Part shown: in pieces, positions 1 through 55,769 of the stretch
Numbering within the stretch: position 1 is the first letter of the stretch
Layout of the letters: every line of letters starts with the position of its first letter
Assembly (NCBI GenBank): GCA_022013205.1
Contig: JAKLQT010000198.1
Coordinates: 1-55,769 of the forward strand
Reading direction: 5' to 3'
Length of the DNA stretch: 55,769 nt
Origin: Candidatus Omnitrophota bacterium
GTDB lineage: Bacteria > Omnitrophota > Gorgyraeia > B26-G9
Program-made: the position numbers and the translations under genes
The notes under the pieces: generated by a model
What the model was told of the DNA's origin: nothing
The model's database searches: none
What the model saw: the letters and a program-made list of their open reading frames with translations, nothing else

Positions 1-518
1 CAAGGAAATTATTAATTATTTATTTTGTATTGTATTCGTTTTTTTTAATTTTCTCGCTTAGTTATATTTTTTCCGCCCCCGCTAATAACGCCTGGGAGCA
101 AATTGCAGATCATGTAAAAAAAAATATAAATGAAAAAGAAATGATTTTATTTGCTCCGGCCCATTTGCTAGCCCCTTTTTGGTATTATTATAAATATGAA
201 GATAAGCTTGCTTTAAAAGAAATAGGTGACGGAGACTGCGGACAATTTTACATGGCGGACGGAAAGTGGCAAATGGAGTTTAATGACAATGCAAATTTGA
301 TAAAAGGATTATGTTTTGAAGAAATTGATGAAATGCTCAGAAAGTTCAAGCCTTTTGCTGATAATCATAAGGGTGTTTGGTTGGTTATTTCTCCTTGGAT
401 TGGTAAACAAAACATGGAGAGAATAATTGATATGTTTCACCGATATTATACGGTAGAATGGAGCGGGAAATTTCCTTGGAATGCTGTGTGTGGGTATCAT
501 CTTATACGTAGGGAATAA
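1..518 (+). CDS. 3' part of a gene truncated by the window edge; one hydrophobic helix followed by a soluble domain. Possibly the C-terminal part of another large envelope membrane protein.
   Basis: The frame of ORF 30..518 stays open back to base 3 (RKLLIIYFVLYSFFLIF...), so the TTG at 30 is probably internal. A hydrophobic stretch is followed by a W/Y/K-rich soluble region. TAA stop at 516-518. No family recognised. Confidence 0.5.
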   Translation, partial: RKLLIIYFVLYSFFLIFSLSYIFSAPANNAWEQIADHVKKNINEKEMILFAPAHLLAPFWYYYKYEDKLALKEIGDGDCGQFYMADGKWQMEFNDNANLIKGLCFEEIDEMLRKFKPFADNHKGVWLVISPWIGKQNMERIIDMFHRYYTVEWSGKFPWNAVCGYHLIRRE

Positions 519-654
519 ATGCCTTTTTGACTTGCCTGCAAATATTCAAATATTAAATTTTAATATCAAATTTCTAGCTTGTCGTAGCTGATAAGAAGAA
601 TCTTTCTCGGATAGATATTTAGTCATGATCTTTATTTAGGCGATAGAGATCAGT

Positions 655-1142
655 TTTTAATAATCCAAGTATGAATAGGCCCTGTAATATACCAACGAAG
701 TTTTTAACCATTAATTGCGGTTTAAGAGACCTGAAGAATATTTCAATTTGCCACTATCGATGAGAAATTTATACTAACGATATTTTGTATAATCCCGATT
801 AAAGATAACAACACCATTGCGTTCTAAGGAGGTTGACACAACAGATTTTGACTTATGAATAGCTTCTTTTGTAATGACGGCAAAATTAGGCAAATATCCG
901 GTATGATTTAATCTAACATGGAGTTTTACAGCTCCTTTAGTTGTCGAAATTTAGCCCAATTATAAAGAGATAAGCATAGATCCATGGTAGTTGTATCTAA
1001 CTTCAATTTCACGCAAGCCATCATCACCGGCTAATTGCCCAAAAAGCGTGGATACAAAATGATTCCATGAACTAAAGCCTCCGGCATGATATTCGCTTTT
1101 GGTCTAAGATACTAGATCTTGAAATTCATAACTCGAAAACAT
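655..1142 (-). pseudogene. Decayed IS4/IS5-like DDE transposase (DUF4372-type N-terminus) remnant
   Basis: Minus-strand translation from the ATG at 1142-1140 reads MFSSYEFQDLVS*TKSEYHAGGFSSWNHFVSTLFGQLAGDDGLREIEVRYNYHGSMLISL*LG*ISTTKGAVKLHVRLNHTGYLPNFAVITKEAIHKSKSVVSTSLERNGVVIFNRDYTKYR*. From memory this follows the SxWxxFxxMxFxQLxxxxSLR(D/E)I block and the GAVKLHxxLDxxGxIPxFxxITxGxxHD ... DRGYxDF block of IS4-family transposases. Several in-frame stops and an internal deletion are present. No ORF over 60 aa exists in 519-1386. Confidence 0.6.
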
Positions 1143-1386
1143 TTTTAACTTTTGTCCTAACACTATGCTATAATGATTTAAAGCTTAACTCCTTATGCTT
1201 TATTTGGTTATGATCGGCCTTTTAACATATTATAAGGTTATTCCCAATTTGGATAAGTATAATATTTTCTTGATAATTAGCAATTTAGTAATCAAGTGAA
1301 ATTTTTTACAGTTTTAAAAATTTAGTTTACTATCTAAGGTAAAGATAATTTAAAATGGCTGGAGTAAACTCTAAGGATAAAAACTT

Positions 1387-3003
1387 ATGGGTGAGATGAT
1401 AATTTTTGTTTTCGTAATGGTTTTTTTTATTCCATTCGCTTTAAAGAAAAAGAAGCGTTGGAAATTGGCTGCGCCTTTTTTTTTGCTGGCTTGCTTGATA
1501 ATTTTTCATATTGGTTTTTTTGACCGATATAGTTTTCTTGACTCTGATTTAATTTTTCATAAGGCACTTGTTGATACTGTAATTGATGCAAGCTCTTTTC
1601 AGCAGGATGCTGCAATCCAGTATTATCTTAAGACATATCCCCGAGGATATCATATTATTTTGGCGTTATTGTGTACTTTAAAATTAAGCGTAGCTCAAAT
1701 TTCAAAATTCCTCGGGATAATTCTTTCTTTAATTACACCGTTTTTATTTTATTTTTTAGCTAGAGAAATTTATCAGAATATGGAAATAGCTTTTTTTAGC
1801 GGGCTTTTTTGCGGCGCAGCGTCTATTGGACATACTGTTTATTCTGGACTCCCCAGAAGTATTGGCCTAGTGCTTTTTTTGGCAGCTTTACTTTGTTTGC
1901 TTAGAATAAGAAGCTCTCAACTGAAAATAAGCTATATTGTCGTTTTAAATGTGATTATGGTGTTGCTCTTATTCATTCACCCATATACTTTTATTGTTTT
2001 ATGCTTAGTATCAGGTGCTTTTTTTTTAACAATGATTTTGCAAAAAAAGGCAAAGACAGGCAGCTTATGTAATGGTTATTTTCTTGTTTTTCTATCGCTT
2101 CTTTTTTATGCTGTAATATGCTGGATATTCAAACAAAAAAACTTTATTAGGCTAACTTCCTGGGATTTTCTGTATGAACATCGGGAATTGTATTTTGATC
2201 GAGTTCCTTATGCTTTCATGAATTTTTTTAAACTTATGCGGGATGTTGGAATTTTACCATTATTAATGTTTATTTGTGCGTTTTTTAATTTTCTTTATAA
2301 GGTTGAACACAGAAGCAAATATCCGAATTTGCGGTTTATATTTTTTGCCGTACTTTTTTTAGTTTTTTCAACAGTTGCCATTATGAAGATTAACGGGCTA
2401 TTTTTTTTAAAGGCTCATCGCTTTGCCCCATTTATTTCATTATTAATGTATTTATCCGGCATTTGGGTTTTAAAAGATGTTTGGAGTAAAATTTATCATA
2501 TTAAAGTAATAGTGCCTTTGTATTGTCTTATCTTATTGGCTCCCAGTGCGATAGATCTTAAAAATCATATTCAGGCGCCGAAATTTCCTTATGTTCTGGA
2601 TAGGATCTGCGTAGGAATTAGTGAGCCGGGAAAAAGCCGGGTGACTTTTAATGAAATACTAAAGTTAACTGATTTTATTGCTAAAAATATTCCTGGCAAT
2701 GAAATAATCGCGTGTTCTTTAGAGCTGGGAGATGTCCTAAGAATGTATTCGGGAAGGCCTGTTACTGCTTCATGGCAAATAGGGGGCATGATGACAACTT
2801 TCAAGGGTGCACTTTCCATTTATAAGGAGCAGATGGTTAATTCAGAAATGCTCTATGGTTACCCTGAGCAGCTGTATAAACGCTGTGGTGTAAGATTTTT
2901 TCTGTTTGAAAAAAATAAATTGACCAATGTGTCTGAAATATTGACTGAATTTCATGTGCTTTGGAAAAGTAAAAATTTATATTTTTGTGAAAAGCGAGGA
3001 TAA
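1387..3003 (+). CDS. Polytopic membrane protein, GT-C-like putative glycosyltransferase/polymerase (paralogue 1 of 2)
   Basis: 538 aa with many hydrophobic segments. Acidic motif in the first loop (FLDSDLIFHK) and a soluble C-terminal domain. Aligns end to end with 5784..7394, for example ISKFLGIILSLITPFLFYFLAREIYQ vs ISKLLGIILSSIIPFLFYFLGKEIYQ, VTFNEILKL, ASW(Q/R)IGGM, RFFLFEK. The function is inferred from topology only. Confidence 0.8.
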   Translation: MGEMIIFVFVMVFFIPFALKKKKRWKLAAPFFLLACLIIFHIGFFDRYSFLDSDLIFHKALVDTVIDASSFQQDAAIQYYLKTYPRGYHIILALLCTLKLSVAQISKFLGIILSLITPFLFYFLAREIYQNMEIAFFSGLFCGAASIGHTVYSGLPRSIGLVLFLAALLCLLRIRSSQLKISYIVVLNVIMVLLLFIHPYTFIVLCLVSGAFFLTMILQKKAKTGSLCNGYFLVFLSLLFYAVICWIFKQKNFIRLTSWDFLYEHRELYFDRVPYAFMNFFKLMRDVGILPLLMFICAFFNFLYKVEHRSKYPNLRFIFFAVLFLVFSTVAIMKINGLFFLKAHRFAPFISLLMYLSGIWVLKDVWSKIYHIKVIVPLYCLILLAPSAIDLKNHIQAPKFPYVLDRICVGISEPGKSRVTFNEILKLTDFIAKNIPGNEIIACSLELGDVLRMYSGRPVTASWQIGGMMTTFKGALSIYKEQMVNSEMLYGYPEQLYKRCGVRFFLFEKNKLTNVSEILTEFHVLWKSKNLYFCEKRG

Positions 3004-3033
3004 TGCTTTTAGACTATTTTAAGCTGCGTATAA

Positions 3034-3207
3034 GGCTTGTGCGGTTACTGTGGGAGTGAAAACATAAAGTTCGGGTTTGCCTGTACTTTAACAAAACACA
3101 ATATTAATGACCTTGATTTTATGCTGGAGATTGCCGATAAGTATGAGACGATAGTTGCTTTTCCGCAAAATATAGCGCGGATTACTGTCAAAAATAATGA
3201 TCTTTAG
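3034..3207 (+). pseudogene. Short fragment resembling the middle of a SPASM/twitch-type radical SAM paralogue
   Basis: A stop-to-stop frame translates to GLCGYCGSENIKFGFACTLTKHNINDLDFMLEIADKYETIVAFPQNIARITVKNNDL*. By eye this parallels ...EENIPFVLSAVVTAKFTREDINFLLELCEQLNVQCAIVPMI... of ORF 10968..12002. There is no start codon or rSAM cysteine motif. Confidence 0.35.
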
Positions 3208-3228
3208 GTTATTTATTTAGGATGAAAT

Positions 3229-4239
3229 ATGAAAAAAATAAAAGCGGTTTTTGTTAAATACATGTCATTGTTTATAGCCGGATTCTCAATAAGAAAAATT
3301 ACCAACTTTTGCAAGGTTATGTTGTCCTATTTTTTAAGAAAAACTAAAGTTTCCGGATTGCCTTTTTTGCTGCAGATAGAACCGACTAATAGATGTGATC
3401 TGCGCTGCAGCTTGTGTCTTACGGGCGCAGGAAAACTGAAAAGGTCAAGAGGGGATATGAGTTTTAAACAATTCAAAAACATCGTAAGTCAGCTTCAAGC
3501 TGGTTTGATTTACATTGTTTTGTACAATTTGGGTGAGCCTTTGTTAAATCCCGATATCTATCAGATGATTAAATACGCAAAGAAGAAGAGAATATTTACC
3601 AGATTAAGCACTAATGCTAATTTCAGCGATAGGGCGCATATAAAGAGCATATTAACTTCTGGCCTTGATGAACTGGTGATTTCTCTTGATTGCGCTTCTG
3701 AAGAGACCTACCGTGCATATAAAAAAAGTACTGATTTTTGTCGAGTGCTGGACAATGTAAGTTTATTAATTAAAGAACGAGGACAAAGGCTAAAACCGTT
3801 TATAAATCTGCAATTTCTTTTAATGGGTTCAACGGAACAAGAAATAGATGAGTTTAAGAAGTTAATCAAGGATCTTGGGGTGGATAAAGGATTAATAAAA
3901 AAGGTGCGGGTTGATTATTTTGCGGAAAAACCGGAGTATGGACTTTTGCCTGAAAATAAGAAGTTTCATAGAGATATTTACAGGGGAAAAGGGAAAAAGA
4001 ATCCCTGCGTTCGTCCCTGGATATCTACCTTGGTGCTTTGGGATGGTGTTGTTGTGCCGTGTTGTTTTGACATGGAAGGTGATTTTATCCTGGGCAATGT
4101 TAAGGGTGGAAAAATCACCCGGATTTGGAATGATAAGGAGTATATGAATTTACGCCATAAAATTGCCAGTAAATCGAATTCCGCTGAGTTATGCCGGCAA
4201 TGCAGCCTAAAGAATTTCAGCAGTAATTTCATTAAATAA
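3229..4239 (+). CDS. Radical SAM enzyme with C-terminal SPASM/twitch-like Cys-rich domain
   Basis: CxxxCxxC motif in IEPTNRCDLRCSLCLTG; NLGEPLL glycine-rich SAM motif. C-terminal CVRPW...WDGVVVPCCFD...GNV...ELCRQCS is typical of SPASM domains. Confidence 0.85.
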   Translation: MKKIKAVFVKYMSLFIAGFSIRKITNFCKVMLSYFLRKTKVSGLPFLLQIEPTNRCDLRCSLCLTGAGKLKRSRGDMSFKQFKNIVSQLQAGLIYIVLYNLGEPLLNPDIYQMIKYAKKKRIFTRLSTNANFSDRAHIKSILTSGLDELVISLDCASEETYRAYKKSTDFCRVLDNVSLLIKERGQRLKPFINLQFLLMGSTEQEIDEFKKLIKDLGVDKGLIKKVRVDYFAEKPEYGLLPENKKFHRDIYRGKGKKNPCVRPWISTLVLWDGVVVPCCFDMEGDFILGNVKGGKITRIWNDKEYMNLRHKIASKSNSAELCRQCSLKNFSSNFIK

Positions 4240-4382
4240 ATCATTTTAGCCCCGCATATATATAGGATAAAAAAGTGAAAATTCTTTACTTCTTTAACGG
4301 CTTGTAATATCATAAGTTTTCTAACTTACTAATTATTAATTGGTTATCAAAATTACAACTATACAAAGGGACTTATTTGGTA

Positions 4383-5777
4383 ATGAAAATACTAGTTGCT
4401 AACCTGCCTAGTTTTAAAGGCAAAAAGTTTATTAAAGAAGGCCGCTGCAGCCAGTCTAAAAAAATCTGGAATACTATCTGGCCGCCGTATTCCTTGGTAT
4501 CTATTGCTGCAGTATTAGAAAAATTAAGCCATGAGGTAAAGATTTTTGATTATCCGGCAATGAAATCAAGAGAAGCGGACTTTTTTTCTTTTATCAGGGG
4601 TTTTTCTCCTGAAGTAGTGATTGCAAGTTGTACAACTCCAACAGTGTATGATGATTTGGAAGCTTGTTTAAAAATAAAACAGATTTTACCCGGAACTAAA
4701 ATAATTATCTTTGGTATCCATGGCTCTATTTTTTCACAGGCATTGCTTAAACAGCATGCGTTTATAGATTTTATTATACGGGGAGAGCCTGAGTATACAA
4801 TAAGGGAATTGATCGAGGCTTTATCTGGTAACCAGAAAGTTAAATTTGAGAATATTAAAGGGATTAGTTTTCGTTTTCAGGGAGAAATTATTAAAAACCA
4901 GGATCGTGAGCTTATAACAAATCTGGATGATTTGCCAATTCCGGCATGGCATCTCGTAGATGTAAAAAGATATAAACTCCCGATATTGGGTAAGCCTTAT
5001 TTAATGATTGTTCCCGGCCGTGGTTGCGTGGATAAATGCTTATTTTGTTATGCGCATGCTTATTATGGGCAGAAAAATAGAAGACACTCTGTTAGAAGAG
5101 TAATTAATGAGATAGTGTTTAATAAAAAAGAATTTAAAATTGATCACTTTTTCTTCTGGACGGAAAATTGCACCCAGGATAGAAAGTTTTTAATGGATCT
5201 CTTAGACCAGATGATAGAGCTAAACCTTAATGTGAAATGGGCATGTAATAGCAGGGTTGATACTATTGATTTTGAGCTTTTGCATAAGATGAAGATAGCC
5301 GGATGTCTGATTGTAGCTTTTGGAGTTGAATCAGGAGAGCAGCGAATATTAGATATTTCTAAAAAAAATATAAACCTAAAACAAATAGAAAATGCCTTTT
5401 ATTTAACACATAAAGCAGGAATTCAATCTATTGCTAACTGCATGTTCGGGCTGCCGGGTGAAACGATAAAATCCATGAAAAAGACAATGAAATTTTTAAA
5501 AAAGATAAATCCTACCTATGCCCAATTTTATATGGCAGTTCCAAGGCCGGGCTCTGAATTTTATGAATTAGCTCAGAAAGAAGGATGGATACAGACAAAT
5601 GATTGGGGAAAGTTTCATCAAGGAGATTATGTTTTAAATATTAATGGCCTAAGCAGAGATGATATTGTTAATTTCAGGAAGAGAGCTGGTATATTGTTTT
5701 ATCTCGATTTTAAAAGGCTTGCTGGTATTTTGATCAATCTTTTTAAGGCTTTTTTCAGGGGTAGGCAAAAGGCATAA
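4383..5777 (+). CDS. Class B (B12-binding-domain) radical SAM enzyme
   Basis: N-terminal Rossmann-like B12-binding-type region (ILVANLP..., VVIASCTTPT, IIIFGIHGS). rSAM motif VPGRGCVDKCLFCYA, then FGVESG...GLPGET. The ORF track starts at TTG 4377; the ATG at 4383 (MKILVANL) is preferred. Confidence 0.85.
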   Translation: MKILVANLPSFKGKKFIKEGRCSQSKKIWNTIWPPYSLVSIAAVLEKLSHEVKIFDYPAMKSREADFFSFIRGFSPEVVIASCTTPTVYDDLEACLKIKQILPGTKIIIFGIHGSIFSQALLKQHAFIDFIIRGEPEYTIRELIEALSGNQKVKFENIKGISFRFQGEIIKNQDRELITNLDDLPIPAWHLVDVKRYKLPILGKPYLMIVPGRGCVDKCLFCYAHAYYGQKNRRHSVRRVINEIVFNKKEFKIDHFFFWTENCTQDRKFLMDLLDQMIELNLNVKWACNSRVDTIDFELLHKMKIAGCLIVAFGVESGEQRILDISKKNINLKQIENAFYLTHKAGIQSIANCMFGLPGETIKSMKKTMKFLKKINPTYAQFYMAVPRPGSEFYELAQKEGWIQTNDWGKFHQGDYVLNINGLSRDDIVNFRKRAGILFYLDFKRLAGILINLFKAFFRGRQKA

Positions 5778-5783
5778 AAATCT

Positions 5784-7394
5784 ATGGGAATATTAGTAAT
5801 TTTTATTCTAATAATGATGTTTTTTTTACCCTCTGCTTTAAAAAAAATGGTTCACTGGAAACTAATCGTACCGTTTTTTTTTATTAGCTGTTTGGCGATT
5901 TCTAATATTGGAGTTTTTGATCAATATAGTTTTGTTGATCCTGATCTTTATTTCCATAAATCACTCGTGGATAAATTATTGGATAAACAGCTTTTTATAA
6001 ATGACGAGGCAATAAAGTTTTATTCCGAAATCTACCCTAAAGGGTATCAGTATCTTTTGTGTTTCTTGAGCAATTTTAATTTAAGTATTCCTCAAATTTC
6101 AAAGCTGCTGGGAATCATTCTTTCTTCCATCATTCCGTTTTTATTTTATTTTTTGGGAAAAGAAATATATCAGGATCGCAAGCTTGCTTTTTTTAGCGGA
6201 CTTTTTTGCGTTGTGGTGCCTATTTGGGAATTTATTTATGCCGGCTTGCCCAGGAGTATTGCCTTTGTTCTTTTTATATGCCTTTTGATATATTTATTTA
6301 AGTATTTAAATTCCCAAGGGAAGATTAGTTTTATAATATTATTAAATATTATTATGGCATTAATATTGTTTGTACATCCCTATACTTTTATTATTGCGTG
6401 GTTTATTTCAATTATATTTTTTTCTTTGGTTGTTTTCGGCAAAAGGGGAAAAAATAGAAAAGTACACATCAGTGCTTTGCTCATTTTTGGTTTGTATCTG
6501 GTGTTGTTTTTTATATTTAAACAAAAAGGTACGCTTACACTAAGCACTTGGGACTTTTTTCATAGCCATAATGATATATATTGGGAGAGAGTGCCTTATG
6601 CTTTTGTAAATTTTTTTAATCTAGTCAAGGAAATCGGGGTTTTACCGATTCTGATGTTTATTCTGATGCTTATTAAATATTATATTCGACCTGAAAAAAT
6701 GGTTAAATATCCCGGCCTGACTATTTTAATTTGTTGCACTTTTTTTTTAATGGCGCTTTTAGTTATTGTTGTTAATGTTAACGGGTTGTTTTTTTTAAGA
6801 GCTCATCGTTTTCCGCCTTTTATTTCATCATTGTTGTATTTGTCCAGCCTTTTAGTTTTAAAAGATTTATGGGCTAAGTTTTCAAGTAACAAAATATCAG
6901 CACCGCTTTTTTGTTTGATACTTTTAAGCCCTGGCATGGAACATTTAGCGAAAGAACTTCAATATCGGAAATTTCCTTATGATTTGAAGGTAGGGGTTGG
7001 GACACATAAGGAAACACAAAATACTCAGGTTACATTTAATGAAATCCTTAAATTAGCTGATTATGTGGACAAAAATATTCCTAAAAATGAAATAATTGCG
7101 TGTACTTTTGATAAGGGGGATATTCTTAGAATGCTTTCGCGAAGGGCAGTTACGGCTTCCTGGAGAATCGGGGGAATGATCACAGTTTATAAAGAACCGC
7201 TTTATATTTTTAAAGAGCAGAAAACTAATTCTAAAATGCTATATGATAATCCGGCCTATCTATACGATAAATATGGAGCAAGATTTTTTTTATTTGAAAA
7301 AGACAGGAGGACTGATATGGCGGTACTAGGGCCTGAATTCCATTTAATTTGGGAAAGTGAAAATTTGTATTTTTATGAAATCAGGAGTTTGTAA
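5784..7394 (+). CDS. Polytopic membrane protein, GT-C-like (paralogue 2 of 2)
   Basis: 536 aa with the same architecture as 1387..3003 and long identical blocks. First-loop motif FVDPDLYFHK. Confidence 0.8.
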   Translation: MGILVIFILIMMFFLPSALKKMVHWKLIVPFFFISCLAISNIGVFDQYSFVDPDLYFHKSLVDKLLDKQLFINDEAIKFYSEIYPKGYQYLLCFLSNFNLSIPQISKLLGIILSSIIPFLFYFLGKEIYQDRKLAFFSGLFCVVVPIWEFIYAGLPRSIAFVLFICLLIYLFKYLNSQGKISFIILLNIIMALILFVHPYTFIIAWFISIIFFSLVVFGKRGKNRKVHISALLIFGLYLVLFFIFKQKGTLTLSTWDFFHSHNDIYWERVPYAFVNFFNLVKEIGVLPILMFILMLIKYYIRPEKMVKYPGLTILICCTFFLMALLVIVVNVNGLFFLRAHRFPPFISSLLYLSSLLVLKDLWAKFSSNKISAPLFCLILLSPGMEHLAKELQYRKFPYDLKVGVGTHKETQNTQVTFNEILKLADYVDKNIPKNEIIACTFDKGDILRMLSRRAVTASWRIGGMITVYKEPLYIFKEQKTNSKMLYDNPAYLYDKYGARFFLFEKDRRTDMAVLGPEFHLIWESENLYFYEIRSL

Positions 7395-7410
7395 CAAATA
7401 ATAATTTTTT

Positions 7411-8109
7411 ATGGCAGAAGAAAAAAAACGAATAGCGATTATGCAGCCCGGTTATTTACCGTGGCTTGGCTTTTTTGAGTTAATGTATAACTGTGACCTG
7501 TTTGTTTTTTTAGATGATGTGCAATACACAAAAAGGGATTGGCGAAATAGAAATAGGATTCGAACACATAATGGGTGGCAGTGGCTAACGGTACCTGCAT
7601 TTAACAGAAATAAACGAGAACAATTGTTAAAAAATGTGCAAATTAATAACCAAATTAATTGGCAAAAACAGCATTTTAATGCCTTAAGGATTAATTATAG
7701 AAAAAGTAAGTTTTTTGACTCCTTTTCCCTTGAATTAGAAAGTATCTATTTTAAAAGCTGGGATAATCTTTTAGAATTAAATATTGAGTTAATTTTATAC
7801 TTAGCTAAAATGTTTTCAATTGAAACTCCGTATATATTTTCTTCTAGTTTGAATATTAAAAACACAAAATCTGAACGTATTTTAGAGATATGTAAGCTGC
7901 TTAATGCTAATGAGTTATATGATAGTAAAGCAGCATCAAACTTTCTGGATTTATCTTTATTTGAAAAGGAAAAGATAACGGTAAAGTTTCAGGATTATCG
8001 CCATCCTGTGTATGAGCAGGTATATAAACCGTTTATTGCTTATTTGTCGGCAATTGATTTGCTATTTAATTGTGGGGCAGAATCTTTGAAGATTATTCTG
8101 GGAGAGTAA
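7411..8109 (+). CDS. WbqC-like family protein (O-antigen/polysaccharide cluster-associated)
   Basis: N-terminus IAIMQPGYLPWLGFFELM...FVFLDDVQYTKRDWRNRNRIRT..GWQWLTVP matches the WbqC-family signature as I remember it. Confidence 0.7.
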   Translation: MAEEKKRIAIMQPGYLPWLGFFELMYNCDLFVFLDDVQYTKRDWRNRNRIRTHNGWQWLTVPAFNRNKREQLLKNVQINNQINWQKQHFNALRINYRKSKFFDSFSLELESIYFKSWDNLLELNIELILYLAKMFSIETPYIFSSSLNIKNTKSERILEICKLLNANELYDSKAASNFLDLSLFEKEKITVKFQDYRHPVYEQVYKPFIAYLSAIDLLFNCGAESLKIILGE

Positions 8110-8174
8110 GGTGTTGAGAGTTAATAAAGGGGTTCGATTTTACTTGAGAAAGCGAACAAAATGAACAAAGAACG

Positions 8175-9071
8175 ATGCTAAAATCAAGAATATTAAAGCT
8201 ATTTTTTGGTGAAACGGCGCTAGTTTATAAAAAGAAAATGATTAATGGCCTGAAATTTGGTGCCGTGAGCCTTTTTTTAACTTTATTAACTAATGGCATA
8301 GTCTTTGCCACAAACATTGATGAGTGTTTTAGGCTTTGCTCTCCCAAAGTTGGACAATTCGCAGAGTACCAAGTAATTTATCATATCAATCATGGGAAAG
8401 AAAATAGATACAGAATTGCAATTGTCGGAAAAGAAATAGTAAAAAATAAGGATTTCTTTTGGATTAAATTGGATATGTTTAAAAATAAAAACAGAAAGAT
8501 TTCTTTTAAGGCCCTGGTGAGGCCTTTAAGTAGCGCGGTTTTTAAAGATAATCCAAAAAGTTATATCAGTGAAGGCCTATTGGTTTTGTTTAAAAGCGCG
8601 GAAAGGATTATTGTGATTTTAGAAAATGACCTAAGTTATGAATTGCGGCCTGAAGAATTATTTTTCCAACCAGATATTTTTAATAACACATTCTATATGC
8701 AAACGCCTGATGCAAAGAATAAGACTGATTATTCAAAATTAAAATTTTCAAAAAAAATTGAAAAACTTAATATTCCGGCAGGCACTTTTGATTGTTATTG
8801 GTTTGGGGTTGATACACAGATATGGGAGCCTTATGATGAAGAAGGCATTGACTTATGGAGATCGGCGGCTGTTCCTTTTTTAGGCATAGTCCAAATGGCA
8901 TTTTCGAAGACTAAGAGTGTAGAAAAATGGGATTATAGTTATTCTAAACTAATGCTTGATAAAAACTGGTGGGAAAAGATATTCATCCATTTTTTTAAAG
9001 CGCGGGTGCCGCGTGATGAAAAATATCAAGACACCTTTGTTATGAGATTGACTGATTATGGAATAGAATGA
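8175..9071 (+). CDS. Hypothetical exported protein
   Basis: Internal Met at 8238 gives a classical signal peptide (MINGLKFGAVSLFLTLLTNGIVFA/TNIDE). The remainder is soluble and no family was recognised. Confidence 0.6.
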   Translation: MLKSRILKLFFGETALVYKKKMINGLKFGAVSLFLTLLTNGIVFATNIDECFRLCSPKVGQFAEYQVIYHINHGKENRYRIAIVGKEIVKNKDFFWIKLDMFKNKNRKISFKALVRPLSSAVFKDNPKSYISEGLLVLFKSAERIIVILENDLSYELRPEELFFQPDIFNNTFYMQTPDAKNKTDYSKLKFSKKIEKLNIPAGTFDCYWFGVDTQIWEPYDEEGIDLWRSAAVPFLGIVQMAFSKTKSVEKWDYSYSKLMLDKNWWEKIFIHFFKARVPRDEKYQDTFVMRLTDYGIE

Positions 9072-9085
9072 AGTAACAATAAAAT

Positions 9086-11014
9086 GTGATTGCTCATATG
9101 CATAATACAAAATTTTTTATTAAAAAAGAAAAGGCAAGAGAAAATTTGGCGGTATTTTTTTTAGTTATTGCTATATTAATTTTTACACTTCCTTTGATGT
9201 TTAATATTGATAAAGCATTTACTTTTTATCAGAAAAATTGCGCAAATAATTTTCAAGATCTTTATTTTAACGGTTTTTTTTACCGTAACACAATCCTGAA
9301 TAATAACCAGCTCCCCCTATGGATGCCTTTTCGAGAAGGAGGAGCTTATGGGGTTGGTATTCCAGGTGAAATTTCTTTGAATCCGTTATCAATATGCATA
9401 TTGATTTTCGGCGTTATTAAAGGATTTAATTTAAGCTGGTATATTCTGTATATTATTGGTGGGCTTTCGATGTACTATTTAACGCGATTTGTTTTGAAAT
9501 TCAATTTACTTGGGGCCCTGTACTCTTCTGTTGTTTTTTCCATGAATGCGTTTTTCCCGCTTAAGCAGCTCGAAGGATTTATATATGCCAGGGAAACAAT
9601 TTTATTGCCGCTTTTAATAGCGTTTTTTATAAAATCACAGCAAAAAAATAAATATATCTTTTTTACAGCCTTAATTCTGAGCTTGTTTTTCATACAAACA
9701 GGCTTATATTTTTGTGTCGTTATGCTATTACTTTTTTTTATTACCACTTTTGAATCTATTAAAGTAGGGAGAAATAATGAAGTTATATTAAAGAAAAGAT
9801 ATTTCATTGTTATTTCAATGAGTTTAATCTTAGCATTGCTTTTATCCCTGCAGAAGTTATTTCCTCTTTTGGAAACAATGCGAATTAATTTAGAGATAAG
9901 CGGGGCAATGTATAAAAGCACAGTTTTGAATACGCTTTCCTTAAGTGAATTTTTTGAGTATCTTACTATACCGAAAAATTTTGAATCAGATACTATGTAT
10001 GTAGGATATCTGCCTGTTTTACTGTGTTTATTTTCTGGAATAATTTATTTTAAGAAAATGAGGAATTGGCTGTTTATGTTATTTATATTTATAATATTGT
10101 CTTTGGGGCCTAATCCTTTCTATGATTTGCATTATTTTTTGTCGTATTTGCCGGGATTTAGATCAATAATTGAATCAGCTAAATATTATGCTTTAGTTAT
10201 TATTTTTTTAATTAGTCTAATAAGCGGTGCGTTTTTTTTATTGCTTACGAAAAAATCCTCTAAACTAATAAAGTTTTTATTTGTTGTTTTATTAGTTTTG
10301 ACTTACGGTGACTTGTTATGGGCTAATAGCAGATATTTTAATTTTTTTAAAACTGAGATTATCCCTAAAGTTCAGCATAGTTCTTTTTTTCAGGTACAGT
10401 TAATTAATGTTAATAAAGATGATGTAGGTACTCAATCCGTAATTCCAACCGCTCTTTATCAAAAGGGTATTGGCAGTATTGATTATACCTATGTAGACAA
10501 AAAGCGCCTTTTGGATGGAGACGGTATCCCTGAAATTATTAAAAAAGAGATTCAGGTCACCCCTAAGTATTTTTTGTTGCCGCAGTATGCTTTTTTAATT
10601 CCGAAAACAGGATTCTTTTTTGTATCAAATGCTTATTATAATGGTGAAGCATTTTTTCTATCGGCGCAAAATAAAATGAAGTCGTTATCAATTACGCCTA
10701 ATGTAATAAAGATACGAGTAGAAGTTGCTAAGCCGGATTACCTGATTATTAATCAAAATTATTCAAAATGGTGGAGATCGGATAATTTTGAGTTAAAGAA
10801 TTATAAAGGTAGGATTGCTATATTTGTAAATAAACTGGGCAACAATGAAATATTAATTTATTTTATGCCGATTAACTTCTATGGGGGATTAGTAATTTCT
10901 ATTTTTGTATTGATCATGTCTGTATGGATATTTTTCAAAAAAGATTTTAGTAGAAAAACATATTATTATGTTGAAGAAAAGAGATGTAAAAACGTTACTG
11001 CGTGTGGGCAATAA
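9086..11014 (+). CDS. Large polytopic membrane protein, YfhO-like (GT-C-type) candidate
   Basis: 642 aa with many TM segments, a large extracytoplasmic C-terminal region and a final TM (GGLVISIFVLIMSVWIFF). First loop QDLYFNGFFYRNTILNNNQLPLWMPFREGGAYGVG..P resembles the YfhO-family pattern (..lPlW.p....G.p). GTG start at 9086; alternative ATG at 9098. Confidence 0.6.
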   Translation: MIAHMHNTKFFIKKEKARENLAVFFLVIAILIFTLPLMFNIDKAFTFYQKNCANNFQDLYFNGFFYRNTILNNNQLPLWMPFREGGAYGVGIPGEISLNPLSICILIFGVIKGFNLSWYILYIIGGLSMYYLTRFVLKFNLLGALYSSVVFSMNAFFPLKQLEGFIYARETILLPLLIAFFIKSQQKNKYIFFTALILSLFFIQTGLYFCVVMLLLFFITTFESIKVGRNNEVILKKRYFIVISMSLILALLLSLQKLFPLLETMRINLEISGAMYKSTVLNTLSLSEFFEYLTIPKNFESDTMYVGYLPVLLCLFSGIIYFKKMRNWLFMLFIFIILSLGPNPFYDLHYFLSYLPGFRSIIESAKYYALVIIFLISLISGAFFLLLTKKSSKLIKFLFVVLLVLTYGDLLWANSRYFNFFKTEIIPKVQHSSFFQVQLINVNKDDVGTQSVIPTALYQKGIGSIDYTYVDKKRLLDGDGIPEIIKKEIQVTPKYFLLPQYAFLIPKTGFFFVSNAYYNGEAFFLSAQNKMKSLSITPNVIKIRVEVAKPDYLIINQNYSKWWRSDNFELKNYKGRIAIFVNKLGNNEILIYFMPINFYGGLVISIFVLIMSVWIFFKKDFSRKTYYYVEEKRCKNVTACGQ

Positions 11015-12002
11015 AATAGCGGCAGCCCGGCTGCGAAAAAGAATGCGCCTAATTACGGTTGAATTTGCCTTGACTTATCGGTGCAACCTGCAATGTGGTT
11101 ATTGCGCACAGGTGCATGCTGAGGAATTCCGTCATATCAAGGCTCATGACCTTTCATTTGATCAGGTCAGGCAGGTGATGGATAATCTGGATTTTCTTGG
11201 GGTAGAAAGGGTTAATATTTCAGGGGGGGAACCTTTGCTGCGTGAAGATATTGATGATATTATTACGATTGCCGCAAAAAAAAAGTTTTTCCTCACCCTG
11301 GTTACTAATGGTATGTTTGTTTATAAGCACTTAAAGGCGTTAAAATTAGTTGACCTGCTTAGTATTAGTCTCGACGGGACAGAGCAGACTAATGATTATT
11401 TCCGGGGCAAAGGGAGTTTTGGCCTTACTTTTAAAGGGATTCATGCGGCGCATGAGGAAAACATTCCATTTGTCTTATCCGCGGTTGTTACGGCTAAGTT
11501 TACAAGAGAAGATATCAATTTTTTACTTGAACTCTGTGAACAACTGAATGTGCAGTGTGCTATTGTACCGATGATTTCATTTGGAATCTGTGCGGATCAA
11601 ATTAAAGAAGTAAAGCAGTTTAAGAATGTTGTTGCAAATGCCTATGTTATAAAAGACATGTTTAGTTATCTTAGAGTGCATAGGTTACGCCGTTTTTTGA
11701 TTGGCGGAGATTATTGGTGTAAGGCTGTGATTGATTATTATAGTAATAATAATAAAAAGCAAAAGCGCTGTATGGCAGGATGCTTATTTTTTAATATAAA
11801 GGCTAATGGCACGGTAACTGCGTGCAGTCTTAGTGCTGATTCACTTTTTGCCGCAAAAGCTTATGAGCATGATTTTCTCGACAGCTGCTCGGGCAAAATA
11901 CCTTCTTTTAATTGTTTGCGTTGTTTATGCTTTTCGTATTATGTCCTTAACTGTATGGCAGATGGTGAGTTGAGAACATTATGGACAATGTTCAGAAGTT
12001 AA
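10968..12002 (+). CDS. Radical SAM enzyme (MoaA/SPASM-twitch-like)
   Basis: ALTYRCNLQCGYCAQ motif and ISGGEPLLRED. C-terminal Cys-rich part CMAGCLFFNIKANGTVTACS...CLRCLC. Overlaps the upstream gene by 47 nt; alternative start at Met 11043. Confidence 0.8.
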   Translation: MLKKRDVKTLLRVGNKIAAARLRKRMRLITVEFALTYRCNLQCGYCAQVHAEEFRHIKAHDLSFDQVRQVMDNLDFLGVERVNISGGEPLLREDIDDIITIAAKKKFFLTLVTNGMFVYKHLKALKLVDLLSISLDGTEQTNDYFRGKGSFGLTFKGIHAAHEENIPFVLSAVVTAKFTREDINFLLELCEQLNVQCAIVPMISFGICADQIKEVKQFKNVVANAYVIKDMFSYLRVHRLRRFLIGGDYWCKAVIDYYSNNNKKQKRCMAGCLFFNIKANGTVTACSLSADSLFAAKAYEHDFLDSCSGKIPSFNCLRCLCFSYYVLNCMADGELRTLWTMFRS

Positions 12003-12078
12003 GTAATATTATAATTGCTTTTTTGATTTTGGCTATTGTTGTTTGGAAAAAGTCAAAAGCAAATCATAGGGGATCATA

Positions 12079-13596
12079 ATGCTTATAACATTTATACATT
12101 CTGAATTACAGGCTCTAGGTATTGAGTATCTTTCGGCCATATTAAAAGCAAAAGGATATCGTACTGAATTTGTTGTTGATCCCTGTTTTCAGTTTCTAAA
12201 TAAGCAGGGGGCAATACTTAAATTCATGATGAGATTACGTAAAAAGATTGTTCAAAGTGTTTTGGATAAAAACCCGGCGATGGTTGCTTTTTCGGTTAAT
12301 GCCCGTAATGGACCATGGGCTCAAGAAATGGCGCGTGAGATTAAAAGCCTTTCTGATGTGCCGATTGTTTTCGGAGGGATTCAGCCCACATTGGTTCCGG
12401 AGGCTTTTTTAAGAGATGATGCTGTCGACTATGTTATTCGGGGAGAAGCAGATCTGATTTTTACCGAATTAATAAAGAGATTAGAGCAAAATCTACCGTT
12501 AGATAGTGTCGATGGCTTGGTTTATAAAAATAAAGGAAGAATGGTGTCTAATCCTTTGGGAGTACCTATTAGTGATCTCGACGCGCTTCCTTTTGCTGAT
12601 AAGGATATTTTACCGAATTGGTTTAATAAAAAACTATATCGTATTATCACCAGTAGAGGATGTCCAGGCCAATGTACATATTGCTGTGCTCCCATAATTA
12701 ATAAGCTTTACAGTGCTAATACTTCGTCTATTCGCCGGCGTTCATCTGGAAATGTTATCCGTGAACTTGAAGTTGCCCGGGAAAGGTTTAAAATAGAAAG
12801 GGTTTTTTTTGAGGACGATTTGTTCACCTTTGAATATGAATGGGTTGAACAATTTTCGCTTGAGTACAAACGGCGAATTAATCTTCCTTGTCTTGTTCAT
12901 GCAACTTTAAATACGCTTACTGAACCTATGATCAGGTTGCTGGAGCGGATGCAGTGTGTTATTGTTGAAGTGGGAGTGCAGAGCCTGAATCCTGTTATTC
13001 GCAGCGATATTCTAAAACGCTATTACTCCAATGATCAAATACGTGAGGTTATTAAATTGCTGCGCCAACATGGGATTTGCTGCCTTTGTGATAACATTAT
13101 AGGCCTGCCGAAGCAGAATGAAGGCGATCTGGTTAATATGGTAAAGTTTTATAATGAGCTTAGGCCGGGAAAAATTGAAATTCTTAAGCTGGAATATTAT
13201 CCGGGAGCGCCGATTGTTAAGCAGGCAGGGCTTTGTGAAAAAAAGCAGATGGCTCTTTGCCAAGGCCGGCTTATTGTCGCTTCGCAGGATAACCGGCATT
13301 GTATAAAAATGATGCAGCTTATCGGCCTATCGTATATTATGCCCAGGATGCTTATCAGTTTTTTATTGAAATATAAATTATATCGATGGTTCTTGCCGAT
13401 TTCTGATGTAAATCATTTTAATCAATTGATATATTATTGTTCGGCTGTGTTTCGTAAAGACAGGCGAAAAATATTAATTGGGCTGCGTTTGGATGTTGTT
13501 CATAAATTCCGCTACATTATGGAGAAGGTATTTAGAAACCAAAAGTGTAAACCTGATCTGCATAAAAAAAGGAGAACTCTCCTTCTAAGGGGATAG
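12079..13596 (+). CDS. Class B (B12-binding-domain) radical SAM enzyme
   Basis: N-terminus MLITFIHSELQALGIEYLSAILKAKGY resembles 24795 and 26393. IVFGGIQPT; rSAM motif ITSRGCPGQCTYCCA; VGVQS...GLPKQ. Confidence 0.85.
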   Translation: MLITFIHSELQALGIEYLSAILKAKGYRTEFVVDPCFQFLNKQGAILKFMMRLRKKIVQSVLDKNPAMVAFSVNARNGPWAQEMAREIKSLSDVPIVFGGIQPTLVPEAFLRDDAVDYVIRGEADLIFTELIKRLEQNLPLDSVDGLVYKNKGRMVSNPLGVPISDLDALPFADKDILPNWFNKKLYRIITSRGCPGQCTYCCAPIINKLYSANTSSIRRRSSGNVIRELEVARERFKIERVFFEDDLFTFEYEWVEQFSLEYKRRINLPCLVHATLNTLTEPMIRLLERMQCVIVEVGVQSLNPVIRSDILKRYYSNDQIREVIKLLRQHGICCLCDNIIGLPKQNEGDLVNMVKFYNELRPGKIEILKLEYYPGAPIVKQAGLCEKKQMALCQGRLIVASQDNRHCIKMMQLIGLSYIMPRMLISFLLKYKLYRWFLPISDVNHFNQLIYYCSAVFRKDRRKILIGLRLDVVHKFRYIMEKVFRNQKCKPDLHKKRRTLLLRG

Positions 13597-13825
13597 GCCC
13601 GGATTAAGTTACTTTTTAAAAAGCAGCCAGTATATTAAAACAAAATCGCTTGTTTATTTGAATATTAATACCATTTGTGATAACAGAAAAAGGGATTTTA
13701 AGATATGCAAAAATTGTATCTATAAACTTTTCTTTAAGACTGATGACGGACAACTGCGTTGTAGAGGAACCGGGGCAGATGTTAGCGATTGGCTTCTTAA
13801 TGAGTTTAAAGTGCCGAATAAGTAG
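13589..13825 (+). pseudogene. C-terminal remnant (about 78 codons) of a fifth Tes/MJ0619-like radical SAM paralogue
   Basis: A stop-to-stop frame reads GDRPGLSYFLKSSQYIKTKSLVYLNINTICDNRKRDFKICKNCIYKLFFKTDDGQLRCRGTGADVSDWLLNEFKVPNK*. It aligns residue for residue with the end of ORF 15503..16873 (KGLSFFKKNNRYLKTNSFIYLNVSTTCDNHKIDYKITRNCIFGMVFKGKDGILRFRGTGADMCDAL). There is no N-terminal part and no start codon. Confidence 0.75.
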
Positions 13826-13915
13826 ATAGAGATGTTTTTTAAGGGAAAAACAAGGGGATATAATTTGTTTTTAATAAATAATTCTGGTATTTATCTAAGG
13901 AAGGAATAAATAATA

Positions 13916-15493
13916 ATGAGAAAAAAACTGCTGTTTGTGCGATGCCCCAAGTATATGTGGCCGTGGGTTAATGAATCAGATAACTTTCTTCTGCCTTTGG
14001 GGCTTCCTGCGCTTGCCGCGAGCTTACGGGTTAACATTAAGGACCTTGAGGTGAAAATAATTGATTGTGCTCCTCTTAAGATCGGATGGGAGAGGCTTGC
14101 GCAAATGGTCAAAGAAGAAAACCCTGATTTTATCGGAGCAGGAGAAGAGGCATTATACCATCACGAAGCAGTCAAACTTTTTCAAATTGCTAAAGGATAT
14201 AACAAGCATGTAGTTACAATTGCCGGGGGCCATTATTTTTCCTGGATGGTTGAAAAAAGCCTCAGGGAGTATTCAGTGGATATCATCGTTCGTTTTGAAG
14301 GAGAAGAAACAATTGTCAGTCTTATGGATGCTTTGCTCAATAATCGGGATTTATCAACTGTCGAGGGGATAGCTTTTAAGCGCGGGGAACAGATTGTAAA
14401 GACTTCGCTGCGGCCCTATATTAAAAATCTCGACGATCTTCCTGTTCCGGCCTTTGATTTAATGCCGATGATGGATTACGCGAAAAAAGGTATTTTCTGG
14501 CCGGTTAGTGCGACGATTGAAGGTTCACGAGGGTGTATCGACACCTGCAGCTACTGCGCGTTGTGGACATATTGGGGAAACCAGAAAAAACATGATATCG
14601 AAAATGGAGAACTGGAGGTGACGCCGTTTTACAGGCAGAAGAGTGTGGCGCGTGTTATGGAAGAGGTGGACATCTTATGCCGCAAATATAAACGCCGCCT
14701 TTTACTATGGGCAGATCCTACTTTCAATGTAAATCCGAAATGGACTAATGAACTATGTGATGAGATTCTTAAGCGGGAGTATAAGGTTGAGCATTGGGTA
14801 TTTCTACGTGCTGATTTTGCCTTGCGCGACGCGAAACTGGGAGTTTTAGATAAAATGGTCCGGGCAGGTTTTGTCCATCCCTTGTTTGGTGTTGAAAGAA
14901 GCTGCGCTCAGGAGTGGACACAGCTTAAAAAGCACAACTATAAAAAAGATAGTGTTCGGGAAGTATTTCATATCCTTCGCGATAAACATCCTGAAGTTTT
15001 CAGGCAAGCTACATTTGTGACCTCTTTTCCTTTTGATACAGAGAAATCAATGATGAATTTAGCAAAGTACGCGATAGATATTGATTGTGATTTTCCGGTA
15101 TTTCATCCTATTACGCCAACCCCGGGAACCTATCTTTATGAAGATATGGTGAAAGAGAACTATCTGGAAGAAAAGGATCTTAAAGAGGCGTATTGGGAAT
15201 ATCCTCTGTTAAAAAATGACAATGGGCTTACACGGAAAAAAATGGCGGAAATTAATAGAAAAATTCAAATAATTTCTATTTTTTGTAATCCTAAGACACT
15301 ATTAAAAGGAATTTTTTCGCCTTATGCTGGTAAACGTTTTAGATATCGTGAAGTTTTAAGAACACTTTTTTTAAAAGTTATGGCAATAATTTCGCTTATT
15401 TTTAAGGAGAAGGTATTAAGAAGGAAAAATAAGGGGCCGATACCGCGTTCACTTTTTTTTATTTTAGAGAAACCGGAATGGTATGATAGCTGA
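13916..15493 (+). CDS. Class B (B12-binding-domain) radical SAM enzyme
   Basis: B12-domain-like N-terminus (LLFVRCPKY..., VTIAGGHYFS). rSAM motif EGSRGCIDTCSYCALW; FGVERS. Confidence 0.85.
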   Translation: MRKKLLFVRCPKYMWPWVNESDNFLLPLGLPALAASLRVNIKDLEVKIIDCAPLKIGWERLAQMVKEENPDFIGAGEEALYHHEAVKLFQIAKGYNKHVVTIAGGHYFSWMVEKSLREYSVDIIVRFEGEETIVSLMDALLNNRDLSTVEGIAFKRGEQIVKTSLRPYIKNLDDLPVPAFDLMPMMDYAKKGIFWPVSATIEGSRGCIDTCSYCALWTYWGNQKKHDIENGELEVTPFYRQKSVARVMEEVDILCRKYKRRLLLWADPTFNVNPKWTNELCDEILKREYKVEHWVFLRADFALRDAKLGVLDKMVRAGFVHPLFGVERSCAQEWTQLKKHNYKKDSVREVFHILRDKHPEVFRQATFVTSFPFDTEKSMMNLAKYAIDIDCDFPVFHPITPTPGTYLYEDMVKENYLEEKDLKEAYWEYPLLKNDNGLTRKKMAEINRKIQIISIFCNPKTLLKGIFSPYAGKRFRYREVLRTLFLKVMAIISLIFKEKVLRRKNKGPIPRSLFFILEKPEWYDS

Positions 15494-15502
15494 GGTACAA
15501 GG

Positions 15503-16873
15503 ATGAATCCTGAAAAACTAACTGATGTAACTGTAATTAGAAAAACAAAAAGCCGATGTGTTGAATGTGGAAAGATTGTCGATGCAAGCGTTTTGCAAAG
15601 ACAAGGTAAAATATTTCTGGAGAAAAAATGCCCGGTTCATGGGGATATGCGGGTGCTTCTTTCTGAATGTCCTCAATACTATAAAAAATTGGATTCATAT
15701 TTTTTTTCAGTAACTCCGGATGAATTGAAACGCTGGGCAATGGAAATTGATATTACGTTTCGTTGTAATATGAAATGCCCAATTTGCGCGTGGGGCAATG
15801 ATTTTAGACAGAAAATGTCTCAATTCCCTGAACCGACGATTGAAGAAATTGTTAATTTTTCAAAAAAAAATAAAATTAAAACCGTTCGTCTTTCCGGAGG
15901 TGAACCTACCTGCCGCGATGACCTGGTAGATATTGTTAGAGCTCTTAAGGCTATAAACAAAAGAGTGATAATTAATACAAATGGGGTTAAGCTTCATGAT
16001 TATGATTATGTTTCGAATCTTTATGATGCCGGGGTCGATACAATTAATGTTACCTTTGATGGATTCAGCAGAGAAACAGAGGTGTTTTTAAGAGGGGATG
16101 ATTATTTGCCTTATAAGCTAAAGGCCTTGGATAATCTAAAAACAATGCGAATACCTACAGGCCTGAATATCCGTATAATGAAAGGAATGAATGAGAATCA
16201 GATTAGTAAAATCATTGATTACGCGGTTGCGAATGACCATATAAAACTGTTAAGTTTCGGAACAGTTGGCTGGGTGGGTAACGCGCGTAATTGGCCCGAT
16301 GATAAATATTTTATGCCGGACCAGTTAATTGATGCTATTACTCAGCAGACAGGCAATCAAATCAGGCGTGAAAGTTTTTATCTGTTTCAAAAATTGTTTA
16401 TCGCGGTTGGTTCTTTTTTTAATCAGCGGTGGTGTTTTTATGATTCGGCATCTATTATGCTTTTAAAAGAAAAGGGAACGTACGAGACAGTTGATAAATA
16501 TATTGATTTACGGAAAATTGAACGGTACCTGGATTCTTACGTGCGATTATATAAACGGAATATTTTCATGGCTAAACTTTATTTATTTTTTGCGGGTATT
16601 CTGAGCATAAGACATATAAGGTCAACCAGGTTGCTAAAAGAACTTATGGGTAAAGGCTTGAGTTTTTTTAAAAAAAACAATAGGTACCTCAAGACAAATT
16701 CTTTTATATACCTCAACGTTAGTACTACTTGTGATAATCATAAGATTGATTATAAGATAACCCGGAATTGTATATTTGGGATGGTGTTTAAAGGTAAAGA
16801 CGGGATTCTAAGGTTTCGGGGTACAGGAGCAGACATGTGTGATGCCTTAAATAACGGGCCTCTTCCATTATAA
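15503..16873 (+). CDS. Radical SAM enzyme with N-terminal zinc-ribbon, Tes/GDGT-MAS (MJ0619)-like, paralogue 1
   Basis: CVECGK...(20 aa)...CPVHGD zinc-ribbon; rSAM motif ITFRCNMKCPICAW; LSGGEPTCRDDL; TNGVKL; VTFDGFS; hydrophobic helix MAKLYLFFAGILSI; C-terminal C-D...D...C motif (TTCDNHKIDYKITRNC). Confidence 0.8.
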   Translation: MNPEKLTDVTVIRKTKSRCVECGKIVDASVLQRQGKIFLEKKCPVHGDMRVLLSECPQYYKKLDSYFFSVTPDELKRWAMEIDITFRCNMKCPICAWGNDFRQKMSQFPEPTIEEIVNFSKKNKIKTVRLSGGEPTCRDDLVDIVRALKAINKRVIINTNGVKLHDYDYVSNLYDAGVDTINVTFDGFSRETEVFLRGDDYLPYKLKALDNLKTMRIPTGLNIRIMKGMNENQISKIIDYAVANDHIKLLSFGTVGWVGNARNWPDDKYFMPDQLIDAITQQTGNQIRRESFYLFQKLFIAVGSFFNQRWCFYDSASIMLLKEKGTYETVDKYIDLRKIERYLDSYVRLYKRNIFMAKLYLFFAGILSIRHIRSTRLLKELMGKGLSFFKKNNRYLKTNSFIYLNVSTTCDNHKIDYKITRNCIFGMVFKGKDGILRFRGTGADMCDALNNGPLPL

Positions 16874-16916
16874 AATTTAAAAATTAAAATTGGAATAGAA
16901 AAAAGAAAGCGGTGAA

Positions 16917-18266
16917 ATGCAAGTAAGAGCACAGGAAGACTACAAAATTATCAGGGAAACCCAAAGCATTTGTACTCAATGTTATTCAACTATTAAGGCA
17001 AGTATCGTTGAAAGAAATGATCATGTGTTTTTGCGTAAGGAGTGCTCTGAACATGGTATTTTTGAAGTTCCTTTTGCTTTTAACTCTGAGTTCTATAGAT
17101 TTTTTCAGGAAAAAAGTTTGCCGTTTATGTGCGGGATGCAGTCGCAGTCTGAAATAGAAATTGTTGTTACTTACCGGTGTAATATGCGCTGCCCAATCTG
17201 TTATTGGCAGAAACATAAAGATAAATATGAACAGGTTGAACCCTCTTTAGAAGAATTGGAGCAGTTCATCAGTAAGTATAGAAAAAAAACCTGGCGATTT
17301 ACGCTTACAGGCGGGGAGCCGACTTTGAGAGATGATCTGCCGGAGATTATCTCTATGCTGAAGAAACACGGTAAAGGGATATCAATTAATAGCAACGGCT
17401 TGCGTTTAGCGGATTTTGCCTATGCTCAATCCCTTAAAAGAGCTGGAATTGATAGAGTGAATATGCAGCTTGACGGATTTGATGAGGAAATCGAACGCTA
17501 TATGCGCGGGGATGATTACCGGGCTACTAAACAAAAAGCGCTTAATAATCTTAAGGAGCTTAATATCTGTACCGGAATAAACGCTGTAATTTCCCGTGAT
17601 TACGGGAAAAATCAAATCAGCCAATTGATTGATTTTGCCCTAAAGCATGAATTTATAAAATCAATAACCTGGCTTAGCCTGGTTTATCCCGCGGGCAAAG
17701 AGAAATATAACCCGAAGAATTTTATTATGGCTAATGAGGTTCTTGATTTTATACAAGAGGAGACAAAGGGAAAAATCACAAAACACAATTTTTTGATTCT
17801 CCGTAAACTATATTTGCTTGCCGCGTATTGTTTTTCCCGGGGATGTTGCCGTTACAGTTATATGTATATGTTAATAAGGAAGCAGGGGCATTATGAAGGA
17901 ATAGACAGGTATCTTGATTTAAAAAAAATAAACAAGTTTCTGGACATATGTCAGGGGGTTTTAATAAAGAATAAACTTTTAGGAAAAATATTTTTTCTAA
18001 GTGCTATGCCTGTTGTTCTACTTGTTTGTTTTCGCTCTGTTTCCTTGTTGAAAGAGTTCTTTTGTCGAGGGGTATCTTTTTACCTGCGCGGGAGTTCTTA
18101 TCTTAAACCTATTAATTTTCTCGATTTCAGGGTGGTTACAATATGTGATATAAACAATTTTGACTCTGTCGGAAAACAGTGCTGTTTTGGGATTGCTTTG
18201 AAAGATGATAAAGGGTTATATCGAGATACGATTAGAAATGTTAATCTAAAAATATCTACTTCTTGA
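16917..18266 (+). CDS. Tes/GDGT-MAS (MJ0619)-like radical SAM enzyme, paralogue 2
   Basis: CTQCYS...CSEHGI; VVTYRCNMRCPICYW; LTGGEPTLRDDL; SNGLRL; MQLDGFD; C-terminal ICDINNFDSVGKQCC. Confidence 0.8.
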   Translation: MQVRAQEDYKIIRETQSICTQCYSTIKASIVERNDHVFLRKECSEHGIFEVPFAFNSEFYRFFQEKSLPFMCGMQSQSEIEIVVTYRCNMRCPICYWQKHKDKYEQVEPSLEELEQFISKYRKKTWRFTLTGGEPTLRDDLPEIISMLKKHGKGISINSNGLRLADFAYAQSLKRAGIDRVNMQLDGFDEEIERYMRGDDYRATKQKALNNLKELNICTGINAVISRDYGKNQISQLIDFALKHEFIKSITWLSLVYPAGKEKYNPKNFIMANEVLDFIQEETKGKITKHNFLILRKLYLLAAYCFSRGCCRYSYMYMLIRKQGHYEGIDRYLDLKKINKFLDICQGVLIKNKLLGKIFFLSAMPVVLLVCFRSVSLLKEFFCRGVSFYLRGSSYLKPINFLDFRVVTICDINNFDSVGKQCCFGIALKDDKGLYRDTIRNVNLKISTS

Positions 18267-18296
18267 AACAGGTGATAAAAGTATAGGTAAAAAAAT

Positions 18297-19688
18297 ATGA
18301 CAAATCAGATATTATCCGATAAAAAGGAAAGACAAATTTTGCGAAAAACAGAAGGTGTTTGTGAGCATTGCGGTAATAGGGTCGATGCGTTCATGGTCAA
18401 AATAGGCGAGGATATCTTTTTTGAAAAGCATTGCCCGGAACATGGTATATGCTGTGTACGTATAGCGTTCAGTAAATATTACGAGGGATTGGAAAAGTTT
18501 TATTTCTCAATTACTGAGAAAAAAGAATATTGTAGTGTGGAAATGGTGGAACTGGTAGTCAGCTTCTCTTGTAATATGAATTGCCCGGTATGTTATCTGG
18601 GTGATTTCACTAAGACGTTAAAGGATTATAACCCTACTCTCCAGGAGATAGAACGTTTTCTCAAAACAACACAGCATAGGGCCTTGGTGATTTCCGGAGC
18701 TGAAGCAACCTGCAGAGAAGACCTGTGTGATATTATTAAATTACTTAAGTCTTATGGCAAAACAGTAAGTTTGAATACAAACGGTATTAAACTCACGGAT
18801 TTTGAATATGTCAGCCGGTTAAAAAATGCCGGCCTTGACCGTGTCAATATGCAGTTTACAGGATTTTCAAGTGAAGCCGAAATAACTTTACGCGGGAATG
18901 ATTATATTGAAAAAAAACTTCAGGCACTTGAAAATCTAAGGAAGCTAAATGTTTCAACCGGACTTAATGTCCTGATTGCCGGGGGATTGAATGATAGTCA
19001 GATCGGCAGGATAATAGAATTCGCAGCTAAAAATAAAAATATTAAAATGGTCAATTTAAGCACAATGATATTTGTAGGCAACACAAAAGATTATCCGCGA
19101 TCATACTATCTAATGCCTGATGATATTATTCAGTTTGTAGAAGATCAAACTAAACAAAGCATAAAACCTAATAACGTCTATATTTTTAAAAAACTGGAAA
19201 TTGTAATTTCATCATTCCTGAATAAAAATACCTGTCTTTATCATCAGGGATATGTTTTAGTAAGAAAAGACGGAGGTATTCGTCCAATAGATTATTATGT
19301 TGATTTAGGAAAAATTGAGCCTTACTTAGATAAATATCAGAAGTTATATTTAAGAAACATTGTATTGGCAAAGCTGTATTTGCTCTCAGTGTCTTTGCTT
19401 ATTGCAATCAGGCATGTAAAGATTTTTAAAGCAGCGGGTGAGTTGGTTAGGTATTTCGGCTCATATTTTTTTAACAGGGATTATTTTTTGAACCCAACGA
19501 GTTTGATGACCCTTGTATTTTCAGTTGAATGCGATTATTTACGTAAAGACTATACTATGTACGGGAAGAACTGTCCCTGCAAAGCTGTTTTTTTTGCCAA
19601 GTACTCGAATGGTAAGATAGTAACCGATAGCAGTGCGCATGAGGATACATACTGGTTTCTTTGGAGAAAAAAGAAAACTAAGACATGA
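18297..19688 (+). CDS. Tes/GDGT-MAS (MJ0619)-like radical SAM enzyme, paralogue 3
   Basis: CEHCGN...CPEHGI; VVSFSCNMNCPVCYL; ISGAEATCREDL; TNGIKL; MQFTGFS; C-terminal ECDYLRKDYTMYGKNCPC. Confidence 0.8.
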   Translation: MTNQILSDKKERQILRKTEGVCEHCGNRVDAFMVKIGEDIFFEKHCPEHGICCVRIAFSKYYEGLEKFYFSITEKKEYCSVEMVELVVSFSCNMNCPVCYLGDFTKTLKDYNPTLQEIERFLKTTQHRALVISGAEATCREDLCDIIKLLKSYGKTVSLNTNGIKLTDFEYVSRLKNAGLDRVNMQFTGFSSEAEITLRGNDYIEKKLQALENLRKLNVSTGLNVLIAGGLNDSQIGRIIEFAAKNKNIKMVNLSTMIFVGNTKDYPRSYYLMPDDIIQFVEDQTKQSIKPNNVYIFKKLEIVISSFLNKNTCLYHQGYVLVRKDGGIRPIDYYVDLGKIEPYLDKYQKLYLRNIVLAKLYLLSVSLLIAIRHVKIFKAAGELVRYFGSYFFNRDYFLNPTSLMTLVFSVECDYLRKDYTMYGKNCPCKAVFFAKYSNGKIVTDSSAHEDTYWFLWRKKKTKT

Positions 19689-19832
19689 AAAAACTTACCT
19701 GTGTTTATTGAAAAAGTGGGGTTTTAGATGATTGGCTGCTTTTTTGTGCAAAAAGATAACCATGGAAAAATTACGTATGCTTTATTATGTAGGGTAACTA
19801 AAAAGAATTAAAGGGGGCAAGGAAAAACAAAA

Positions 19833-20876
19833 ATGAGAAACGGATTGCTTCTACATGTTCCTAAAAATCGTCATTATCTATATCCTTTTCGTACGGTAAG
19901 CTTTATCTCGTATATGCCTATAGGGCTGATATCAATAGCAGCATATGCGTCTGATAATGGATTTCCGACAAAGATTATTAATCTGGGACTAGAAAAAGTA
20001 CTTGATAAAAACTATGACATTGCAGATGATATTAAAAATGAGCATACTCGGATTATAGGGATTTCATTGCATTGGCATCATAGCGCGTATGATGTGATCG
20101 AAACCGCGAAATATATTAAAAGCAGGTTTAATGATGTGTTTATTGTCCTGGGAGGATACACGGCTTCTTTCTTCTGGCAGGAAATAATGGAAGAATATAA
20201 ATGTGTTGATGGTGTTATTAAAGGTGACGGTGAAGTGCCTTGGCTTGAACTGCTTCGTCAAGTCGAAAAAGATGGAGATTTAAGCGTAGTGCCTAATCTT
20301 GCCTGGCGCGGAAATGGTATGATAGGTTTAAACCAGTGTTCGTTTATTGTTAAGGAAAAATTTTTTAATTCGTGTGCGTATACCCGTTTTCATCTTGTTA
20401 AAAATTATCGCTATTTACCCGGAATTCTTTTTGTGTTTTTTGCCCAGAGGCAATCCTTAAACAAAATGATCCTGGAAAGAAGATTTAAAACACAATTTTT
20501 CCTGCCTGTTTCCAGGGGGTGTACATCAGATTGTGGTTTTTGCGGAGGTGCGTGTATTACGCAGAGAATGATTGCAAATCGAGACGGCTTTATTAAATTG
20601 TCTCCGCGAACCTTATTTTTGCATACTCAGAAAGCGGTGAGATTCGGGTATACGCATATCCATTTTTTGTTTTGTTCATATGTCAAAGAAGAATATATAT
20701 TGGAGATATTGAACGAATTTAAGAAAAATAAGTTTAAGCCAAAGATGATTTTTGAGTTTCTCAAAGCGTTGCCCCATGATCGTTTCCTTAGTGAATTTGT
20801 AAAGGTTTTTGACCCTGAATCTCGAATATTGCTAGCGGTCCATACCTTTGATAAAAAATACCGTAGAAAATATTGA
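19833..20876 (+). CDS. Class B radical SAM enzyme, N-terminal 347 codons, ended by an in-frame TGA (see next feature)
   Basis: B12-domain-like N-terminus (IIGISLHWHHS, IVLGGYTAS) and rSAM motif PVSRGCTSDCGFCGG. The ORF stops at TGA 20874-20876, where paralogues continue. Confidence 0.75.
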   Translation: MRNGLLLHVPKNRHYLYPFRTVSFISYMPIGLISIAAYASDNGFPTKIINLGLEKVLDKNYDIADDIKNEHTRIIGISLHWHHSAYDVIETAKYIKSRFNDVFIVLGGYTASFFWQEIMEEYKCVDGVIKGDGEVPWLELLRQVEKDGDLSVVPNLAWRGNGMIGLNQCSFIVKEKFFNSCAYTRFHLVKNYRYLPGILFVFFAQRQSLNKMILERRFKTQFFLPVSRGCTSDCGFCGGACITQRMIANRDGFIKLSPRTLFLHTQKAVRFGYTHIHFLFCSYVKEEYILEILNEFKKNKFKPKMIFEFLKALPHDRFLSEFVKVFDPESRILLAVHTFDKKYRRKY

Positions 20877-21416
20877 AAATCAGAGCTGAGTAATGAGAGG
20901 ATTAAGCAGTTCATTTGTTCAGCAAAGGCATGTGGAGTTAACGCGGCTTTGTTTATGAGTGATGCTCTTGTAAACACTACTAAAAAAGAAAGAAAGATAT
21001 CTTTGGCATTTGAAAGGCACTTAAAACGTTTCAATAAACGTATTAAATTTTTCAGGACAACACTCTTAAACGAAGTGGACCCGGGATCTCCTGTTTTTTT
21101 GAATCCTGAGCCGTATCGTGTCAGGTTATCGCGTAGACATTTTAAGGATTTTTACCTGGACCATAGCAGACAAAAATCAAGTTTTGGTTTTAAGAATAGT
21201 GAAAACACTGCTTCTTGTAAACAACAGATTTTTGTATATACAAGAGGGTTATATGCCTTGTTTTTTTATTGGTTAATTGTTTTTCCTTTTTTTGAACTTT
21301 TTCTTAAGTGTTACATATTAATTTGCAATAAAAGACATATCAAAAAAAACTATTTAGTGAAAAGGCGATCAGGCTCAAGGGGGATTAGCACCTATGAGTT
21401 CAAAAGGATAAACTGA
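20877..21416 (+). CDS. Continuation of the same reading frame: C-terminal part of the interrupted class B radical SAM gene (ORF track 20949..21416)
   Basis: Same frame as 19833..20876 (both starts are divisible by 3). Translation after the TGA reads KSELSNERIKQFICSAKACGVNAALFMSD...LLNEVDPGSPVFLNPEPYRV. This aligns with the ...KQIENAFYLTHKAGIQSIANCMFGLPGET...PRPGSEFYE region of 4383..5777. Its stop overlaps the next ATG (TGATG at 21414-21418). Confidence 0.6.
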   Translation, partial: KSELSNERIKQFICSAKACGVNAALFMSDALVNTTKKERKISLAFERHLKRFNKRIKFFRTTLLNEVDPGSPVFLNPEPYRVRLSRRHFKDFYLDHSRQKSSFGFKNSENTASCKQQIFVYTRGLYALFFYWLIVFPFFELFLKCYILICNKRHIKKNYLVKRRSGSRGISTYEFKRIN

Positions 21417-22474
21417 TGCGGGAAAGAATTGAAAATTCATCTTCTTTTATTGGAGTAAAAGAACGAAAAGCGCTAAATGCGGTTTTGAAGAGCAATTTTT
21501 TAGCTGAAGGGCCTCAAACGGAGAAGTTTGAGCGTGAATTTGCTGAGTATATCGGATGTCGTTTTGCGATCGCGGTAAGTTCAGGAACAACCGCTTTGCA
21601 TTGTGCGTTGATAGCCTTGGGTGTAGGCGTTGGTGATGAGGTGCTAGCGCCTAACTATACCTGTCGTTCTATTCTCAACGCGGTTCAATATGCTAATGCT
21701 AAGCCAGTTCTTTGCGACGTTGATAAGAGGACTTTTAATATTTTACCCCAGGAAGCTTGTAAAAAGAAAACCTCAAGGACTAAAGCGGTTATCATCGCTC
21801 ATATGTTTGGCTGTCCTGCTTCGGTTAAAGAATTTCGTAAAATTGGAGTTCCGATTATTGAAGATTGTGCTCAGAGCATAGGCGCTGAGTATAATGGAAA
21901 ACTGGCGGGCAGTTTTGCCGATATGGCAATATTCTCTTTTGAAGGGACAAAGACAATTACTACCGGAGAAGGGGGGATGGTTACCACGAATTCTGCCCGG
22001 TTAAAGAAGCGTTTTGATGCTATAAAGGAGCCTTACGGAAAAGATTTTATGCCTAAATATACCTATCGAATGAGTGATCTTCAGGCAGCGGTCGGCTGTG
22101 TCCAAATAAAAAGGCTGCCGGAATTTATCCGAAGAAGAGAACAAATCGCCAGGCAATATATGAATGCTTTTGGTAATGATGAAAGAGTTCAGCTTCCATT
22201 TATCCCAAAAGGCGCGCGGCATACTTTTCATCGTTTTATTCTTACTCTAAAGGAGCCAAACTTAGACCAGTGTCTTAGAAAATGCCAAAAAAAAGGAGTT
22301 ATGGTCAAAAGAGCGATTAAGCCGTATGTGCTTAATCAGTATCTGAATATTTCTGATAGAGCCTTCCCCAATACTCAATATATAATGAAGCATTGTGCTT
22401 CTGTACCGATTTATCCTGCGCTTAAAAACCAGGATGTTAAAAAGGTAATAGATGCCCTAAAGGGGGCATTATGA
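21416..22474 (+). CDS. DegT/DnrJ/EryC1/StrS-family PLP-dependent sugar aminotransferase/dehydratase
   Basis: FEREFAEYIG..FAIAVSSGTTALHCALIALGVGVGDEV..PNYTC...; active-site lysine context FSFEGTKTITTGEGGMVTT; MSDLQAAVG. Confidence 0.85.
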   Translation: MRERIENSSSFIGVKERKALNAVLKSNFLAEGPQTEKFEREFAEYIGCRFAIAVSSGTTALHCALIALGVGVGDEVLAPNYTCRSILNAVQYANAKPVLCDVDKRTFNILPQEACKKKTSRTKAVIIAHMFGCPASVKEFRKIGVPIIEDCAQSIGAEYNGKLAGSFADMAIFSFEGTKTITTGEGGMVTTNSARLKKRFDAIKEPYGKDFMPKYTYRMSDLQAAVGCVQIKRLPEFIRRREQIARQYMNAFGNDERVQLPFIPKGARHTFHRFILTLKEPNLDQCLRKCQKKGVMVKRAIKPYVLNQYLNISDRAFPNTQYIMKHCASVPIYPALKNQDVKKVIDALKGAL

Positions 22475-23433
22475 AAATGATTCAGGGTAAATACGGCTTT
22501 AGAGATCAGCGTGAACAGCAGTTTCCCCTGATGGTTTGCCTGGAAATAACAAATGTGTGCAATTTGCGCTGTATTCATTGTCCTTATTCAGAAATTTCAA
22601 AACGCGAGGGATATATCCCTGAATTTATGGAATGGCTTGAGGCGAAAAAGGTCATTGATGATATAGCTGTTTTCCCTGATACAATAGTGCGTTTTGTTTG
22701 TGACGGTGAGCCGATGATGCATCCTGATTTTATGCAAATTGCCGAATATGCTAAAAAAAGCGGGATTGAGTCAATAGGAGTTACAACAAACGGAATGTTC
22801 TTAAATGAGGATAAGGCAAAAAAACTAGTTAAATTAAACTGTGATATTATAGAGGTTAGTATCGATGCTCTTCATAAAAGTACTTATGAGAAGATCAGGC
22901 GAGGAGGCGATTTTGATCTGGTCATTAAAAACACATCAAAATTGATAGAACTGCGTGATATTTTGAATAAAAAGGTAAAAATCATAGTAAGCATCATCGA
23001 TCAGCCTGATGTCAGCCATGAAATAGAGGAGTTTAAAAAGTACTGGCAGGGCAAAGCGGATAAGGTGCTAATTAGAAAGCTGACAAGCATCGGCGGCCTG
23101 GTGGACAACATAAGCGGGGAAAATAAAAAGACAAGTGCTGTATCGAGATGGCCGTGCCCTTTATTATGGAGAAGAATGTTCATTAATGTCGGCGGGCTTG
23201 CTGAATTTTGTGTTGATGACTGGCTTGATGAATCGGTTGTCGGCGATGCGCGCAAAGAGAGCCTGAGGGAGATCTGGAACTGCCAGGCGTATCAGCAATT
23301 GCGGCATGCGCATTTAAAAAAGGAATTCAGCCTTAATAAAAAATGTGAATTTTGCGTTGACTGGCCGGCAAGGACATGGGAATGTGATTATTTAAGCGCT
23401 TTGGAATCTTTGGGGATTAAAAAGTATGAATGA
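22471..23433 (+). CDS. Radical SAM enzyme with SPASM/twitch-like C-terminal domain
   Basis: LEITNVCNLRCIHCPY; CDGEPMMHPD. C-terminal WPCPLLWRRMFINVGGLAEFCVDDW...KKCEFCVDW. The ATGA overlap with the upstream DegT gene suggests translational coupling. Confidence 0.85.
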   Translation: MKMIQGKYGFRDQREQQFPLMVCLEITNVCNLRCIHCPYSEISKREGYIPEFMEWLEAKKVIDDIAVFPDTIVRFVCDGEPMMHPDFMQIAEYAKKSGIESIGVTTNGMFLNEDKAKKLVKLNCDIIEVSIDALHKSTYEKIRRGGDFDLVIKNTSKLIELRDILNKKVKIIVSIIDQPDVSHEIEEFKKYWQGKADKVLIRKLTSIGGLVDNISGENKKTSAVSRWPCPLLWRRMFINVGGLAEFCVDDWLDESVVGDARKESLREIWNCQAYQQLRHAHLKKEFSLNKKCEFCVDWPARTWECDYLSALESLGIKKYE

Positions 23434-24793
23434 TTTTTCTGATTGCCGGATAATATATGAGACAAAGGGATTATGCCCGGTTTGCTGCCAGTGGGTTGAT
23501 GCTCAGGCAATTGAAAATTGCGGTAAGGTTTTTTTGCGGAAAACTTGCCCTGAACATGGCCAATCAGACCTGTTGATATGCGGCGATGCTTCATCTTTTC
23601 GGCAGTTAAGAGAGGCTTATCTTATAACCCATAATGAAATATTCCCCCAGTCACGTTATTTGCTGTATTTAACCCCTGTTTGTAATATGTCATGCCCGAT
23701 ATGTTTTTTGAGCCGGCAGAAAGATCAAAAGCAGGATATTACTCTTGAAGAGCTTAATAAAACTTTATCAACGCCAAAGAGGGAACTTATCCTGTTTGGG
23801 GCAGAACCTACCTGCCGTGAGGATCTGCCCCAAATAATTGAGTTTCTCAAAAGAAGACAATTTTCGGTTAGTTTATACACTAATGGGCTGAATTTGTCTG
23901 ATTTAGAATATGCCAAAGTAATCAAAGCGGCAAATGTGGATAAGATTTATTTTCAATTTGACAGTTTTAATGATGAAGTATATGAGAAGCTGCGGCAGAA
24001 AAAGTTATTGGATATAAAAAATAAAGCATTAAACAATCTGAAATTATTAGATATTCCGGTAGTTTTGGACATTACTGTAGTAAATGATTTGAACGATCAT
24101 GAAGTGGGCAAGATCTTTGATTTTGCCTGCAGGCAAAATCATATAAGCGCTCTGAATTTTATCGCTTATGTGCGCTCCGGAGGCGGTAGTGAGTTTCTAA
24201 ATGATAATGTGTTAATGCCGGATGATATCATCAAGCGCATAGGGGATTACACGCAGGGCAGGATAAATCGTGATAAAATCAAGGTATATCAAAAGCTCCT
24301 ATATATTTATATGTCGATATTAAAACGCCGTACGTGTTTTTATATCCAGTATTTCTGGGTGTATCGCAGGGATGAGGGCGAATATCTTACACTTGATGAG
24401 ATTATTGATTTTGGAAAACTTGATAATGTGCTGGACGGATATCTCAGGCTTGCCCCTAAAACAGGGAAGATGTTTGCGATCGCATACCTGGTTTTTAAAT
24501 CACCAGTCCTTTTATTTGCCCTTAAACAGAGACGGATATGTTTTGAAATGTTCAGGATGGCATTCGCGCACAGCTTTAATAAGGCAGAGTATGCGAAGAA
24601 AAGCAGTAAATTTCTGCAGCTTATTTTCACAACCGCATGCGATCCTTATAAGTCTGATATAAATATTGCTAAACGCTGCCATGTGGGAATGATCTACAAA
24701 AATGATCAGGGTGAGCTCAAAATAGATGATGAAAACGGGATGTACTTATTGCAAGAAGAGATAAACAGTAAAATAATGTCAGGTAAAATATAA
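23426..24793 (+). CDS. Tes/GDGT-MAS (MJ0619)-like radical SAM enzyme, paralogue 4
   Basis: CPVCCQ...CPEHGQ; LTPVCNMSCPICFL; LFGAEPTCREDL; TNGLNL; FQFDSFN; C-terminal ACDPYKSDINIAKRCH. Confidence 0.8.
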   Translation: MNDFSDCRIIYETKGLCPVCCQWVDAQAIENCGKVFLRKTCPEHGQSDLLICGDASSFRQLREAYLITHNEIFPQSRYLLYLTPVCNMSCPICFLSRQKDQKQDITLEELNKTLSTPKRELILFGAEPTCREDLPQIIEFLKRRQFSVSLYTNGLNLSDLEYAKVIKAANVDKIYFQFDSFNDEVYEKLRQKKLLDIKNKALNNLKLLDIPVVLDITVVNDLNDHEVGKIFDFACRQNHISALNFIAYVRSGGGSEFLNDNVLMPDDIIKRIGDYTQGRINRDKIKVYQKLLYIYMSILKRRTCFYIQYFWVYRRDEGEYLTLDEIIDFGKLDNVLDGYLRLAPKTGKMFAIAYLVFKSPVLLFALKQRRICFEMFRMAFAHSFNKAEYAKKSSKFLQLIFTTACDPYKSDINIAKRCHVGMIYKNDQGELKIDDENGMYLLQEEINSKIMSGKI

Positions 24794-24794
24794 T

Positions 24795-26396
24795 ATGCGT
24801 GTCGGATTTGTTTACTCAGAAATGGAAACCCTGGGCGTTGAACATCTCTCCAGCTATCTTAAAGAGCAGGGACATCAGACCACCTTATTCTTTGATCCTC
24901 AGTTATTTAATGATACGGTTTCCCGCAGTAATGCCTTTAGCCGGATATTTGGCTATCAGAAAAGGCTTATAAGGCAGATCATTGAATGGAAACCGGAGAT
25001 TCTGGCATTTTCGGTATTAAGCACGAATTATTTATGGGCGAAAAATTTGGCCCAACAGATAAAATGTGTAATGGATATCCCTATTGTTTGGGGAGGTATT
25101 CACCCTACATTGTCGCCGGAATCCGTCATCGAGCTTGATTTTGTTGACTTTGTCGTTGTGGGCGAGGGGGAACAGGTATTACTTGAGCTGGTAGAAAACC
25201 TCGGTAGTGAAAAACGGCTGCAAACCACAGCTAATCTATGGTCAAAAAAAGACGAAATTATATTCCGCAATGCCGTAAGGCCGCTTATTGACGATCTGGA
25301 TTCGCTGCCTTTTCCTGATAAAGGTATGTTTTACAGCACTATGCCTTATTTGAGCAGGCATTACACGATTGTAACAAGCCGCGGGTGCCCGCATATGTGT
25401 ACTTTTTGCTGTAATCACACATTAAGCAATCTAAGCGGGGGAAAAGAAAAGTTTTTACGGCGCAGATCCGCGGAAAATGTTATCGCCGAGCTTAAGCAGG
25501 CTCAGGAGCGTTATAAAATTGAAGATGTATTCTTTGATGATAGTACGTTTACTTATGATAAAAATTGGCTGAAATTATTTTCACAATTATATAAAAAACA
25601 TATTAATCTGCGCTGTTTTTGCTGGGTTTATCCCGCGGAGGTCGATGAAGAAACAGTGCGCTATTTAATTGATATGAATATCCAGGCAGTGGAAATGGGG
25701 GTAGAATCTTTAAACCCGCATGTTAGGAAAAAATGGCTGCGCAGGCCTCATTCTAATAAAAAGATCCAAAACGCGCTCGCTCTTTTTAAGAAAAACAGGA
25801 TATTTGTTACTGTAGATAATATCGTGGGATTACCGGAAGAGACAATAAACGACTTGGAGCATATGGCAGATTTCTATAACCGCACGCGCCCGGAAAAAAT
25901 CTACATTTTTGAATTAAGGCCTTTCCCTAATACAGATATGTTTACTTTATATTCTGAGTATAAGAAGAATTATAGCGCTGACAATAAGGAACTGCTGCCA
26001 TTTACTCTGTCTTCAACAAGCAATAAGGCCTATAAGCAGATAACCGCGCTTGTTTGCCTGATCCATCTTCTTCCTGTAAAGGCGGTTAAAATGCTGCTTG
26101 CTAAAAAATGGTACCGCAAATTACCGGCAATAGACATGTATAATCTTTTAGAAATAGTGCCTTTTTTTATTAATTTTTTAAAGCCGGCAAAACATAAGAG
26201 ATGGTTTCCTATAAGAGGTACGCGGCACAGATATTTCTTCTTCGGGAGTAAGATTGTCAGGGAGTTTCTTCTAAGTATTTCTTCAGATAAACTGTTAAAA
26301 AAAATAAGATCATTTTTTCTCTTGATTAAAGGCGAAAAAAAATATTCTGTTATCCAAAATAAACCATCAGGCAATGTCACGGGAGTTGATAAATGA
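24795..26396 (+). CDS. Class B (B12-binding-domain) radical SAM enzyme
   Basis: MRVGFVYSEMETLGVEHLSSYLKEQGH...; IVWGGIHPT; VVGEGE; rSAM motif VTSRGCPHMCTFCCN; MGVESL; GLPEET. Confidence 0.85.
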   Translation: MRVGFVYSEMETLGVEHLSSYLKEQGHQTTLFFDPQLFNDTVSRSNAFSRIFGYQKRLIRQIIEWKPEILAFSVLSTNYLWAKNLAQQIKCVMDIPIVWGGIHPTLSPESVIELDFVDFVVVGEGEQVLLELVENLGSEKRLQTTANLWSKKDEIIFRNAVRPLIDDLDSLPFPDKGMFYSTMPYLSRHYTIVTSRGCPHMCTFCCNHTLSNLSGGKEKFLRRRSAENVIAELKQAQERYKIEDVFFDDSTFTYDKNWLKLFSQLYKKHINLRCFCWVYPAEVDEETVRYLIDMNIQAVEMGVESLNPHVRKKWLRRPHSNKKIQNALALFKKNRIFVTVDNIVGLPEETINDLEHMADFYNRTRPEKIYIFELRPFPNTDMFTLYSEYKKNYSADNKELLPFTLSSTSNKAYKQITALVCLIHLLPVKAVKMLLAKKWYRKLPAIDMYNLLEIVPFFINFLKPAKHKRWFPIRGTRHRYFFFGSKIVREFLLSISSDKLLKKIRSFFLLIKGEKKYSVIQNKPSGNVTGVDK

Positions 26397-27841
26397 AAGT
26401 GGCTTTTGTTAATAATTCAAATGAGAGCCTAGGCGTGGAATATCTCTCGGCATATTTGAAGCAGCATGGGCATTGCGCGCAGGTGTTTGTCGATCCTCAA
26501 TTATTTAACGATGAAAATATTAGAGCTGAATTTTTGCATCGTTTTTTTGATTACAAAAAAAATCTTGCGCGGGATATTCTTGCATATTCCCCTGATATAA
26601 TCGGATTTTCCGTAGTAAGCGATTTCTATCCTTGGGCATGCCTTCTGGCCGAGGAGATCAAAAGAAATTGCAATATCCCGGTTATTTTCGGAGGCATTCA
26701 TCCGACCACAATGCCGCAGGAGGTTATTAATAACAGTTTCGTGGACATGATTTGTATAGGCGAAGGTGAACAGGCGCTTCTTGAGGTGGTTGAAAAATTA
26801 CAGGCAGGGGGGTGGCCGGATGAGGTAGCTAATATATGGGTAAAAAGCTCCGGAAAGATCAAAAGAAATGGCATAAGGCCGCTGATAAAGAATCTTGATT
26901 CATTGCCTTTTCCTGATAAGATATTATTCAGTGAAGCTGGCCCTCATTATGATATCGGCTATTTTACGATGGCCAGCCGGGGTTGTCTTTACCGATGTTC
27001 ATACTGTCATAATTCGTACCTGGGCAAGCTTTATAAAGAATATGATTACTATAGATACCGAAGCGTAGAAAACCTTATCAGTGAGCTGGAGGGCGGATTT
27101 TCGAAAAAAAAACACAGGATAATCCGGTTTTCTGACGATATATTTCCTTTTGAAAAACAATGGCTGAGTGAATTTTCTCTTAAATATCCTAAACGTATAG
27201 GAGCCCCGTTTATCTGCTATATACATCCTCAAACAACGGATGAAGAAACGATCAGTCTGCTTAAAAAAAGCGGCTGCTGCGAAGTTCAGATAGGAGTCCA
27301 GACCCTTTATGAACGAACTCAGAAAGCTGTTTTAAATCGCGATATAAAACAGGAAAGATGGGAGGATCTTATCAGCCAGATCAAAAAATGCGGCATGGCC
27401 ATTACCGCGGAGAATATAATCGGTATCCCCGGACAAAGTGAAAATGAAGTAAAGGATATGGTTAGATTCTATACGCGTAACCGTGTTAACCGGGTGCATA
27501 TATTCTGGCTGCGTTATTATCCTAAAACCGATATAAGTAATCGGTTTAAAGAGCATGATTCAGAGCATACGCAAAGGCCGTTTACAATGGGCGGAGATGT
27601 TTTTAAAAAGGAAATGGTAAAGTTAAGAATACTTTTTAGCCTGGCTCAACTTTTTCCAATGACTGTGATTGATTTTTTTCTCAAAAAAAGGGTTTATTAC
27701 TTTATGCCTGTTTGGCCGTTGTTCCTTATAAATATATTTTCCAATATCACAAGCGGCACATATTCAGATAAGATTACGCGCAGGAGAGAAAAAACAAAAT
27801 ATTTGTATTATATCAGGAAAAGATTATGGCAGAAAAACTGA
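26393..27841 (+). CDS. Class B (B12-binding-domain) radical SAM enzyme
   Basis: MKVAFVNNSNESLGVEYLSAYLKQHGH...; VIFGGIHPT; CIGEGE; rSAM motif MASRGCLYRCSYCHN; IGVQT; GIPGQS. Start overlaps the upstream stop (ATGA). Confidence 0.85.
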   Translation: MKVAFVNNSNESLGVEYLSAYLKQHGHCAQVFVDPQLFNDENIRAEFLHRFFDYKKNLARDILAYSPDIIGFSVVSDFYPWACLLAEEIKRNCNIPVIFGGIHPTTMPQEVINNSFVDMICIGEGEQALLEVVEKLQAGGWPDEVANIWVKSSGKIKRNGIRPLIKNLDSLPFPDKILFSEAGPHYDIGYFTMASRGCLYRCSYCHNSYLGKLYKEYDYYRYRSVENLISELEGGFSKKKHRIIRFSDDIFPFEKQWLSEFSLKYPKRIGAPFICYIHPQTTDEETISLLKKSGCCEVQIGVQTLYERTQKAVLNRDIKQERWEDLISQIKKCGMAITAENIIGIPGQSENEVKDMVRFYTRNRVNRVHIFWLRYYPKTDISNRFKEHDSEHTQRPFTMGGDVFKKEMVKLRILFSLAQLFPMTVIDFFLKKRVYYFMPVWPLFLINIFSNITSGTYSDKITRRREKTKYLYYIRKRLWQKN

Positions 27842-28587
27842 ATAATTACGCGATTTCTCTTGTTGTTCCCGTGTTCAATGAACAGGAAATAATCGAGGAG
27901 ACGGTGAAAATATATTTAAACGATCTAGCCGGAATATTTGATGAATATGAGCTGATTGTAGTTGATGACGCAAGTACTGACTATACAAGAGAGATGCTTT
28001 ATGGATTAGAACGGTTGCATAAGGGAAAATTAAAAGTAATAATCAATGAGAAAAATCTGGGCAGCGGCCGCAGTCTGTTAAGAGGTATGCAATCGGCAAG
28101 ATTCCCCTATGTTGCGACTAATTTCGCCGATCGCCCGTTTGATATAAAGGAATTAAGAAACGTCATGATGCTTTTTGAAAAGGACATTGATTTTGTTGCT
28201 GTCTGCCGGCATGACCGCTCGGCAAATACAATTTACCGAAAATTAACCTCACTTGCAAACTATTATCTTATTAAGTTATTATTTGGTACTAAGATTAATG
28301 ATTTTCAATTTACGCAGGTTTATCGATTGAATATGCTGTATAATATAAAAGTTGATTCTATCGGTACATTTGTACCGCCTGAACTTATGATAAGGGCACT
28401 GGCCGGAGGCTGCCGCAACCTTGAATATAGAACGACTTTTTATGCCCGCGGCAAGGGAAAGGCAAAGTGCGGCCATCCCAGAGTGATTTGCAGGACTTTA
28501 TTCGACATGTTCAGTTTTTGGTTCAAATTTCACCTGGGGGTAAAGAGCAAATATTCAAATGAAAAAAAGAAAAAAAACTGGTTGTGA
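27826..28587 (+). CDS. GT2-family glycosyltransferase, Dpm1/ArnC-like (polyprenyl-phosphate sugar synthase type)
   Basis: ISLVVPVFNEQEIIEETV...YELIVVDDASTDYT...; short single-domain GT-A (253 aa). Confidence 0.75.
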   Translation: MAEKLNNYAISLVVPVFNEQEIIEETVKIYLNDLAGIFDEYELIVVDDASTDYTREMLYGLERLHKGKLKVIINEKNLGSGRSLLRGMQSARFPYVATNFADRPFDIKELRNVMMLFEKDIDFVAVCRHDRSANTIYRKLTSLANYYLIKLLFGTKINDFQFTQVYRLNMLYNIKVDSIGTFVPPELMIRALAGGCRNLEYRTTFYARGKGKAKCGHPRVICRTLFDMFSFWFKFHLGVKSKYSNEKKKKNWL

Positions 28588-29801
28588 TGAAAGTGTATTC
28601 TAATGCAAAACCGGTAATTGCCGGAGGCAGGCCTGTGCGCAAAAAGCTTCTTGATTTTCACAGGCCGCAAACAGGACATGATGAACTTAAGGCGGTTGGC
28701 GCTGTATTAAAATCCGGCTGGCTGACCAAAGGTCCAAAGACAAAAGAGTTTGAAAAAAAAATTGCCGCCTTTGTAAAAGGAAAATATGCCATAGGGCTTA
28801 ACTCCTGCAGCAGCGCGCTGGATCTTGCTTTAAAAGTACTTTCGATTGGAGAGGGCAGCGAGGTTATTACAACACCGCTGAGTTTTGCCGCAACAGCCAA
28901 CGCGATTGTTCACTGCGGTGCCAGGCCGGTATTTGTTGATGTAGACCCTTTGACCTTAAACATTGATCCGGCAAAGATTGAAAAAGCCATAACCAGGAAA
29001 ACTAAATGTATTCTGCCGGTACATCTATACGGCCAGCCTTGTGAGATGAATAGTATCCTGAGGCTTGCGCGCGGAAGAAATATTTTTGTTGTGGCAGACG
29101 CTGCGCATGCTTTGGAAACTGTATACCAAAACAAGAAAATGGGTGGGCTTTCTGATATCACTTGTTTCAGTTTTCACCCCGGCAAGAACATTACCTGTGC
29201 GGAAGGTGGTATGCTTGTAACAAACAAAAAAACTATAGCTCATAGAGCGCTGATCATGAGTTTTCACGGGATAGAAAAGGATGCATGGAAAAGGCATCAT
29301 AAAGGTAAAATTGGGGATTTTACTTTGATTGAGGCCGGTTATAAATATAATATGAGTGATGTGCAGGCAGCGATTGGCCTTTGCCAGCTCAAAAAAATCA
29401 AATCTTTTTTGCGTAAACGCCGTGATTATAGCCGGTTGTATAATAAGGCGTTTTCAAAATTACCCCAGGTACGTGTAATAACAAAAAACTCTGCTGCTGG
29501 TAATGAGAATGGATACCATATGTTCGTGATAGAAGTAATAATAGAGAGTTTAAAAATTGACAGGGATGTTTTTCTAAAAGCGCTTATCGCTGAAAATATA
29601 ACAGCTGGTATGCATTACCCCTGCCTGCATCTTCAGCCTTACTACAAAAATAACTTCGGTTACCGCAGGGGAATGCTGCCCCATGCCGAGTATGCCTCAG
29701 GCCGGCTGATCTCATTGCCTCTTTATCCGAAAATGACACGCTCAGATGTTGAATCTGTAATCAGTGCGGTATTTAAGATCGCCAATTTTTATAAAAGATA
29801 A
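28584..29801 (+). CDS. DegT/ArnB/WecE-type PLP-dependent sugar aminotransferase
   Basis: GHDELKAVGAVLKSGWLTKGPKTKEFEKKIA...NSCSSALDLAL...GSEVITTPLSFAATANAI...; lysine context FSFHPGKNITCAEGGMLVT; MSDVQAAIG. Confidence 0.85.
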   Translation: MMKVYSNAKPVIAGGRPVRKKLLDFHRPQTGHDELKAVGAVLKSGWLTKGPKTKEFEKKIAAFVKGKYAIGLNSCSSALDLALKVLSIGEGSEVITTPLSFAATANAIVHCGARPVFVDVDPLTLNIDPAKIEKAITRKTKCILPVHLYGQPCEMNSILRLARGRNIFVVADAAHALETVYQNKKMGGLSDITCFSFHPGKNITCAEGGMLVTNKKTIAHRALIMSFHGIEKDAWKRHHKGKIGDFTLIEAGYKYNMSDVQAAIGLCQLKKIKSFLRKRRDYSRLYNKAFSKLPQVRVITKNSAAGNENGYHMFVIEVIIESLKIDRDVFLKALIAENITAGMHYPCLHLQPYYKNNFGYRRGMLPHAEYASGRLISLPLYPKMTRSDVESVISAVFKIANFYKR

Positions 29802-29820
29802 TAGGAGTGATCGGGTAATT

Positions 29821-30777
29821 ATGGGTGCATCAATTGCGGTATTAATTACTACCACAGAAAAAAATAAAAAATATCTTGAGCGGCTGATGTCCTCTATCTG
29901 CTGTCAAAGTATCCGGGTTGAAAAGGTTATTATTGTTTATGACGGTAAATTAAGGCCGGACAAGAGGGTGTTTGAGCAATGCCCTTTGCCTGCAACCTGG
30001 ATTGACAATAGTAAAGGGCAGGCGCTTACTTTTCTGCAGAACAAGGCAATCGAATCAAGCTCTGAGGATTTCATCCTGCTTTTAAATGATGATGTTTTGC
30101 TGGAAAATTCTTTTGTTGAAGAAATGATGCTTGCTTCAAAACGCGATGAATTAATCGCGATGGTTTGCCCTAAACTGCTGCGAATGGACAGGAAAACAAT
30201 TGATACTGCCGGCCAGCTGCTTGGCAAAAATAGAAGGCCTATTGAGCGGGGATTCAATATGCCGGATGTTGGACAATACAATCAGGCAGATTTTGTTTTC
30301 GGTGCCTGCGGGGCGGCGGTATTATTAAGGAGAAAAATGCTGGATGATTGCGCTATAACCCGAGGTGAGTTTTTCGATAACGATTATAATATGTTTTATG
30401 AGGATTTAGACCTTTCCTGGCGTGCGGCTAACCGCGGCTGGAAGGCGTATTATAATCCTAAAGCCGTAGCTTATCATACGCGGGGGGCAACGGCCAAAGA
30501 AAAGAAGCCTGTTTTTGAATTTCTTCTGCCGTATAATTTTGTCTGGCTGAGTACAGCTTTAAAAAGTGACCTGATAAAGAACAGGCTGATGACGATAATT
30601 AAAAATGACCGGCCGGTAAGTTTTCTTGCTAATCTAATACATATTATTGCCTATGAATTGAAATTGTTTTTTTATTGTTTAATTTTTGACCCGATGGTAA
30701 TCTTTCAGACGGTTAAAAACCTGCCGGTTATATTCCGGGCCTTTAAAAAGAGAAGGATCATAAAAAGAGCGAAATGA
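29821..30777 (+). CDS. GT2-family glycosyltransferase (rhamnosyltransferase-like)
   Basis: ATG at 29821 preceded by AGGAG (29803-29807); the ORF track start at 29764 overlaps the upstream gene. IAVLITT...; LLLNDDVLL; FGACGAAVLLRR; MFYEDLDLSWRAANRGWKAYYNPKAVAYH. Confidence 0.8.
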   Translation: MGASIAVLITTTEKNKKYLERLMSSICCQSIRVEKVIIVYDGKLRPDKRVFEQCPLPATWIDNSKGQALTFLQNKAIESSSEDFILLLNDDVLLENSFVEEMMLASKRDELIAMVCPKLLRMDRKTIDTAGQLLGKNRRPIERGFNMPDVGQYNQADFVFGACGAAVLLRRKMLDDCAITRGEFFDNDYNMFYEDLDLSWRAANRGWKAYYNPKAVAYHTRGATAKEKKPVFEFLLPYNFVWLSTALKSDLIKNRLMTIIKNDRPVSFLANLIHIIAYELKLFFYCLIFDPMVIFQTVKNLPVIFRAFKKRRIIKRAK

Positions 30778-32441
30778 GTTACATAATAATAGTGCTTTTA
30801 GGTTTAAGGCCGTTCATTTGTGAACAGGCAAATGCCTCTCTTGCAATTTTGTTCGATATTTTTTTTCTGAGTTTTTTTCTTTTGTATATCCTGCTCATTA
30901 AGAATTTTCAGATAAAGAAACCTGTCTTTTTTCTGAGCCTGATCTTCCCATTTTTTATAATGTTAAGTAATTTCTTTTCAGTAAATTCCTATAACAGCGA
31001 GGCGGAACTTTTAAGGGTTTTCGTGCTTGTTTTAATTTTTAACTTTGTCTACTTTCAAAATAAGAAGCAAAGAAATGTTTTGATCGCGGGAATGCTCAGC
31101 ATCAGCGCGATTATTTGCCTGCGGGCCTTATACCAGTATTTCAGCGGGATCGATTTCATCAGGAACAGCCAAACATTTGATCAGTTGACAAAAAACGGTT
31201 TTTACGCCTGGGAACTGCTTTTGCAAAAAAGGGTTGTTTCCTGGTTTGCCTCGCCTAATATCCTGGGCGGGTACCTGATTGCTTTTTGTCCGCTAGCCTG
31301 CGTGTATTTATTTAAAAGTATCGGTGAGAAAAATAAAAAGGCAACAGTGCTGTTTTCTTTCTTATGCCTGGCCTTATTTTTGAGTGTTTTGCTCACAAAA
31401 ACAATTTCCGTATTCTTAAGCTTTATTCTAAGCATGATCTTTCTCTTTACTCTTTTATCGCGGGGGAAAAAAACAGGAGAGATGAACAAAGCCGCAGGGA
31501 TAATTTTAACGGTTTTCTTTGTTTGTTTATTAGGTTTATTTTTAAAACGCGGAGACTCGTTCTTTGATTTTAAAAACCCACAAAATTCATTCTCTCAGAG
31601 GGTATATTACTGGCAGAGCGGACTGAAAATGATCAGTGAACACCCTGTGGCGGGAATCGGCGCGGGTAATTTTAGGACGGTATACCCGCGCTTTAAAAAC
31701 GCCAATGCCAATGAGACGATTTACACGCATAATTCTTACATCCAAATATGGGCTGAGTCTGGATTTGCTGCATTGGCTTTTTTTCTCTTGTTTGTTTTTA
31801 TTGTTTTTAGATCAGCTTTAAAAAGAAGGCCTGAGCCGATAGATGCCGGAATAATTGCCGGATGCTTTGCGGTGTTGCTGCATAACTTCACAGATTACAG
31901 TTTATTTGTCAATCAATCCGGGCATATATGGTGGATTCTTCTTGGATGTGTTCTATCAGGCAGTGAACATGATTTGAAAATAATAGAAAGATCTACCCGG
32001 CAGTCATTATTTTTAAGAATGAGTTATCTAATATTTTCCATTTTTTTGCTGTTTAATGCTTTTTTATTTTACCAGAGCGAGCGCAGCATCAAAGAATCTG
32101 TTATGTTTTTTAAAAACAGGCAATTCAATAGTTCAATTATTTCTGCTTATAAGGCCCTGCGCTGCAAACCTAATAATGATCTTGCTTATTATATCCTGGC
32201 GCGTAATTTTCGCGTGATTGAAGTGGGTAAGCTTTCCCCTAAGGCCTTGAATAACTACAAGCAGGCAATATCTTTAAACAAAAATTATGCTTTTTACTAT
32301 TTTGAACTGGCGGAATATTTTTTCTCTCACAATAAAATTGATAGTGCCAGGAGATTTATCCGGCTGGCTATCAAATTCTATCCCCAAAATTCCAAATTTC
32401 AGGCTTTAAATTCAAGTATTAATAAGCTCAAATCCAAGTGA
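30774..32441 (+). CDS. O-antigen ligase/polymerase-like (Wzy_C-type) membrane protein with C-terminal TPR-like repeats
   Basis: Polytopic. Signature loop HPVAGIGAGNF......YTHNSYIQIWAESGFAALAFFL. C-terminal soluble region has TPR-like AYYILARNF / ALNNYKQAISLN / AFYYFELAEYFF repeats. Confidence 0.75.
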   Translation: MSYIIIVLLGLRPFICEQANASLAILFDIFFLSFFLLYILLIKNFQIKKPVFFLSLIFPFFIMLSNFFSVNSYNSEAELLRVFVLVLIFNFVYFQNKKQRNVLIAGMLSISAIICLRALYQYFSGIDFIRNSQTFDQLTKNGFYAWELLLQKRVVSWFASPNILGGYLIAFCPLACVYLFKSIGEKNKKATVLFSFLCLALFLSVLLTKTISVFLSFILSMIFLFTLLSRGKKTGEMNKAAGIILTVFFVCLLGLFLKRGDSFFDFKNPQNSFSQRVYYWQSGLKMISEHPVAGIGAGNFRTVYPRFKNANANETIYTHNSYIQIWAESGFAALAFFLLFVFIVFRSALKRRPEPIDAGIIAGCFAVLLHNFTDYSLFVNQSGHIWWILLGCVLSGSEHDLKIIERSTRQSLFLRMSYLIFSIFLLFNAFLFYQSERSIKESVMFFKNRQFNSSIISAYKALRCKPNNDLAYYILARNFRVIEVGKLSPKALNNYKQAISLNKNYAFYYFELAEYFFSHNKIDSARRFIRLAIKFYPQNSKFQALNSSINKLKSK

Positions 32442-32469
32442 TTAATGTGGCCGCATTATCTTGTGTGGT

Positions 32470-32655
32470 GCATTCTTATCGTCTTCATGCGAAACAGATG
32501 AAGAGAATCTGTTTCGGCGGCTTTAATCAGCTTATTTTACATGCCTGCCCCGTCGATTCATAGGCGTGGGGATGTTAAAATAAGCTGATTCCCTCGGAGA
32601 CTGACAGCCAGCCTCGACTAGCTCAGCTAGGCGGGGACTGTCAGTCGAGAATGCC
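32470..32655 (+). repeat. Multi-hairpin structured element (copy 1, + orientation); candidate ncRNA or MITE-like repeat
   Basis: Hairpin 1: 32490-32499 (cgaaacagat) pairs with 32507-32516 (atctgtttcg). Hairpin 2: 32525-32542 (aatcagcttattttacat) pairs with 32572-32590 (atgttaaaataagctgatt). Hairpin 3: 32593-32607 (ctcggagactgacag) pairs with 32638-32649 (ctgtcagtcgag). Homologous to the reverse complement of 39665-39800. Confidence 0.55.
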
Positions 32656-32797
32656 TGTGCCCCGAAACATATAGTTTATTGTGTAGGGGTAAGCTAAAAT
32701 AGATTCTCTTTAGCTCTTTGAAATACTACTCGATATCTTTTGAACATAATCCCTCCCCCCGTTCACTCACCGATTAAAAAAAAGTTAATTTTTTGTG

Positions 32798-32826
32798 TTG
32801 ACATATTGTTTTAAATAAAGTATATT
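32798..32826 (+). promoter_or_regulatory. Sigma70-type promoter of the dcw cluster (Pmra-like)
   Basis: TTGACA at 32798-32803, 17-nt spacer, TATATT at 32821-32826, located 36 nt upstream of the mraZ ATG. Confidence 0.6.
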
Positions 32827-32830
32827 TAAT

Positions 32831-32858
32831 ATGTGGTTAAAAGTGGAGGAAAGTGGGG
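32831..32858 (+). promoter_or_regulatory. Three direct GTGG repeats at 10-bp phasing: putative MraZ operator
   Basis: atGTGGttaaaaGTGGaggaaaGTGGgg, with GTGG at 32833, 32843 and 32853. The repeats lie between the -10 box and the mraZ start, as in known MraZ-box arrangements (phased direct repeats downstream of Pmra). Confidence 0.55.
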
Positions 32859-32861
32859 CTA

Positions 32862-33302
32862 ATGTTTTACGGTGAGTTTGAACATTCTTTAGATCGAAAA
32901 AACCGCGTTATAATTCCGGCAAAATTCAGGGAAGCACTTAAAGATAGTTTTGTGGAAAAGTTCTATATAACCAGAGGCCTTGACGGATGCTTGTTTATAT
33001 TCACAGAAGAAGAGTGGAAGAAACAGGAATTAAAATTTAAGACGCTGTCTTTCACAAAACCGGATGCAAGAAAATTTAACCGCATGTTTTTTTCCGGCGC
33101 CAGCGAAATCGTTTGTGATAGCCAGGGCCGGGTTTTAATACCGCAGTATTTGAGAGCATTTGCCGATATTCAAAAGGATGTCGTAATTATCGGTGTTTCT
33201 AACCGGATCGAAGTTTGGAGTAAAACCCGCTGGAAGGATTTTTATGAAAATACTAGAGAGACCTATGAAGATACTGCCGAAAAACTCATGGGTCTGGACT
33301 GA
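32862..33302 (+). CDS. mraZ: Transcriptional regulator MraZ
   Basis: MFYGEFEHSLDRKNRVIIPAKFR... plus a second SpoVT/AbrB-like repeat (DSQGRVLIPQYLR). ATG at 32862 is preferred over GTG at 32853, with GGAGG at 32846-32850. Confidence 0.9.
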   Translation: MFYGEFEHSLDRKNRVIIPAKFREALKDSFVEKFYITRGLDGCLFIFTEEEWKKQELKFKTLSFTKPDARKFNRMFFSGASEIVCDSQGRVLIPQYLRAFADIQKDVVIIGVSNRIEVWSKTRWKDFYENTRETYEDTAEKLMGLD

Positions 33303-33312
33303 AGAAGAGGAA

Positions 33313-34200
33313 ATGGGCCGGCACACCCCTGTGATGTATAGTGAGGTTTTGTCGTACTTGAGGCTTTTGCCAGGGATGGTGATTGTTGATTGTACTTTGG
33401 GGGAAGGGGGGCATAGTGAAGGCATATTGAGAAAGATTACGCCAGGCGGTCATCTCATCGGCATAGATCAGGATGATGATGCCCTGAGCGCTACCCGCCT
33501 GCGTCTTTCTCGACATGAGGGTTCTTTTACGCTAATCAGAGATAATTTTCAAAATATCACGGACGTGCTAGCTGAACTAGAGATTAACGCCATGGACGGC
33601 GTTGTTTTTGATCTTGGTGTTTCCAATATGCAGCTTGTAACTCCTGAGCGCGGTTTTAGCTTCCAGTTCGAAGGCCCGCTTAATATGCGCATGGATAAGC
33701 ATGCCCAGATAACTGCTTTTGATCTGGTTAATAACCTGTCTGAAGAAGAAATAGCTAATGTTATTTATACCTTTGGGCAGGAAAGATACAGCCGCCGGAT
33801 TGCGTCAAGAATTATAACGGAGCGCTCCCGCCATGTAATAACTACCACTAAGCAGCTGGCGGATATAGTTGTGGACTCTTTGCCGGTTAAAGAGAGATAT
33901 AAAAAAATACACCCTGCTACAAGAACGTTTATGGCCCTTAGAATCGCTGTGAACAGGGAACTGGAAGTTCTCCAATCAGGCCTTACACAGGCAATTGAAC
34001 TGCTTAAGCCGGGTGGAATAATCTGTGTGATTTCTTTTCATTCTCTTGAGGACCGTATCGTAAAATATGAATTTAAAAACCAGGCCGGAAAAGGCCGTTT
34101 AAAAATAATTACAAAAAAACCTCTTGTCCCTACGCATGAGGAGATTGAAAATAATCGTAAGAGCCGCAGCGCAAAACTCAGAGTTGCTGAGAAATTATAG
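33313..34200 (+). CDS. rsmH: 16S rRNA (cytosine1402-N4)-methyltransferase RsmH (MraW)
   Basis: MGRHTPVMYSEVLSYL...DCTLGEGGHSEGIL...GIDQD...VFDLGVS..Q...ERGFSF...SFHSLEDRIVK. The ORF-track start at 33193 overlaps mraZ; the ATG at 33313 fits the family N-terminus. Confidence 0.9.
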   Translation: MGRHTPVMYSEVLSYLRLLPGMVIVDCTLGEGGHSEGILRKITPGGHLIGIDQDDDALSATRLRLSRHEGSFTLIRDNFQNITDVLAELEINAMDGVVFDLGVSNMQLVTPERGFSFQFEGPLNMRMDKHAQITAFDLVNNLSEEEIANVIYTFGQERYSRRIASRIITERSRHVITTTKQLADIVVDSLPVKERYKKIHPATRTFMALRIAVNRELEVLQSGLTQAIELLKPGGIICVISFHSLEDRIVKYEFKNQAGKGRLKIITKKPLVPTHEEIENNRKSRSAKLRVAEKL

Positions 34201-34216
34201 CCTTTTGTGCTTTAAA

Positions 34217-34338
34217 GGGACTGTTGCAAAATGTGCAGAAATAAGGCTTTTGTGAACGAGCGCGGAGGCGTATATAGATATACGCCGCACAAGCGAGTGA
34301 GCAAGTAACGCAGTTGATGTGCGTTTTGCAACAGTTCC
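34217..34338 (+). repeat. About 122-nt imperfect palindrome (long hairpin) between rsmH and ftsL
   Basis: Outer stem 34217-34231 (gggactgttgcaaaa) pairs with 34324-34338 (ttttgcaacagttcc), 15 bp with one G-U. Central hairpin ggcgtatat/atatacgcc at 34267-34286. Further pairing ttgtg/cacaa. Confidence 0.55.
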
Positions 34339-34357
34339 TTAATTTAAGGATGGATAG

Positions 34358-34732
34358 ATGAGACTAAAAAACATACTAGTTTTGGCCGTGATAACTACCT
34401 GTATTTGTTTGGGATATGTTAAACAGCAGGTTGAGGTCGTAAAACTTAGTTATTCCTTAATGAATAAGGAAAAAAGACTCTGCGATTTGATTGACTATAA
34501 TCGAATTTTATTATATAATAACAGCAGCTTGAAGGCTCCTCAATATTTAACCGGAATGATTGAACAAAATGAATTAAAACTCTCTTTGCCTGATACGGCT
34601 TCTGTGGCAAAAGTAAGGGTAAAAAGAGGAAAACCGGTTCAATTGGCAAAGTCAACTGCTTCAAGCTGGAAAACACGTCTGCTGGATGTATTTGTTCCTA
34701 AAGCCCAAGCGGCACCTGATCTAAGCAGATAG
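34358..34732 (+). CDS. ftsL: Cell division protein FtsL-like (small bitopic protein)
   Basis: Sits between rsmH and ftsI. 124 aa with one N-terminal TM (ILVLAVITTCICLGYV) followed by a coiled-coil-like stretch. The assignment rests on synteny and topology. Confidence 0.65.
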   Translation: MRLKNILVLAVITTCICLGYVKQQVEVVKLSYSLMNKEKRLCDLIDYNRILLYNNSSLKAPQYLTGMIEQNELKLSLPDTASVAKVRVKRGKPVQLAKSTASSWKTRLLDVFVPKAQAAPDLSR

Positions 34733-34794
34733 ATTTTTCCCGTCTTTAACTAACTATACCAAAAACATTAATTAAAAAAGGATTTTTTCTTGCC

Positions 34795-36486
34795 GTGTAT
34801 AAAAGGGCGCAAAAGGTTCGCCTTGCTATAGTTTATTTATCTTACCTTATTCTTCTTCTGATTATTTTATTCCATTTGTTTAATATTCAGGTTTTAAACA
34901 ATCATAATTATATAAAACTTGCTGACTCGCAGCATCATCTGACTTTAAAACTTTATCCGCAGCGGGGTTTGATCTACGACCGCAACCATAAGGTGTTGGC
35001 ACTGAGTTTAAAAGTTCCTTCCGTGTATGCGGTGCCGCGGGCAATTGTAAATAAGGAAGAGGTTGCAGATGCGCTTTCTTCTGTACTTAGCCTTGATTAC
35101 GATAGTGTGCTGGAAAAACTCAAAAGGGATAAGTCTTTTATATGGATAAAAAGAAGAGTTAGTGACCAGGAAGCGGAAAATATAAAGGCTTTGAAGCTTT
35201 TTGGAGTTGAGATTACCAAAGAAAGTAAAAGATATTACCCGAATAACGGCTTAGCAGCGCATATTTTAGGTTTTGCCGGCATGGATGAGTTGGGCTTAGA
35301 CGGAGTGGAGCTCAAATATAACAGTTATTTAAAAGGCGAACCGGGAAAACGCTCATTATTGCGCGATGCCAAGCAGAGGATGCTCCCTGCCTTTGAATAT
35401 GAGTACATTCCGGCTGTTAATGGATATAACCTCGTGCTTACTATTGATGAGGTTATACAGCATATTGTTGAGCAGACTCTAGACAGGAACATGGAAAAAA
35501 ATAAGGCGCTTGCCGCGAGCGTTGTGGTCATGAACCCGCAAAACGGAGAAATTTACGCGCTTGCCAGCAGGCCGGGTTATGATCTGAATAATTTTGCCAA
35601 GGCAAATGCCGCCTCCCGCCGAAATAGAACAATAAGCGATTATTTTGAACCGGGTTCAACTTTTAAGGTGATCACGGCAAGCGCAGCCTTGGAAGAGAAT
35701 ATCGTAAAAACAGATGACATGTTTTTTTGCGAAAACGGCGCTTATAGTATCTCCCGGCATATTCTGCATGACCATCGCCCGCATGGCAACCTGACCTTTG
35801 TGGAAGTTATAGAAAAATCAAGCAATATTGGTACAGTGAAAATTGCCCAGAAGATGGGCGGGAAAATATTAAATAAATATGTAAAAAAATTCGGCTTCGG
35901 ACAAAAAACAGGCATTGATCTGCCCGGGGAAACACAAGGGTTCCTGCGCCCGCTTGAAAACTGGTCTAAGCTTTCTATCGCGGCAATACCTATCGGACAG
36001 GAGATCGGGGTGAGCGCTATTCAGATGGCAAGAGCAATGTCGGCTGTGGTAAACGGGGGATACACAGTTAACCCGTATATTGTCAGTGAGATCATTGATA
36101 ATAATAATGAAATCATCAAAAGTTTTAAGAATGAGAAGCAAGGGAGTGTAATTAGCGAAAAAACTTCAGCTACCATGAGAGAAATTTTAAAAGGAGTGGT
36201 GGAAAACGGAACAGGACGCGCGGCGAAAATAAAAGACTATGAGGCCGGGGGAAAAACAGGTACAGCGCAAAAAATCGATTCTTCAGGGAAGTATTCACAA
36301 GAGAATTATGTTGCCTCATTTATCGGCTTTACACCGGTTGAAGATCCGCAGTTTGTTATTGCCGTAGTTTTTGACGAACCGCGCCCTTTTTACTATGGGG
36401 GTACGGTAAGTGCTCCCGTGTTTAAGGAAATAGCCGAAAAAATCCTCAAATACATGAATGTACCTAAAACAAAAAAGGATTATTAA
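34795..36486 (+). CDS. ftsI: Penicillin-binding protein 3-type transpeptidase FtsI
   Basis: N-terminal TM and PBP dimerisation region. Transpeptidase motifs STFK (GSTFKVITA), SSN (EKSSNIG) and KTGT (GGKTGTAQK). GTG start. Confidence 0.9.
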   Translation: MYKRAQKVRLAIVYLSYLILLLIILFHLFNIQVLNNHNYIKLADSQHHLTLKLYPQRGLIYDRNHKVLALSLKVPSVYAVPRAIVNKEEVADALSSVLSLDYDSVLEKLKRDKSFIWIKRRVSDQEAENIKALKLFGVEITKESKRYYPNNGLAAHILGFAGMDELGLDGVELKYNSYLKGEPGKRSLLRDAKQRMLPAFEYEYIPAVNGYNLVLTIDEVIQHIVEQTLDRNMEKNKALAASVVVMNPQNGEIYALASRPGYDLNNFAKANAASRRNRTISDYFEPGSTFKVITASAALEENIVKTDDMFFCENGAYSISRHILHDHRPHGNLTFVEVIEKSSNIGTVKIAQKMGGKILNKYVKKFGFGQKTGIDLPGETQGFLRPLENWSKLSIAAIPIGQEIGVSAIQMARAMSAVVNGGYTVNPYIVSEIIDNNNEIIKSFKNEKQGSVISEKTSATMREILKGVVENGTGRAAKIKDYEAGGKTGTAQKIDSSGKYSQENYVASFIGFTPVEDPQFVIAVVFDEPRPFYYGGTVSAPVFKEIAEKILKYMNVPKTKKDY

Positions 36487-37605
36487 ATGAGGGCGAAAGA
36501 GTTTTTATCAGTACTTGCTGAGTTTGAAACACCAGCAAATTTTGAGGATTTTAAAGTCAGGGGATTGAGTATTGACTCGCGAAAAGTTGGGCGCGATTTC
36601 TGCTTTGTTGCCATCAAAGGAACTGATTCCGACGGGCATGATTTCATTAAAGACGCCGCGGCTTTAGGCGCGCGCTTAATTGTTTACGATAAAAAACGGA
36701 AAGATTATGTTGAACACATTGCTTTTAAACTAAATATATTATGCGTCGGGGTGAACAATACAAGGGCAGCGGCCGCAGATTTGGCGGCAGAGTTCTTTAA
36801 TCAGCCGAACAAAAAATTAAAAATAACCGGGATAACAGGAACTAACGGGAAAACGACTGTTTCTTTTCTGCTTGAGCATATTTTTAACAGCAATGAGCGC
36901 AAGAGCGGGCTTATCGGCACAGTGCATTATAAGATCGCGGATCATAAAATCTGCGCAAAAAATACAACACCTGATGCGGTCACTATATGGAATTTGCTTT
37001 ATAATATGGTTGAACATGGCCTTACACATTGCGTTATGGAGGTATCTTCTCACGCGCTCGATCAATCAAGGACAGAGGGGATTGATTTCAGCTACGCCGT
37101 TTTTACAAATATTACTCATGACCATCTTGATTATCATCAGGATTTGGAAAATTACTTCAGGGCTAAAGCCAAATTGTTTCAGGGGCTCATGAGCCATAGA
37201 TATGCCGTAATTAACATAGATGATCCTTACGCAGGGCGGTTAAAACAAAAGACTAAGGCAAAAGTCATGGAATATGCCATAATGAATAAACAAGCAAAGA
37301 TCAGAGCGGAAGATATAAAATTGGGAATTAATAGTACTGAGTTTACCCTGACCGCTCCCGCGGGGTCGATAAAAATAAAAACCAGTATGCTTGGACGTTA
37401 TAACGTATATAATATACTTGCCGCTGCGGCTGTTGCCGTGTTAGAGGGGATTCATCTTGAATCTATATCCGCTGCTATTGAAAGCTTTGAGTGCCCTCCG
37501 GGGCGTTTGGAGCAATTGAAGGTTGATCAGCCGTTCAAGGTATTTGTGGATTATGCCCATACAGATGATGCCCTGAAAATGTGCTCCAGGCTATGCGGGA
37601 ATTAA
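36487..37605 (+). CDS. murE: UDP-N-acetylmuramoyl-tripeptide synthetase MurE, N-terminal 372 codons (frameshifted gene, part 1)
   Basis: ITGTNGKTTVSFLL, EVSSHAL, ...VDYAHTDDAL, then out-of-frame KMCSRLCGN*. Confidence 0.85.
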   Translation: MRAKEFLSVLAEFETPANFEDFKVRGLSIDSRKVGRDFCFVAIKGTDSDGHDFIKDAAALGARLIVYDKKRKDYVEHIAFKLNILCVGVNNTRAAAADLAAEFFNQPNKKLKITGITGTNGKTTVSFLLEHIFNSNERKSGLIGTVHYKIADHKICAKNTTPDAVTIWNLLYNMVEHGLTHCVMEVSSHALDQSRTEGIDFSYAVFTNITHDHLDYHQDLENYFRAKAKLFQGLMSHRYAVINIDDPYAGRLKQKTKAKVMEYAIMNKQAKIRAEDIKLGINSTEFTLTAPAGSIKIKTSMLGRYNVYNILAAAAVAVLEGIHLESISAAIESFECPPGRLEQLKVDQPFKVFVDYAHTDDALKMCSRLCGN

Positions 37606-37964
37606 AACCCGGCAGGATTATCACTGTTTTTGGCTGCGGCGGAAACAGAGATAAGAAAAAGCGGCCCCTTATGGGCCAGGTTGCGTCAGAACTTTCTGAT
37701 TTTTTGGTGATTACCAATGATAATCCGCGCAAAGAGGACCCGGAGATTATTATTGATAATATAGTTTCCGGTTTTCCCGCGGGGTTTACGCGTTACGAGC
37801 GGATAACAGACAGGGAAAAGGCGATTGAAAGGGCCCTGAATTTAGCCGCAGCAGGTGATTTTGTCCTTATTGCCGGAAAAGGGCATGAGACAAACCAGGT
37901 TTTTAAAGACAAGACTATTGAATTTGATGATAAAAAAATAGCATTGGAAATACTTAAAGAGTAA
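37581..37964 (+). CDS. murE: MurE C-terminal domain (frameshifted gene, part 2)
   Basis: The other frame reads (ENV)LQAMRELKPGRIITVFGCGGNRDKKKRPLMG...ITNDNPRKEDP...AGKGHE, which is the canonical MurE C-terminus. Confidence 0.85.
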   Translation: MLQAMRELKPGRIITVFGCGGNRDKKKRPLMGQVASELSDFLVITNDNPRKEDPEIIIDNIVSGFPAGFTRYERITDREKAIERALNLAAAGDFVLIAGKGHETNQVFKDKTIEFDDKKIALEILKE

Positions 37965-38006
37965 CCCATAACTCATAACTCATAACTCGTAACTATTAAC
38001 TAAAAT
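37965..38006 (+). repeat. Heptad array (6 x CTCATAA-like) filling the murE-murF spacer
   Basis: cccataa ctcataa ctcataa ctcgtaa ctattaa ctaaaat, in register with the murE TAA stop at 37962-37964. Confidence 0.8.
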
Positions 38007-38007
38007 C

Positions 38008-39447
38008 ATGTTTACAATCGATGAAATTATTAAGGCAACAAACGGCAGACTGCTCTCAGGCTCTTTGGATCTGCGTTTTAGCGGTATATCTATTGATTCG
38101 CGCACGGTTAAAAAAGCAGAGCTTTTTATTGCCATAAGAGGAGCAAGATTTGACGGGCATGATTTCCTGGATAAAGCCCGGGAGAACCAGGCGCACGCGC
38201 TGCTTTTAGACGAAGAATGGGTGCAGGACAAAGGGGATTTACCGCGGCGCTTAGGATTACCTGTAATTGCCGTAGAAAATACAGTGGCTGCTTTGGGTAA
38301 TATCGCCGGATTCCATCGCCGAAGATTCAATATCCCTGTTGTCGCTGTAACCGGTTCAAACGGCAAAACAAGCACCAAAGAGATGATCTCCTCTGTCATG
38401 GGAGTGCGTTTTAAGGTGCTCAAAAGTAAGGGTTCTTTTAATAATGATATCGGAGTGCCGCTTAGCCTGTTGGAGCTTGATTCAAGCCATGAGGCTGCTG
38501 TTCTGGAAATGGGCATGAACCATAAAGGGGAGATCCGAACTCTTTGCGCTATTGCTTGCCCCTGTCTAGCTGTGATCACGAACGTGGCCACCGCGCATAT
38601 GGAATTTTTTAATAGCCTTGAAGAGGTAGCAGAAGCAAAATGCGAAATGCTGGAAAGGCTGGAAAATGATTCCGCGGCTGTTATTAATGCCGATTGCGGT
38701 GTTTTGTACTCCATGGCAAAAGGTTACGGGGTAAATATTATAAGCTTTGGGTTGAAACCAAATAGCTTTTACCGGGCGTCTAATGTTCTATGTGACGCAC
38801 AGGGGGTTGCTTTTACCCTGAATGAAAGATTTACTTTCAGGCTGAATTTACTGGGAGAGCATAATGTCCATAATGCTTTGGCTGCCATTGCCGCGGCAAG
38901 CTTTTTTAAGATTGACCCCGAAGACATAAAAGAGGCCTTAAAACAAGTTTCTATTCCAGGCTTCAGGATGCGCCAGTTTGACAATAACGGTACTAAAATA
39001 ATTGCCGATTGTTATAATGCCAATCCTCATTCTACAAAAGCAGCCCTTAAAACACTGACGCAGATTTATAAGGGCAAAAGAAAAATTTTTGTTTTAGCAG
39101 ATATGCTTGAATTGGGAAGATCAAGCAGGAAGTTTCACGAAGATATCGGAGAATCTGTGGCTATGAATTCAATAGATAAGCTGATAACCGTTGGCCCAAA
39201 TGCCGCTTTTGCCGCAAGTTCCGCGCTTACCTGCGGTATGCAAAAAAGCGATATCGTTGTCTGCGGTAAAAATGAGGAGGTTTTAAATATCCTTCAGAAT
39301 ATGCTTATCAGGGATGATGTAGTGCTGTTTAAAGGCTCCCGGGGAATGCGCCTGGAGGAAATCATTAATCAATTAAGAAAAGATAACGAAAAAATTGCAA
39401 GTGATAAATTAGAAGTAAAAGGGAAAAGCACCTTAGCTCATGGCTGA
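38008..39447 (+). CDS. murF: UDP-N-acetylmuramoyl-tripeptide--D-alanyl-D-alanine ligase MurF
   Basis: VTGSNGKTSTKEM, LEMGMNH.GEI, HNV.NALAA, ADMLELG. The last codons run into a heptad repeat. Confidence 0.9.
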   Translation: MFTIDEIIKATNGRLLSGSLDLRFSGISIDSRTVKKAELFIAIRGARFDGHDFLDKARENQAHALLLDEEWVQDKGDLPRRLGLPVIAVENTVAALGNIAGFHRRRFNIPVVAVTGSNGKTSTKEMISSVMGVRFKVLKSKGSFNNDIGVPLSLLELDSSHEAAVLEMGMNHKGEIRTLCAIACPCLAVITNVATAHMEFFNSLEEVAEAKCEMLERLENDSAAVINADCGVLYSMAKGYGVNIISFGLKPNSFYRASNVLCDAQGVAFTLNERFTFRLNLLGEHNVHNALAAIAAASFFKIDPEDIKEALKQVSIPGFRMRQFDNNGTKIIADCYNANPHSTKAALKTLTQIYKGKRKIFVLADMLELGRSSRKFHEDIGESVAMNSIDKLITVGPNAAFAASSALTCGMQKSDIVVCGKNEEVLNILQNMLIRDDVVLFKGSRGMRLEEIINQLRKDNEKIASDKLEVKGKSTLAHG

Positions 39448-39464
39448 TAGCTGATGGCTCATGG
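39437..39464 (+). repeat. Heptad array (4 x CTSATRG-like) overlapping the murF stop codon
   Basis: ctcatgg ctgatag ctgatgg ctcatgg. The murF TGA at 39445-39447 lies inside unit 2. Confidence 0.7.
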
Positions 39465-39664
39465 GAAAGTAGCGAGTAAATATTGAGCGTGCAAATAAAC
39501 GTGTATAGTTTTTTGAGCGAGCGAAGAAAACGTTCGTCCTTCATCTCTAACTCCTAAATAGATTTATAGAAGGGAAGCTAGAGGCAGCAGTATATACACT
39601 TCAAGGGAGAAAAAGTTATTTAAGAGGTGACTCGGGACAAACAGTCAGGTGAAATTGTATTTAC

Positions 39665-39800
39665 TCATTCTCGACAGCCGTCCATGGCTGCCTGCGAGGT
39701 AATCAGTCGATTATTACACATCCTTGTAAATCGACTGATTAAAATCCGTAAATGCAATTTCCCCTATCTGTTTGATGAGCGAAGAAAAAGTGTTTTCTAT
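39665..39800 (-). repeat. Structured element copy 2 (inverted orientation relative to 32470-32655)
   Basis: Reverse complement reads TCTTCGCTCATCAAACAGATAGGGG..TTTTAATCAGTCGATT[loop]AATCGACTGATTACCTCGCAGGCAGCCATGGACGGCTGTCGAGAATGAG. It has the same order of boxes and hairpins as copy 1 (TCTTCATGCGAAACAGATGAAGAG..TTTAATCAG..CTGATTCCCTCGG..CAGCC..CTGTCAGTCGAGAATGCC). Confidence 0.55.
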
Positions 39801-39949
39801 CTGGGAGTTGGGGTTCGTCTCAATGCTTGTCCGCCATACGTTGTGGAGGGAGCAAAGCGAATGGTCTTCGTCCTTCGTTTTGAAACGTAATAGGCAGAAC
39901 GCAATACTCACGACGCAATACTGTTTTTTAATAACAGGCAACTGGTTAA

Positions 39950-39991
39950 CTCATAACTCATAACTCATAATTATTAACTAGTAATTACTAG
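39950..39991 (+). repeat. Heptad array (3 x CTCATAA plus 3 degenerate units) just upstream of mraY
   Basis: ctcataa ctcataa ctcataa ttattaa ctagtaa ttactag. Near-duplicate of the 37965-38006 array. Confidence 0.8.
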
Positions 39992-40015
39992 TAACCGGAA
40001 GATGCAGGCGGGAAA

Positions 40016-41107
40016 ATGTTTTATCATTTTTTATATCCGTTAAGGGATCTATTCTTTGGTTTTAATGTTTTTAAATATATCACATTTCGCATGGCAGGGT
40101 CTGTTATTACCGCCTTTCTCTTAAGTGCCCTTCTTGGCAAAACAGTAATCAGTATGCTGAAAAAACTTAAAATCGGCGAATCAGTAAGAAAAAGCAAAGA
40201 ATGCGCCTCTATTTATGAACACCATAAGGGAAAAGAAGGTACGCCGACAATGGGCGGTATCCTGATATTGGCAGTTATATTCTTGAGTGTACTGTTGTGG
40301 GCGGACCTTTCCAATAAATATATCTGGATTGCTATGGGAGTTACTTTTTGGCTGGGCGTCGTCGGATTCATCGATGATTATATAAAACTGACTAAAAAAG
40401 ATTCGCGCGGCCTTACAGCAGCGGTAAAGCTGACAGGGCAAATGGTGCTGGGACTGATTGTCGGCTTTATTCTTTATCTTGACCCAAATATCGGGGATCG
40501 CCTGGATATCCCTTTTTTTAAAAATCTTATCGTACACCTGGGATCATTCTATGTTTTCTTTGTGGCCCTGGTGATTATAGGAGCTTCTAACGCGGTAAAC
40601 CTTACAGACGGATTAGACGGCCTGGCTATCGGCTGTGTTTTGATTGTGGCCCTTACTTATAGTGCGGTAAGTTATATTACCGGACATGTTAACTTTAGTA
40701 ATTATTTGCAGATTATTTATATCCCTAATTCCGGGGAATTGGCTGTTTTTTGCGCTGCTATATTCGGGGCAGGATTGGGATTCCTCTGGTATAATTGCCA
40801 TCCCGCGGATGTTTTTATGGGGGATACCGGGGCACTTGCTTTGGGCGGGGCTCTGGGCGCAGTGGCGATCCTGATTAAAAAGGAACTGCTTTTGGTTATT
40901 GTCGGAGGAATATTTGTTGCCGAGGCCATGTCTGTGATAATACAGGTTTTTTCTTACAGGCTTCGCGGTAAAAGAGTTTTTCTTATGGCACCGCTGCATC
41001 ATCATTTTCAAATTAAAGGTTGGGCTGAGTCCAAGGTTATATTTAGATTCTTGATTGTAGCGATAGTTCTTGCTTTAGTGGGTCTTTCTACATTGAAGTT
41101 GCGTTAA
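40016..41107 (+). CDS. mraY: Phospho-N-acetylmuramoyl-pentapeptide transferase MraY
   Basis: Polytopic. KEGTPTMGG, FIDDYIKL, NAVNLTDGLDGLA, MGDTGALALGG, APLHHHF. Confidence 0.95.
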   Translation: MFYHFLYPLRDLFFGFNVFKYITFRMAGSVITAFLLSALLGKTVISMLKKLKIGESVRKSKECASIYEHHKGKEGTPTMGGILILAVIFLSVLLWADLSNKYIWIAMGVTFWLGVVGFIDDYIKLTKKDSRGLTAAVKLTGQMVLGLIVGFILYLDPNIGDRLDIPFFKNLIVHLGSFYVFFVALVIIGASNAVNLTDGLDGLAIGCVLIVALTYSAVSYITGHVNFSNYLQIIYIPNSGELAVFCAAIFGAGLGFLWYNCHPADVFMGDTGALALGGALGAVAILIKKELLLVIVGGIFVAEAMSVIIQVFSYRLRGKRVFLMAPLHHHFQIKGWAESKVIFRFLIVAIVLALVGLSTLKLR

Positions 41108-41187
41108 ACCGGGTATTTGAATGTAAGCGTTTAACAGAATACAAACAGATATATCACTCAATACGGCTGTTTGGATTAGGAAGAAGA

Positions 41188-42573
41188 ATGAAAAATATAC
41201 GTAACAAAAAAATAGTTGTTCTTGGCTTAAGCCGGTCAGGTTATGCGGCGGCAATATTGGCTGCTAAAAAAGGAGCAAATGTATATGTCTCCGAGGTTCT
41301 AAACAATAAAGATATTTGCCGCAAAGCTGAATATCTCCGTATACGGGGAATTCGTGTGGAACTGGGAGGACATTCAGAGGATTTTTTTAAAGGAGTAAAT
41401 TTTTTTATTACTTCCCCTGGGATTAAAAATAATACATTCGCGCTTAACTGGGCAAGAAAAAATAAAATTGAGGTTTTTAGCGAAATAGAGTTTGCCAGCT
41501 GGTTTTGCCATGCGCCAATTGTTGCCATAACCGGCTCAAACGGCAAGACTACCGTGGCGACATTGCTGGGTAAGGTTTTTAGAACAGCCGGCAAGCGTGT
41601 TGTTGTCTGCGGTAACATAGGAAATCCTTTTAGCGGCGAATATGCCAAATTTAAAAAAGCTGAAGTTGTTGTACTTGAGGTAAGTTCCTTTCAACTAGAC
41701 TATGTTGAGAGTTTTCGTCCCCGCGTGAGTGTTATTTTGAACATAACTCAAAATCATTTTGATCGCCACCGGGATATGAACGAATATATTAGTGCCAAAG
41801 CAAATATTCTTAAAAAGCAGCGAAAAACTGATGTGAGTATTCTTAATTTTGACGACAATAAAGTTTTTGCTCTGCGAAAAATTACTGATGCAAAAGTATG
41901 TTTTTTTAGTATGAGCGGGAAAAATATAGAAACTTATTTGAGAATATCATACCGCGGATGTTTTTATGATAAGGAGCAGGTGTGGGCACTAAGTAAAGGC
42001 GTGCAGAGTAAACTTTTTAATAAGAGTGATCTTAAAATAAAGGGTGATCATAATATTGAAAACGCGATGGCTGTATATCTCGGGGCATGCGCGATGAAAG
42101 TCAATAAAAACACAATTGTTTCTACGCTTAAAAGCTTCAAGGGGCTGGAACATCGCTGTGAAAAGCTAACTCGCTGTAAAGGGGTTAATTTTGTCAATGA
42201 TTCTAAATCGACGACAGTTGATGCTACTTTTAAGGCGCTGTCCATGTTTAGGGATAAATCGGTTATCCTGGTCTGCGGCGGACGAGACAAGGGCAGCGAT
42301 TTTAAAATAATCCGAGCCCAGATCAAGAAAAAGGCCTGTCTGCTTGTTTGTATCGGAGAGGCAAAATCAAAAATAGCCGGAGCATTAAAGGGCACTACGG
42401 TAATAAAAAAGGCAAAGGATTTACAAGAGGCTGTTAATATTGCCTGGATGATGGCAAAAAAAGAAGACACGATTTTGCTTTCTCCCATGTGCGCCAGCTT
42501 TGATATGTTTGAGAGCTTCGAACACAGAGGAAAAGTTTTTAAAAAAATTGTAAAGGACATGTGTAGAAGATGA
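41188..42573 (+). CDS. murD: UDP-N-acetylmuramoylalanine--D-glutamate ligase MurD
   Basis: VLGLSRSGYAAA, ITGSNGKTT, EVSSFQL, NDSKSTT, SPMCASFD.F..F..RG. Confidence 0.9.
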   Translation: MKNIRNKKIVVLGLSRSGYAAAILAAKKGANVYVSEVLNNKDICRKAEYLRIRGIRVELGGHSEDFFKGVNFFITSPGIKNNTFALNWARKNKIEVFSEIEFASWFCHAPIVAITGSNGKTTVATLLGKVFRTAGKRVVVCGNIGNPFSGEYAKFKKAEVVVLEVSSFQLDYVESFRPRVSVILNITQNHFDRHRDMNEYISAKANILKKQRKTDVSILNFDDNKVFALRKITDAKVCFFSMSGKNIETYLRISYRGCFYDKEQVWALSKGVQSKLFNKSDLKIKGDHNIENAMAVYLGACAMKVNKNTIVSTLKSFKGLEHRCEKLTRCKGVNFVNDSKSTTVDATFKALSMFRDKSVILVCGGRDKGSDFKIIRAQIKKKACLLVCIGEAKSKIAGALKGTTVIKKAKDLQEAVNIAWMMAKKEDTILLSPMCASFDMFESFEHRGKVFKKIVKDMCRR

Positions 42574-43658
42574 ACCTGAGAGATACCAGGATAAATCTGG
42601 CGGCTGTTTCCATAATTCTTGTTTGTATAGGTATTGTTATGATTTACAGCACAAGCGCGATTTACGCGCTGGAAAACCAGGGGGACAGTGCTTATTACCT
42701 TAAGCGGCATCTTCTCTATGTTTTAATCGGCATGTTTTGTGCTTTTTTTGTTATGAAGGCGGATTATCATTATTTTAGAAAAATTGCCAAGCCTTTATTA
42801 CTGGTATCTTTTTTCCTGTTGATACTGTTATTTGTTCCTGGAATCGCGCGTCAAGTGGGAGGTGCGCGCCGCTGGTTTCGGCTTGGATCGTTTAGTTTTC
42901 AGCCTTCAGAGCTCGCGAAATTTGCTATGGTCATATACGCGGCGGATTTTTTTTCCCGCAAAAAAGACGTAGTTACTTCATTTCTGCGCGGCTTTTTGCC
43001 GGTATTGCTGGTTATGGGCTCAATGTGCTTGTTGATTATTGTTCAGCCTGACTTGGGCACGGTTTTGGCAATTGTCAGTATTTGTTTTTTGATGTTTTTT
43101 GTCGCGGGCGTGAAATTAGCGCATATCCTTTCCTTTGTTTTGGGGTCGCTGCCGTTGCTTTATATATTAATATTCAGCGTTCCCTATCGTCGTAAAAGGA
43201 TCCTGGCCTTTCTTGACCCCTGGAGCGATCCTCAGGGAACGGGATTCCAGATAATCCAATCCCTTGTAGCCGTTGGTTCAGGTGGATTTTCAGGGCTTGG
43301 GCTTGGGCACGGCCGGCAGAAGCTGCTGTATTTACCTGCAGCTTATACGGATTTTATTTTTTCGATTATCGGAGAGGAATTGGGTTTTATTGGTACTTCG
43401 TCGATTATTATGCTGTTAATATATTTTCTTCTACAGGCAGCTAAAATAAGCCTAAAAGCAAAGGATTCTTTTGGACAGCTTTTGAGTTTGGGCCTTATAT
43501 CCTGCCTTATTATTGAGGCGGTTGTGAATATGGGCGTGGCCATAAGTATTTTGCCGACAAAAGGCCTGCCGTTTCCGTTCATAAGTTACGGGGGAACATC
43601 GCTTGTTTTTAATATGATTTATGTCGGGTTAATCTTAAATGTGGGAAGGGCTAAATGA
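42570..43658 (+). CDS. ftsW: Peptidoglycan glycosyltransferase FtsW (SEDS family)
   Basis: Polytopic. FQPSELAKF, QPDLGT, LPAAYTDFIFSIIGEELGFIG, LPTKGLPFPFISYGGTS. Confidence 0.9.
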   Translation: MNLRDTRINLAAVSIILVCIGIVMIYSTSAIYALENQGDSAYYLKRHLLYVLIGMFCAFFVMKADYHYFRKIAKPLLLVSFFLLILLFVPGIARQVGGARRWFRLGSFSFQPSELAKFAMVIYAADFFSRKKDVVTSFLRGFLPVLLVMGSMCLLIIVQPDLGTVLAIVSICFLMFFVAGVKLAHILSFVLGSLPLLYILIFSVPYRRKRILAFLDPWSDPQGTGFQIIQSLVAVGSGGFSGLGLGHGRQKLLYLPAAYTDFIFSIIGEELGFIGTSSIIMLLIYFLLQAAKISLKAKDSFGQLLSLGLISCLIIEAVVNMGVAISILPTKGLPFPFISYGGTSLVFNMIYVGLILNVGRAK

Positions 43659-44770
43659 GATTTTTGATTACTGCCGCCGGATCCGGCGGCCATATTTATC
43701 CCGCGTTAAGCCTCTTGAATGAATTGAAACGCTTAGATAAAAGCGCGCAAACCGTATTCCTGAGCAGCAAAAAAAATATAGATAAAAAAGTTTTTAAAAA
43801 CACACAGGACAGGGTTGTCGGCTTTGACTTTATTCCGCCGCAAAGGAAAACAGGTGTGAATACTATTAAATTTTGCTTGAAGAATCTGTATTTTTTGTTA
43901 AACTTTAGTAAGGAGAGTATAAGAGTATTTTTTTTGATTCTGGAAATAAAACCTGATCTGGTAATAGGTTTTGGAGGTATTGGTTCTGTAGCCGCGATTA
44001 TTAGCGCGAAACTCTTAAACATTCCTTCCTTGATCCATGAGCAAAATGTAGTCCCGGGATTGGCCAATCGCCTGCTGGGACGGTTTACGTCAAAAGTCGC
44101 CACTGGTTTTCGCAAAAGTAATAGGTATTTTAAGAACAGGGATGTTGTTTTTACGGGAAATCCTATTCGTTATGATTTGCAAAGATTAGATAGCGCGCAA
44201 GCACGCGGAACTCTAGGTTTAAATATTGAAAAATTTACGATCCTGGTTATGGGAGGTTCTCAGGGTGCGGTATTCATTAATGATTGTTTTATTAAGGCGC
44301 TTAATGGTTTAACTAATGAAAAACGCGGTATATTACAGGTTATCCATTGCTGCGGAAACAGGGATTTTACGGCACTCAAAAAAAAATACGAAGATATTAA
44401 AATACAGGCACGCGTGTTTGCTTTTTGCACCGTAATGAGCAGTGCTTATAGCGCGGCGGATTTAATTATTGGACGCTCCGGAGCAGGAACCCTGAATGAG
44501 ATTTGTTTTTTTGGCAAGGCTTCAATATTGATTCCTTACCCCTATGCGCAGGCGCACCAAAACGCGAATGCTGAATTTATGCGGGAAGCTCAAGCGTCAA
44601 ATCTTGTCAAACAGGATTCTTTGACAGTCAATCACCTGACTTCGTTGATTGATGTGAGTATAGGCCAGCCCCAGCTGCTTAGATCTATGGCACAAAAAAG
44701 CCGGCAGCTGTTTTGTGAAGAAAGCGCCTTGAAACTGGCTGAAGCGGCGATGGGCATTATAAGAAATTAG
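43655..44770 (+). CDS. murG: UDP-GlcNAc--lipid I N-acetylglucosaminyltransferase MurG
   Basis: AAGSGGHIYPALSL, HEQN..PG.ANR, VMGGSQGA, GRSGAGTLNE. Confidence 0.9.
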   Translation: MRFLITAAGSGGHIYPALSLLNELKRLDKSAQTVFLSSKKNIDKKVFKNTQDRVVGFDFIPPQRKTGVNTIKFCLKNLYFLLNFSKESIRVFFLILEIKPDLVIGFGGIGSVAAIISAKLLNIPSLIHEQNVVPGLANRLLGRFTSKVATGFRKSNRYFKNRDVVFTGNPIRYDLQRLDSAQARGTLGLNIEKFTILVMGGSQGAVFINDCFIKALNGLTNEKRGILQVIHCCGNRDFTALKKKYEDIKIQARVFAFCTVMSSAYSAADLIIGRSGAGTLNEICFFGKASILIPYPYAQAHQNANAEFMREAQASNLVKQDSLTVNHLTSLIDVSIGQPQLLRSMAQKSRQLFCEESALKLAEAAMGIIRN

Positions 44771-44801
44771 AAAAAATTGTTAAATTGTTAAAGGATCTAT
44801 T

Positions 44802-46199
44802 ATGCAGTCTTTGGAAAAGATAAGCCCAAATAGAAAAATTCACTTTATCGGTATCGGCGGGGTAGGTATGAGTGCCTTAGCCGGGATTTTGCTGGCATAT
44901 GGGTATAAGGTCAGCGGATCGGATTTAAAGATAAATAAAATGACCCAAAGGCTGAAAACTCAAGGGGCGGAAGTTTCTCTTGGCCACAGGCCTGAAAATA
45001 TAGACGCTCAAGATTTGGTTATTTATTCTTCCTGTATTAAAGAAAATAACCCTGAGATAATCGAAGCTAATAAAAAAAACATTCCAACGATGCATCGGGC
45101 ATCAATGCTCGGGTTGCTTATGGACAAAAAATGCGGTATTGCTGTGGCGGGAACTCACGGAAAAACGACCACGACTTCACTGATTGCCCTGGTGTTAAAA
45201 ACAGGAGGGCTGGATCCGAGTTTTGCGATCGGCGCTGATGTTGATGTATTGGGCGGCAATGCTTACCGTGGCGAGAGTAAATATTTTGTCGCGGAGGCTG
45301 ATGAAAGCGACGGCTCGTTCTTAGAGCTTAATCCGTATTATTCGGTTATTACCAATATTGACAGGGAACATCTTGACTATTATGAAGATTTAAACCATAT
45401 TGTTCTGACCTTTGAAAAGTTCATCGGCAATACCGACAAGAACGGGGTACTGTTTTGCTGCCGGGATGATGAAAATATCCGCAAAGCGCTTAAAAACTAC
45501 AGAGGAAGGGTAATCACCTATGGTTTTAATAATGATGCCGATGTGCAGGCCTTTAATATCCGCTTACAGGCAATGCAATCGGTTTTTGAATGCAGATATA
45601 ATGGCCGATCTTTAGGGGACTTTATCTTAAATATCCCGGGCAAACACAATATCCTTAACGCATTGGCCGCTATTTCTATCGGAGTAGAAGCCGCGATAGA
45701 TGAGGATAGCATAAAAAATGCGCTATACTTATTTACCGGAGCCAACCGCAGATTTCAGGTAAAAAACAGCCGCGGCGGCATTATGATCGTCGATGACTAT
45801 GCCCACCACCCTACGGAAATAAAAGCAACACTTGAGGCCGCGAGAGGCTGGAAAAAAAGGATTGTAGGGGTTTTTCAACCGCATCGCTATAGCCGGACTA
45901 AGTTCCTGAAAAAAGAATTTGGCATCTGCTTTACTTACGCTGACCATGTAGTGATAACAGATATTTACGCGGCAAATGAAACACCTTTAGATGGGATAGG
46001 GGCAAAAGCGATATATGAGGAAGTAAAACAAAGCGGCCATAAAAGTGTTTGTTTTCTTCCTCGGGAAAAGATAAAAGATTATCTGCTGGAAACAGTAAAA
46101 GACGGCGATATGTTACTGATGCTAGGCGCAGGAGATATCGGCAGCCTGGCGGAAGAATTGAATCAGAAATTCCGCTCCGCAGGAGAATTTAATAGGTAA
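44802..46199 (+). CDS. murC: UDP-N-acetylmuramate--L-alanine ligase MurC
   Basis: IHFIGIGGVGMSALAGIL, VAGTHGKTTTTSL, AEADESDGSF, DDYAHHPTEI. Confidence 0.95.
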   Translation: MQSLEKISPNRKIHFIGIGGVGMSALAGILLAYGYKVSGSDLKINKMTQRLKTQGAEVSLGHRPENIDAQDLVIYSSCIKENNPEIIEANKKNIPTMHRASMLGLLMDKKCGIAVAGTHGKTTTTSLIALVLKTGGLDPSFAIGADVDVLGGNAYRGESKYFVAEADESDGSFLELNPYYSVITNIDREHLDYYEDLNHIVLTFEKFIGNTDKNGVLFCCRDDENIRKALKNYRGRVITYGFNNDADVQAFNIRLQAMQSVFECRYNGRSLGDFILNIPGKHNILNALAAISIGVEAAIDEDSIKNALYLFTGANRRFQVKNSRGGIMIVDDYAHHPTEIKATLEAARGWKKRIVGVFQPHRYSRTKFLKKEFGICFTYADHVVITDIYAANETPLDGIGAKAIYEEVKQSGHKSVCFLPREKIKDYLLETVKDGDMLLMLGAGDIGSLAEELNQKFRSAGEFNR

Positions 46200-47315
46200 A
46201 TGAAAGTATTAAAAGGAATAGATATAAGCCGGCAGCTCAAAGGCTTTTTTAAAGGCAGCTTCCAGATCAATAAACTGCTTAGCGGTTATACTTCAATAAA
46301 GATCGGGGGCAAGGCAGCTCTTTTTCTTGAGCCGGAAAACAATATTGATTTAACTCAAGCGGTTAAATTCCTGAATTCTATAGAAATACCTTTTCGCGTT
46401 ATAGGCAACGGAACAAATTTATTGATCAATGACGGCCGCCTGGATTTTGCGGTTATAAAACTCAGCAGGGTGTTCTTTAAGGAAATTTCAGCCAAACCTG
46501 ATGTGCTTTATGTGAGAGCAGGAGTAAGTTTACCGCGGCTTCTGAATTTTTCTATAAAAAACGGAATTTGCGGACTTGAATTTTTGGCTGGTATCCCGGG
46601 CACGGCTGGCGGAGCATTGGTAATGAACGCAGGCATAAGGAACCCGTTTCAGCCGGCAATTGTAGTAGAGGCACCTTATCCCGCATGCTTTGATAAAGCC
46701 GAGGATGAAAGTAAATCTGCGGGATTCCGCTCAGAAACCCCGGGCTTTCCCCGTGGAATGCAAAGCATTCCCGGGACTAAGTCCTCGAAATTTTTGCAAA
46801 ATTTCAAAGGGAGCCCGGGTGAGCTTCATTTGAGCATTAGTGATTCATTGATTGAAATTGAAGTAATGGATGCTCAGGGTAAAATTTTCAAGCTGAATAA
46901 AGATGATGCCGGGTTTGTATATAGAGGGTCAAAATTAAAGGACGTTATTGTTCTTGGAGCGTATTTTAAAGTAAAGAACAAAGCAGCATGGCAGGTCGCG
47001 GAGCGTATAAAAATTTTTCTTAAAAAAAGACAGATTTCACAGGAAATGTGCGTACGCAGCGCCGGCTGCATTTTTAAAAATCCTACAGGTGAAAATATTA
47101 GTGCGGGCGAGTTGATTGAGCGTGCGAAGCTAAAGGGCCGCAGTATAGGGCAGGCCCAGGTCTCTGACTTACACGCGAATTTTATCGTAAACAGAGGCAA
47201 TGCTACTTTTTCACAAGTGTGTGAATTGATGGATCTTGTACAGAATAAAGTAAAGCAGGATTGCGGGATAAAACTGGAAACAGAAGTGGAAATCTGGAAC
47301 AGTCGGGGATTATAA
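46200..47315 (+). CDS. murB: UDP-N-acetylenolpyruvoylglucosamine reductase MurB, carrying an in-frame insertion of about 60 codons
   Basis: YTSIKIGG, IGNGTNLL, GIPGTAGGALVMNAG, [insertion], ...FVYRGSKL, SAGCIFKNP, GELIE.A.LKG. 371 aa, whereas I recall roughly 300 aa as usual. Confidence 0.85.
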   Translation: MKVLKGIDISRQLKGFFKGSFQINKLLSGYTSIKIGGKAALFLEPENNIDLTQAVKFLNSIEIPFRVIGNGTNLLINDGRLDFAVIKLSRVFFKEISAKPDVLYVRAGVSLPRLLNFSIKNGICGLEFLAGIPGTAGGALVMNAGIRNPFQPAIVVEAPYPACFDKAEDESKSAGFRSETPGFPRGMQSIPGTKSSKFLQNFKGSPGELHLSISDSLIEIEVMDAQGKIFKLNKDDAGFVYRGSKLKDVIVLGAYFKVKNKAAWQVAERIKIFLKKRQISQEMCVRSAGCIFKNPTGENISAGELIERAKLKGRSIGQAQVSDLHANFIVNRGNATFSQVCELMDLVQNKVKQDCGIKLETEVEIWNSRGL

Positions 47316-48250
47316 TGGAAAATATGCAAAAAATCGGAATTCTAATGGGCGGATTTTCAAGCGAACGAGAGGTGTCTCTTAAGTCAGGCTTTGCTGTAGA
47401 AAAGGCCTTATCCTCACTTGGCTATCAGGTTAGTATTATTGATTTTAATAATGTGCCGGAGCTTTACAGAAAATTACGTTCTATTAAGGCTGACTGCATC
47501 TTTAATGCTTTACATGGACGCTTTGGTGAAGATGGGGGAGTGCAGGAGATCCTTGATGAGTTTAAAATTCCGTATACAGGATCAGGCGTTAGGGCCAGCG
47601 TTTTGGCAATGGATAAAATAGCATCACGAAAAATATTCGCGGCTAATCAGATCCCTGTTCCCGAATACCAGGTATTTGACAAGAAAACATTAAAAAGCCA
47701 TGGGCTGAATTTAGAATTTCCTGTGGTTGTTAAACCCGTAAAAGAGGGCTCCAGTATAGGGCTGTCTATTGCCGAGGATCCCGCGGCCTTATTTATCGCT
47801 CTTAAAAATGCCTTTGCCTTTGATAATGAGATCGTTGTTGAAAAGTATATCAATGGCAGAGAAATAACAGTAGGTATTCTTGAAGATAATCCATTGCCTG
47901 TGATCGAAATAGTTCCAAAGAATAAATTTTATGATTTTCAGGCTAAATATACTCCGGGGATGTGCGATTATATTGTGCCTGCTGATTTGCCTCTGGATAC
48001 AGCTTGCTTTGCGCAGGCTACGGCATTGAAAGCACATAAGCTTTTGGGGTGCCGTTGTTTTTCCCGAGTGGATATAATACTCGATTCTGGTGGGTGTCCG
48101 GTTGTTCTTGAGGTAAATACTATCCCCGGATTTACGGCGACAAGCCTGCTTCCTAAGGCGGCGGCAGCCTGCGGGATTGATTTCCCCCGGCTTTGCCGGA
48201 TGATGATAGTCTCAGCCCTTAAATTGAAATTTAAGGAATTTGCTTCTTAA
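47315..48250 (+). CDS. ddl: D-alanine--D-alanine ligase
   Basis: IGILMGGFSSEREVSLKSG, ALHGRFGEDG.VQ, VVKP..EGSSIG, ATP-grasp C-terminus EVNTIPG.T. The ATG at 47315 overlaps the murB TAA (TAATG); the ORF-track start at 47261 lies inside murB. Confidence 0.9.
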   Translation: MENMQKIGILMGGFSSEREVSLKSGFAVEKALSSLGYQVSIIDFNNVPELYRKLRSIKADCIFNALHGRFGEDGGVQEILDEFKIPYTGSGVRASVLAMDKIASRKIFAANQIPVPEYQVFDKKTLKSHGLNLEFPVVVKPVKEGSSIGLSIAEDPAALFIALKNAFAFDNEIVVEKYINGREITVGILEDNPLPVIEIVPKNKFYDFQAKYTPGMCDYIVPADLPLDTACFAQATALKAHKLLGCRCFSRVDIILDSGGCPVVLEVNTIPGFTATSLLPKAAAACGIDFPRLCRMMIVSALKLKFKEFAS

Positions 48251-48279
48251 AGATAGTGTCAAAAATCAGGAGGATTTAG

Positions 48280-49113
48280 GTGTTTAAACCGAAAAGGAAA
48301 AGTAGAAAAAAGAAGAAAATTCATAAATTCAGTGTGAAAGAAGCGCGGGAGGCCGTTAAAAGAAGCTGGGGGCAGATTCTTTTGATTATTATTTGTATTA
48401 CCCTCATAGTAATGCTTGGCAGGGGCATGAAATCTTTTCTACTGGCCTCAGAGTATTTTAATGTTACTGAAATAGAGGTTGTTGATCAGGAGCCTGATGC
48501 TGTGGAATATTCTCTAGCCCGCGTAAAGGATAATCCTAATATTTTCAAGATAAATCTGGGCATGATCGCTGACAATATAGAATATGAGCATTCTGATATC
48601 CAAAAGGCGATTGTTAAGAGAGTGCTGCCTGGCAAACTTGTTGTAGAGGTATTGCGCAGAAGGCCTGTCGCCCAAATTGCAGTTAGTTTGAGCCGCCAGG
48701 AAACTGAGGCAGATAATTTTTTTACGGTAAATAAAGATGGTTACATACTCTCTGAGATCGGCCCAAGGCCAAGCAGAGATTGGCCGGTAATTTACGGATG
48801 TAATCTTGCCGGTTCCAAGATAGAGATAGGGCATTCATACGCGTATTCTAACCTGAAATACGCCCTGGATTTTTTAAAGTGGCTGGATGAGAGCGGGTTC
48901 TCGCATGAGTACAAGGTTACTAAGATTGACATCACTGAGCCTAGAAGCATGATGTTTTATATTAAGGATACACTGGAGGTCAGGATAGGCGACCGGAAAT
49001 GGAAGGAAAAAATTGAAAATCTTGCCGGAATTCTAAAGAATATGGATATAGACTATAGGCAGAAATATTATGTGGATTTGCGTTTTAAAGACTTTGTATT
49101 CGGGAAAAAATAA
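48280..49113 (+). CDS. ftsQ: Cell division protein FtsQ/DivIB-like
   Basis: Basic N-terminus, one TM (ILLIIICITLIVML), and a POTRA-like region (F.VTEIEV). Position between ddl and ftsA. GTG start. Confidence 0.7.
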   Translation: MFKPKRKSRKKKKIHKFSVKEAREAVKRSWGQILLIIICITLIVMLGRGMKSFLLASEYFNVTEIEVVDQEPDAVEYSLARVKDNPNIFKINLGMIADNIEYEHSDIQKAIVKRVLPGKLVVEVLRRRPVAQIAVSLSRQETEADNFFTVNKDGYILSEIGPRPSRDWPVIYGCNLAGSKIEIGHSYAYSNLKYALDFLKWLDESGFSHEYKVTKIDITEPRSMMFYIKDTLEVRIGDRKWKEKIENLAGILKNMDIDYRQKYYVDLRFKDFVFGKK

Positions 49114-50399
49114 TGGCTAAAAATGAACATAAAGTAATCGGGCTGGATATCGGCAGTGCCAAGACTACTGTTTGTGTAGGCAGTACTGATGCCCAGGGGC
49201 GTATTGAAATTCATAGCGCCTCAATGGTTAAAACACGAGGTGTTGAACGAGGGGTTATTACAGACCTGGGAGAAGTAGCCGGCTGTATTGAAGAGGTGGT
49301 TAAAAAGGCAGAAAACAAACTACACTCCTTCCAGGGATCAAAATATTCCAGGATAAAAAACACCAGAATTAACTCTGTTTTCGCGACAATAAGCGGTGAA
49401 CATATTCTGGGAAATAATACCAAGGCCGTATTGAATTTATCTAACCGGCCCGTTGAAATAGGCCGAAAAGATACACAGCGGGCAATTGATTCGGCAAAAT
49501 ATTTATCTGCTTCAGTTGATAGAGATGTTTTGCACGCGCTGGCTCAGGAATTTATTGTCGACGGGTATAAAAGAATAAAAAATCCAATGGGAATTTTCGG
49601 TACACGGCTTGGAGTAAACCTGCACATTATCAGCGCAGGGGCTTCATATGTTAAGGATGTAGTCACGGTGATTAATCGGGCAGGGCTTGATGTCGAGGGA
49701 GTTGCTTATTCTGGATTTGCCACCAGTTTATCTACTCTAACCGAGCAGGAAAAGCAGGCCGGGGTAATCTTACTTGAAATGGGAGCCGGCTGCGTTAATA
49801 TACTTTTTTTTAAAGAGGGAAATCTGCAGTATACAGGGGTGATACCAGTGGGCGGTTATGATATTACCAGAGAGATTGCCCGGAAATTAAATATTGACCT
49901 TCCTCAGGCAGAGGAACTTAAACTTCAGTACAGGAATGCGTTCTCAAATTATGGCGATAATGAATCAACGTCCGGGGAAAAAATAATTATTAAAAAAGAT
50001 GCATCCAATTACGAGAGCATTAACCGAAAACAAATGGAAAATATAATAGACAAAAAATTAGATGAACAGCTTTTGCTTATTAAAAAGGATCTGGAGCTTG
50101 CCGGGATTATTTCCCGGGTTAAGCGCGGCGTAGTGGTTTGCGGAGGTATGTCTTTCATGGATGGGATAATTGAAAAAATGGAAAAAACTCTTGGTTTAAA
50201 AGTGAGCATGGGGATAATGCGCGGTTTTGTAAGCAGTTCATCGAGTTTAATAAGCAATATATTCTATTCAACCGGTATTGGTTTAATTATGCACGCGTTG
50301 GGACAAAAGAACACAGATAATAAAAAAGCATTCGCGACGTACGATATTCGTAGTAAAATAATAGCAAAGATCAGGGAAGTCTACGAGGAGTATTTTTAA
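49113..50399 (+). CDS. ftsA: Cell division protein FtsA (actin-like ATPase)
   Basis: VIGLDIGSAKTTVCVG, ...GVILLEMGAG..N, GGYDITREIA, VVCGGMS. Confidence 0.9.
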   Translation: MAKNEHKVIGLDIGSAKTTVCVGSTDAQGRIEIHSASMVKTRGVERGVITDLGEVAGCIEEVVKKAENKLHSFQGSKYSRIKNTRINSVFATISGEHILGNNTKAVLNLSNRPVEIGRKDTQRAIDSAKYLSASVDRDVLHALAQEFIVDGYKRIKNPMGIFGTRLGVNLHIISAGASYVKDVVTVINRAGLDVEGVAYSGFATSLSTLTEQEKQAGVILLEMGAGCVNILFFKEGNLQYTGVIPVGGYDITREIARKLNIDLPQAEELKLQYRNAFSNYGDNESTSGEKIIIKKDASNYESINRKQMENIIDKKLDEQLLLIKKDLELAGIISRVKRGVVVCGGMSFMDGIIEKMEKTLGLKVSMGIMRGFVSSSSSLISNIFYSTGIGLIMHALGQKNTDNKKAFATYDIRSKIIAKIREVYEEYF

Positions 50400-50462
50400 G
50401 GGGAGCTGATTAGCGTGCTGGTTATGCCGATTGTTAGCCTGGGGGCGCATAATTAAAGGGAG

Positions 50463-51455
50463 ATGAGGATGAAGGAGAGCACTTATATTCTGGTAGTTGA
50501 TGACGAACAGTTAGTGTTGGATTCATTCAGTGAGGCTTTTGTTCAAGAGGGATATCAGGTAACCAAGGCGAAAAACTGGTCGCAGGCCAACCGATACTTA
50601 AAAACTTATCAGTATAATATTATTATTGCCGATGTTCGCTTGCCGGATGTTGGGTGTCAGGAGATGATCGAGGATATTAAAGAACAGAACAAATACGCCT
50701 ATATAATCACCAGTGCCGGTTTTGCTGATATAGATACTGCTATGGATTCCCTGCAGCATGGAGCACATGACTATATGAGTAAACCGTTTGATCCCTCAGG
50801 CATTGTTACGACCATGCGCAAGATTGTTGATAAACAAAGATTGCAGGCAGATAACCTGCAATTATTCGATACTATAAAAGTGTTGGCTTTAGCTCTGGAC
50901 GCGCGTGATCATTATACACATGGACATTCACAACAGGTCACTGAATATGCTGTTGATATCGCAAGAGAAATAGGGCTCAGTTTTAAAGAAATTAATATTA
51001 TCCGCGACGCGGGCATTTTGCACGATATCGGTAAAATAGGGATCGCAGATGCTATATTGCTTAAACCGGGAAGGCTTACACAAGAGGAATATATCCAGAT
51101 CAAGAAGCATCCGGTGATCGGTAAGAAAATTCTTGATCCGGTAAATTGCCTGGCAGACAATATACCGCTTATTTATCATCATCACGAGCGTATTGACGGA
51201 CAGGGGTATCCGGATGGATTAACAGGCGATAATATTCCTTTGGGAGCAAGAATTCTTTCTGTTGCCGATGCCTATCAGGCAATGACATCAGACCGCCCTT
51301 ATCGGAAGTCTCTGCCTGCTTTAATCGCTATTGAGGAGCTTAAAAGATTCAAGGGCAGGCAGTTTGATCCTGATATTGTTGATGCTTTTTTGCGGGTATT
51401 AAGACGAATGGGTATCAAAACTACGAATAACACTGCTGAGGCACCAGTAACATAA
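50463..51455 (+). CDS. Response regulator with HD-GYP domain (RpfG-like, putative c-di-GMP phosphodiesterase)
   Basis: REC domain: ILVVDDEQ, IIIADVRLPD, SKPF. HD-GYP domain: HGHSQQV, LHDIGKIGI, HHERIDGQGYPDGL. Confidence 0.85.
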   Translation: MRMKESTYILVVDDEQLVLDSFSEAFVQEGYQVTKAKNWSQANRYLKTYQYNIIIADVRLPDVGCQEMIEDIKEQNKYAYIITSAGFADIDTAMDSLQHGAHDYMSKPFDPSGIVTTMRKIVDKQRLQADNLQLFDTIKVLALALDARDHYTHGHSQQVTEYAVDIAREIGLSFKEINIIRDAGILHDIGKIGIADAILLKPGRLTQEEYIQIKKHPVIGKKILDPVNCLADNIPLIYHHHERIDGQGYPDGLTGDNIPLGARILSVADAYQAMTSDRPYRKSLPALIAIEELKRFKGRQFDPDIVDAFLRVLRRMGIKTTNNTAEAPVT

Positions 51456-51471
51456 AAAAAAAGAGGTGGAG

Positions 51472-52569
51472 ATGGAAGTAGATATTGTTGAAATACTAAA
51501 ATCAATGGTAAACCAGCAAGCTTCAGACGCGCATTTTAAAGTGGGGCGTTGTCCGGTTTTCAGGATAAAGAAAGATCTTATAATCTCAGGTTTTTCTGTA
51601 ATGACAAATAAAGATATTGAAAAAATCGCCTATTTTATGATGAAAGAAAGGCACCGCAAGGATTTTGAGAAAAAAAGCGAGGTAGACTTTTCTTATCAAT
51701 TGCCTGATGTGGGACGTTTTCGAGTGAATATATTTCGCCAGCGCGGTGATGTGGGTATTGTAATGCGTATTGTAAAAACTAAAATTCCGGGGTTTGAGGA
51801 TTTAATGCTTCCGCCTATTTTTCAAAAAATTGCTGGTTTAAATTATGGAATTGTACTGGTAACAGGTTCAAGCTCGCAAGGAAAATCCACTACCCTCGCG
51901 GCAATGATCAACTATATTAATTCTGTTAAGAAAGCGCACATCATGACTATTGAGGATCCGATAGAATATATTTATGAAGATAAGCAATCTCTTATAAATC
52001 AGAGAGAGATTGGGCTGGATACCGAGTCTTTCAACCAGGCTCTGCGTCATGTTATTCGACAGGATCCTGATATAATTCTGATCGGCGAAATGCGTGATGC
52101 TGAAACATTTCAAACCGCGCTTGCCGCTGCCGAAACAGGGCACCTTGTTTTTTCAACGCTTCACGCCTCGGATACGGCTCAGGTGGTAGATAGAATTTTA
52201 GATTTTTTCCCTCACGCTCAGCATAGTATGGTAAGAATGCAGCTTTCATTTAATTTAAGAGCGGTCACATGCCAGCGTTTAATGCCGAGAGTTGACGGCC
52301 TGGGCGTAGTGCCGGCTGTGGAAGTGATGATTATAAATCCTACAGTGCAAAAGATCTTGAGAGAAAACAAGACTGAGCGCCTGTCTCAGACGCTGCATAG
52401 TTTTGCTGAGGAGGGAATGCTTAGCTTCAACCAGTCACTGGTGAATCTTATAAAGGCAAATCTGATCAGCTTGGAAACAGGGCTTGCCAATACAAGTAAT
52501 CCGGAAGCATTAAAAATGAACCTCAAGGGTATTTATTTAGATGAGGATCGCAGGATTTTAGGTGAGTAG
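51472..52569 (+). CDS. pilT: Type IV pilus retraction ATPase PilT-like
   Basis: ASDAHF..G, Walker A GSSSQGKSTT, TIEDPIEY, RQDPDIILIGEMRD.ET, AAETGHLVFSTLHA. ATG at 51472 is preferred over GTG at 51466. Confidence 0.8.
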   Translation: MEVDIVEILKSMVNQQASDAHFKVGRCPVFRIKKDLIISGFSVMTNKDIEKIAYFMMKERHRKDFEKKSEVDFSYQLPDVGRFRVNIFRQRGDVGIVMRIVKTKIPGFEDLMLPPIFQKIAGLNYGIVLVTGSSSQGKSTTLAAMINYINSVKKAHIMTIEDPIEYIYEDKQSLINQREIGLDTESFNQALRHVIRQDPDIILIGEMRDAETFQTALAAAETGHLVFSTLHASDTAQVVDRILDFFPHAQHSMVRMQLSFNLRAVTCQRLMPRVDGLGVVPAVEVMIINPTVQKILRENKTERLSQTLHSFAEEGMLSFNQSLVNLIKANLISLETGLANTSNPEALKMNLKGIYLDEDRRILGE

Positions 52570-53965
52570 TTCTATTGCAGCGTTTGTCAATAAGGAAATC
52601 AGCCTTGTAACTCTCAAGAAAAACGCCCTGATCAACGCGGCGCTTATATATCTCAATTCTTATTCAGTGGGAATGAGCAATCTGGGTATGCACACTGTTT
52701 ATAATATCCTGAATTCTCGTGCGGATACCTTATGTGAGAGAGTTTTTTTTGAAAAAAAAAGAAGACAGCCTCAAAGCGTAGAAAACAGAAGGAATTTAAG
52801 ATCTTTTGATTTGCTTGCCTTTAGTATATCCTACGAGCTTGATTATCTGAATTTTTTCAAGCTTATGCGCCGGATCTTTCCGGAAGATGATCTCAGGAAG
52901 CGGCCTTTAATGCCTCTGGTTATAGCCGGCGGCATTGTAAATTCCGTAAATTATCAGCCATTGTCAAAATTTTGCGATTGTATTTTCATGGGAGAAGCAG
53001 AAGAATCCCTGCCTCAGTTTATGGATGCTTTGAGTTGTTTTGAAAATATCAATACCAAAGAGAAGAAAAAAAACTTTTTAGAAAAAGCCGCTTCAATCAA
53101 CGGAATTTTTATCCCCGGAGTATCTGATAAACAAAAGGTAAGAAGCGTTTTTATACGGGAGGTAGATAAATATCCGACAAGTTCAAAAATACTAACTCCT
53201 TTTACAGAATTCTCCAATACCTTTGTGATAGAAATTTCCCGCGGCTGCCCCTGGAGATGCAATTTTTGTGTTACCGGGGCAGTTTACCGTAAATTCCGGC
53301 CGAGGTCATTTGAAGTAATTAAAAAACAGATTGATAATGGGCTGCGGTATACTAATAAAATCGGATTAATGGGGGCAGCTATAACCGAGCACCCCGATAT
53401 TGATAAAATTATCGATTATTTATTAAGAAAAAAAGCGTTAATCTCTGTTTCCAGCCTGAGGATTGAGTCCGCGGGTGAAACGCTCTTAAAGGCGCTGGCA
53501 ATGAGCGGGCAAAAAACCATAACCTTTGCTCCTGAGGCCGGCAGTGATTCTCTGCGGTTTTCCTTAAACAAAAAAATAACAAATAAGCAGATTCTGGAAA
53601 AAATTAATTTGAGTAAAAAATGCGGGATTAAAAAAATAAAACTCTATTTTATGATCGGCCTGCCGCATGAGACTGATGCTGATATACAGGCTATAGTACA
53701 ACTGTCCATTGATGCAAGCATGATTTTACCCATAAAGCTGAATGTAGGCATATTTGTACCAAAACCTAAAACCATATTTGCCGGGCATGTGTTCGCGGGG
53801 AAAAAACGGTTTTTAGCTAAATTTAAATTTTTAAGAAGAAATTTTTCAAGCAGCGGGAATATTATTCTTAACCTTGCTGGAATTGCAGAGGCAAAACTTG
53901 AATGGCTGTTTTCTCAAGCAGATGAGGATTTTTTCTCTAACTACCTTGAAAATAAAGCGTTATAA
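52562..53965 (+). CDS. Radical SAM protein, TIGR03960-like (B12-binding-like N-domain) family
   Basis: YLNSYSVGMSNLGMHTVYNILN...CERVFF N-terminal signature; EISRGCPWRCNFCVTG; FAPEAGS; MIGLPHET. GTG start overlaps the pilT end. Confidence 0.75.
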   Translation: MSSSIAAFVNKEISLVTLKKNALINAALIYLNSYSVGMSNLGMHTVYNILNSRADTLCERVFFEKKRRQPQSVENRRNLRSFDLLAFSISYELDYLNFFKLMRRIFPEDDLRKRPLMPLVIAGGIVNSVNYQPLSKFCDCIFMGEAEESLPQFMDALSCFENINTKEKKKNFLEKAASINGIFIPGVSDKQKVRSVFIREVDKYPTSSKILTPFTEFSNTFVIEISRGCPWRCNFCVTGAVYRKFRPRSFEVIKKQIDNGLRYTNKIGLMGAAITEHPDIDKIIDYLLRKKALISVSSLRIESAGETLLKALAMSGQKTITFAPEAGSDSLRFSLNKKITNKQILEKINLSKKCGIKKIKLYFMIGLPHETDADIQAIVQLSIDASMILPIKLNVGIFVPKPKTIFAGHVFAGKKRFLAKFKFLRRNFSSSGNIILNLAGIAEAKLEWLFSQADEDFFSNYLENKAL

Positions 53966-54045
53966 TATAGCTTGCAAATTATTAAGTTATAGGAACCTAT
54001 TCAACTTGGGTTAACAATGGCCCAATTTTTTAATTACCGCTGCCA

Positions 54046-54075
54046 TTGACAGAGTAAGTCAATTTATGGTAAAAT
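54046..54075 (+). promoter_or_regulatory. Possible sigma70-type promoter for the kinase genes
   Basis: TTGACA at 54046-54051, 18-nt spacer, TAAAAT at 54070-54075. The AT-rich context makes chance matches likely. Confidence 0.35.
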
Positions 54076-54122
54076 TCTTGCTTACGTAAGGCATTATGCA
54101 ATAGTATGTTAGAGGGCTGATT

Positions 54123-55472
54123 ATGAGAAATAAATTCATCCTGATGTTAGCTGTTTTAAGTTTGATTTTTTTAGTGATAATAATCAGCTCGCATAGTGTA
54201 TACCATTATAATCGTAGTATTAAAGACAAGAAAGAAAAAGCCTGGGCCCTTGCTAAAACAATTTCCAAAGCAATTGAATTGCCAATGCTTGAGGGAGAAA
54301 TGCAAACAGTACAGGATATACTGGGAACTGTCGGCCAGCTTGAAGACCTTAAGAGAGTACATATCACTGACGACAAGGGTGTGGTACGTTATAGCGCTCA
54401 ACCGGAAAGAATTAACACACCTACAGGTTCTGCTATTATTATGCAGGCTATAAAAAAGAAGGCAGAAGTGGATGATTTTGAGCACAGGGAGGATGACTAC
54501 ATTTTTTCATTGGCATTACCTATAAATAATGAAGAACGCTGTTATCCCTGTCATGGCTCAGAGAAAGATCTTCTGGGTGTGCTGCGTGTAGGTATGGATT
54601 GGATACCGATAAGGAATACCCTGATGCGGGTTTTGCAAAGAGATGTTCTTGTGGCAATGATTTTTTACTTAGGTATTCTTATCCTCTCGTTTTTGTTCCA
54701 AAGGCTCTATAATAACGCGGAGCAGGCTCATACTCATCTGCAGCAGGCTCAGGAGCAGCTTATAAAAACCGAAAAGATGGCGGCAATCGGCCAGATGGCC
54801 GCGGCGATCAGCCATGATTTGAGAAATCCGCTTACTGGAATTAAAATGGCTGCTTATTATCTTGGGAGTAAAATCGATAGAACTGATTTAGAAATAGATA
54901 ATATCTTAAAGGATATTGAGCTTGAAATTGAGTATGCCAGCAATGTAGTAACCAATATTCTTACTTATTCCAGGCCCGCGCAGCTGATTTATAAGCGCGC
55001 GGATATCAATAAGATAATTGAAGATACCATGCACTTTGTATTTTTACAAAACAGAGATTCTCATATAGAATTAATTAAAAATTATGATAAAAATATACCT
55101 GAAATGCTCATGGATAATAAGCAGATCAAGCAGGTTATAATTAATTTACTTGCTAATTCTATGCAGGCAATGCCTGATGGAGGCAAGCTGACTATACAAA
55201 CAGGTTTGAAGCCGGAAGAAGTGGAGATTAAAATCACTGATACCGGAGCGGGTATCGAACTAAAAAACCTTGAGCGGATATTTACCCGGTTCTTCACTAC
55301 AAAAGCCAGAGGAGTGGGGCTGGGCCTTTCAATTGTCAGCAATATAGTACAAAAGCACGGTGGTTTTATTGAAGTGAATAGCGGATTGGATAAAGGCGCC
55401 TGCTTTACGGTTCACCTACCCATACATATAAGCTCGGATGACCGCAGGCAGGTAGATTATGAGAAAGATTGA
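54123..55472 (+). CDS. Sensor histidine kinase with a periplasmic CxxCH (c-type-haem-like) sensor domain
   Basis: TM1 (ILMLAVLSLIFLVIIIS), periplasmic region containing ERCYPCHG (54540-54554), and TM2 (VLVAMIFYLGILILSFLF). H-box AAISHDLRNPL, N-box LLANSMQAM, DTGAGI, GVGLGLSI. Confidence 0.85.
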   Translation: MRNKFILMLAVLSLIFLVIIISSHSVYHYNRSIKDKKEKAWALAKTISKAIELPMLEGEMQTVQDILGTVGQLEDLKRVHITDDKGVVRYSAQPERINTPTGSAIIMQAIKKKAEVDDFEHREDDYIFSLALPINNEERCYPCHGSEKDLLGVLRVGMDWIPIRNTLMRVLQRDVLVAMIFYLGILILSFLFQRLYNNAEQAHTHLQQAQEQLIKTEKMAAIGQMAAAISHDLRNPLTGIKMAAYYLGSKIDRTDLEIDNILKDIELEIEYASNVVTNILTYSRPAQLIYKRADINKIIEDTMHFVFLQNRDSHIELIKNYDKNIPEMLMDNKQIKQVIINLLANSMQAMPDGGKLTIQTGLKPEEVEIKITDTGAGIELKNLERIFTRFFTTKARGVGLGLSIVSNIVQKHGGFIEVNSGLDKGACFTVHLPIHISSDDRRQVDYEKD

Positions 55473-55769
55473 GCAGGTTGGCAGGATAATAGAAGAAACA
55501 GATGATCCAGGTTTATTAGTGGAAAAATTATTGATGTGCTTTGACGGCATCAATGAAGAGCAGGCCCGGGAATTTATGCGGCAAATCAGTTTAAAGATGG
55601 ATGATTTTAAGGGCAAAAACAAAAAATATGTTTATCCTTCCGCCCGGCGTTCTGTTCATTCCCAAAGGCTTGCCGCAATGGGACAGATGGCCGCGGCGAT
55701 CAGTCATGAGTTGCGTAATCCATTAAGCGGAATAAAAATAGCCGCTGAATATTTGCTGCACAAGATCAA
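55459..55769 (+). CDS. Second histidine kinase, 3'-truncated by the window edge
   Basis: The ATG at 55459 overlaps the upstream stop. MRKIEQVGRII...RLAAMGQMAAAISHELRNPLSGIKIAAEYL (H-box). The frame is open to the window end, so it is absent from the ORF track. Confidence 0.75.
   Translation, partial: MRKIEQVGRIIEETDDPGLLVEKLLMCFDGINEEQAREFMRQISLKMDDFKGKNKKYVYPSARRSVHSQRLAAMGQMAAAISHELRNPLSGIKIAAEYLLHKI

Follow-up and report, generated by a model that had tools for sequence, protein, structure and literature searches.

Thirteen radical SAM (rSAM) enzymes of three classes are encoded together with sugar-transfer genes in one operon-like island, and no described pathway matches this combination. 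The initial annotation recognized none, and neither a full-text literature search nor a review from 2026 on rSAM enzymes that modify lipids yielded a description of such an island. The window, the stretch of 55,769 nucleotides that was analyzed, is the whole contig of a Candidatus Omnitrophica MAG from an uncultured anaerobic bacterium. The system had been placed at 3229-27841; the rSAM genes lie there, but the island itself spans 30-32441, from the contig start, and its genes are tightly packed in one direction. The best explanation, to which we give about an even chance, is anaerobic radical tailoring of polyprenyl-phosphate-linked sugars followed by transfer to the envelope. The island has the following features.

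30..518, +, PMT_2-type GT-C membrane glycosyltransferase, C-terminal end (gene cut by the contig start)
1387..3003, +, polytopic membrane protein of about 10 TM segments, DUF6541 (PF20176, 32.4 bits, cut-off 29)
3049..3162, +, spacer remnant, MoaA-like rSAM gene (38 aa)
3229..4239, +, rSAM with SPASM domain, SPASM-a (Radical_SAM 60.6 bits, SPASM 55.3 bits; CDLRCSLC at residue 56)
4377..5777, +, B12-binding rSAM, HpnJ-like (B12-binding 52.2 bits, Radical_SAM 71.8 bits)
5784..7394, +, polytopic membrane protein, DUF6541-type, second of two (weak DUF6541 match)
7411..8109, +, WbqC-family protein (PF08889, 254.7 bits)
8175..9071, +, signal-anchored beta-rich protein, unk290 (no Pfam or NCBIfam match)
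9086..11014, +, 642-aa membrane protein, 12-13 TM segments by TM estimate; candidate GT-C/YfhO-like transferase (weak)
10968..12002, +, MoaA-like rSAM with Cys-rich C-terminus (Radical_SAM 83.5 bits, Fer4_12)
12079..13596, +, B12-binding rSAM, subgroup B12-A (Pfam)
13601..13801, +, C-terminus remnant of a fifth zinc-ribbon rSAM gene (tblastn)
13916..15493, +, B12-binding rSAM, BchE-like (Pfam; BchE model 162 bits, cut-off 481)
15503..16873, +, zinc-ribbon (rubredoxin-type) rSAM, Tes-related (Zn_ribbon_HMPTM 53.1 bits, Radical_SAM 83.6 bits)
16917..18266, +, zinc-ribbon rSAM, Tes-related (Pfam)
18297..19688, +, zinc-ribbon rSAM, Tes-related (Pfam)
19833..21416, +, B12-binding rSAM, TIGR04190/Ta0216-like, with C-terminal TM helix (one in-frame TGA)
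21416..22474, +, DegT-family sugar aminotransferase, DegT-a (PF01041, 304 bits)
22471..23433, +, rSAM with SPASM domain, SPASM-b (Pfam)
23426..24793, +, zinc-ribbon rSAM, Tes-related (Pfam; B12-A gene immediately downstream)
24795..26396, +, B12-binding rSAM, subgroup B12-A (Pfam)
26393..27841, +, B12-binding rSAM, subgroup B12-A (Pfam)
27826..28587, +, small GT2 glycosyltransferase (Glycos_transf_2, 74.3 bits)
28584..29801, +, DegT-family sugar aminotransferase, DegT-b (PF01041, 415 bits)
29764..30777, +, GT2 glycosyltransferase, GT2-b (Glyco_tranf_2_3, 49.2 bits)
30774..32441, +, Wzy_C-domain membrane protein, O-antigen ligase/polymerase-type, TPR repeats at the C-terminus, last island gene (Wzy_C 75.5 bits, cut-off 31.7; TPR matches)

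Profile searches upheld the 13 rSAM genes of the initial annotation, with one start moved from 4383 to 4377. All 13 plus-strand ORFs between 3229 and 27841 match the Radical_SAM profile and carry one CX3CX2C motif each, and 12 exceed the Pfam gathering score. The exception, 19833-21416, is a single reading frame with a lone in-frame TGA at 20874-20876. The truncated ORF scores only 18.7 bits with Radical_SAM; readthrough of the stop gives 183 bits (E = 7e-54) with the B12/rSAM family TIGR04190, and the orthologue in related locus L006 is intact (507 aa) with glycine at the TGA position. None of the rSAM enzymes reaches an NCBIfam curated cut-off. If rSAM genes are assumed to make up 1-3% of genes, the binomial probability of 13 in 21 consecutive genes is 2e-21 to 3e-15. 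The contig is not an assembly artefact: two independent Logan assemblies match parts of it at 99.9-100% identity. An unrelated 14th rSAM gene lies outside the island at 52562-53965.

The island has a G+C content of 31-40%, compared with about 40-43% in the adjoining dcw genes. A terminator-like hairpin (32450-32469) lies just past the last island gene and a promoter-like site (32798-32826) upstream of mraZ. Both rSAM fragments previously noted in spacers are real. The 3049-3162 translation matches an interior stretch of the L014 14864-15856 rSAM with 74% identity (E = 1e-13). The 13601-13801 segment encodes the last 67 aa of its gene and is 57% identical to the C-termini of 15503 and L004 15777-17129 (E = 3e-24); L004 has five intact zinc-ribbon genes. 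These remnants, the lowered G+C and a gene content that varies between genomes show that the island behaves like a variable surface-glycan-type locus.

The B12-binding domain scored above its cut-off in all six ORFs to which it had been assigned (4377, 12079, 13916, 24795, 26393 and the interrupted 19833). The best NCBIfam model for 4377 is HpnJ (235 bits, full length; cut-off 577.6), its best solved relative is AprD4 (6fd2, E = 5e-23) and its L015 orthologue is 71% identical. For 24795 the best model is TIGR04072 (110.6 bits, cut-off 360) and the best solved relative is again AprD4 (E = 5e-13). Within subgroup B12-A, 26393 is 38% identical to 24795, and 12079 is 31-34% identical to both. Orthologues of 12079 occur in L004, L006 and L007 (47, 44 and 39% identity) and those of 26393 in L006 and L007. 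The 13916 enzyme is among the best conserved of the island (67% identity to L004, 66% to L006 orthologues).

Zn_ribbon_HMPTM and rSAM domains occur together in four ORFs (15503, 16917, 18297 and 23426), which bears out the Tes-like architecture claimed for them. Their identification as Tes was rejected. Scores against the Tes model are 143-166 bits (15503, 166 bits) with a cut-off of 450, and none of the four enzymes has the Tes-defining N-terminal [4Fe-4S] cluster, Met439 or Tyr459. They are a subfamily apart from Tes that resembles it in architecture only. The best solved relative of 16917 is GDGT-MAS (7TOL, E = 1e-32, residues 13-297), and its Omnitrophota orthologue P0001 is 55% identical. 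The 18297 enzyme is 61% identical to L004 11388-12755, and 23426 is 59% identical to L004 19198-20547, a gene likewise upstream of a B12-A gene. A strongly hydrophobic segment near residues 350-372 in three zinc-ribbon enzymes and the C-terminal hydrophobic TM helix common to 19833 and its L006 orthologue suggest membrane association.

The SPASM domain was above cut-off in 3229 and 22471, two of the three genes originally placed in a SPASM/twitch class. The third, 10968, has no Pfam SPASM match and is MoaA-like (100 bits against the archaeal MoaA model, cut-off 325); as nine cysteines lie in the final ~95 residues (positions 251 to 329), the class assignment is plausible. SPASM-a has orthologues in L004 (48% identity) and L015 (57%). 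DegT-a precedes SPASM-b in most loci (L004, L007, L013, L015, L016, L017 and L023). L021 has SPASM-b without DegT, so acting as a dehydrogenase with an aminotransferase cannot be its only role.

As first noted, the non-rSAM partners are exclusively glycan or envelope genes: two sugar aminotransferases, two GT2 enzymes, WbqC, several polytopic membrane proteins and the Wzy_C/TPR protein. The two DegT proteins are closest to nucleotide-sugar aminotransferases. DegT-a, whose 3' end overlaps the next gene's start by 4 bases, scores 240 bits against the PseC model, and its best solved relatives are sugar aminotransferases including perosamine synthetase and ArnB. DegT-b scores 355 bits against ArnB and 349 bits against PseC, both under the cut-offs. 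The small GT2, conserved in L006, L007, L014 and L021, is a candidate polyprenyl-phosphate sugar transferase; its best solved relatives (ArnC, E = 5e-11; dolichol-P-mannose synthase; GtrB) are all polyprenyl-phosphate glycosyltransferases. GT2-b is 62% identical to its L014 orthologue, likewise upstream of a Wzy_C/TPR gene; the Wzy_C/TPR protein of the island has about 9 TM segments.

GT-C enzymes use lipid-phosphate-linked donors. The truncated 30-518 protein matches the C-terminal part of a 524-aa L017 protein (59% identity in 162 aa) and is 36% identical to the L015 2940-4508 protein, which itself matches PF13231 PMT_2; intact PMT_2 GT-C genes are present in L009, L015 and L017. The 1387-3003 protein is 74% identical to L017 7363-8979. 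Its paralogue 5784-7394 (50% identity) is 51% identical to an L015 orthologue that also lies downstream of SPASM-a and HpnJ-like genes. WbqC orthologues occur in L004, L007, L013, L015 and L017, and the WbqC AF2 model (pLDDT 93.9) has no fold neighbour in the PDB. The YfhO-like label first given to 9086-11014 is weak: an L004 paralogue, 37% identical to the protein, has a precomputed YfhO match that is itself weak, and none of eight family members has a Pfam match. The unk290 gene is always directly upstream of this 600-aa membrane protein. A word-index search of 5.8 billion proteins found only 10 unk290 homologues, and all named ones are from Omnitrophota; its AF2 model is poor (pLDDT 54).

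The same kit, with differing gene numbers, occurs in at least ten other loci, all of those with an organism name being Omnitrophota. The compact core that recurs consists of SPASM-b, B12-A, zinc-ribbon, unk290, 12-TM protein and small GT2, and L021 carries it without DegT or WbqC. Identity among the rSAM paralogues is 22-40%, and for most of them a 1:1 orthologue exists elsewhere at 35-68% identity (35-68% in L004). By these comparisons the paralogues are old, and the possession of its own orthologue by each indicates specialized, maintained functions. P0257 is a B12-A enzyme fused to a zinc-ribbon enzyme of the 23426 type. This fusion, and the adjacency of the two genes in the window and L004, indicate that B12-A and zinc-ribbon enzymes probably act in one pathway.

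The initial interpretation, radical C-C or C-methyl tailoring of either a membrane lipid or a polyprenyl-linked glycan, drew on family resemblance and is partly supported, with the evidence favouring its glycan half. Tailoring of lipid-carrier sugars is suggested by the glycan-type partners (both DegT proteins, small GT2, PMT_2 GT-C, Wzy_C and WbqC), the recurring core, the B12-A/zinc-ribbon fusion, the paralogues with their own orthologues, the signs of membrane association and the surface-glycan-like variability. AprD4 and HpnJ, the nearest solved structure and the nearest family model for B12 enzymes of the island, also act on sugars; HpnJ is implicated in conversion of lipid-linked glucosamine to a cyclitol (PMC13459092). 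Several results point the other way. Profile searches found no flippase, initiating phosphoglycosyltransferase or nucleotide-sugar dehydratase encoded within the window. The small GT2 has no TM segment by TM estimate and so differs from ArnC and GtrB in lacking their TM or interface helices, and its matches are modest (ArnC model 52 bits, cut-off 529). The DUF6541 and 12-TM proteins are GT-C candidates, and neither has a PDB relative. We know of no rSAM enzyme that acts on a polyprenyl-phosphate-linked sugar, and the same three rSAM classes form the archaeal/bacterial lipid-tail toolkit (Tes, Grs/Gmm, Gms).

This last point leads to the main rival, which we consider unlikely: remodelling of the cell's own membrane lipids, with rSAM enzymes acting on hydrocarbon tails (tail-to-tail or cross-chain C-C coupling, ring formation, methylation) or on head groups (sugar-to-cyclitol conversion). 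Tes, Gms/Hbs, Grs, Gmm/Hgm, Cds and HpnJ are precedents, and the GT2 and aminotransferases would serve to assemble the head group of a glycolipid. The three classes mirror known lipid-modifying rSAM classes, the zinc-ribbon enzymes have the tetraether synthase GDGT-MAS as best solved relative, and HpnJ and the ladderane-associated TIGR04072 are the best models for 4377 and 24795. Mss and Hbs homologues are reported from Omnitrophota, and GDSL lipases, a CMAS-like methyltransferase and U32-family proteins are encoded in related loci. The missing Tes-defining features argue against this rival, as do the remaining lipid-family matches, all far under cut-offs. No acyl carrier protein, Fab, acyltransferase, ether-lipid or isoprenoid gene was found in any locus read, whereas ladderane clusters are defined by such neighbours; the constant partners here are glycosyltransferases, aminotransferases and GT-C-like proteins. 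More doubtful still is a diffusible aminoglycoside-, aminocyclitol- or nucleoside-like metabolite made by the sugar-modifying rSAM logic of Actinobacteria. It would account for AprD4 of the apramycin pathway as best solved relative of two B12 enzymes, glutamine:scyllo-inositol transaminase as second-best of DegT-a and BtrN among the weak matches of SPASM-b, and rSAM-DegT pairing recalls 2-deoxystreptamine pathways. It fits poorly with four or five large polytopic membrane proteins and Wzy_C/TPR conserved in the locus, the predicted membrane anchor of 19833 and the absence of an exporter, resistance gene, regulator, cyclase or kinase from profile searches of the island. Least probable, and very much so, is maturation of a ribosomal peptide or surface (glyco)protein encoded elsewhere. 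SPASM and B12 rSAM enzymes commonly serve as RiPP maturases, and the ApyD, TIGR03975 and WgkB RiPP models are among the weak NCBIfam matches, all far under cut-offs. The island, in agreement with the initial annotation, held no peptide precursor, transporter, regulator or conserved small ORF, and no RRE domain, protease or ABC exporter. Its spacers are short, both of those long enough for a peptide gene hold the rSAM remnants, and the sole small-ORF translation conserved in other loci is itself such a remnant.

For tailoring of lipid-carrier sugars, we infer the lipid-carrier substrate, the individual reactions, the acceptor and the need for cobalamin. An (amino)sugar would be synthesized by the DegT aminotransferases and the ArnC/DPMS-like small GT2 and attached to polyprenyl phosphate on the cytoplasmic side of the membrane. 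The 13 rSAM enzymes would then tailor the membrane-bound sugar. rSAM enzymes can functionalize unactivated C-H bonds without oxygen. In the manner of AprD4, HpnJ or Cds, the B12 class may catalyze C-methylation, dehydration or ring contraction. The SPASM class may catalyze epimerization or oxidation, the latter giving a keto group for the adjacent DegT to aminate, like the BtrN-aminotransferase pair. The zinc-ribbon class could perform C-C coupling or another reaction in a hydrophobic pocket. Transfer or ligation of the products to acceptors in the envelope would then fall to PMT_2, the two DUF6541 proteins, the 12-TM protein together with its periplasmic partner, and Wzy_C/TPR. This scheme resembles the three-component lipid-carrier systems ArnB/ArnC/ArnT and CsbB(GtrB)/YfhO. 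The island would differ from them in its multiple branches and in the exceptional extent of its radical tailoring.

The 13 radical-SAM (rSAM) ORFs listed in the initial annotation are all present, and each contains one CX3CX2C motif that is kept in the orthologues from other loci. All long ORFs of the window are on the + strand, and the ORFs are named here by their start coordinates. Profile searches placed 12 of the 13 above the Pfam Radical_SAM gathering score of 29.5 bits (PF04055, 31.8 to 93.7 bits). The truncated 19833 ORF scores 18.7 bits, and reading through its stop codon gives a match of 183 bits (E = 7e-54) to the B12/rSAM model TIGR04190. None of the island's rSAM proteins reaches an NCBIfam curated cut-off. 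With an assumed rate of 1 to 3% rSAM genes, the chance that a run of 21 genes includes 13 of them is 2e-21 to 3e-15 under a binomial model.

The division of these ORFs into three classes held with one exception. Six ORFs (4377, 12079, 13916, 19833, 24795, and 26393) have a PF02310 B12-binding domain N-terminal to the rSAM core (44.5 to 65.2 bits, cut-off 32.1), and cobalamin binding and use are predicted from this domain. The closest solved relative, AprD4, is of this fold as well. An Rfam scan of the window gave no match, hence no cobalamin or SAM riboswitch was detected. Four ORFs (15503, 16917, 18297, and 23426) contain the Zn_ribbon_HMPTM domain that defines the zinc-ribbon type. The SPASM/twitch assignment stood for 3229 (SPASM-a, 3229-4239; PF13186, 55.3 bits) and 22471 (SPASM-b, 22471-23433; 41.9 bits; cut-off 21.5) but not for 10968-12002, which has Fer4_12 and MoaA-like matches and nine cysteines at residues 251-329 and no SPASM match. 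A 14th rSAM gene (52562-53965) lies outside the island. It encodes a Radical_SAM_N2 plus rSAM protein resembling TIGR03960 (238 bits, cut-off 462), and genes for a histidine kinase, a T2SSE/PilT-like ATPase, and an HD-domain response regulator are located next to it.

The rSAM genes occupy 3229-27841 as proposed, but the island is larger and extends from 30 to 32441. The genes that widen it at the 5' side and the paralogue of one of them are as follows, where DUF6541 is a Pfam family of unknown function:

30-518, + strand: C-terminal end of a PMT_2-type GT-C protein, assigned by homology and cut by the contig start
1387-3003, + strand: DUF6541 membrane protein, 5' of the first rSAM gene, above the Pfam cut-off
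5784-7394, + strand: DUF6541 paralogue, 50% identical to 1387-3003

A gap of 868 bp (519-1386) separates the truncated PMT_2 gene from the first DUF6541 gene. It contains no ORF of 40 aa or more, gives no match in Rfam, and is similar to the related loci neither in protein nor in DNA sequence. The only non-rSAM genes inside 3229-27841 are those for the DUF6541 paralogue, WbqC (7411-8109), a signal-anchored 298-aa protein (unk290, 8175-9071), a 642-aa protein with 12 to 13 hydrophobic segments (the 12-TM protein, 9086-11014), and a DegT aminotransferase (DegT-a, 21416-22474). The unk290 protein is identical to NCBI protein L6416_08485 from a Candidatus Omnitrophica MAG. The last rSAM gene is followed by a small GT2 (27826-28587), a second DegT (DegT-b, 28584-29801), a second GT2 (GT2-b, 29764-30777), and a Wzy_C/TPR membrane protein ending at 32441 (30774-32441; Wzy_C domain 75.5 bits, cut-off 31.7). 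Overlaps or gaps of 16 bases or fewer account for 15 of the 23 junctions between island genes. Promoter and terminator scans are uninformative on operon structure because their counts match those in shuffled sequence; the exceptions, both plausible, are a terminator-like hairpin after the island (32450-32469) and a promoter-like site (32798-32826) before mraZ. The latter gene opens a dcw cluster that starts at 32853 (mraZ, mraW, PBP, murE, murF, mraY, murD, ftsW, murG, murC, murB, ddl, ftsQ, and ftsA). G+C content rises stepwise from 31 to 34% (1-12 kb) through 35 to 40% (12-28 kb) to about 40 to 43% in the dcw genes, which points to separate acquisition or exchange of parts of the island. Such a pattern is typical of variable surface-polysaccharide loci.

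Family profile searches bore out the statement that no transporter or regulator is among the island ORFs, and no acyl-carrier, Fab, or isoprenoid gene is in the island. The 1-32441 region has no small multi-TM ORF or transporter family of the GtrA or ArnE/F flippase type, and neither a Wzx flippase nor an initiating phosphoglycosyltransferase is among its ORFs. The sole GT4/MraY-type gene of the window is part of the dcw cluster, and an initiating transferase and a sugar dehydratase are both absent from the window. The DegT proteins are nearest to ArnB, PseC, and perosamine synthetase, which are nucleotide-sugar aminotransferases. Among solved structures, the small GT2 is best matched by ArnC, dolichol-phosphate-mannose synthase, and GtrB (E = 5e-11 to 5e-6); it scores 51.8 bits with the ArnC model (cut-off 529) and has no TM helices. 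DUF6541 and the 12-TM protein are candidate GT-C transferases. A Pfam scan (E ≤ 1) of eight 12-TM family members gave no match, and PDB sequence searches with WbqC, DUF6541, and the 12-TM protein also gave none. A conserved C-terminal membrane helix is present on one B12 enzyme (19833-21416), and three zinc-ribbon enzymes have a strongly hydrophobic segment. The AF2 model of unk290 (pLDDT 54) was too poor for a structure search. The WbqC model (pLDDT 93.9) had no Foldseek neighbor in the PDB (best E = 0.012; best TM 0.23 among the lowest-E-value matches), and WbqC, whose family has at least 7876 homologues in a protein search, may have an unsolved fold.

The 19833 gene is interrupted, as had been noted: 19833-20876 and 20949-21416 belong to one frame that is broken by a single TGA at 20874-20876. 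The intact orthologue in L006, a JGI metagenome locus, is 507 aa long and has Gly at the position aligned with the TGA. Because this residue is Gly and not Cys, selenocysteine was rejected, and a GGA-to-TGA point mutation or a sequencing error is the more likely origin of the stop. Both rSAM fragments said to lie in the spacers also exist:

3049-3162: MoaA-like rSAM remnant of 38 residues, 74% identical to a gene of the related locus L014
13601-13801: remnant of a fifth zinc-ribbon rSAM gene, its last 67 residues (E = 3e-24)

The independent Logan assemblies SRR35106544 and SRR11548473 contain 4.8-kb and 1.6-kb stretches of the island, one with 100% identity and the other with differences solely in homopolymer run lengths; the island sequence is therefore real, and single-base errors are possible. 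The Logan contig L001 differs from the window in homopolymers at 19588, 20356, 20432, and 20437 (T8/T9, A5/A6, T5/T7, and T6/T7), which shifts the frames of 18297-19688 and 19833-21416 in the L001 assembly. Differences of this kind are typical of long-read errors, here in one or the other assembly. The murE gene of the dcw cluster (36487-37964) is split into overlapping ORFs in different frames (36487-37605 and 37581-37964), and the junction has no long homopolymer. Since MurE is essential, the split reflects either an erroneous frameshift or a true pseudogene.

A genome-neighborhood analysis found each close relative of the zinc-ribbon enzyme 16917 in a similar array. These relatives are very few. 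The nearest is 55% identical and comes from another Omnitrophota MAG, the next are 42, 36, and 31% identical, and beyond them the matches fall to generic Tes-like proteins with ~30% identity over 60% of the length. A scan of the GTDB species representatives, a set that does not include the source genome, returned solely an unrelated 28% match from Cyclobacteriaceae. The related loci are listed here:

L004 (GCA_043826565.1): 11 rSAM genes in 21 kb with WbqC, DegT, unk290, and the 12-TM protein
L006 (JGI metagenome): related multi-rSAM array
L007 (GCA_964585045.1): related multi-rSAM array
L009 (JGI metagenome): at least eight rSAM genes, three GT2, DegT, and PMT_2
L013/L016, L014/L018, L015, and L017: related arrays, located through unk290 as a marker
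L021 (JGI 3300038673): compact core
L023 (Omnitrophica WOR_2 type, on at least 24 contigs): 11 or more rSAM genes within 15 kb

Several gene orders recur among these loci: SPASM-a, an HpnJ-like B12 enzyme, and DUF6541; WbqC followed by unk290 and the 12-TM protein; and DegT-a, SPASM-b, and zinc-ribbon enzymes. The small GT2, GT2-b, and Wzy_C/TPR genes form a recurring sub-module. Judged from sequence, the island is one conserved system. Paralogue identities in the window are 30 to 40% for the four zinc-ribbon enzymes, 31 to 38% for the B12-A subgroup (12079, 24795, and 26393), and 22 to 28% to any other for the remaining B12 enzymes. For 11 of the 13 rSAM genes, L004 contains a separate orthologue (35 to 68% identity) that is always closer than any paralogue. 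Recent tandem duplication was rejected as the source of the 13 genes on these grounds, the paralogues being 22 to 40% identical and having separate orthologues. Because orthologue identity exceeds paralogue identity, the 13 are specialized, maintained enzymes rather than a recent amplification. The number and mix of rSAM genes vary between genomes, and the window carries two remnants, so the locus is modular and in flux.

A 950-aa protein, P0257, is a natural fusion of a B12-A-type and a zinc-ribbon enzyme. Enzymes of these two types are also encoded side by side in L004 and in the window, where 23426 is followed after one base by 24795. The fusion is encoded in L021 together with SPASM-b, homologues of unk290 and the 12-TM protein, a zinc-ribbon enzyme, a B12-A enzyme, the small GT2, and a further large unknown protein. 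This locus lacks DegT and WbqC, spans roughly 12 kb, and is taken as the putative minimal core of the kit. Peptidase_U32-family proteins and GDSL-type esterases occur in related loci (L006 11469-12365, L009 19236-20288, L004 3276-4388, L014 1603-2493, and L021 6266-6838) and are absent from the window; the U32 family has O2-independent hydroxylases among its members. L006 also has a CMAS-like SAM methyltransferase.

The zinc-ribbon enzymes had been called Tes-like. The architecture is common to both, but membership in the tetraether synthases (Tes, GDGT-MAS) failed on score and on cluster residues. GDGT-MAS is their best solved relative (MJ0619; PDB 7TOL; E = 1e-32), and the four score 166, 157, 145, and 144 bits with the Tes equivalog NF045702, whose cut-off is 450. 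The Tes-defining features were taken from the structure paper (PMC9433317) and checked on an alignment with archaeal Tes-type sequences. The N-terminal auxiliary [4Fe-4S] cluster of Tes is bound by C73, C77, C80, and a His, and both Met439, the labile ligand of the C-terminal cluster, and Tyr459 are fully conserved in 1000 archaeal homologues (PMC9433317). The island enzymes keep the rubredoxin motif CX2CX20CX2H, the rSAM core, and two cysteines of the C-terminal cluster; C19, C22, C43, and H46 (16917 numbering) are invariant in 11 sequences. Unlike Tes, the four window proteins and the ten orthologues aligned all carry a deletion of the GCPxDCGxC segment, the Met439 column holds Ser, Val, and other residues, and the Tyr459 column has no Tyr in any of the four. 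The subfamily has also lost the third cysteine of the C-terminal cluster and has a new, near-invariant Cys in a TxCD motif three residues past the Met439 column. Tes membership was rejected on the missed cut-off, the deleted N-terminal cluster segment, and the replacement of Met439 and Tyr459. The zinc-ribbon enzymes have the Tes architecture yet probably catalyze another reaction.

A profile of the zinc-ribbon subfamily had 1359 matches (E ≤ 1e-30) in 1.84 billion representative proteins. A single CX3CX2C motif is present in 127 of the 148 top subfamily matches, near residue 80 to 90 in the full-length ones, whereas the generic Tes-like matches of 16917 mostly have two. Because of this difference, the zinc-ribbon enzymes are assigned to a subfamily of their own, which at 50% identity has well over 100 representatives. 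Genomic context and motifs were contrasted with those of the 488-aa archaeal Tes-type protein P0009 (L011 10001-11467, and L012). Its gene is ~5 kb from a PcrB (GGGP synthase family) gene and stands as a single copy beside lipid genes in L011, whereas the island zinc-ribbon genes occur in two to five paralogous copies beside glycan genes. Four proteins of the zinc-ribbon rSAM group (P0297, P0299, P0371, and P0386) are fused to an N-terminal hemerythrin domain, and P0386 to a P-type ATPase as well; these fusions are absent from the island.

The island is classed as an envelope glycosylation locus, and its rSAM load and Tes-derived subfamily have no characterized counterpart. We consider the chances about even that it encodes a multi-branch lipid-carrier glycosylation pathway with anaerobic rSAM tailoring. 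Polyprenyl phosphate would be loaded with (amino)sugars, rSAM enzymes would tailor the loaded sugars without oxygen, and polytopic membrane proteins together with the Wzy_C/TPR protein would transfer them to envelope acceptors. Beyond the presence and linkage of the gene families, every step is one that we infer. A lipid-carrier pathway is favored because the constant partners are glycan genes, at least one of which (PMT_2) is of a fold with lipid-phosphate-linked sugar donors, because one B12 enzyme is membrane-anchored, and because three zinc-ribbon enzymes have the hydrophobic segment. Its weak points are that the flippase, initiating transferase, and sugar dehydratase are not in the window and that the small GT2 is without a membrane segment. 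A more tentative proposal is that the Tes-derived subfamily and the B12 and SPASM enzymes form C-C bonds and carbocycles anaerobically on sugars bound to the lipid carrier. The resulting envelope sugars, without known counterpart, would be branched, extended, or of the cyclitol type, and the chemistry, part of a kind of pathway not yet described, would be a lineage trait of ultra-small, host-dependent Omnitrophota.

Remodeling of membrane lipids is a serious alternative that we nevertheless consider unlikely. The three rSAM classes of the island are those of the Tes, Grs/Gmm, and Gms lipid toolkit, and Mss and Hbs homologues are reported from Omnitrophota, but the zinc-ribbon enzymes fail the Tes test and the island, in contrast to ladderane clusters, has no lipid-synthesis neighbor. 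A diffusible aminoglycoside-like product is improbable, as export and resistance genes are missing and membrane proteins are abundant in the island. The least probable reading, for which we see very little chance, is RiPP or protein modification. In agreement with the initial annotation, no precursor was found next to the rSAM genes; among the small spacer ORFs, only the translation of an rSAM gene remnant is conserved in related loci. The locus is not described in the literature on Omnitrophota, WbqC, YfhO, TIGR04190, PF23545, and Mss, of which coverage was incomplete, nor in a 2026 review of lipid-modifying rSAM enzymes. The suggestion that it matches no described pathway thus stands as far as this coverage reaches, and because the coverage is incomplete, this negative is absence of evidence only.

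The locus is a conserved, compact, and clonable kit, represented by the L021 core, and is directly testable. Anaerobes functionalize inert C-H bonds mainly with rSAM enzymes, and new rSAM subfamilies have each tended to bring new chemistry; Tes reportedly was the first enzyme for sp3-sp3 coupling. Here, a new Tes-related subfamily of more than 130 representatives at 50% identity has lost the features tied to tetraether synthesis, and a natural fusion couples it with a B12 enzyme. Genetic context points to lipid-carrier-bound sugars as the rSAM substrates, a substrate class for which we know of no rSAM enzyme. The island would surprise specialists in radical-SAM enzymes or glycobiology. Omnitrophota are an uncultured phylum of very small cells that are abundant in groundwater and anoxic water columns. 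Their surface presumably mediates host contact, and the locus would be the first handle on their envelope. Should lipid remodeling prove true, orphan membrane-lipid biomarkers of anoxic settings would have a candidate source in this locus.

The island resembles several known systems in part. Ladderane clusters of anammox Planctomycetes, which are PVC relatives, share with it the clustering of several uncharacterized rSAM and B12-rSAM genes in an anaerobic PVC-group bacterium, and TIGR04072 is the top model for 24795. That match reaches 110.6 bits against a cut-off of 360, and the ACP, FabZ, FabF, and phytoene-desaturase neighbors that define ladderane clusters are all absent from the island. 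The aminoglycoside rSAM enzymes are another likeness: the sugar-modifying AprD4 is the closest solved relative of 4377 and 24795, and translational coupling links an island rSAM gene to a DegT aminotransferase gene, which recalls the Btr pathway and its pairing of BtrN with an aminotransferase. Identity to the enzymes of such pathways (AprD4, BtrN, and GenK) is low, with 109 bits against 500 for the AprD4 model and E of about 1e-4 for BtrN, and no other genes of these pathways are present in the membrane-bound context of the island.

The lipid rSAM toolkit (GrsA/B, Gmm/Hgm, Gms/Hbs, Cds, HpnJ, and HpnP/R) has the same three rSAM classes that are co-located in the island. It provides precedents for clusters of several such genes and for the contraction of a lipid-linked sugar ring to a cyclitol. 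The differences lie in the scores (HpnJ, 235 bits against 577.6; HpnR, at most 83 bits against 650) and in the island neighbors, which are glycosyltransferases and aminotransferases. Gms differs further in having a COG4001 domain at its N terminus and in lacking a rubredoxin domain. Organisms with Mss are reported to have no Tes homologue by BLAST, and Mss is therefore not of the zinc-ribbon type. The 235-bit match of 4377 to the HpnJ model TIGR03471 covers the full length; HpnJ membership was rejected on the missed cut-off and on the lack of an SHC or HpnH gene in the window, HpnJ domains being reported solely from genomes with SHC and HpnH.

Lipid-carrier glycosylation systems of three components are the remaining comparison. 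To our knowledge, no such system has been described with interposed rSAM enzymes, and none was found in the literature searched. As in ArnB/ArnC/ArnT, which adds L-Ara4N to lipid A, the DegT proteins are nearest to ArnB/PseC models, although the ArnB and ArnC cut-offs are missed and the island has no flippase, formyltransferase, or deformylase. The small GT2, with ArnC, DPMS, and GtrB as its best solved relatives, is a candidate counterpart of ArnC and of the GtrB or CsbB that acts with a GT-C such as YfhO, and a PMT_2-type protein and other polytopic membrane proteins share its operon-like array. Unlike the Arn and Gtr systems, the island has several candidate transferases, not one, and 13 rSAM enzymes are interposed in it.

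Follow-up and report, generated by a model that had tools for sequence, protein, structure and literature searches.

Gene content of the window

The window, by which we mean the whole 55,769-nucleotide stretch of Candidatus Omnitrophota DNA analyzed, encodes four radical SAM (rSAM) proteins resembling the archaeal tetraether synthase Tes/GDGT-MAS (MJ0619), set among further rSAM and glycan-type genes (Table 1; genes are named by their first nucleotide). The four proteins share 31–38% pairwise identity and one common architecture, as the initial annotation had proposed. All four contain the N-terminal zinc-ribbon C-x2-C-x20-C-(P/S)-x-H-G and the rSAM motif CNMxCP(I/V)C. Three other motifs proposed for the whole set each held in all but one member: GGEPT/GAEPT...R(D/E)DL is GAEAT in ORF 18297, TNG is SNG in ORF 16917, and (F/L)DGF or DSF is FTGF in ORF 18297. 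The expected C-terminal motif was found as C410-D411-x4-D416-x6-C423, with C410, D411, and C423 invariant and D416 nearly invariant among 18 subfamily members. The late hydrophobic helix was also recovered at residues ~349–373 (best 19-residue Kyte-Doolittle (KD) window 1.54–2.32), and was most hydrophobic in ORF 16917 (2.32).

Table 1. Features of the window, in order of position.
Feature	Position	Strand	Evidence or size
Multi-pass membrane protein, DUF6541	1387..3003	+	PF20176 32 bits
Second radical SAM/SPASM enzyme	3229..4239	+	PF04055 + PF13186
B12-domain radical SAM, HpnJ/BchE/AprD4-like	4377..5777	+	HpnJ 235, BchE 201, AprD4 (6FD2) 85 bits
Weaker DUF6541 match	5784-7394		
Unannotated protein, long hydrophobic stretches	9086-11014		
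MoaA-like radical SAM	10968..12002	+	344 aa; Pfam, NCBIfam
Class B (B12-binding) radical SAM	12079..13596	+	PF02310 + PF04055
Decayed C-terminal remnant, fifth Tes-like gene, ORF 15503 lineage	13493..13825 (ends approximate)	+	blastx
Class B radical SAM, BchE-like	13916..15493	+	PF02310 + PF04055; BchE 162 bits
Tes-like radical SAM paralogue 1	15503..16873	+	456 aa; PF23545 + PF04055
Tes-like radical SAM paralogue 2	16917..18266	+	449 aa; PF23545 + PF04055
Tes-like radical SAM paralogue 3	18297..19688	+	463 aa; PF23545 + PF04055
Class B radical SAM, TIGR04190-like N-terminus, interrupted	19833..21416	+	single-frame 506-aa alignment, orthologues L002, L003
DegT-family sugar aminotransferase	21416..22474	+	PF01041 304 bits
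Radical SAM/SPASM enzyme	22471..23433	+	PF04055 + PF13186
Tes-like radical SAM paralogue 4	23426..24793	+	455 aa; PF23545 + PF04055
Class B radical SAM	24795..26396	+	PF02310 + PF04055
Class B radical SAM	26393..27841	+	PF02310 + PF04055
Small GT2 glycosyltransferase	27826..28587	+	PF00535
DegT-family aminotransferase, ArnB/PseC-like	28584..29801	+	PF01041 415 bits
GT2	29764-30777	+	domain search
Wzy_C/O-antigen-ligase-like membrane protein with TPR	30774-32441	+	domain search

The suspected remnant of a fifth copy is real and somewhat longer than first described. By blastx, it showed 45% identity over 104 aa to residues 341–444 of an ORF 15503 orthologue (P0004) and 57% over 67 aa to ORF 15503. 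An in-frame stop lies near 13586, and the remnant shares DNA, in a different frame, with the 3' end of the class B gene at 12079. Class B rSAM genes were found on the flanks, as predicted, at 12079, 13916, 19833, 24795, and 26393. The gene at 19833 is interrupted by one in-frame TGA (20874–20876), a codon at which orthologues carry Gly, Gly, and Asn; the orthologues in L002 and L003 are intact.

The HpnJ match of ORF 4377 is full length (cut-off 578 bits). The best solved relatives of the DegT protein of ORF 21416 are sugar and scyllo-inosose aminotransferases, perosamine synthase, and ArnB, and ORF 28584 scored 355 bits against ArnB and 349 bits against PseC, each under its own cut-off. The GT2 at 27826 weakly resembles polyprenyl-phosphate sugar transferases, with weak matches to ArnC, PpgS, and dolichyl-P hexose transferase. 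The three hydrophobic proteins at 1387, 5784, and 9086 may be GT-C-like glycosyltransferases; GT-C families (PMT_2, AglB-core-like, DUF2079) occur at comparable places in L004, L005, and L035. The genes from 29764 to 32441 close the glycan-type block right before the dcw operon, and a WbqC gene is also in the window. These neighbors have as their nearest characterized relatives enzymes that work on sugars or cyclitols (HpnJ, AprD4, and the ArnB/perosamine/scyllo-inosose aminotransferases). Every partner assignment (HpnJ, AprD4, ArnB, ArnC) falls below threshold.

Comparison with tetraether synthase

Kinship of the four proteins with Tes/GDGT-MAS, as claimed by the initial annotation, was specific and nearly full-length by both profile and Foldseek/AF2 searches. 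In phmmer, ORF 15503 scored 131 bits against the GDGT-MAS structure 7TOL and 57 bits against MoaA, and the subfamily profile scored 254 bits against 7TOL (profile positions 12–427) versus 76 bits against MoaA. Chance similarity is excluded by the E-values of the Tes-like proteins against GDGT-MAS (1e-37 to 1e-74). An AF2 model of ORF 15503 (pLDDT 89.3, pTM 0.89) returned 7TOL as its top Foldseek match (E 2.6e-30, TM 0.77/0.71, 470 columns), and the remaining matches covered the core alone (TM ~0.39). A generic MoaA/PqqE/anSME-type identity, the contrary outcome envisaged at the outset, was rejected because the similarity to Tes/GDGT-MAS is specific and both kinds of search place the ORFs nearer to it.

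Identity with Tes itself was also rejected. Against the Tes equivalog model (NF045702; cut-off 450 bits), the four ORFs scored 144–166 bits, ~300 bits under the cut-off, versus 650–677 bits for control Tes-type sequences. Met439 and Tyr459, which do not vary among archaeal GDGT-MAS homologues (PMC9433317), are absent from the window ORFs. The lid residues Gln268 (Q268), Arg275 (R275), and Y195 are invariant in Tes but not conserved in the window type, and therefore the active site may be reshaped, even for a polar substrate. Judged by sequence and modeled structure, the four proteins are full-length relatives of Tes/GDGT-MAS with the same overall fold, yet they are not Tes equivalogs.

Alignment with Tes (PDB 7TOL/7TOM) shows that the rubredoxin-type C-x2-C-x20-C-x2-H metal site, the CX3CX2C rSAM cluster, and the core SAM contacts G145, D199, and R210 are retained. 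Residues C19, C22, C43, H46, C88, C92, C95, C311, C410, D411, and C423 are invariant. The C-terminal domain is likewise common to both, including the D-x4-D-x6-C core: C311, C423, D411, and D416 align with Tes C338, C455, D443, and D448. Three invariant cysteines are kept for a putative C-terminal [4Fe-4S] cluster. Two coincide with Tes C338 and C455, and the third is shifted to the Tes Met442 position, three residues from the labile Met439 ligand; the Tes-type third position lies downstream, and a Cys there is not conserved in the window-type clade. The Tes [Fe4S4]N cluster is missing, as C73, C77, C80, and H83 are lost along with a ~20-residue insert of MJ0619, in keeping with the observation of the initial annotation that the CPxxCGxC motif is not present. 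The window ORFs are ~450 aa long versus ~500 aa for Tes. Both have a helical region at the Tes lipid-binding place, and the predicted helices there are markedly more hydrophobic in window-type proteins (median best KD window 1.45 versus 0.71 in Tes; a KD of 1.6 reached by 39% of members versus 0%).

Two other systems were compared. One, the uncharacterized radical SAM (seleno)protein TrsS (NCBIfam NF045646), is a member of this PF23545 + rSAM superfamily, and the four ORFs scored 146–172 bits against its model, under the 490-bit cut-off. The sequences in our set closest to TrsS (311–425 bits) differ from the window ORFs in having the N-terminal cluster and another arrangement of C-terminal Cys residues; the four window ORFs also contain no Sec codon. 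The other, Mss of Thermotoga and Thermoanaerobacter, likened to the ORFs by description, is also a radical SAM enzyme and joins lipid tails through C(sp3)-C(sp3) bonds in anoxic settings. It has been postulated to use an auxiliary-cluster mechanism (PMC13459092) and is described as only remotely related to Tes (PMC13159169).

Clade and conserved neighborhood

A neighbor-joining tree placed the Tes-like proteins in a clade of their own, in which 82 of the 86 tips are window-type. This bears out the claim of a distinct subfamily without the N-terminal auxiliary cluster, and by sequence the clade is a distinct, uncharacterized sister of Tes/GDGT-MAS. It occurs in Omnitrophota, in several further phyla of anaerobic bacteria, and in DPANN archaea. 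Genomes carry four to six window-type paralogues. In the tree, the four ORFs are ancient paralogues, each with a separate orthologue lineage (P0002-P0006 for ORF 15503, P0014 for 16917, P0121 for 18297, and P0130 for 23426).

The neighborhood differs sharply from that of true Tes. Within ±10 kb, window-type genes had a mean of 3.32 B12-domain rSAM neighbors versus 0.03 for true Tes, and 86% of window-type loci versus 0% of true Tes loci had at least two (p = 4e-11). One protein (P0126) is a B12-rSAM/Tes-like fusion. The ORF 4377 type is the most consistent neighbor type across phyla, and ORF 4377 is the best match of most B12 neighbors in L017, L022, L025, L028, and L033. A MoaA-like rSAM of the 10968 type lies near the Tes-like gene in most non-Omnitrophota loci, with a median of one per window-type locus. 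ORF 23426 belongs to the best-conserved block (DegT, SPASM rSAM, Tes-like, B12, B12, GT2), which is syntenic in L001, L002, L004, L013, and ERZ contigs. In all Omnitrophota-type loci, the SPASM rSAM of the 22471 type is directly downstream of its conserved partner, the DegT gene of the 21416 type, and upstream of the Tes-like gene. Omnitrophota loci also keep sugar aminotransferases, SPASM rSAM, GT2, and GT-C-type genes nearby.

Clusters rich in SPASM and class B rSAM genes are typical of RiPP pathways, and ApyD and RiPP C-methyltransferase models were among the weak matches of the B12 enzymes. Even so, it is very improbable that this many-rSAM cluster modifies a ribosomal peptide. A conserved small precursor ORF, a protease, and an exporter were not found in the cluster, and intergenic ORFs searched for a precursor in 500–1400 and 13500–14000 were short and unremarkable. 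The Tes-like proteins yielded no SPASM or RRE domain in the domain search, and the loci agree in their glycan and membrane context.

Possible function of the block

As a separate clade set among B12-type rSAM genes, the Tes-like enzymes probably tailor a membrane-anchored glycolipid. In favor are their homology and fold, the hydrophobic helices, the coupling to B12 rSAMs, the conserved synteny, and partners that resemble sugar and lipid-linked enzymes, among them the GT-C families and lipid-type matches of other loci. We put at about one half the probability that the block tailors a membrane-anchored glycolipid, or a lipid-linked glycan, by oxygen-independent radical chemistry, with the Tes-like ORFs presumed functional. 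Each paralogue would bind the membrane-embedded hydrophobic part of the substrate, and its 5'-deoxyadenosyl radical would take hydrogen from an unactivated sp3 carbon. The resulting radical would be parked on a sulfide of the putative C-terminal cluster, as in Tes (PMC9433317), before a site-specific C-C bond, possibly C-S, is completed. The B12-type, SPASM, and aminotransferase enzymes could rework the head group, a sugar or cyclitol, and bring in other modifications.

The hopanoid side-chain pathway (HpnH, HpnI, HpnJ, HpnK) is a precedent for rSAM chemistry on a membrane-anchored glycolipid. Its likenesses here are a GT2 (HpnI-like), the HpnJ-like ORF 4377, a MoaA/HpnH-like rSAM, and, in L004, a YdjC deacetylase (HpnK-like). 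All window scores are, however, under the curated cut-offs, no squalene-hopene cyclase or other hpn genes were found in the window, and the hpn pathway, unlike this block, is not known to include Tes-like enzymes.

The archaeal GDGT toolkit (Grs, Gms, Gmm, Cgm/Pgm, Ted) likewise clusters Tes-family, SPASM/Twitch, and several B12 rSAM enzymes, all acting on inert lipid tails without oxygen. Grs, Gms, and Gmm were compared by enzyme class. For the B12 enzymes of the window, the nearest matches are HpnJ, BchE, and AprD4. This shared set of classes, together with the full-length Tes fold, the retained cluster cysteines, and the very hydrophobic pocket helices, is what would be expected if the paralogues were strict bacterial synthases of membrane-spanning lipids, joining two alkyl chains at their tails (brGDGT, diabolic-acid, or macrocycle type). 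In that case, the B12 rSAMs would serve as ring synthases, methylases, or desaturases, with the SPASM rSAM as a Gms-like cross-linker. The presence of the clade in Holophagae/Thermoanaerobaculales, Myxococcota, and Planctomycetales MAGs agrees with this, as do certain bacterial gene clusters in which gms accompanies tes or mss (PMC11214058; bioRxiv 2025.10.20.683597) and the unresolved state of bacterial brGDGT routes (PMC11868695). We nevertheless consider such a role unlikely. Besides the missed equivalog cut-off, which controls pass, and the altered Met439, Tyr459, and lid positions, one archaeal Tes serves both C-C bonds, in contrast to the several diverged paralogues here. True Tes loci lack B12 neighbors, and the nearest characterized relatives of those neighbors act on sugars. 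Glycerolipid or ether-lipid genes, including the Ger/PlsA and Elb types, were not found in the window or sampled flanks. Unlike the archaeal toolkit, the window also interleaves sugar aminotransferases and glycosyltransferases.

These sugar genes could instead mean that the Tes-like enzymes work on soluble nucleotide-sugar intermediates, modifying the sugar or aminocyclitol moiety of either a surface glycan or an aminoglycoside-like metabolite, with no hydrocarbon-tail chemistry. Two DegT aminotransferases, WbqC, two GT2s, and Wzy_C fit such a pathway, as do the B12-type neighbors closest to AprD4 and HpnJ and, in other loci, a carbamoyltransferase and a processive GT2. The pairing of DegT with SPASM is reminiscent of BtrN/BtrS, where OH is converted to C=O and then to NH2, although the BtrN match is just 25 bits. 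This reading appears somewhat less probable still than membrane-spanning lipid synthesis. The sole characterized relative of the Tes-like proteins is a lipid enzyme, and their pocket helices exceed those of Tes in hydrophobicity, being TM-like in 39% of members. Outside Omnitrophota-type loci, the B12 and MoaA-like rSAM partners are conserved but the glycan genes are not, and other loci contain lipid-directed methyltransferase families: a PEMT/ICMT-type methyltransferase and a weak CMAS-like match, alongside a weak GDSL lipase-like match. For tailoring of a membrane-anchored glycolipid, the preferred reading, the distribution of the glycan genes also matters. They are conserved solely in loci of the Omnitrophota/Planctomycetales type (median 0 when all window-type loci are counted), and therefore the "glyco" part may be a lineage-specific decoration.

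Domain architecture and kinship to the tetraether-lipid synthase

The four intact open reading frames (ORFs) 15503, 16917, 18297 and 23426 scored above the Pfam gathering thresholds for both the HMPTM zinc ribbon PF23545 (40.5–57.4 bits, cut-off 27) and the radical SAM domain PF04055 (76.6–93.7 bits, cut-off 29.5) and are members of the Tes/HMPTM-type radical SAM superfamily. HMPTM is the former name of MJ0619, the archaeal tetraether-lipid synthase (Tes, or GDGT-MAS). The window is a contig of 55.8 kb belonging to a Candidatus Omnitrophica MAG, and the product of ORF 15503 shares 100% identity with an NCBI MAG protein. Pairwise identity among the four paralogues was 31–38%. The motifs listed in the initial annotation were found in the four ORFs, with deviations to GAEAT and FTGF in 18297 and to SNG in 16917. 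The fifth, remnant copy that it had proposed was also recovered; this relic comprises 104 aa with 45% identity to residues 341–444 of P0004, an orthologue of ORF 15503, spans an in-frame stop, and overlaps the 3' end of the B12-domain radical SAM (B12 rSAM) gene 12079–13596 in a different frame.

Table. Tes-like genes, their partners and the division and cell wall (dcw) operon in the window
Feature	Position	Strand	Remarks
Tes-like paralogue, intact	15503–16873	+	PF23545 then PF04055
Tes-like paralogue, intact	16917–18266	+	PF23545 then PF04055
Tes-like paralogue, intact	18297–19688	+	PF23545 then PF04055
Tes-like paralogue, intact	23426–24793	+	PF23545 then PF04055
Tes-like relic, fifth copy	~13493–13825		ORF 15503 lineage; similarity to P0004
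B12-domain rSAMs, six	4377, 12079, 13916, 19833, 24795, 26393		Interleaved with Tes-like genes
MoaA-like rSAM	10968		
SPASM rSAMs, two	3229, 22471		
Other partners			Two DegT aminotransferases, WbqC, two GT2s, Wzy_C protein
Membrane proteins			Including two DUF6541-like multi-pass proteins
dcw operon, complete	33193–50399		Immediately follows the radical SAM/glycan genes

A specific kinship to Tes/GDGT-MAS, first claimed from the motif layout, was supported over the full length of the proteins. Against the MJ0619 structure 7TOL, a single sequence of the clade formed by the window's paralogues (window-type) scored 131 bits and an 18-member subfamily profile 254 bits (E 2e-74; profile positions 12–427 aligned with chain residues 23–483), compared with 57 and 76 bits, respectively, against MoaA. 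An AlphaFold2 model of ORF 15503 (pLDDT 89.3, pTM 0.89) had 7TOL and 7TOM as its sole full-length Foldseek matches (E 2.6e-30, TM 0.77/0.71, 470 columns); MoaA, BlsE, SkfB, viperin and HydE matched a core of ~220 residues only (TM ~0.39). The four-domain GDGT-MAS fold, minus the N-cluster domain, is predicted from this model to be kept. The check for a closer kinship to MoaA, PqqE or anSME, named in the initial annotation, left 7TOL as the only full-length relative, and a generic MoaA/PqqE-like identity was ruled out on the same profile and fold matches. MoaA models scored 64–104 bits against the four ORFs (cut-offs 231–325) with coverage of the core only, and Pfam found no SPASM domain in them.

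Curated models nevertheless separated these proteins from Tes itself. Scores against the Tes equivalog NF045702 were 143.9–166.4 bits for the four ORFs, below the curated cut-off of 450, while Tes-type positive controls (P0033, P0049 and P0019) passed at 650–677 bits; distant window-type members scored 154–176 bits. Membership in the TrsS equivalog NF045646 was likewise ruled out (146–172 bits, cut-off 490). By the tests run, the four ORFs are not Tes. The literature describes Mss, the bacterial membrane-spanning lipid synthase confirmed for Thermotoga and Thermoanaerobacter, as only remotely related to Tes (PMC13159169).

A sister clade with an altered cofactor set

When 1.84 billion representative proteins were searched with a profile, 1,038 clusters (50% identity) were recovered at E ≤ 1e-30, the best 150 of which all exceeded 226 bits. 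The names of the clusters pointed to hardly any taxon besides Omnitrophica. Feature classification (N-cluster absent, 41-residue linker, C-D motif), together with a distance tree (neighbour-joining, corrected p-distances on a MAFFT alignment), grouped 82 of the 165 full-length sequences into a single clade of 86 tips that was 95% pure. A large sister clade of Tes is defined within this family, with at least 82 of the 165 classifiable sequences, an altered cofactor set and an obligatory association with B12 rSAMs. A smaller group, likewise without the N-cluster but with cysteines of the Tes type, fell between the window-type and Tes clades. The closest orthologues of the four paralogues were P0002–P0006 for 15503, P0014 for 16917, P0121 for 18297 and P0130 for 23426. 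Because each paralogue has a separate closest orthologue elsewhere, the duplications are ancient and every copy has been maintained; these separate lineages and the mere 31–38% identity ruled out recent tandem duplication.

Species-representative genomes were surveyed for hosts with an alignment of seven closer sequences. The clade was found in many Omnitrophota and in Undinarchaeota, and in MAGs labelled, possibly unreliably, as Planctomycetales, Myxococcales/Kofleriaceae, Holophagae/Thermoanaerobaculales and 'Rickettsiales'. In hosts of classical archaeal Tes, the query matched over approximately its first 290 residues only. N-cluster-less Tes-like proteins, some multi-copy, also occurred in DPANN/Altiarchaeales MAGs (loci L034, L036, L037 of Undinarchaeota, L039 of Woesearchaeota, and L041). 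The Altiarchaeales locus L041 carried four such copies, in which a regular-expression test detected no C-terminal motif of either the C-D or the Tes type. The window-type clade includes several domain fusions. In the 950-aa P0126, a B12-binding rSAM is fused to a Tes-like enzyme, and a 918-aa ORF (L013:9989–12742) holds two Tes-like units in tandem in a single reading frame. P0158, P0170 and P0223 carry an N-terminal hemerythrin domain, which may serve as an oxygen or iron sensor, and P0223 is additionally joined to a P-type ATPase.

In GDGT-MAS, the rubredoxin site is formed by C9, C12, C33 and H36, the N-terminal auxiliary cluster is bound by C73, C77, C80 and a His, and an RS cluster is present; the C-terminal cluster has a labile Met439 and a conserved Tyr459, the substrate radical is parked there as a C–S bond, and there are two hydrophobic lipid pockets (PMC9433317). 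We compared these residues in an alignment of 165 sequences, taking the MJ0619 sequence from the 7TOL profile alignment; the numbering reproduced all residues named in that study. The rubredoxin-type C9-x2-C12-x20-C33-x2-H36 site is kept, as the aligned and invariant C19, C22, C43 and H46. In contrast, the window proteins lack the ~20-residue insert of the [Fe4S4]N cluster: the C73, C77 and C80 columns were gaps in 82 of 82 window-type sequences, and zinc ribbon and RS motif were 41–42 residues apart, versus 61–62 in Tes. The initial annotation had noted the missing auxiliary-cluster motif and proposed a distinct subfamily, in agreement with these gap columns and the separate clade.

The CX3CX2C radical SAM cluster is kept (C88, C92 and C95, invariant), and equivalents of the SAM core residues G145, D199 and R210 mostly are. 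At the C-terminal end, C338 and C455 of Tes are kept as C311 and C423, and the D443-x4-D448 pair as D411 and D416, whereas Met439 is replaced by S, V, S or T and Tyr459 by M, I or A in the four ORFs. An invariant window-type cysteine, C410, occupies the Met442 position, and the third Cys of Tes-type sequences, beyond residue 463, is unconserved in the window-type clade. From this pattern we infer that the three remaining invariant cysteines, one of them at a shifted position, would bind a site-differentiated cluster at the C-terminal end. A paralogue would then be expected to hold one mononuclear Fe and two [4Fe-4S] clusters, against three in Tes. The lid residues Q268 and R275, invariant in Tes, and Y195 are not kept. 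By sequence hydropathy, the helical region aligned with the Tes lipid pockets was more hydrophobic in the window type than in Tes. A late hydrophobic helix was specific to the clade, with a median best 19-residue hydropathy of 1.45 versus 0.71 in Tes, and 39% of window-type sequences versus 0% of Tes reached a transmembrane-like threshold.

Gene neighbourhood and putative function

Within ±10 kb, the mean number of B12 rSAM genes was 3.32 in 28 window-type loci (each ≥12 kb) versus 0.03 in 29 Tes-type loci (p = 4e-11), with neighbours in the fetched loci taken from simple ORF calls and named after the window protein that was their best BLAST match; 86% of the 28 had two or more. The block of DegT, SPASM rSAM, Tes-like, B12, B12 and GT2 genes was seen again in L001, L002, L004, L013 and two ERZ contigs, each with 4–6 Tes-like copies and with varying gene order (L001 has two Tes-like genes ahead of a 526-aa B12 gene). 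The B12 and MoaA-like partners were kept in all phyla, and the DegT, GT2 and SPASM partners in Omnitrophota/Planctomycetales-type loci only. The safest statement is that these proteins form a distinct Tes-family clade working together with B12 rSAMs.

The characterised enzymes nearest to the partners have sugars or glycolipids as substrates. For ORF 4377 these were HpnJ, at a sub-threshold 235 bits, and AprD4, at 85 bits, and for the DegTs ArnB, PseC, and perosamine and scyllo-inosose aminotransferases; among solved structures, no informative relative of the SPASM rSAM was found (BtrN, just 25 bits). Other loci encoded membrane glycosyltransferase-type proteins (PMT_2, AglB-core-like, DUF2079), YdjC, a MiaB-like rSAM, a carbamoyltransferase, a PEMT/ICMT-type methyltransferase, weak matches to GDSL-lipase-like and CMAS-like methyltransferase proteins, Peptidase_U32 proteins and a glycyl-radical enzyme. 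The Peptidase_U32 family includes oxygen-independent hydroxylases such as UbiU/UbiV. Its genes repeatedly adjoin Tes-like/B12 clusters, and a PFL-like glycyl-radical enzyme adjoins a Tes-like gene in a Kofleriaceae MAG (L003:11469–12365, L035:18048–19136, L033:11395–13938); both kinds of neighbour agree with a radical pathway that is strictly anoxic. Neither the window nor the examined stretches of related loci showed a glycerolipid or ether-lipid gene.

Our main reading, with a probability of roughly 0.5, is that the block tailors a membrane-anchored glycolipid or lipid-linked glycan without oxygen. In this scheme the Tes-like enzymes would target the portion of the substrate that is embedded in the membrane, abstracting hydrogen as in Tes and then promoting a cluster-assisted radical coupling. 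A role as strict tetraether or membrane-spanning-lipid synthases is favoured by the occurrence of the same enzyme classes in the archaeal tetraether toolkit (PMC11214058; bioRxiv 2025.10.20.683597) and by the unresolved state of bacterial routes; it is nonetheless unlikely given the failed Tes membership tests, the 4–6 diverged paralogues where archaea need one Tes, and the differing genomic context. Pure sugar chemistry appears somewhat less likely still, and RiPP maturation is very improbable, precursor-like ORFs not having been seen.

Beyond glycolipid or glycan tailoring, the block of Tes-like, B12 rSAM and MoaA-like (and SPASM) rSAM genes might, speculatively, constitute a complete oxygen-independent radical pathway to cross-linked, cyclised, methylated membrane-spanning or polycyclic (glyco)lipids in Omnitrophota, further anaerobic bacteria and some DPANN archaea. 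A different C–C bond would then be installed by each of the ancient Tes-like paralogues, and the products could be a bacterial counterpart of the archaeal Tes/Grs/Gms/Gmm system and a candidate source of orphan lipids of the brGDGT type, or a wholly new lipid class; we hold this to be doubtful. If the products are membrane-spanning lipids, they would matter for the unresolved origin of the branched GDGTs that serve as palaeoclimate biomarkers.

To our knowledge, no member of the family other than Tes has been characterised, and with Tes a new kind of enzymatic C(sp3)–C(sp3) coupling came to light. What bacterial Tes homologues do has yet to be confirmed (PMC11868695, PMC13459092). The sister clade offers concrete targets for new anaerobic lipid/glycolipid chemistry in phyla with essentially unknown membranes. 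Stringent homology screens for tetraether producers are likely to overlook it; in a Black Sea survey, Omnitrophota were absent from the phylum lists of Tes-homologue carriers.

Interrupted genes and other features of the loci

The B12 rSAM gene 19833–21416 contained one in-frame TGA at 20874–20876 and otherwise aligned end to end in a single frame (506 aa) with intact ~505-aa orthologues in L002 and L003. Selenocysteine was ruled out, as this codon corresponds to Gly, Gly and Asn in the orthologues and not to Cys, and recoding was ruled out because TGA is the normal stop of 15 of the 38 window genes. The codon most likely arose through a nonsense mutation, GGA to TGA, or reflects a sequencing error. 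In the dcw operon, murE appears to be split: ORF 36487–37605 encodes just two Mur ligase domains, the N-terminal and the middle one, whereas Mur_ligase_C, from profile position 29, is encoded by ORF 37581–37964, which overlaps it. This pattern resembles a frameshift in an essential gene and is at least one probable sequence error, suggestive of faulty assembly or sequencing in the contig, so the in-frame TGA may be an artefact too.

The dcw genes comprise MraW, a PBP transpeptidase, three Mur ligases (36487, 38008 and 41188), MraY, FtsW, MurG, a fourth Mur ligase (44802), MurB, Ddl, FtsQ and FtsA. Past them, at 52562–53965, lies one more radical SAM gene, which has Radical_SAM_N2 as its N-terminal domain and is not obviously linked to the cluster. 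Directly 3' of a Tes-like gene in L030, a 3,335-aa ORF (11376–21380) starts with radical SAM/SPASM domains followed by ~3,000 residues of TPR repeats, and is a candidate fusion or gene-calling artefact.

Follow-up and report, generated by a model that had tools for sequence, protein, structure and literature searches.

We provide evidence that two loci at the dcw cluster of an Omnitrophota genome are very probably insertions of a single MITE family, non-autonomous and 234 to ~295 bp in length. One of them, copy A, lies upstream of the dcw promoter (32494 to 32776, plus strand), and the other, copy B, lies in the murF-mraY spacer (39545 to 39813, minus strand). Both fall within a window of 55,769 bp, the whole stretch of DNA that was analyzed, which is contig C170 of the genome that we searched (G000; 2.71 Mb, 290 contigs, 39.8% GC). 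The arms of such an element would form a long basal stem, and its apex would be a 144-nt three-way junction bearing two CA(N)GGAUG hairpins. Terminal repeats, duplications of 7 or 8 bp, and presence or absence between congeners show that the elements move as DNA. The explanation that we favor overall, and hold to be moderately likely, is a MITE family with a TwoAYGGAY-type core that represents a candidate CsrA module. TwoAYGGAY has been an orphan motif since 2010; the family described here displays a mobility mechanism directly, in its terminal repeats, duplications, and empty sites, and it retains the same folded apex on different transposon ends and in many phyla missed by the Rfam model. 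The case adds a demonstration of mobility, one core on two chassis, nested loop insertions, and a cross-phylum census.

The sequence-only reading of the window had proposed an element at 32470-32655 with a homologous inverted copy inside the dcw cluster. The homology is real: the reverse complement of 39640-39810 has the same ordered boxes and folds well. Nor is this a two-copy coincidence, as searching the genome with a covariance model (R1) recovered ~50 element copies. Sequence searches of the genome place pieces of the element on many contigs. The GTCGAGAATG box occurs 39 times against ~5 expected occurrences, often within 200 nt of a contig end, and numerous element copies sit at contig ends; the copies break the assembly. 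For the purposes of annotation, the element accounts for long non-coding spacers and contig breaks in the Omnitrophota MAGs studied here.

The hallmarks of DNA transposition are clear in this family. Elements of the B subfamily are 234 bp long and end in inverted repeats of 23 bp (GTAATGGGTGAGTTACGGGGG... / ...CCCCCGTAACTCACCGGTTAC); at C100 (CATGCGGG) and C159 (AACAATTC) they are flanked by perfect target duplications of 8 bp. The A subfamily (~295 bp) has other ends (CCCCAACTCCTAGATAGAA... / TTCTAT..CAGGAGTTAGGG) and 7-bp target duplications (ATAAGGC, AGTTTAA, and (G)ACTAGA, at C132, C51, and C109); all of these duplications were called by hand on sampled copies. The element ends may also be written GTAATG..GAGTTACGGGGG or CCCCAACTCCTAGATAG. 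Terminus patterns occur 26 and 35 times in the genome versus 0 to 1 time for control patterns, the A-type left terminus accounting for 35 occurrences versus 0 for its control. The insertions are, moreover, polymorphic: in four congeners (G001-G004), no element occupies the site upstream of mraZ. The flank of the C100 copy is unique to the genome and offers no empty site for comparison. The possibility of a MITE, one of several that the sequence-only reading had left on the table, is therefore the one borne out by the terminal inverted repeats, the target duplications of 7 to 8 bp, the empty sites, and the ~50 copies.

These features set the family apart from REP/BIME and IS200/IS605-derived palindromes, which have no terminal inverted repeats and no target duplication and insert beside a fixed short motif; the element has terminal repeats and 7- to 8-bp duplications of varying sequence. 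A closer comparison is with the Correia (CREE/NEMIS) and ERIC MITEs, which are small, non-coding, and intergenic, have terminal inverted repeats and target duplications, and give rise to transcripts that fold as long hairpins. The element shares these traits. As RNA, the whole B element is predicted to fold into a single rod tipped by the three-way junction (−112.6 kcal/mol, z = −12.3). In ordinary MITEs, however, the ends are the conserved part. Here the ends vary by subfamily, whereas compensatory changes preserve the internal three-way-junction apex from phylum to phylum. In the fragmented assemblies that we searched, no autonomous transposase with matching ends was found, all terminus matches being short elements; because the assemblies are fragmented, the partner transposase could be unassembled. 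GTAA ends and an 8-bp duplication are features of IS66, and a link to that family was considered and dropped, since the IS66-type transposase fragments in G000 and G003 have no element ends. These IS66-family (PF03050) fragments or genes lie at G000:C44:926-1225 and G003:C210:151-930. Viral contigs gave 0 matches to the core pattern, so there is no phage vector signal.

Alignment of all copies revealed a 144-nt core common to all subfamilies, although their termini differ. This core consists of a long basal stem, P1, and two hairpins, P2 and P3, with CA(N)GGAUG loops, arranged as a three-way junction. Read from its 5′ end, it begins with P1 (~25 bp), followed by a single-stranded strand, CGG(A/C/G)UUU(U)AA, and by hairpin P2 with its CA(N)GGAUG loop; a second strand, UUNCCUCG, leads to hairpin P3, in which a CUC/GAG helix and a 3-nt bulge precede an 8-bp stem capped by a (U)GGA loop, and a third strand, CGAGAAUGAG, leads into the return strand of P1. 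The copies fall into at least eight sequence variants, whose stems vary yet remain complementary and whose junction strands and loops are constant. The two GGA loops are separated by ~40 nt. GGA is near-invariant in the loops of both P2 and P3 among 26 copies from relatives, and the P3 GGA is invariant in all copies of the bacterial family that were found without GGA as a search term. Subfamilies differ in the loops themselves: A-type P3 loops read AUGGAU or AUGGAC, in agreement with AYGGAY, P2 loops are often AAGGAU, and P3 of B- and C-type elements reads CAGGAU. RNAalifold, applied to the alignment of relatives, also places an extra helix in which the AUU of the CGGAUU strand pairs with the AAU of GAGAAUGAG (columns 38-40/119-121; A-U 15 and G-U 9, with two invariant U-A pairs; in copy B, approximately 39745-39743 with 39669-39667). 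This helix would lengthen P1 beyond an internal GG/GA loop and would close the three-way junction. Two other readings of the junction were rejected by inspection: a hammerhead, as CUGAUUA is part of the stem of one subfamily, and a k-turn, as G8-C27 and A9-U26 are Watson-Crick pairs.

Compensatory substitution keeps this core folded in at least ten phyla. Within the genome, 24 of the 41 base pairs are compensatory (RNAalifold, 18 copies), a number that rises to 30/41 in the 26 copies from relatives, where 90.1% of paired cells are complementary versus 35 to 41% in slid controls and 0 of 500 shuffles reach the observed value. In a set of 88 copies that spans at least 10 phyla and 37 to 78% GC, 35/41 pairs are compensatory; here, P3 was fixed by the search pattern and P1 and P2 were free. 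R-scape-like tests were carried out by hand on samples. The earlier suggestion that selection acts on structure is supported by these data, in which covariation is strong. The observation on which it had been founded, that stem interiors differ between the two copies in the window, proved to be of mixed origin: true compensatory changes do separate the subfamilies, but the differences in copy A stem partly from inserts of 27, 28, and 38 nt.

The strand on which the core folds can also be read from the substitutions. G-U pairs outnumber A-C mismatches by 60:16 in the genome and by 61:20 in relatives; because of this excess, ~3 to 4 to 1, the GGA strand is the folding strand, whether as RNA or as single-stranded DNA. 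Fold energy does not consistently favor the GGA strand (−112.6 versus −101.2 kcal/mol for the B-type element, and −76.8 versus −87.8 kcal/mol for copy B), so the choice of strand rests on the G-U and A-C counts.

A folding strand that might be DNA raises the prospect that the family is purely selfish, with core hairpins that work as DNA, either in single-stranded intermediates of transposition or replication or in recognition by an enzyme. Under such a scenario the core would act neither as RNA nor through CsrA, and the mobilizing enzyme would make its contacts with the bases of the GGA loops. We consider this scenario unlikely, but it draws on several of our observations. The transposon hallmarks are clear, and G-T is better tolerated than A-C in DNA hairpins too, so the strand bias is compatible with single-stranded DNA. 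Consensus scans detected no promoter or terminator inside the element and nothing of terminator type in the copy B region. Among copies between co-directional genes (the sampled loci and the window, scored by hand), one is sense and four are antisense; orientation is not tuned to the neighboring genes, and the mixed or mostly antisense arrangement suits a selfish element. The absence of a csrA association in the Nitrospirota sample, described below, points the same way. Duplications of 7 to 8 bp and terminal repeats, however, suggest mobilization by a cut-and-paste DDE enzyme, which works on double-stranded ends and needs no internal hairpins, and the loop motif matches a known RNA-binding site. 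Furthermore, the same core is carried by elements with at least two kinds of termini, which differ in duplication length, and occurs in at least 10 phyla; it is therefore conserved independently of any one transposase.

Of the two copies in the window, copy A is the more degraded, and its true limits differ from those first proposed. The three complementary segments noticed between 32470 and 32655 are present where they had been placed, and a 201-nt stretch that spans them folds at −83.4 kcal/mol (z = −4.6). Homology with other copies, however, starts only at 32494, from which point copy A is 96% identical to G000:C251:1838-1951, and the right terminal inverted repeat ends at 32776. Comparison with the empty sites of the four congeners identifies 32443 to ~32493 as native spacer, including the GCGAAA that precedes copy A and also stands in the congeners' empty sites. 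With native spacer to 32493 and homology from 32494 to the right repeat, copy A is therefore a left-truncated (5′-truncated) subfamily D element on the plus strand, without a left terminal repeat and with three nested mini-hairpins. The left repeat was lost together with ~20 nt of native spacer, and copy A has no target duplication because its left end is deleted. The 10-bp hairpin that had been proposed at 32490/32507 is an artifact of cutting the element short and joins native GCGAAA to bases of the element; the family structure and the minimum-free-energy fold of the full element (32485-32780) instead pair 32495-32518 with 32692-32717 as basal stem P1, the latter strand being placed by the same fold and by alignment with C251. 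Of the other two stems proposed, the 18-bp stem is hairpin P2 and the bulged stem hairpin P3.

Both of these hairpins are interrupted in copy A. P2 (32527-32588) has its CATG|GATG loop split by a 27-nt GC-rich mini-hairpin at 32544-32570, an insert also present at C251:1888-1916. P3 (32592-32649, CCTCG...CGAG) has its GGA loop split by a 28-nt mini-hairpin at 32608-32635, and the identical insert occupies the same position in C141 and C88, which are copies of other subfamilies. Directly after the invariant GAGAATG lies an optional extra hairpin of 38 nt (32654-32691, CCTGT and a GC stem), found at the same position in C105 and C127 and, as a shorter variant (cctgtccgccaatctttatggcgga), in eight other copies. 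The right terminal inverted repeat (CCCTCCCCCCGTTCACTCACCGATTA, 32751-32776) matches the right ends of B and D elements (...CCCCCGTAACTCACCGGTTAC). The R1 score of copy A is only 50.7 bits. With its left end gone and both GGA loops interrupted, copy A is a dead relic, lodged without harm between a native terminator and the dcw promoter. That terminator-like hairpin (32450-32469, plus strand), found by a terminator scan after the upstream gene and outside the element, is kept in the four congeners without the element. The promoter (mraZ; TTGACA-17-TATATT, 32798-32826, plus strand), 22 nt downstream of the element, is kept in the same congeners. We observed in addition that the terminator-like hairpin, which is 3′ of an O-antigen-ligase-like gene, shows compensatory differences among the four congeners (GGACCACACTATCTTGTGGT).

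Copy B, by comparison, is a full-length subfamily A element of 269 bp with both terminal repeats, inserted antisense to murF and mraY. It folds at −76.8 kcal/mol (z = −5.0), with its left repeat (CCCCAACTCCCAGATAGAAAACAC, 39790-39813) paired to its right repeat (...CTATAAATCTATTTAGGAGTTAGAG, 39545-39568). The 144-nt core (P1, P2, and P3; 39634-39778) scores 135.4 bits with R1 on the minus strand and 35.5 bits on the plus strand. P2 (39703-39738) carries the loop ACAAGGAUGU, with its GGA at 39721-39723, and P3 (39670-39699) reads CCUCG-CAG-GCAGCCA-UGGA-CGGCUGUC-GAG, with its GGA at 39681-39683. Three of the four congeners (G001, G002, and G004) lack copy B in the murF-mraY spacer, and the fourth, G003, carries a copy of a different subfamily at another point of the same spacer. 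Given this independent insertion in G003, the spacer acts as a place where repeats tend to land. The spacer itself (39448-40015 in the window) is hundreds of bases long, is hypervariable in all five congeners, and contains heptad-like arrays (TAACTCA..., CGTCCTT...).

The positions of the two copies might be taken to indicate that the element evolved to control the dcw cluster, as a dedicated sRNA gene or as a terminator or insulator. One copy does separate the dcw promoter from the upstream gene, a second lies inside the cluster, and the structure is very stable. We nonetheless regard such a regulator as highly improbable. The four congeners without copy A retain both the promoter and their own conserved terminator hairpin, copy B is missing from three of the four, copy A is truncated with its loops disrupted, and the ~50 copies in the genome adjoin unrelated genes. 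There is no U-tract terminator within the element, which speaks against the terminator or insulator that had initially been entertained. The idea of a new small RNA fared somewhat better, in that the core is RNA-like and akin to TwoAYGGAY; it is, however, not wholly new, and the locus bears no sign of a dedicated sRNA gene. Neither copy is likely to be a tuned dcw regulator, and both are likely passengers. The case cautions that hairpins of this kind should not be taken for local dcw regulators.

As for the identity of the core, the initial failure to match it to a known RNA family was confirmed by searches against Rfam. At the gathering threshold, no family matches over the whole window, and no family covers any of 14 cross-phylum loci. 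At E ≤ 10, copy A, copy B, and a high-GC relative return only chance miRNA and snoRNA matches, and even at this cutoff there is no ribozyme or riboswitch match. The TwoAYGGAY motif (RF01731; Weinberg et al. 2010, PMC2864571) is a basal stem with two sequential hairpins that have AYGGAY loops, and it is multi-copy (bioRxiv 10.64898/2026.09.22.753630). The same preprint describes an extended Pseudomonadota form and copy-number variation that hints at mobility, and leaves open the link between mobility and regulation. Binding of CsrA/Rsm to the motif was proposed in 2014/15 (PMC4333381). RF01731 has no match in the window or the genome, either at its gathering threshold of 43 bits or at E ≤ 10. 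In a Spirochaetes MAG, the model aligns end to end at 38.7, 34.6, and 32.6 bits, below the threshold of 43, and does so at exactly the R1 loci; on this basis we regard the family as related to TwoAYGGAY, though divergent.

We consider it probable that the element family is akin to TwoAYGGAY; by the Rfam criterion, it is not a member. Both have a basal stem with two sequential hairpins, terminal loops of A(Y)GGAY type, tens of dispersed copies per genome, variable extra hairpins, and a variation in copy number like that of mobile elements. The element family differs in its invariant junction strands (CCUCGNAG and CGAGAAUGAG), in its explicit terminal inverted repeats and 7- to 8-bp target duplications, in its presence in Omnitrophota and many other phyla unlisted for the motif, and in its loops, which are often CAAGGAUG or CAGGAUG rather than strict AYGGAY.

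It is possible, although we would not put it at an even chance, that CsrA binds the two GGA hairpins, which are candidate sites recognized from sequence. CsrA has a SELEX consensus of RUACARGGAUGU, and the repeats of CsrB read CAGGAUG. The loops ACAAGGAUGU, CCAUGGAUGG, and ACAGGAUGU fit this site consensus. A copy transcribed on its GGA strand would present two GGA hairpins ~40 nt apart that a CsrA dimer could bind, and the element might act as a portable CsrA-binding or titrating module. The genome encodes a csrA (80 aa, 93.8 bits; G000:C93:413-655) that lies directly downstream of, and overlaps, a FliW-like gene (G000:C93:1-655, L031); we know of no sRNA antagonist in the FliW-type CsrA system. 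The likeness to CsrB, CsrC, and RsmX/Y/Z is that several GGA loops are displayed in hairpins in a CAGGAUG-like context and that the genome of the element has csrA. Those RNAs, however, are each the product of one dedicated gene with its own promoter and terminator, whereas the element is a set of dispersed mobile units with only two sites per unit, and no sequence or model match connects them.

The distribution of csrA among carriers provides mixed testimony. Within the class, the element is found only in the window's family (f1), and a bona fide csrA is present in 15/17 genomes of that family and in one of the 43 other families sampled. In other phyla, 40 of the 48 element-bearing genomes have csrA versus 3 of the 14 control genomes, and eight element-bearing MAGs show none. 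In a sample of 61 Nitrospirota genomes (the class of a Thermodesulfovibrio-labelled MAG), csrA is found in 8/14 genomes with the element versus 29/47 without it. All six genomes of this sample with at least six copies have csrA, a hint that large copy numbers are confined to csrA carriers. In the Nitrospirota sample, csrA is no more frequent with the element, and there is no association.

These data bear on a further scenario, in which the core is a structured RNA with a function that does not involve CsrA and the junction strands CGGNUU, CCUCGNAG, and CGAGAAUGAG are its active part; it might serve to dock a different RNA-binding protein, to direct RNase III processing or stabilize a transcript, or it might fold in the manner of a ribozyme. 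The most invariant bases do include these junction strands and not the loops alone, RNAalifold adds the conserved AUU/AAU helix that closes the junction, the P2 loop is non-GGA in some phyla, and eight carriers have no detectable csrA. The lack of any match to an Rfam ribozyme or riboswitch, even at E ≤ 10, weighs on the other side, as do the invariance of the P3 GGA in copies of the bacterial family recovered without GGA in the search and the presence of csrA in most carriers, and we are inclined to doubt a non-CsrA function somewhat more than we doubt a purely selfish element.

The reading that we prefer, a mobile TwoAYGGAY-type core as a candidate CsrA module, would have its widest consequences across phyla. 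Among 60 relatives, R1 matches occur only in the window's family, in 4 of its 12 genera, at 1 to 27 copies per genome. A cross-phylum search with a 26-base pattern of P3 returned at least 111 loci, nearly all of which R1 matches at full length, from 37 to 78% GC. Desulfobacterota (including the cultured Desulfurivibrio dismutans AMeS2 and Desulfurivibrio sp. D14AmB), Nitrospirota, Nitrospinota, Latescibacterota, Gemmatimonadota, Planctomycetales, Spirochaetes, Melainabacteria, Handelsmanbacteria, Competibacteraceae, and Omnitrophota are among the matches listed. We tentatively suggest, as a hypothesis that is more likely wrong than right, that the TwoAYGGAY-type core is a portable CsrA site that spreads horizontally on different transposon chassis in at least 10 phyla. 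If so, CsrA hairpins would be seeded beside arbitrary genes, or CsrA would be collectively titrated, and the CsrA regulon would be rewired, in FliW-type bacteria among others. CsrA binding and strand-specific expression are testable in cultured carriers such as Desulfurivibrio. Some Nitrospirota copies (L083 and L109) have a P2 loop of CCGUGAUGG, with GUGAUG rather than GGAUG, and keep GGAUG in P3; if CsrA is the ligand, such variants would show only one canonical site.

Two further observations concern how these elements are built up and broken. The mini-hairpins are 25 to 38 nt long and GC-rich, start with CCWG, and occupy three fixed sites in the core: the P2 loop, the P3 loop, and the position after GAGAATG. 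Elsewhere in G000 they are found at C141:4256-4290, C88:6872-6902, C251:1888-1916, C105:2549-2587, and C127:1411-1452. Identical inserts at the same position in different subfamilies, those in P2 and P3 destroying the GGA loops, point to either site-specific insertion of a tiny secondary element or recombination between copies. Solo left halves of A-type elements also occur in G000, at C113:2969-3045 (L062, ~200-277), on C121 (L065, ~200-273), and in the C241:7142 region (L064, ~2162-2090, minus strand). Two of them stop exactly at GCGGATTTT and one at GCGGATTTTAATTAG, after which unrelated host sequence follows, and breaks may recur at the junction that precedes hairpin P2.
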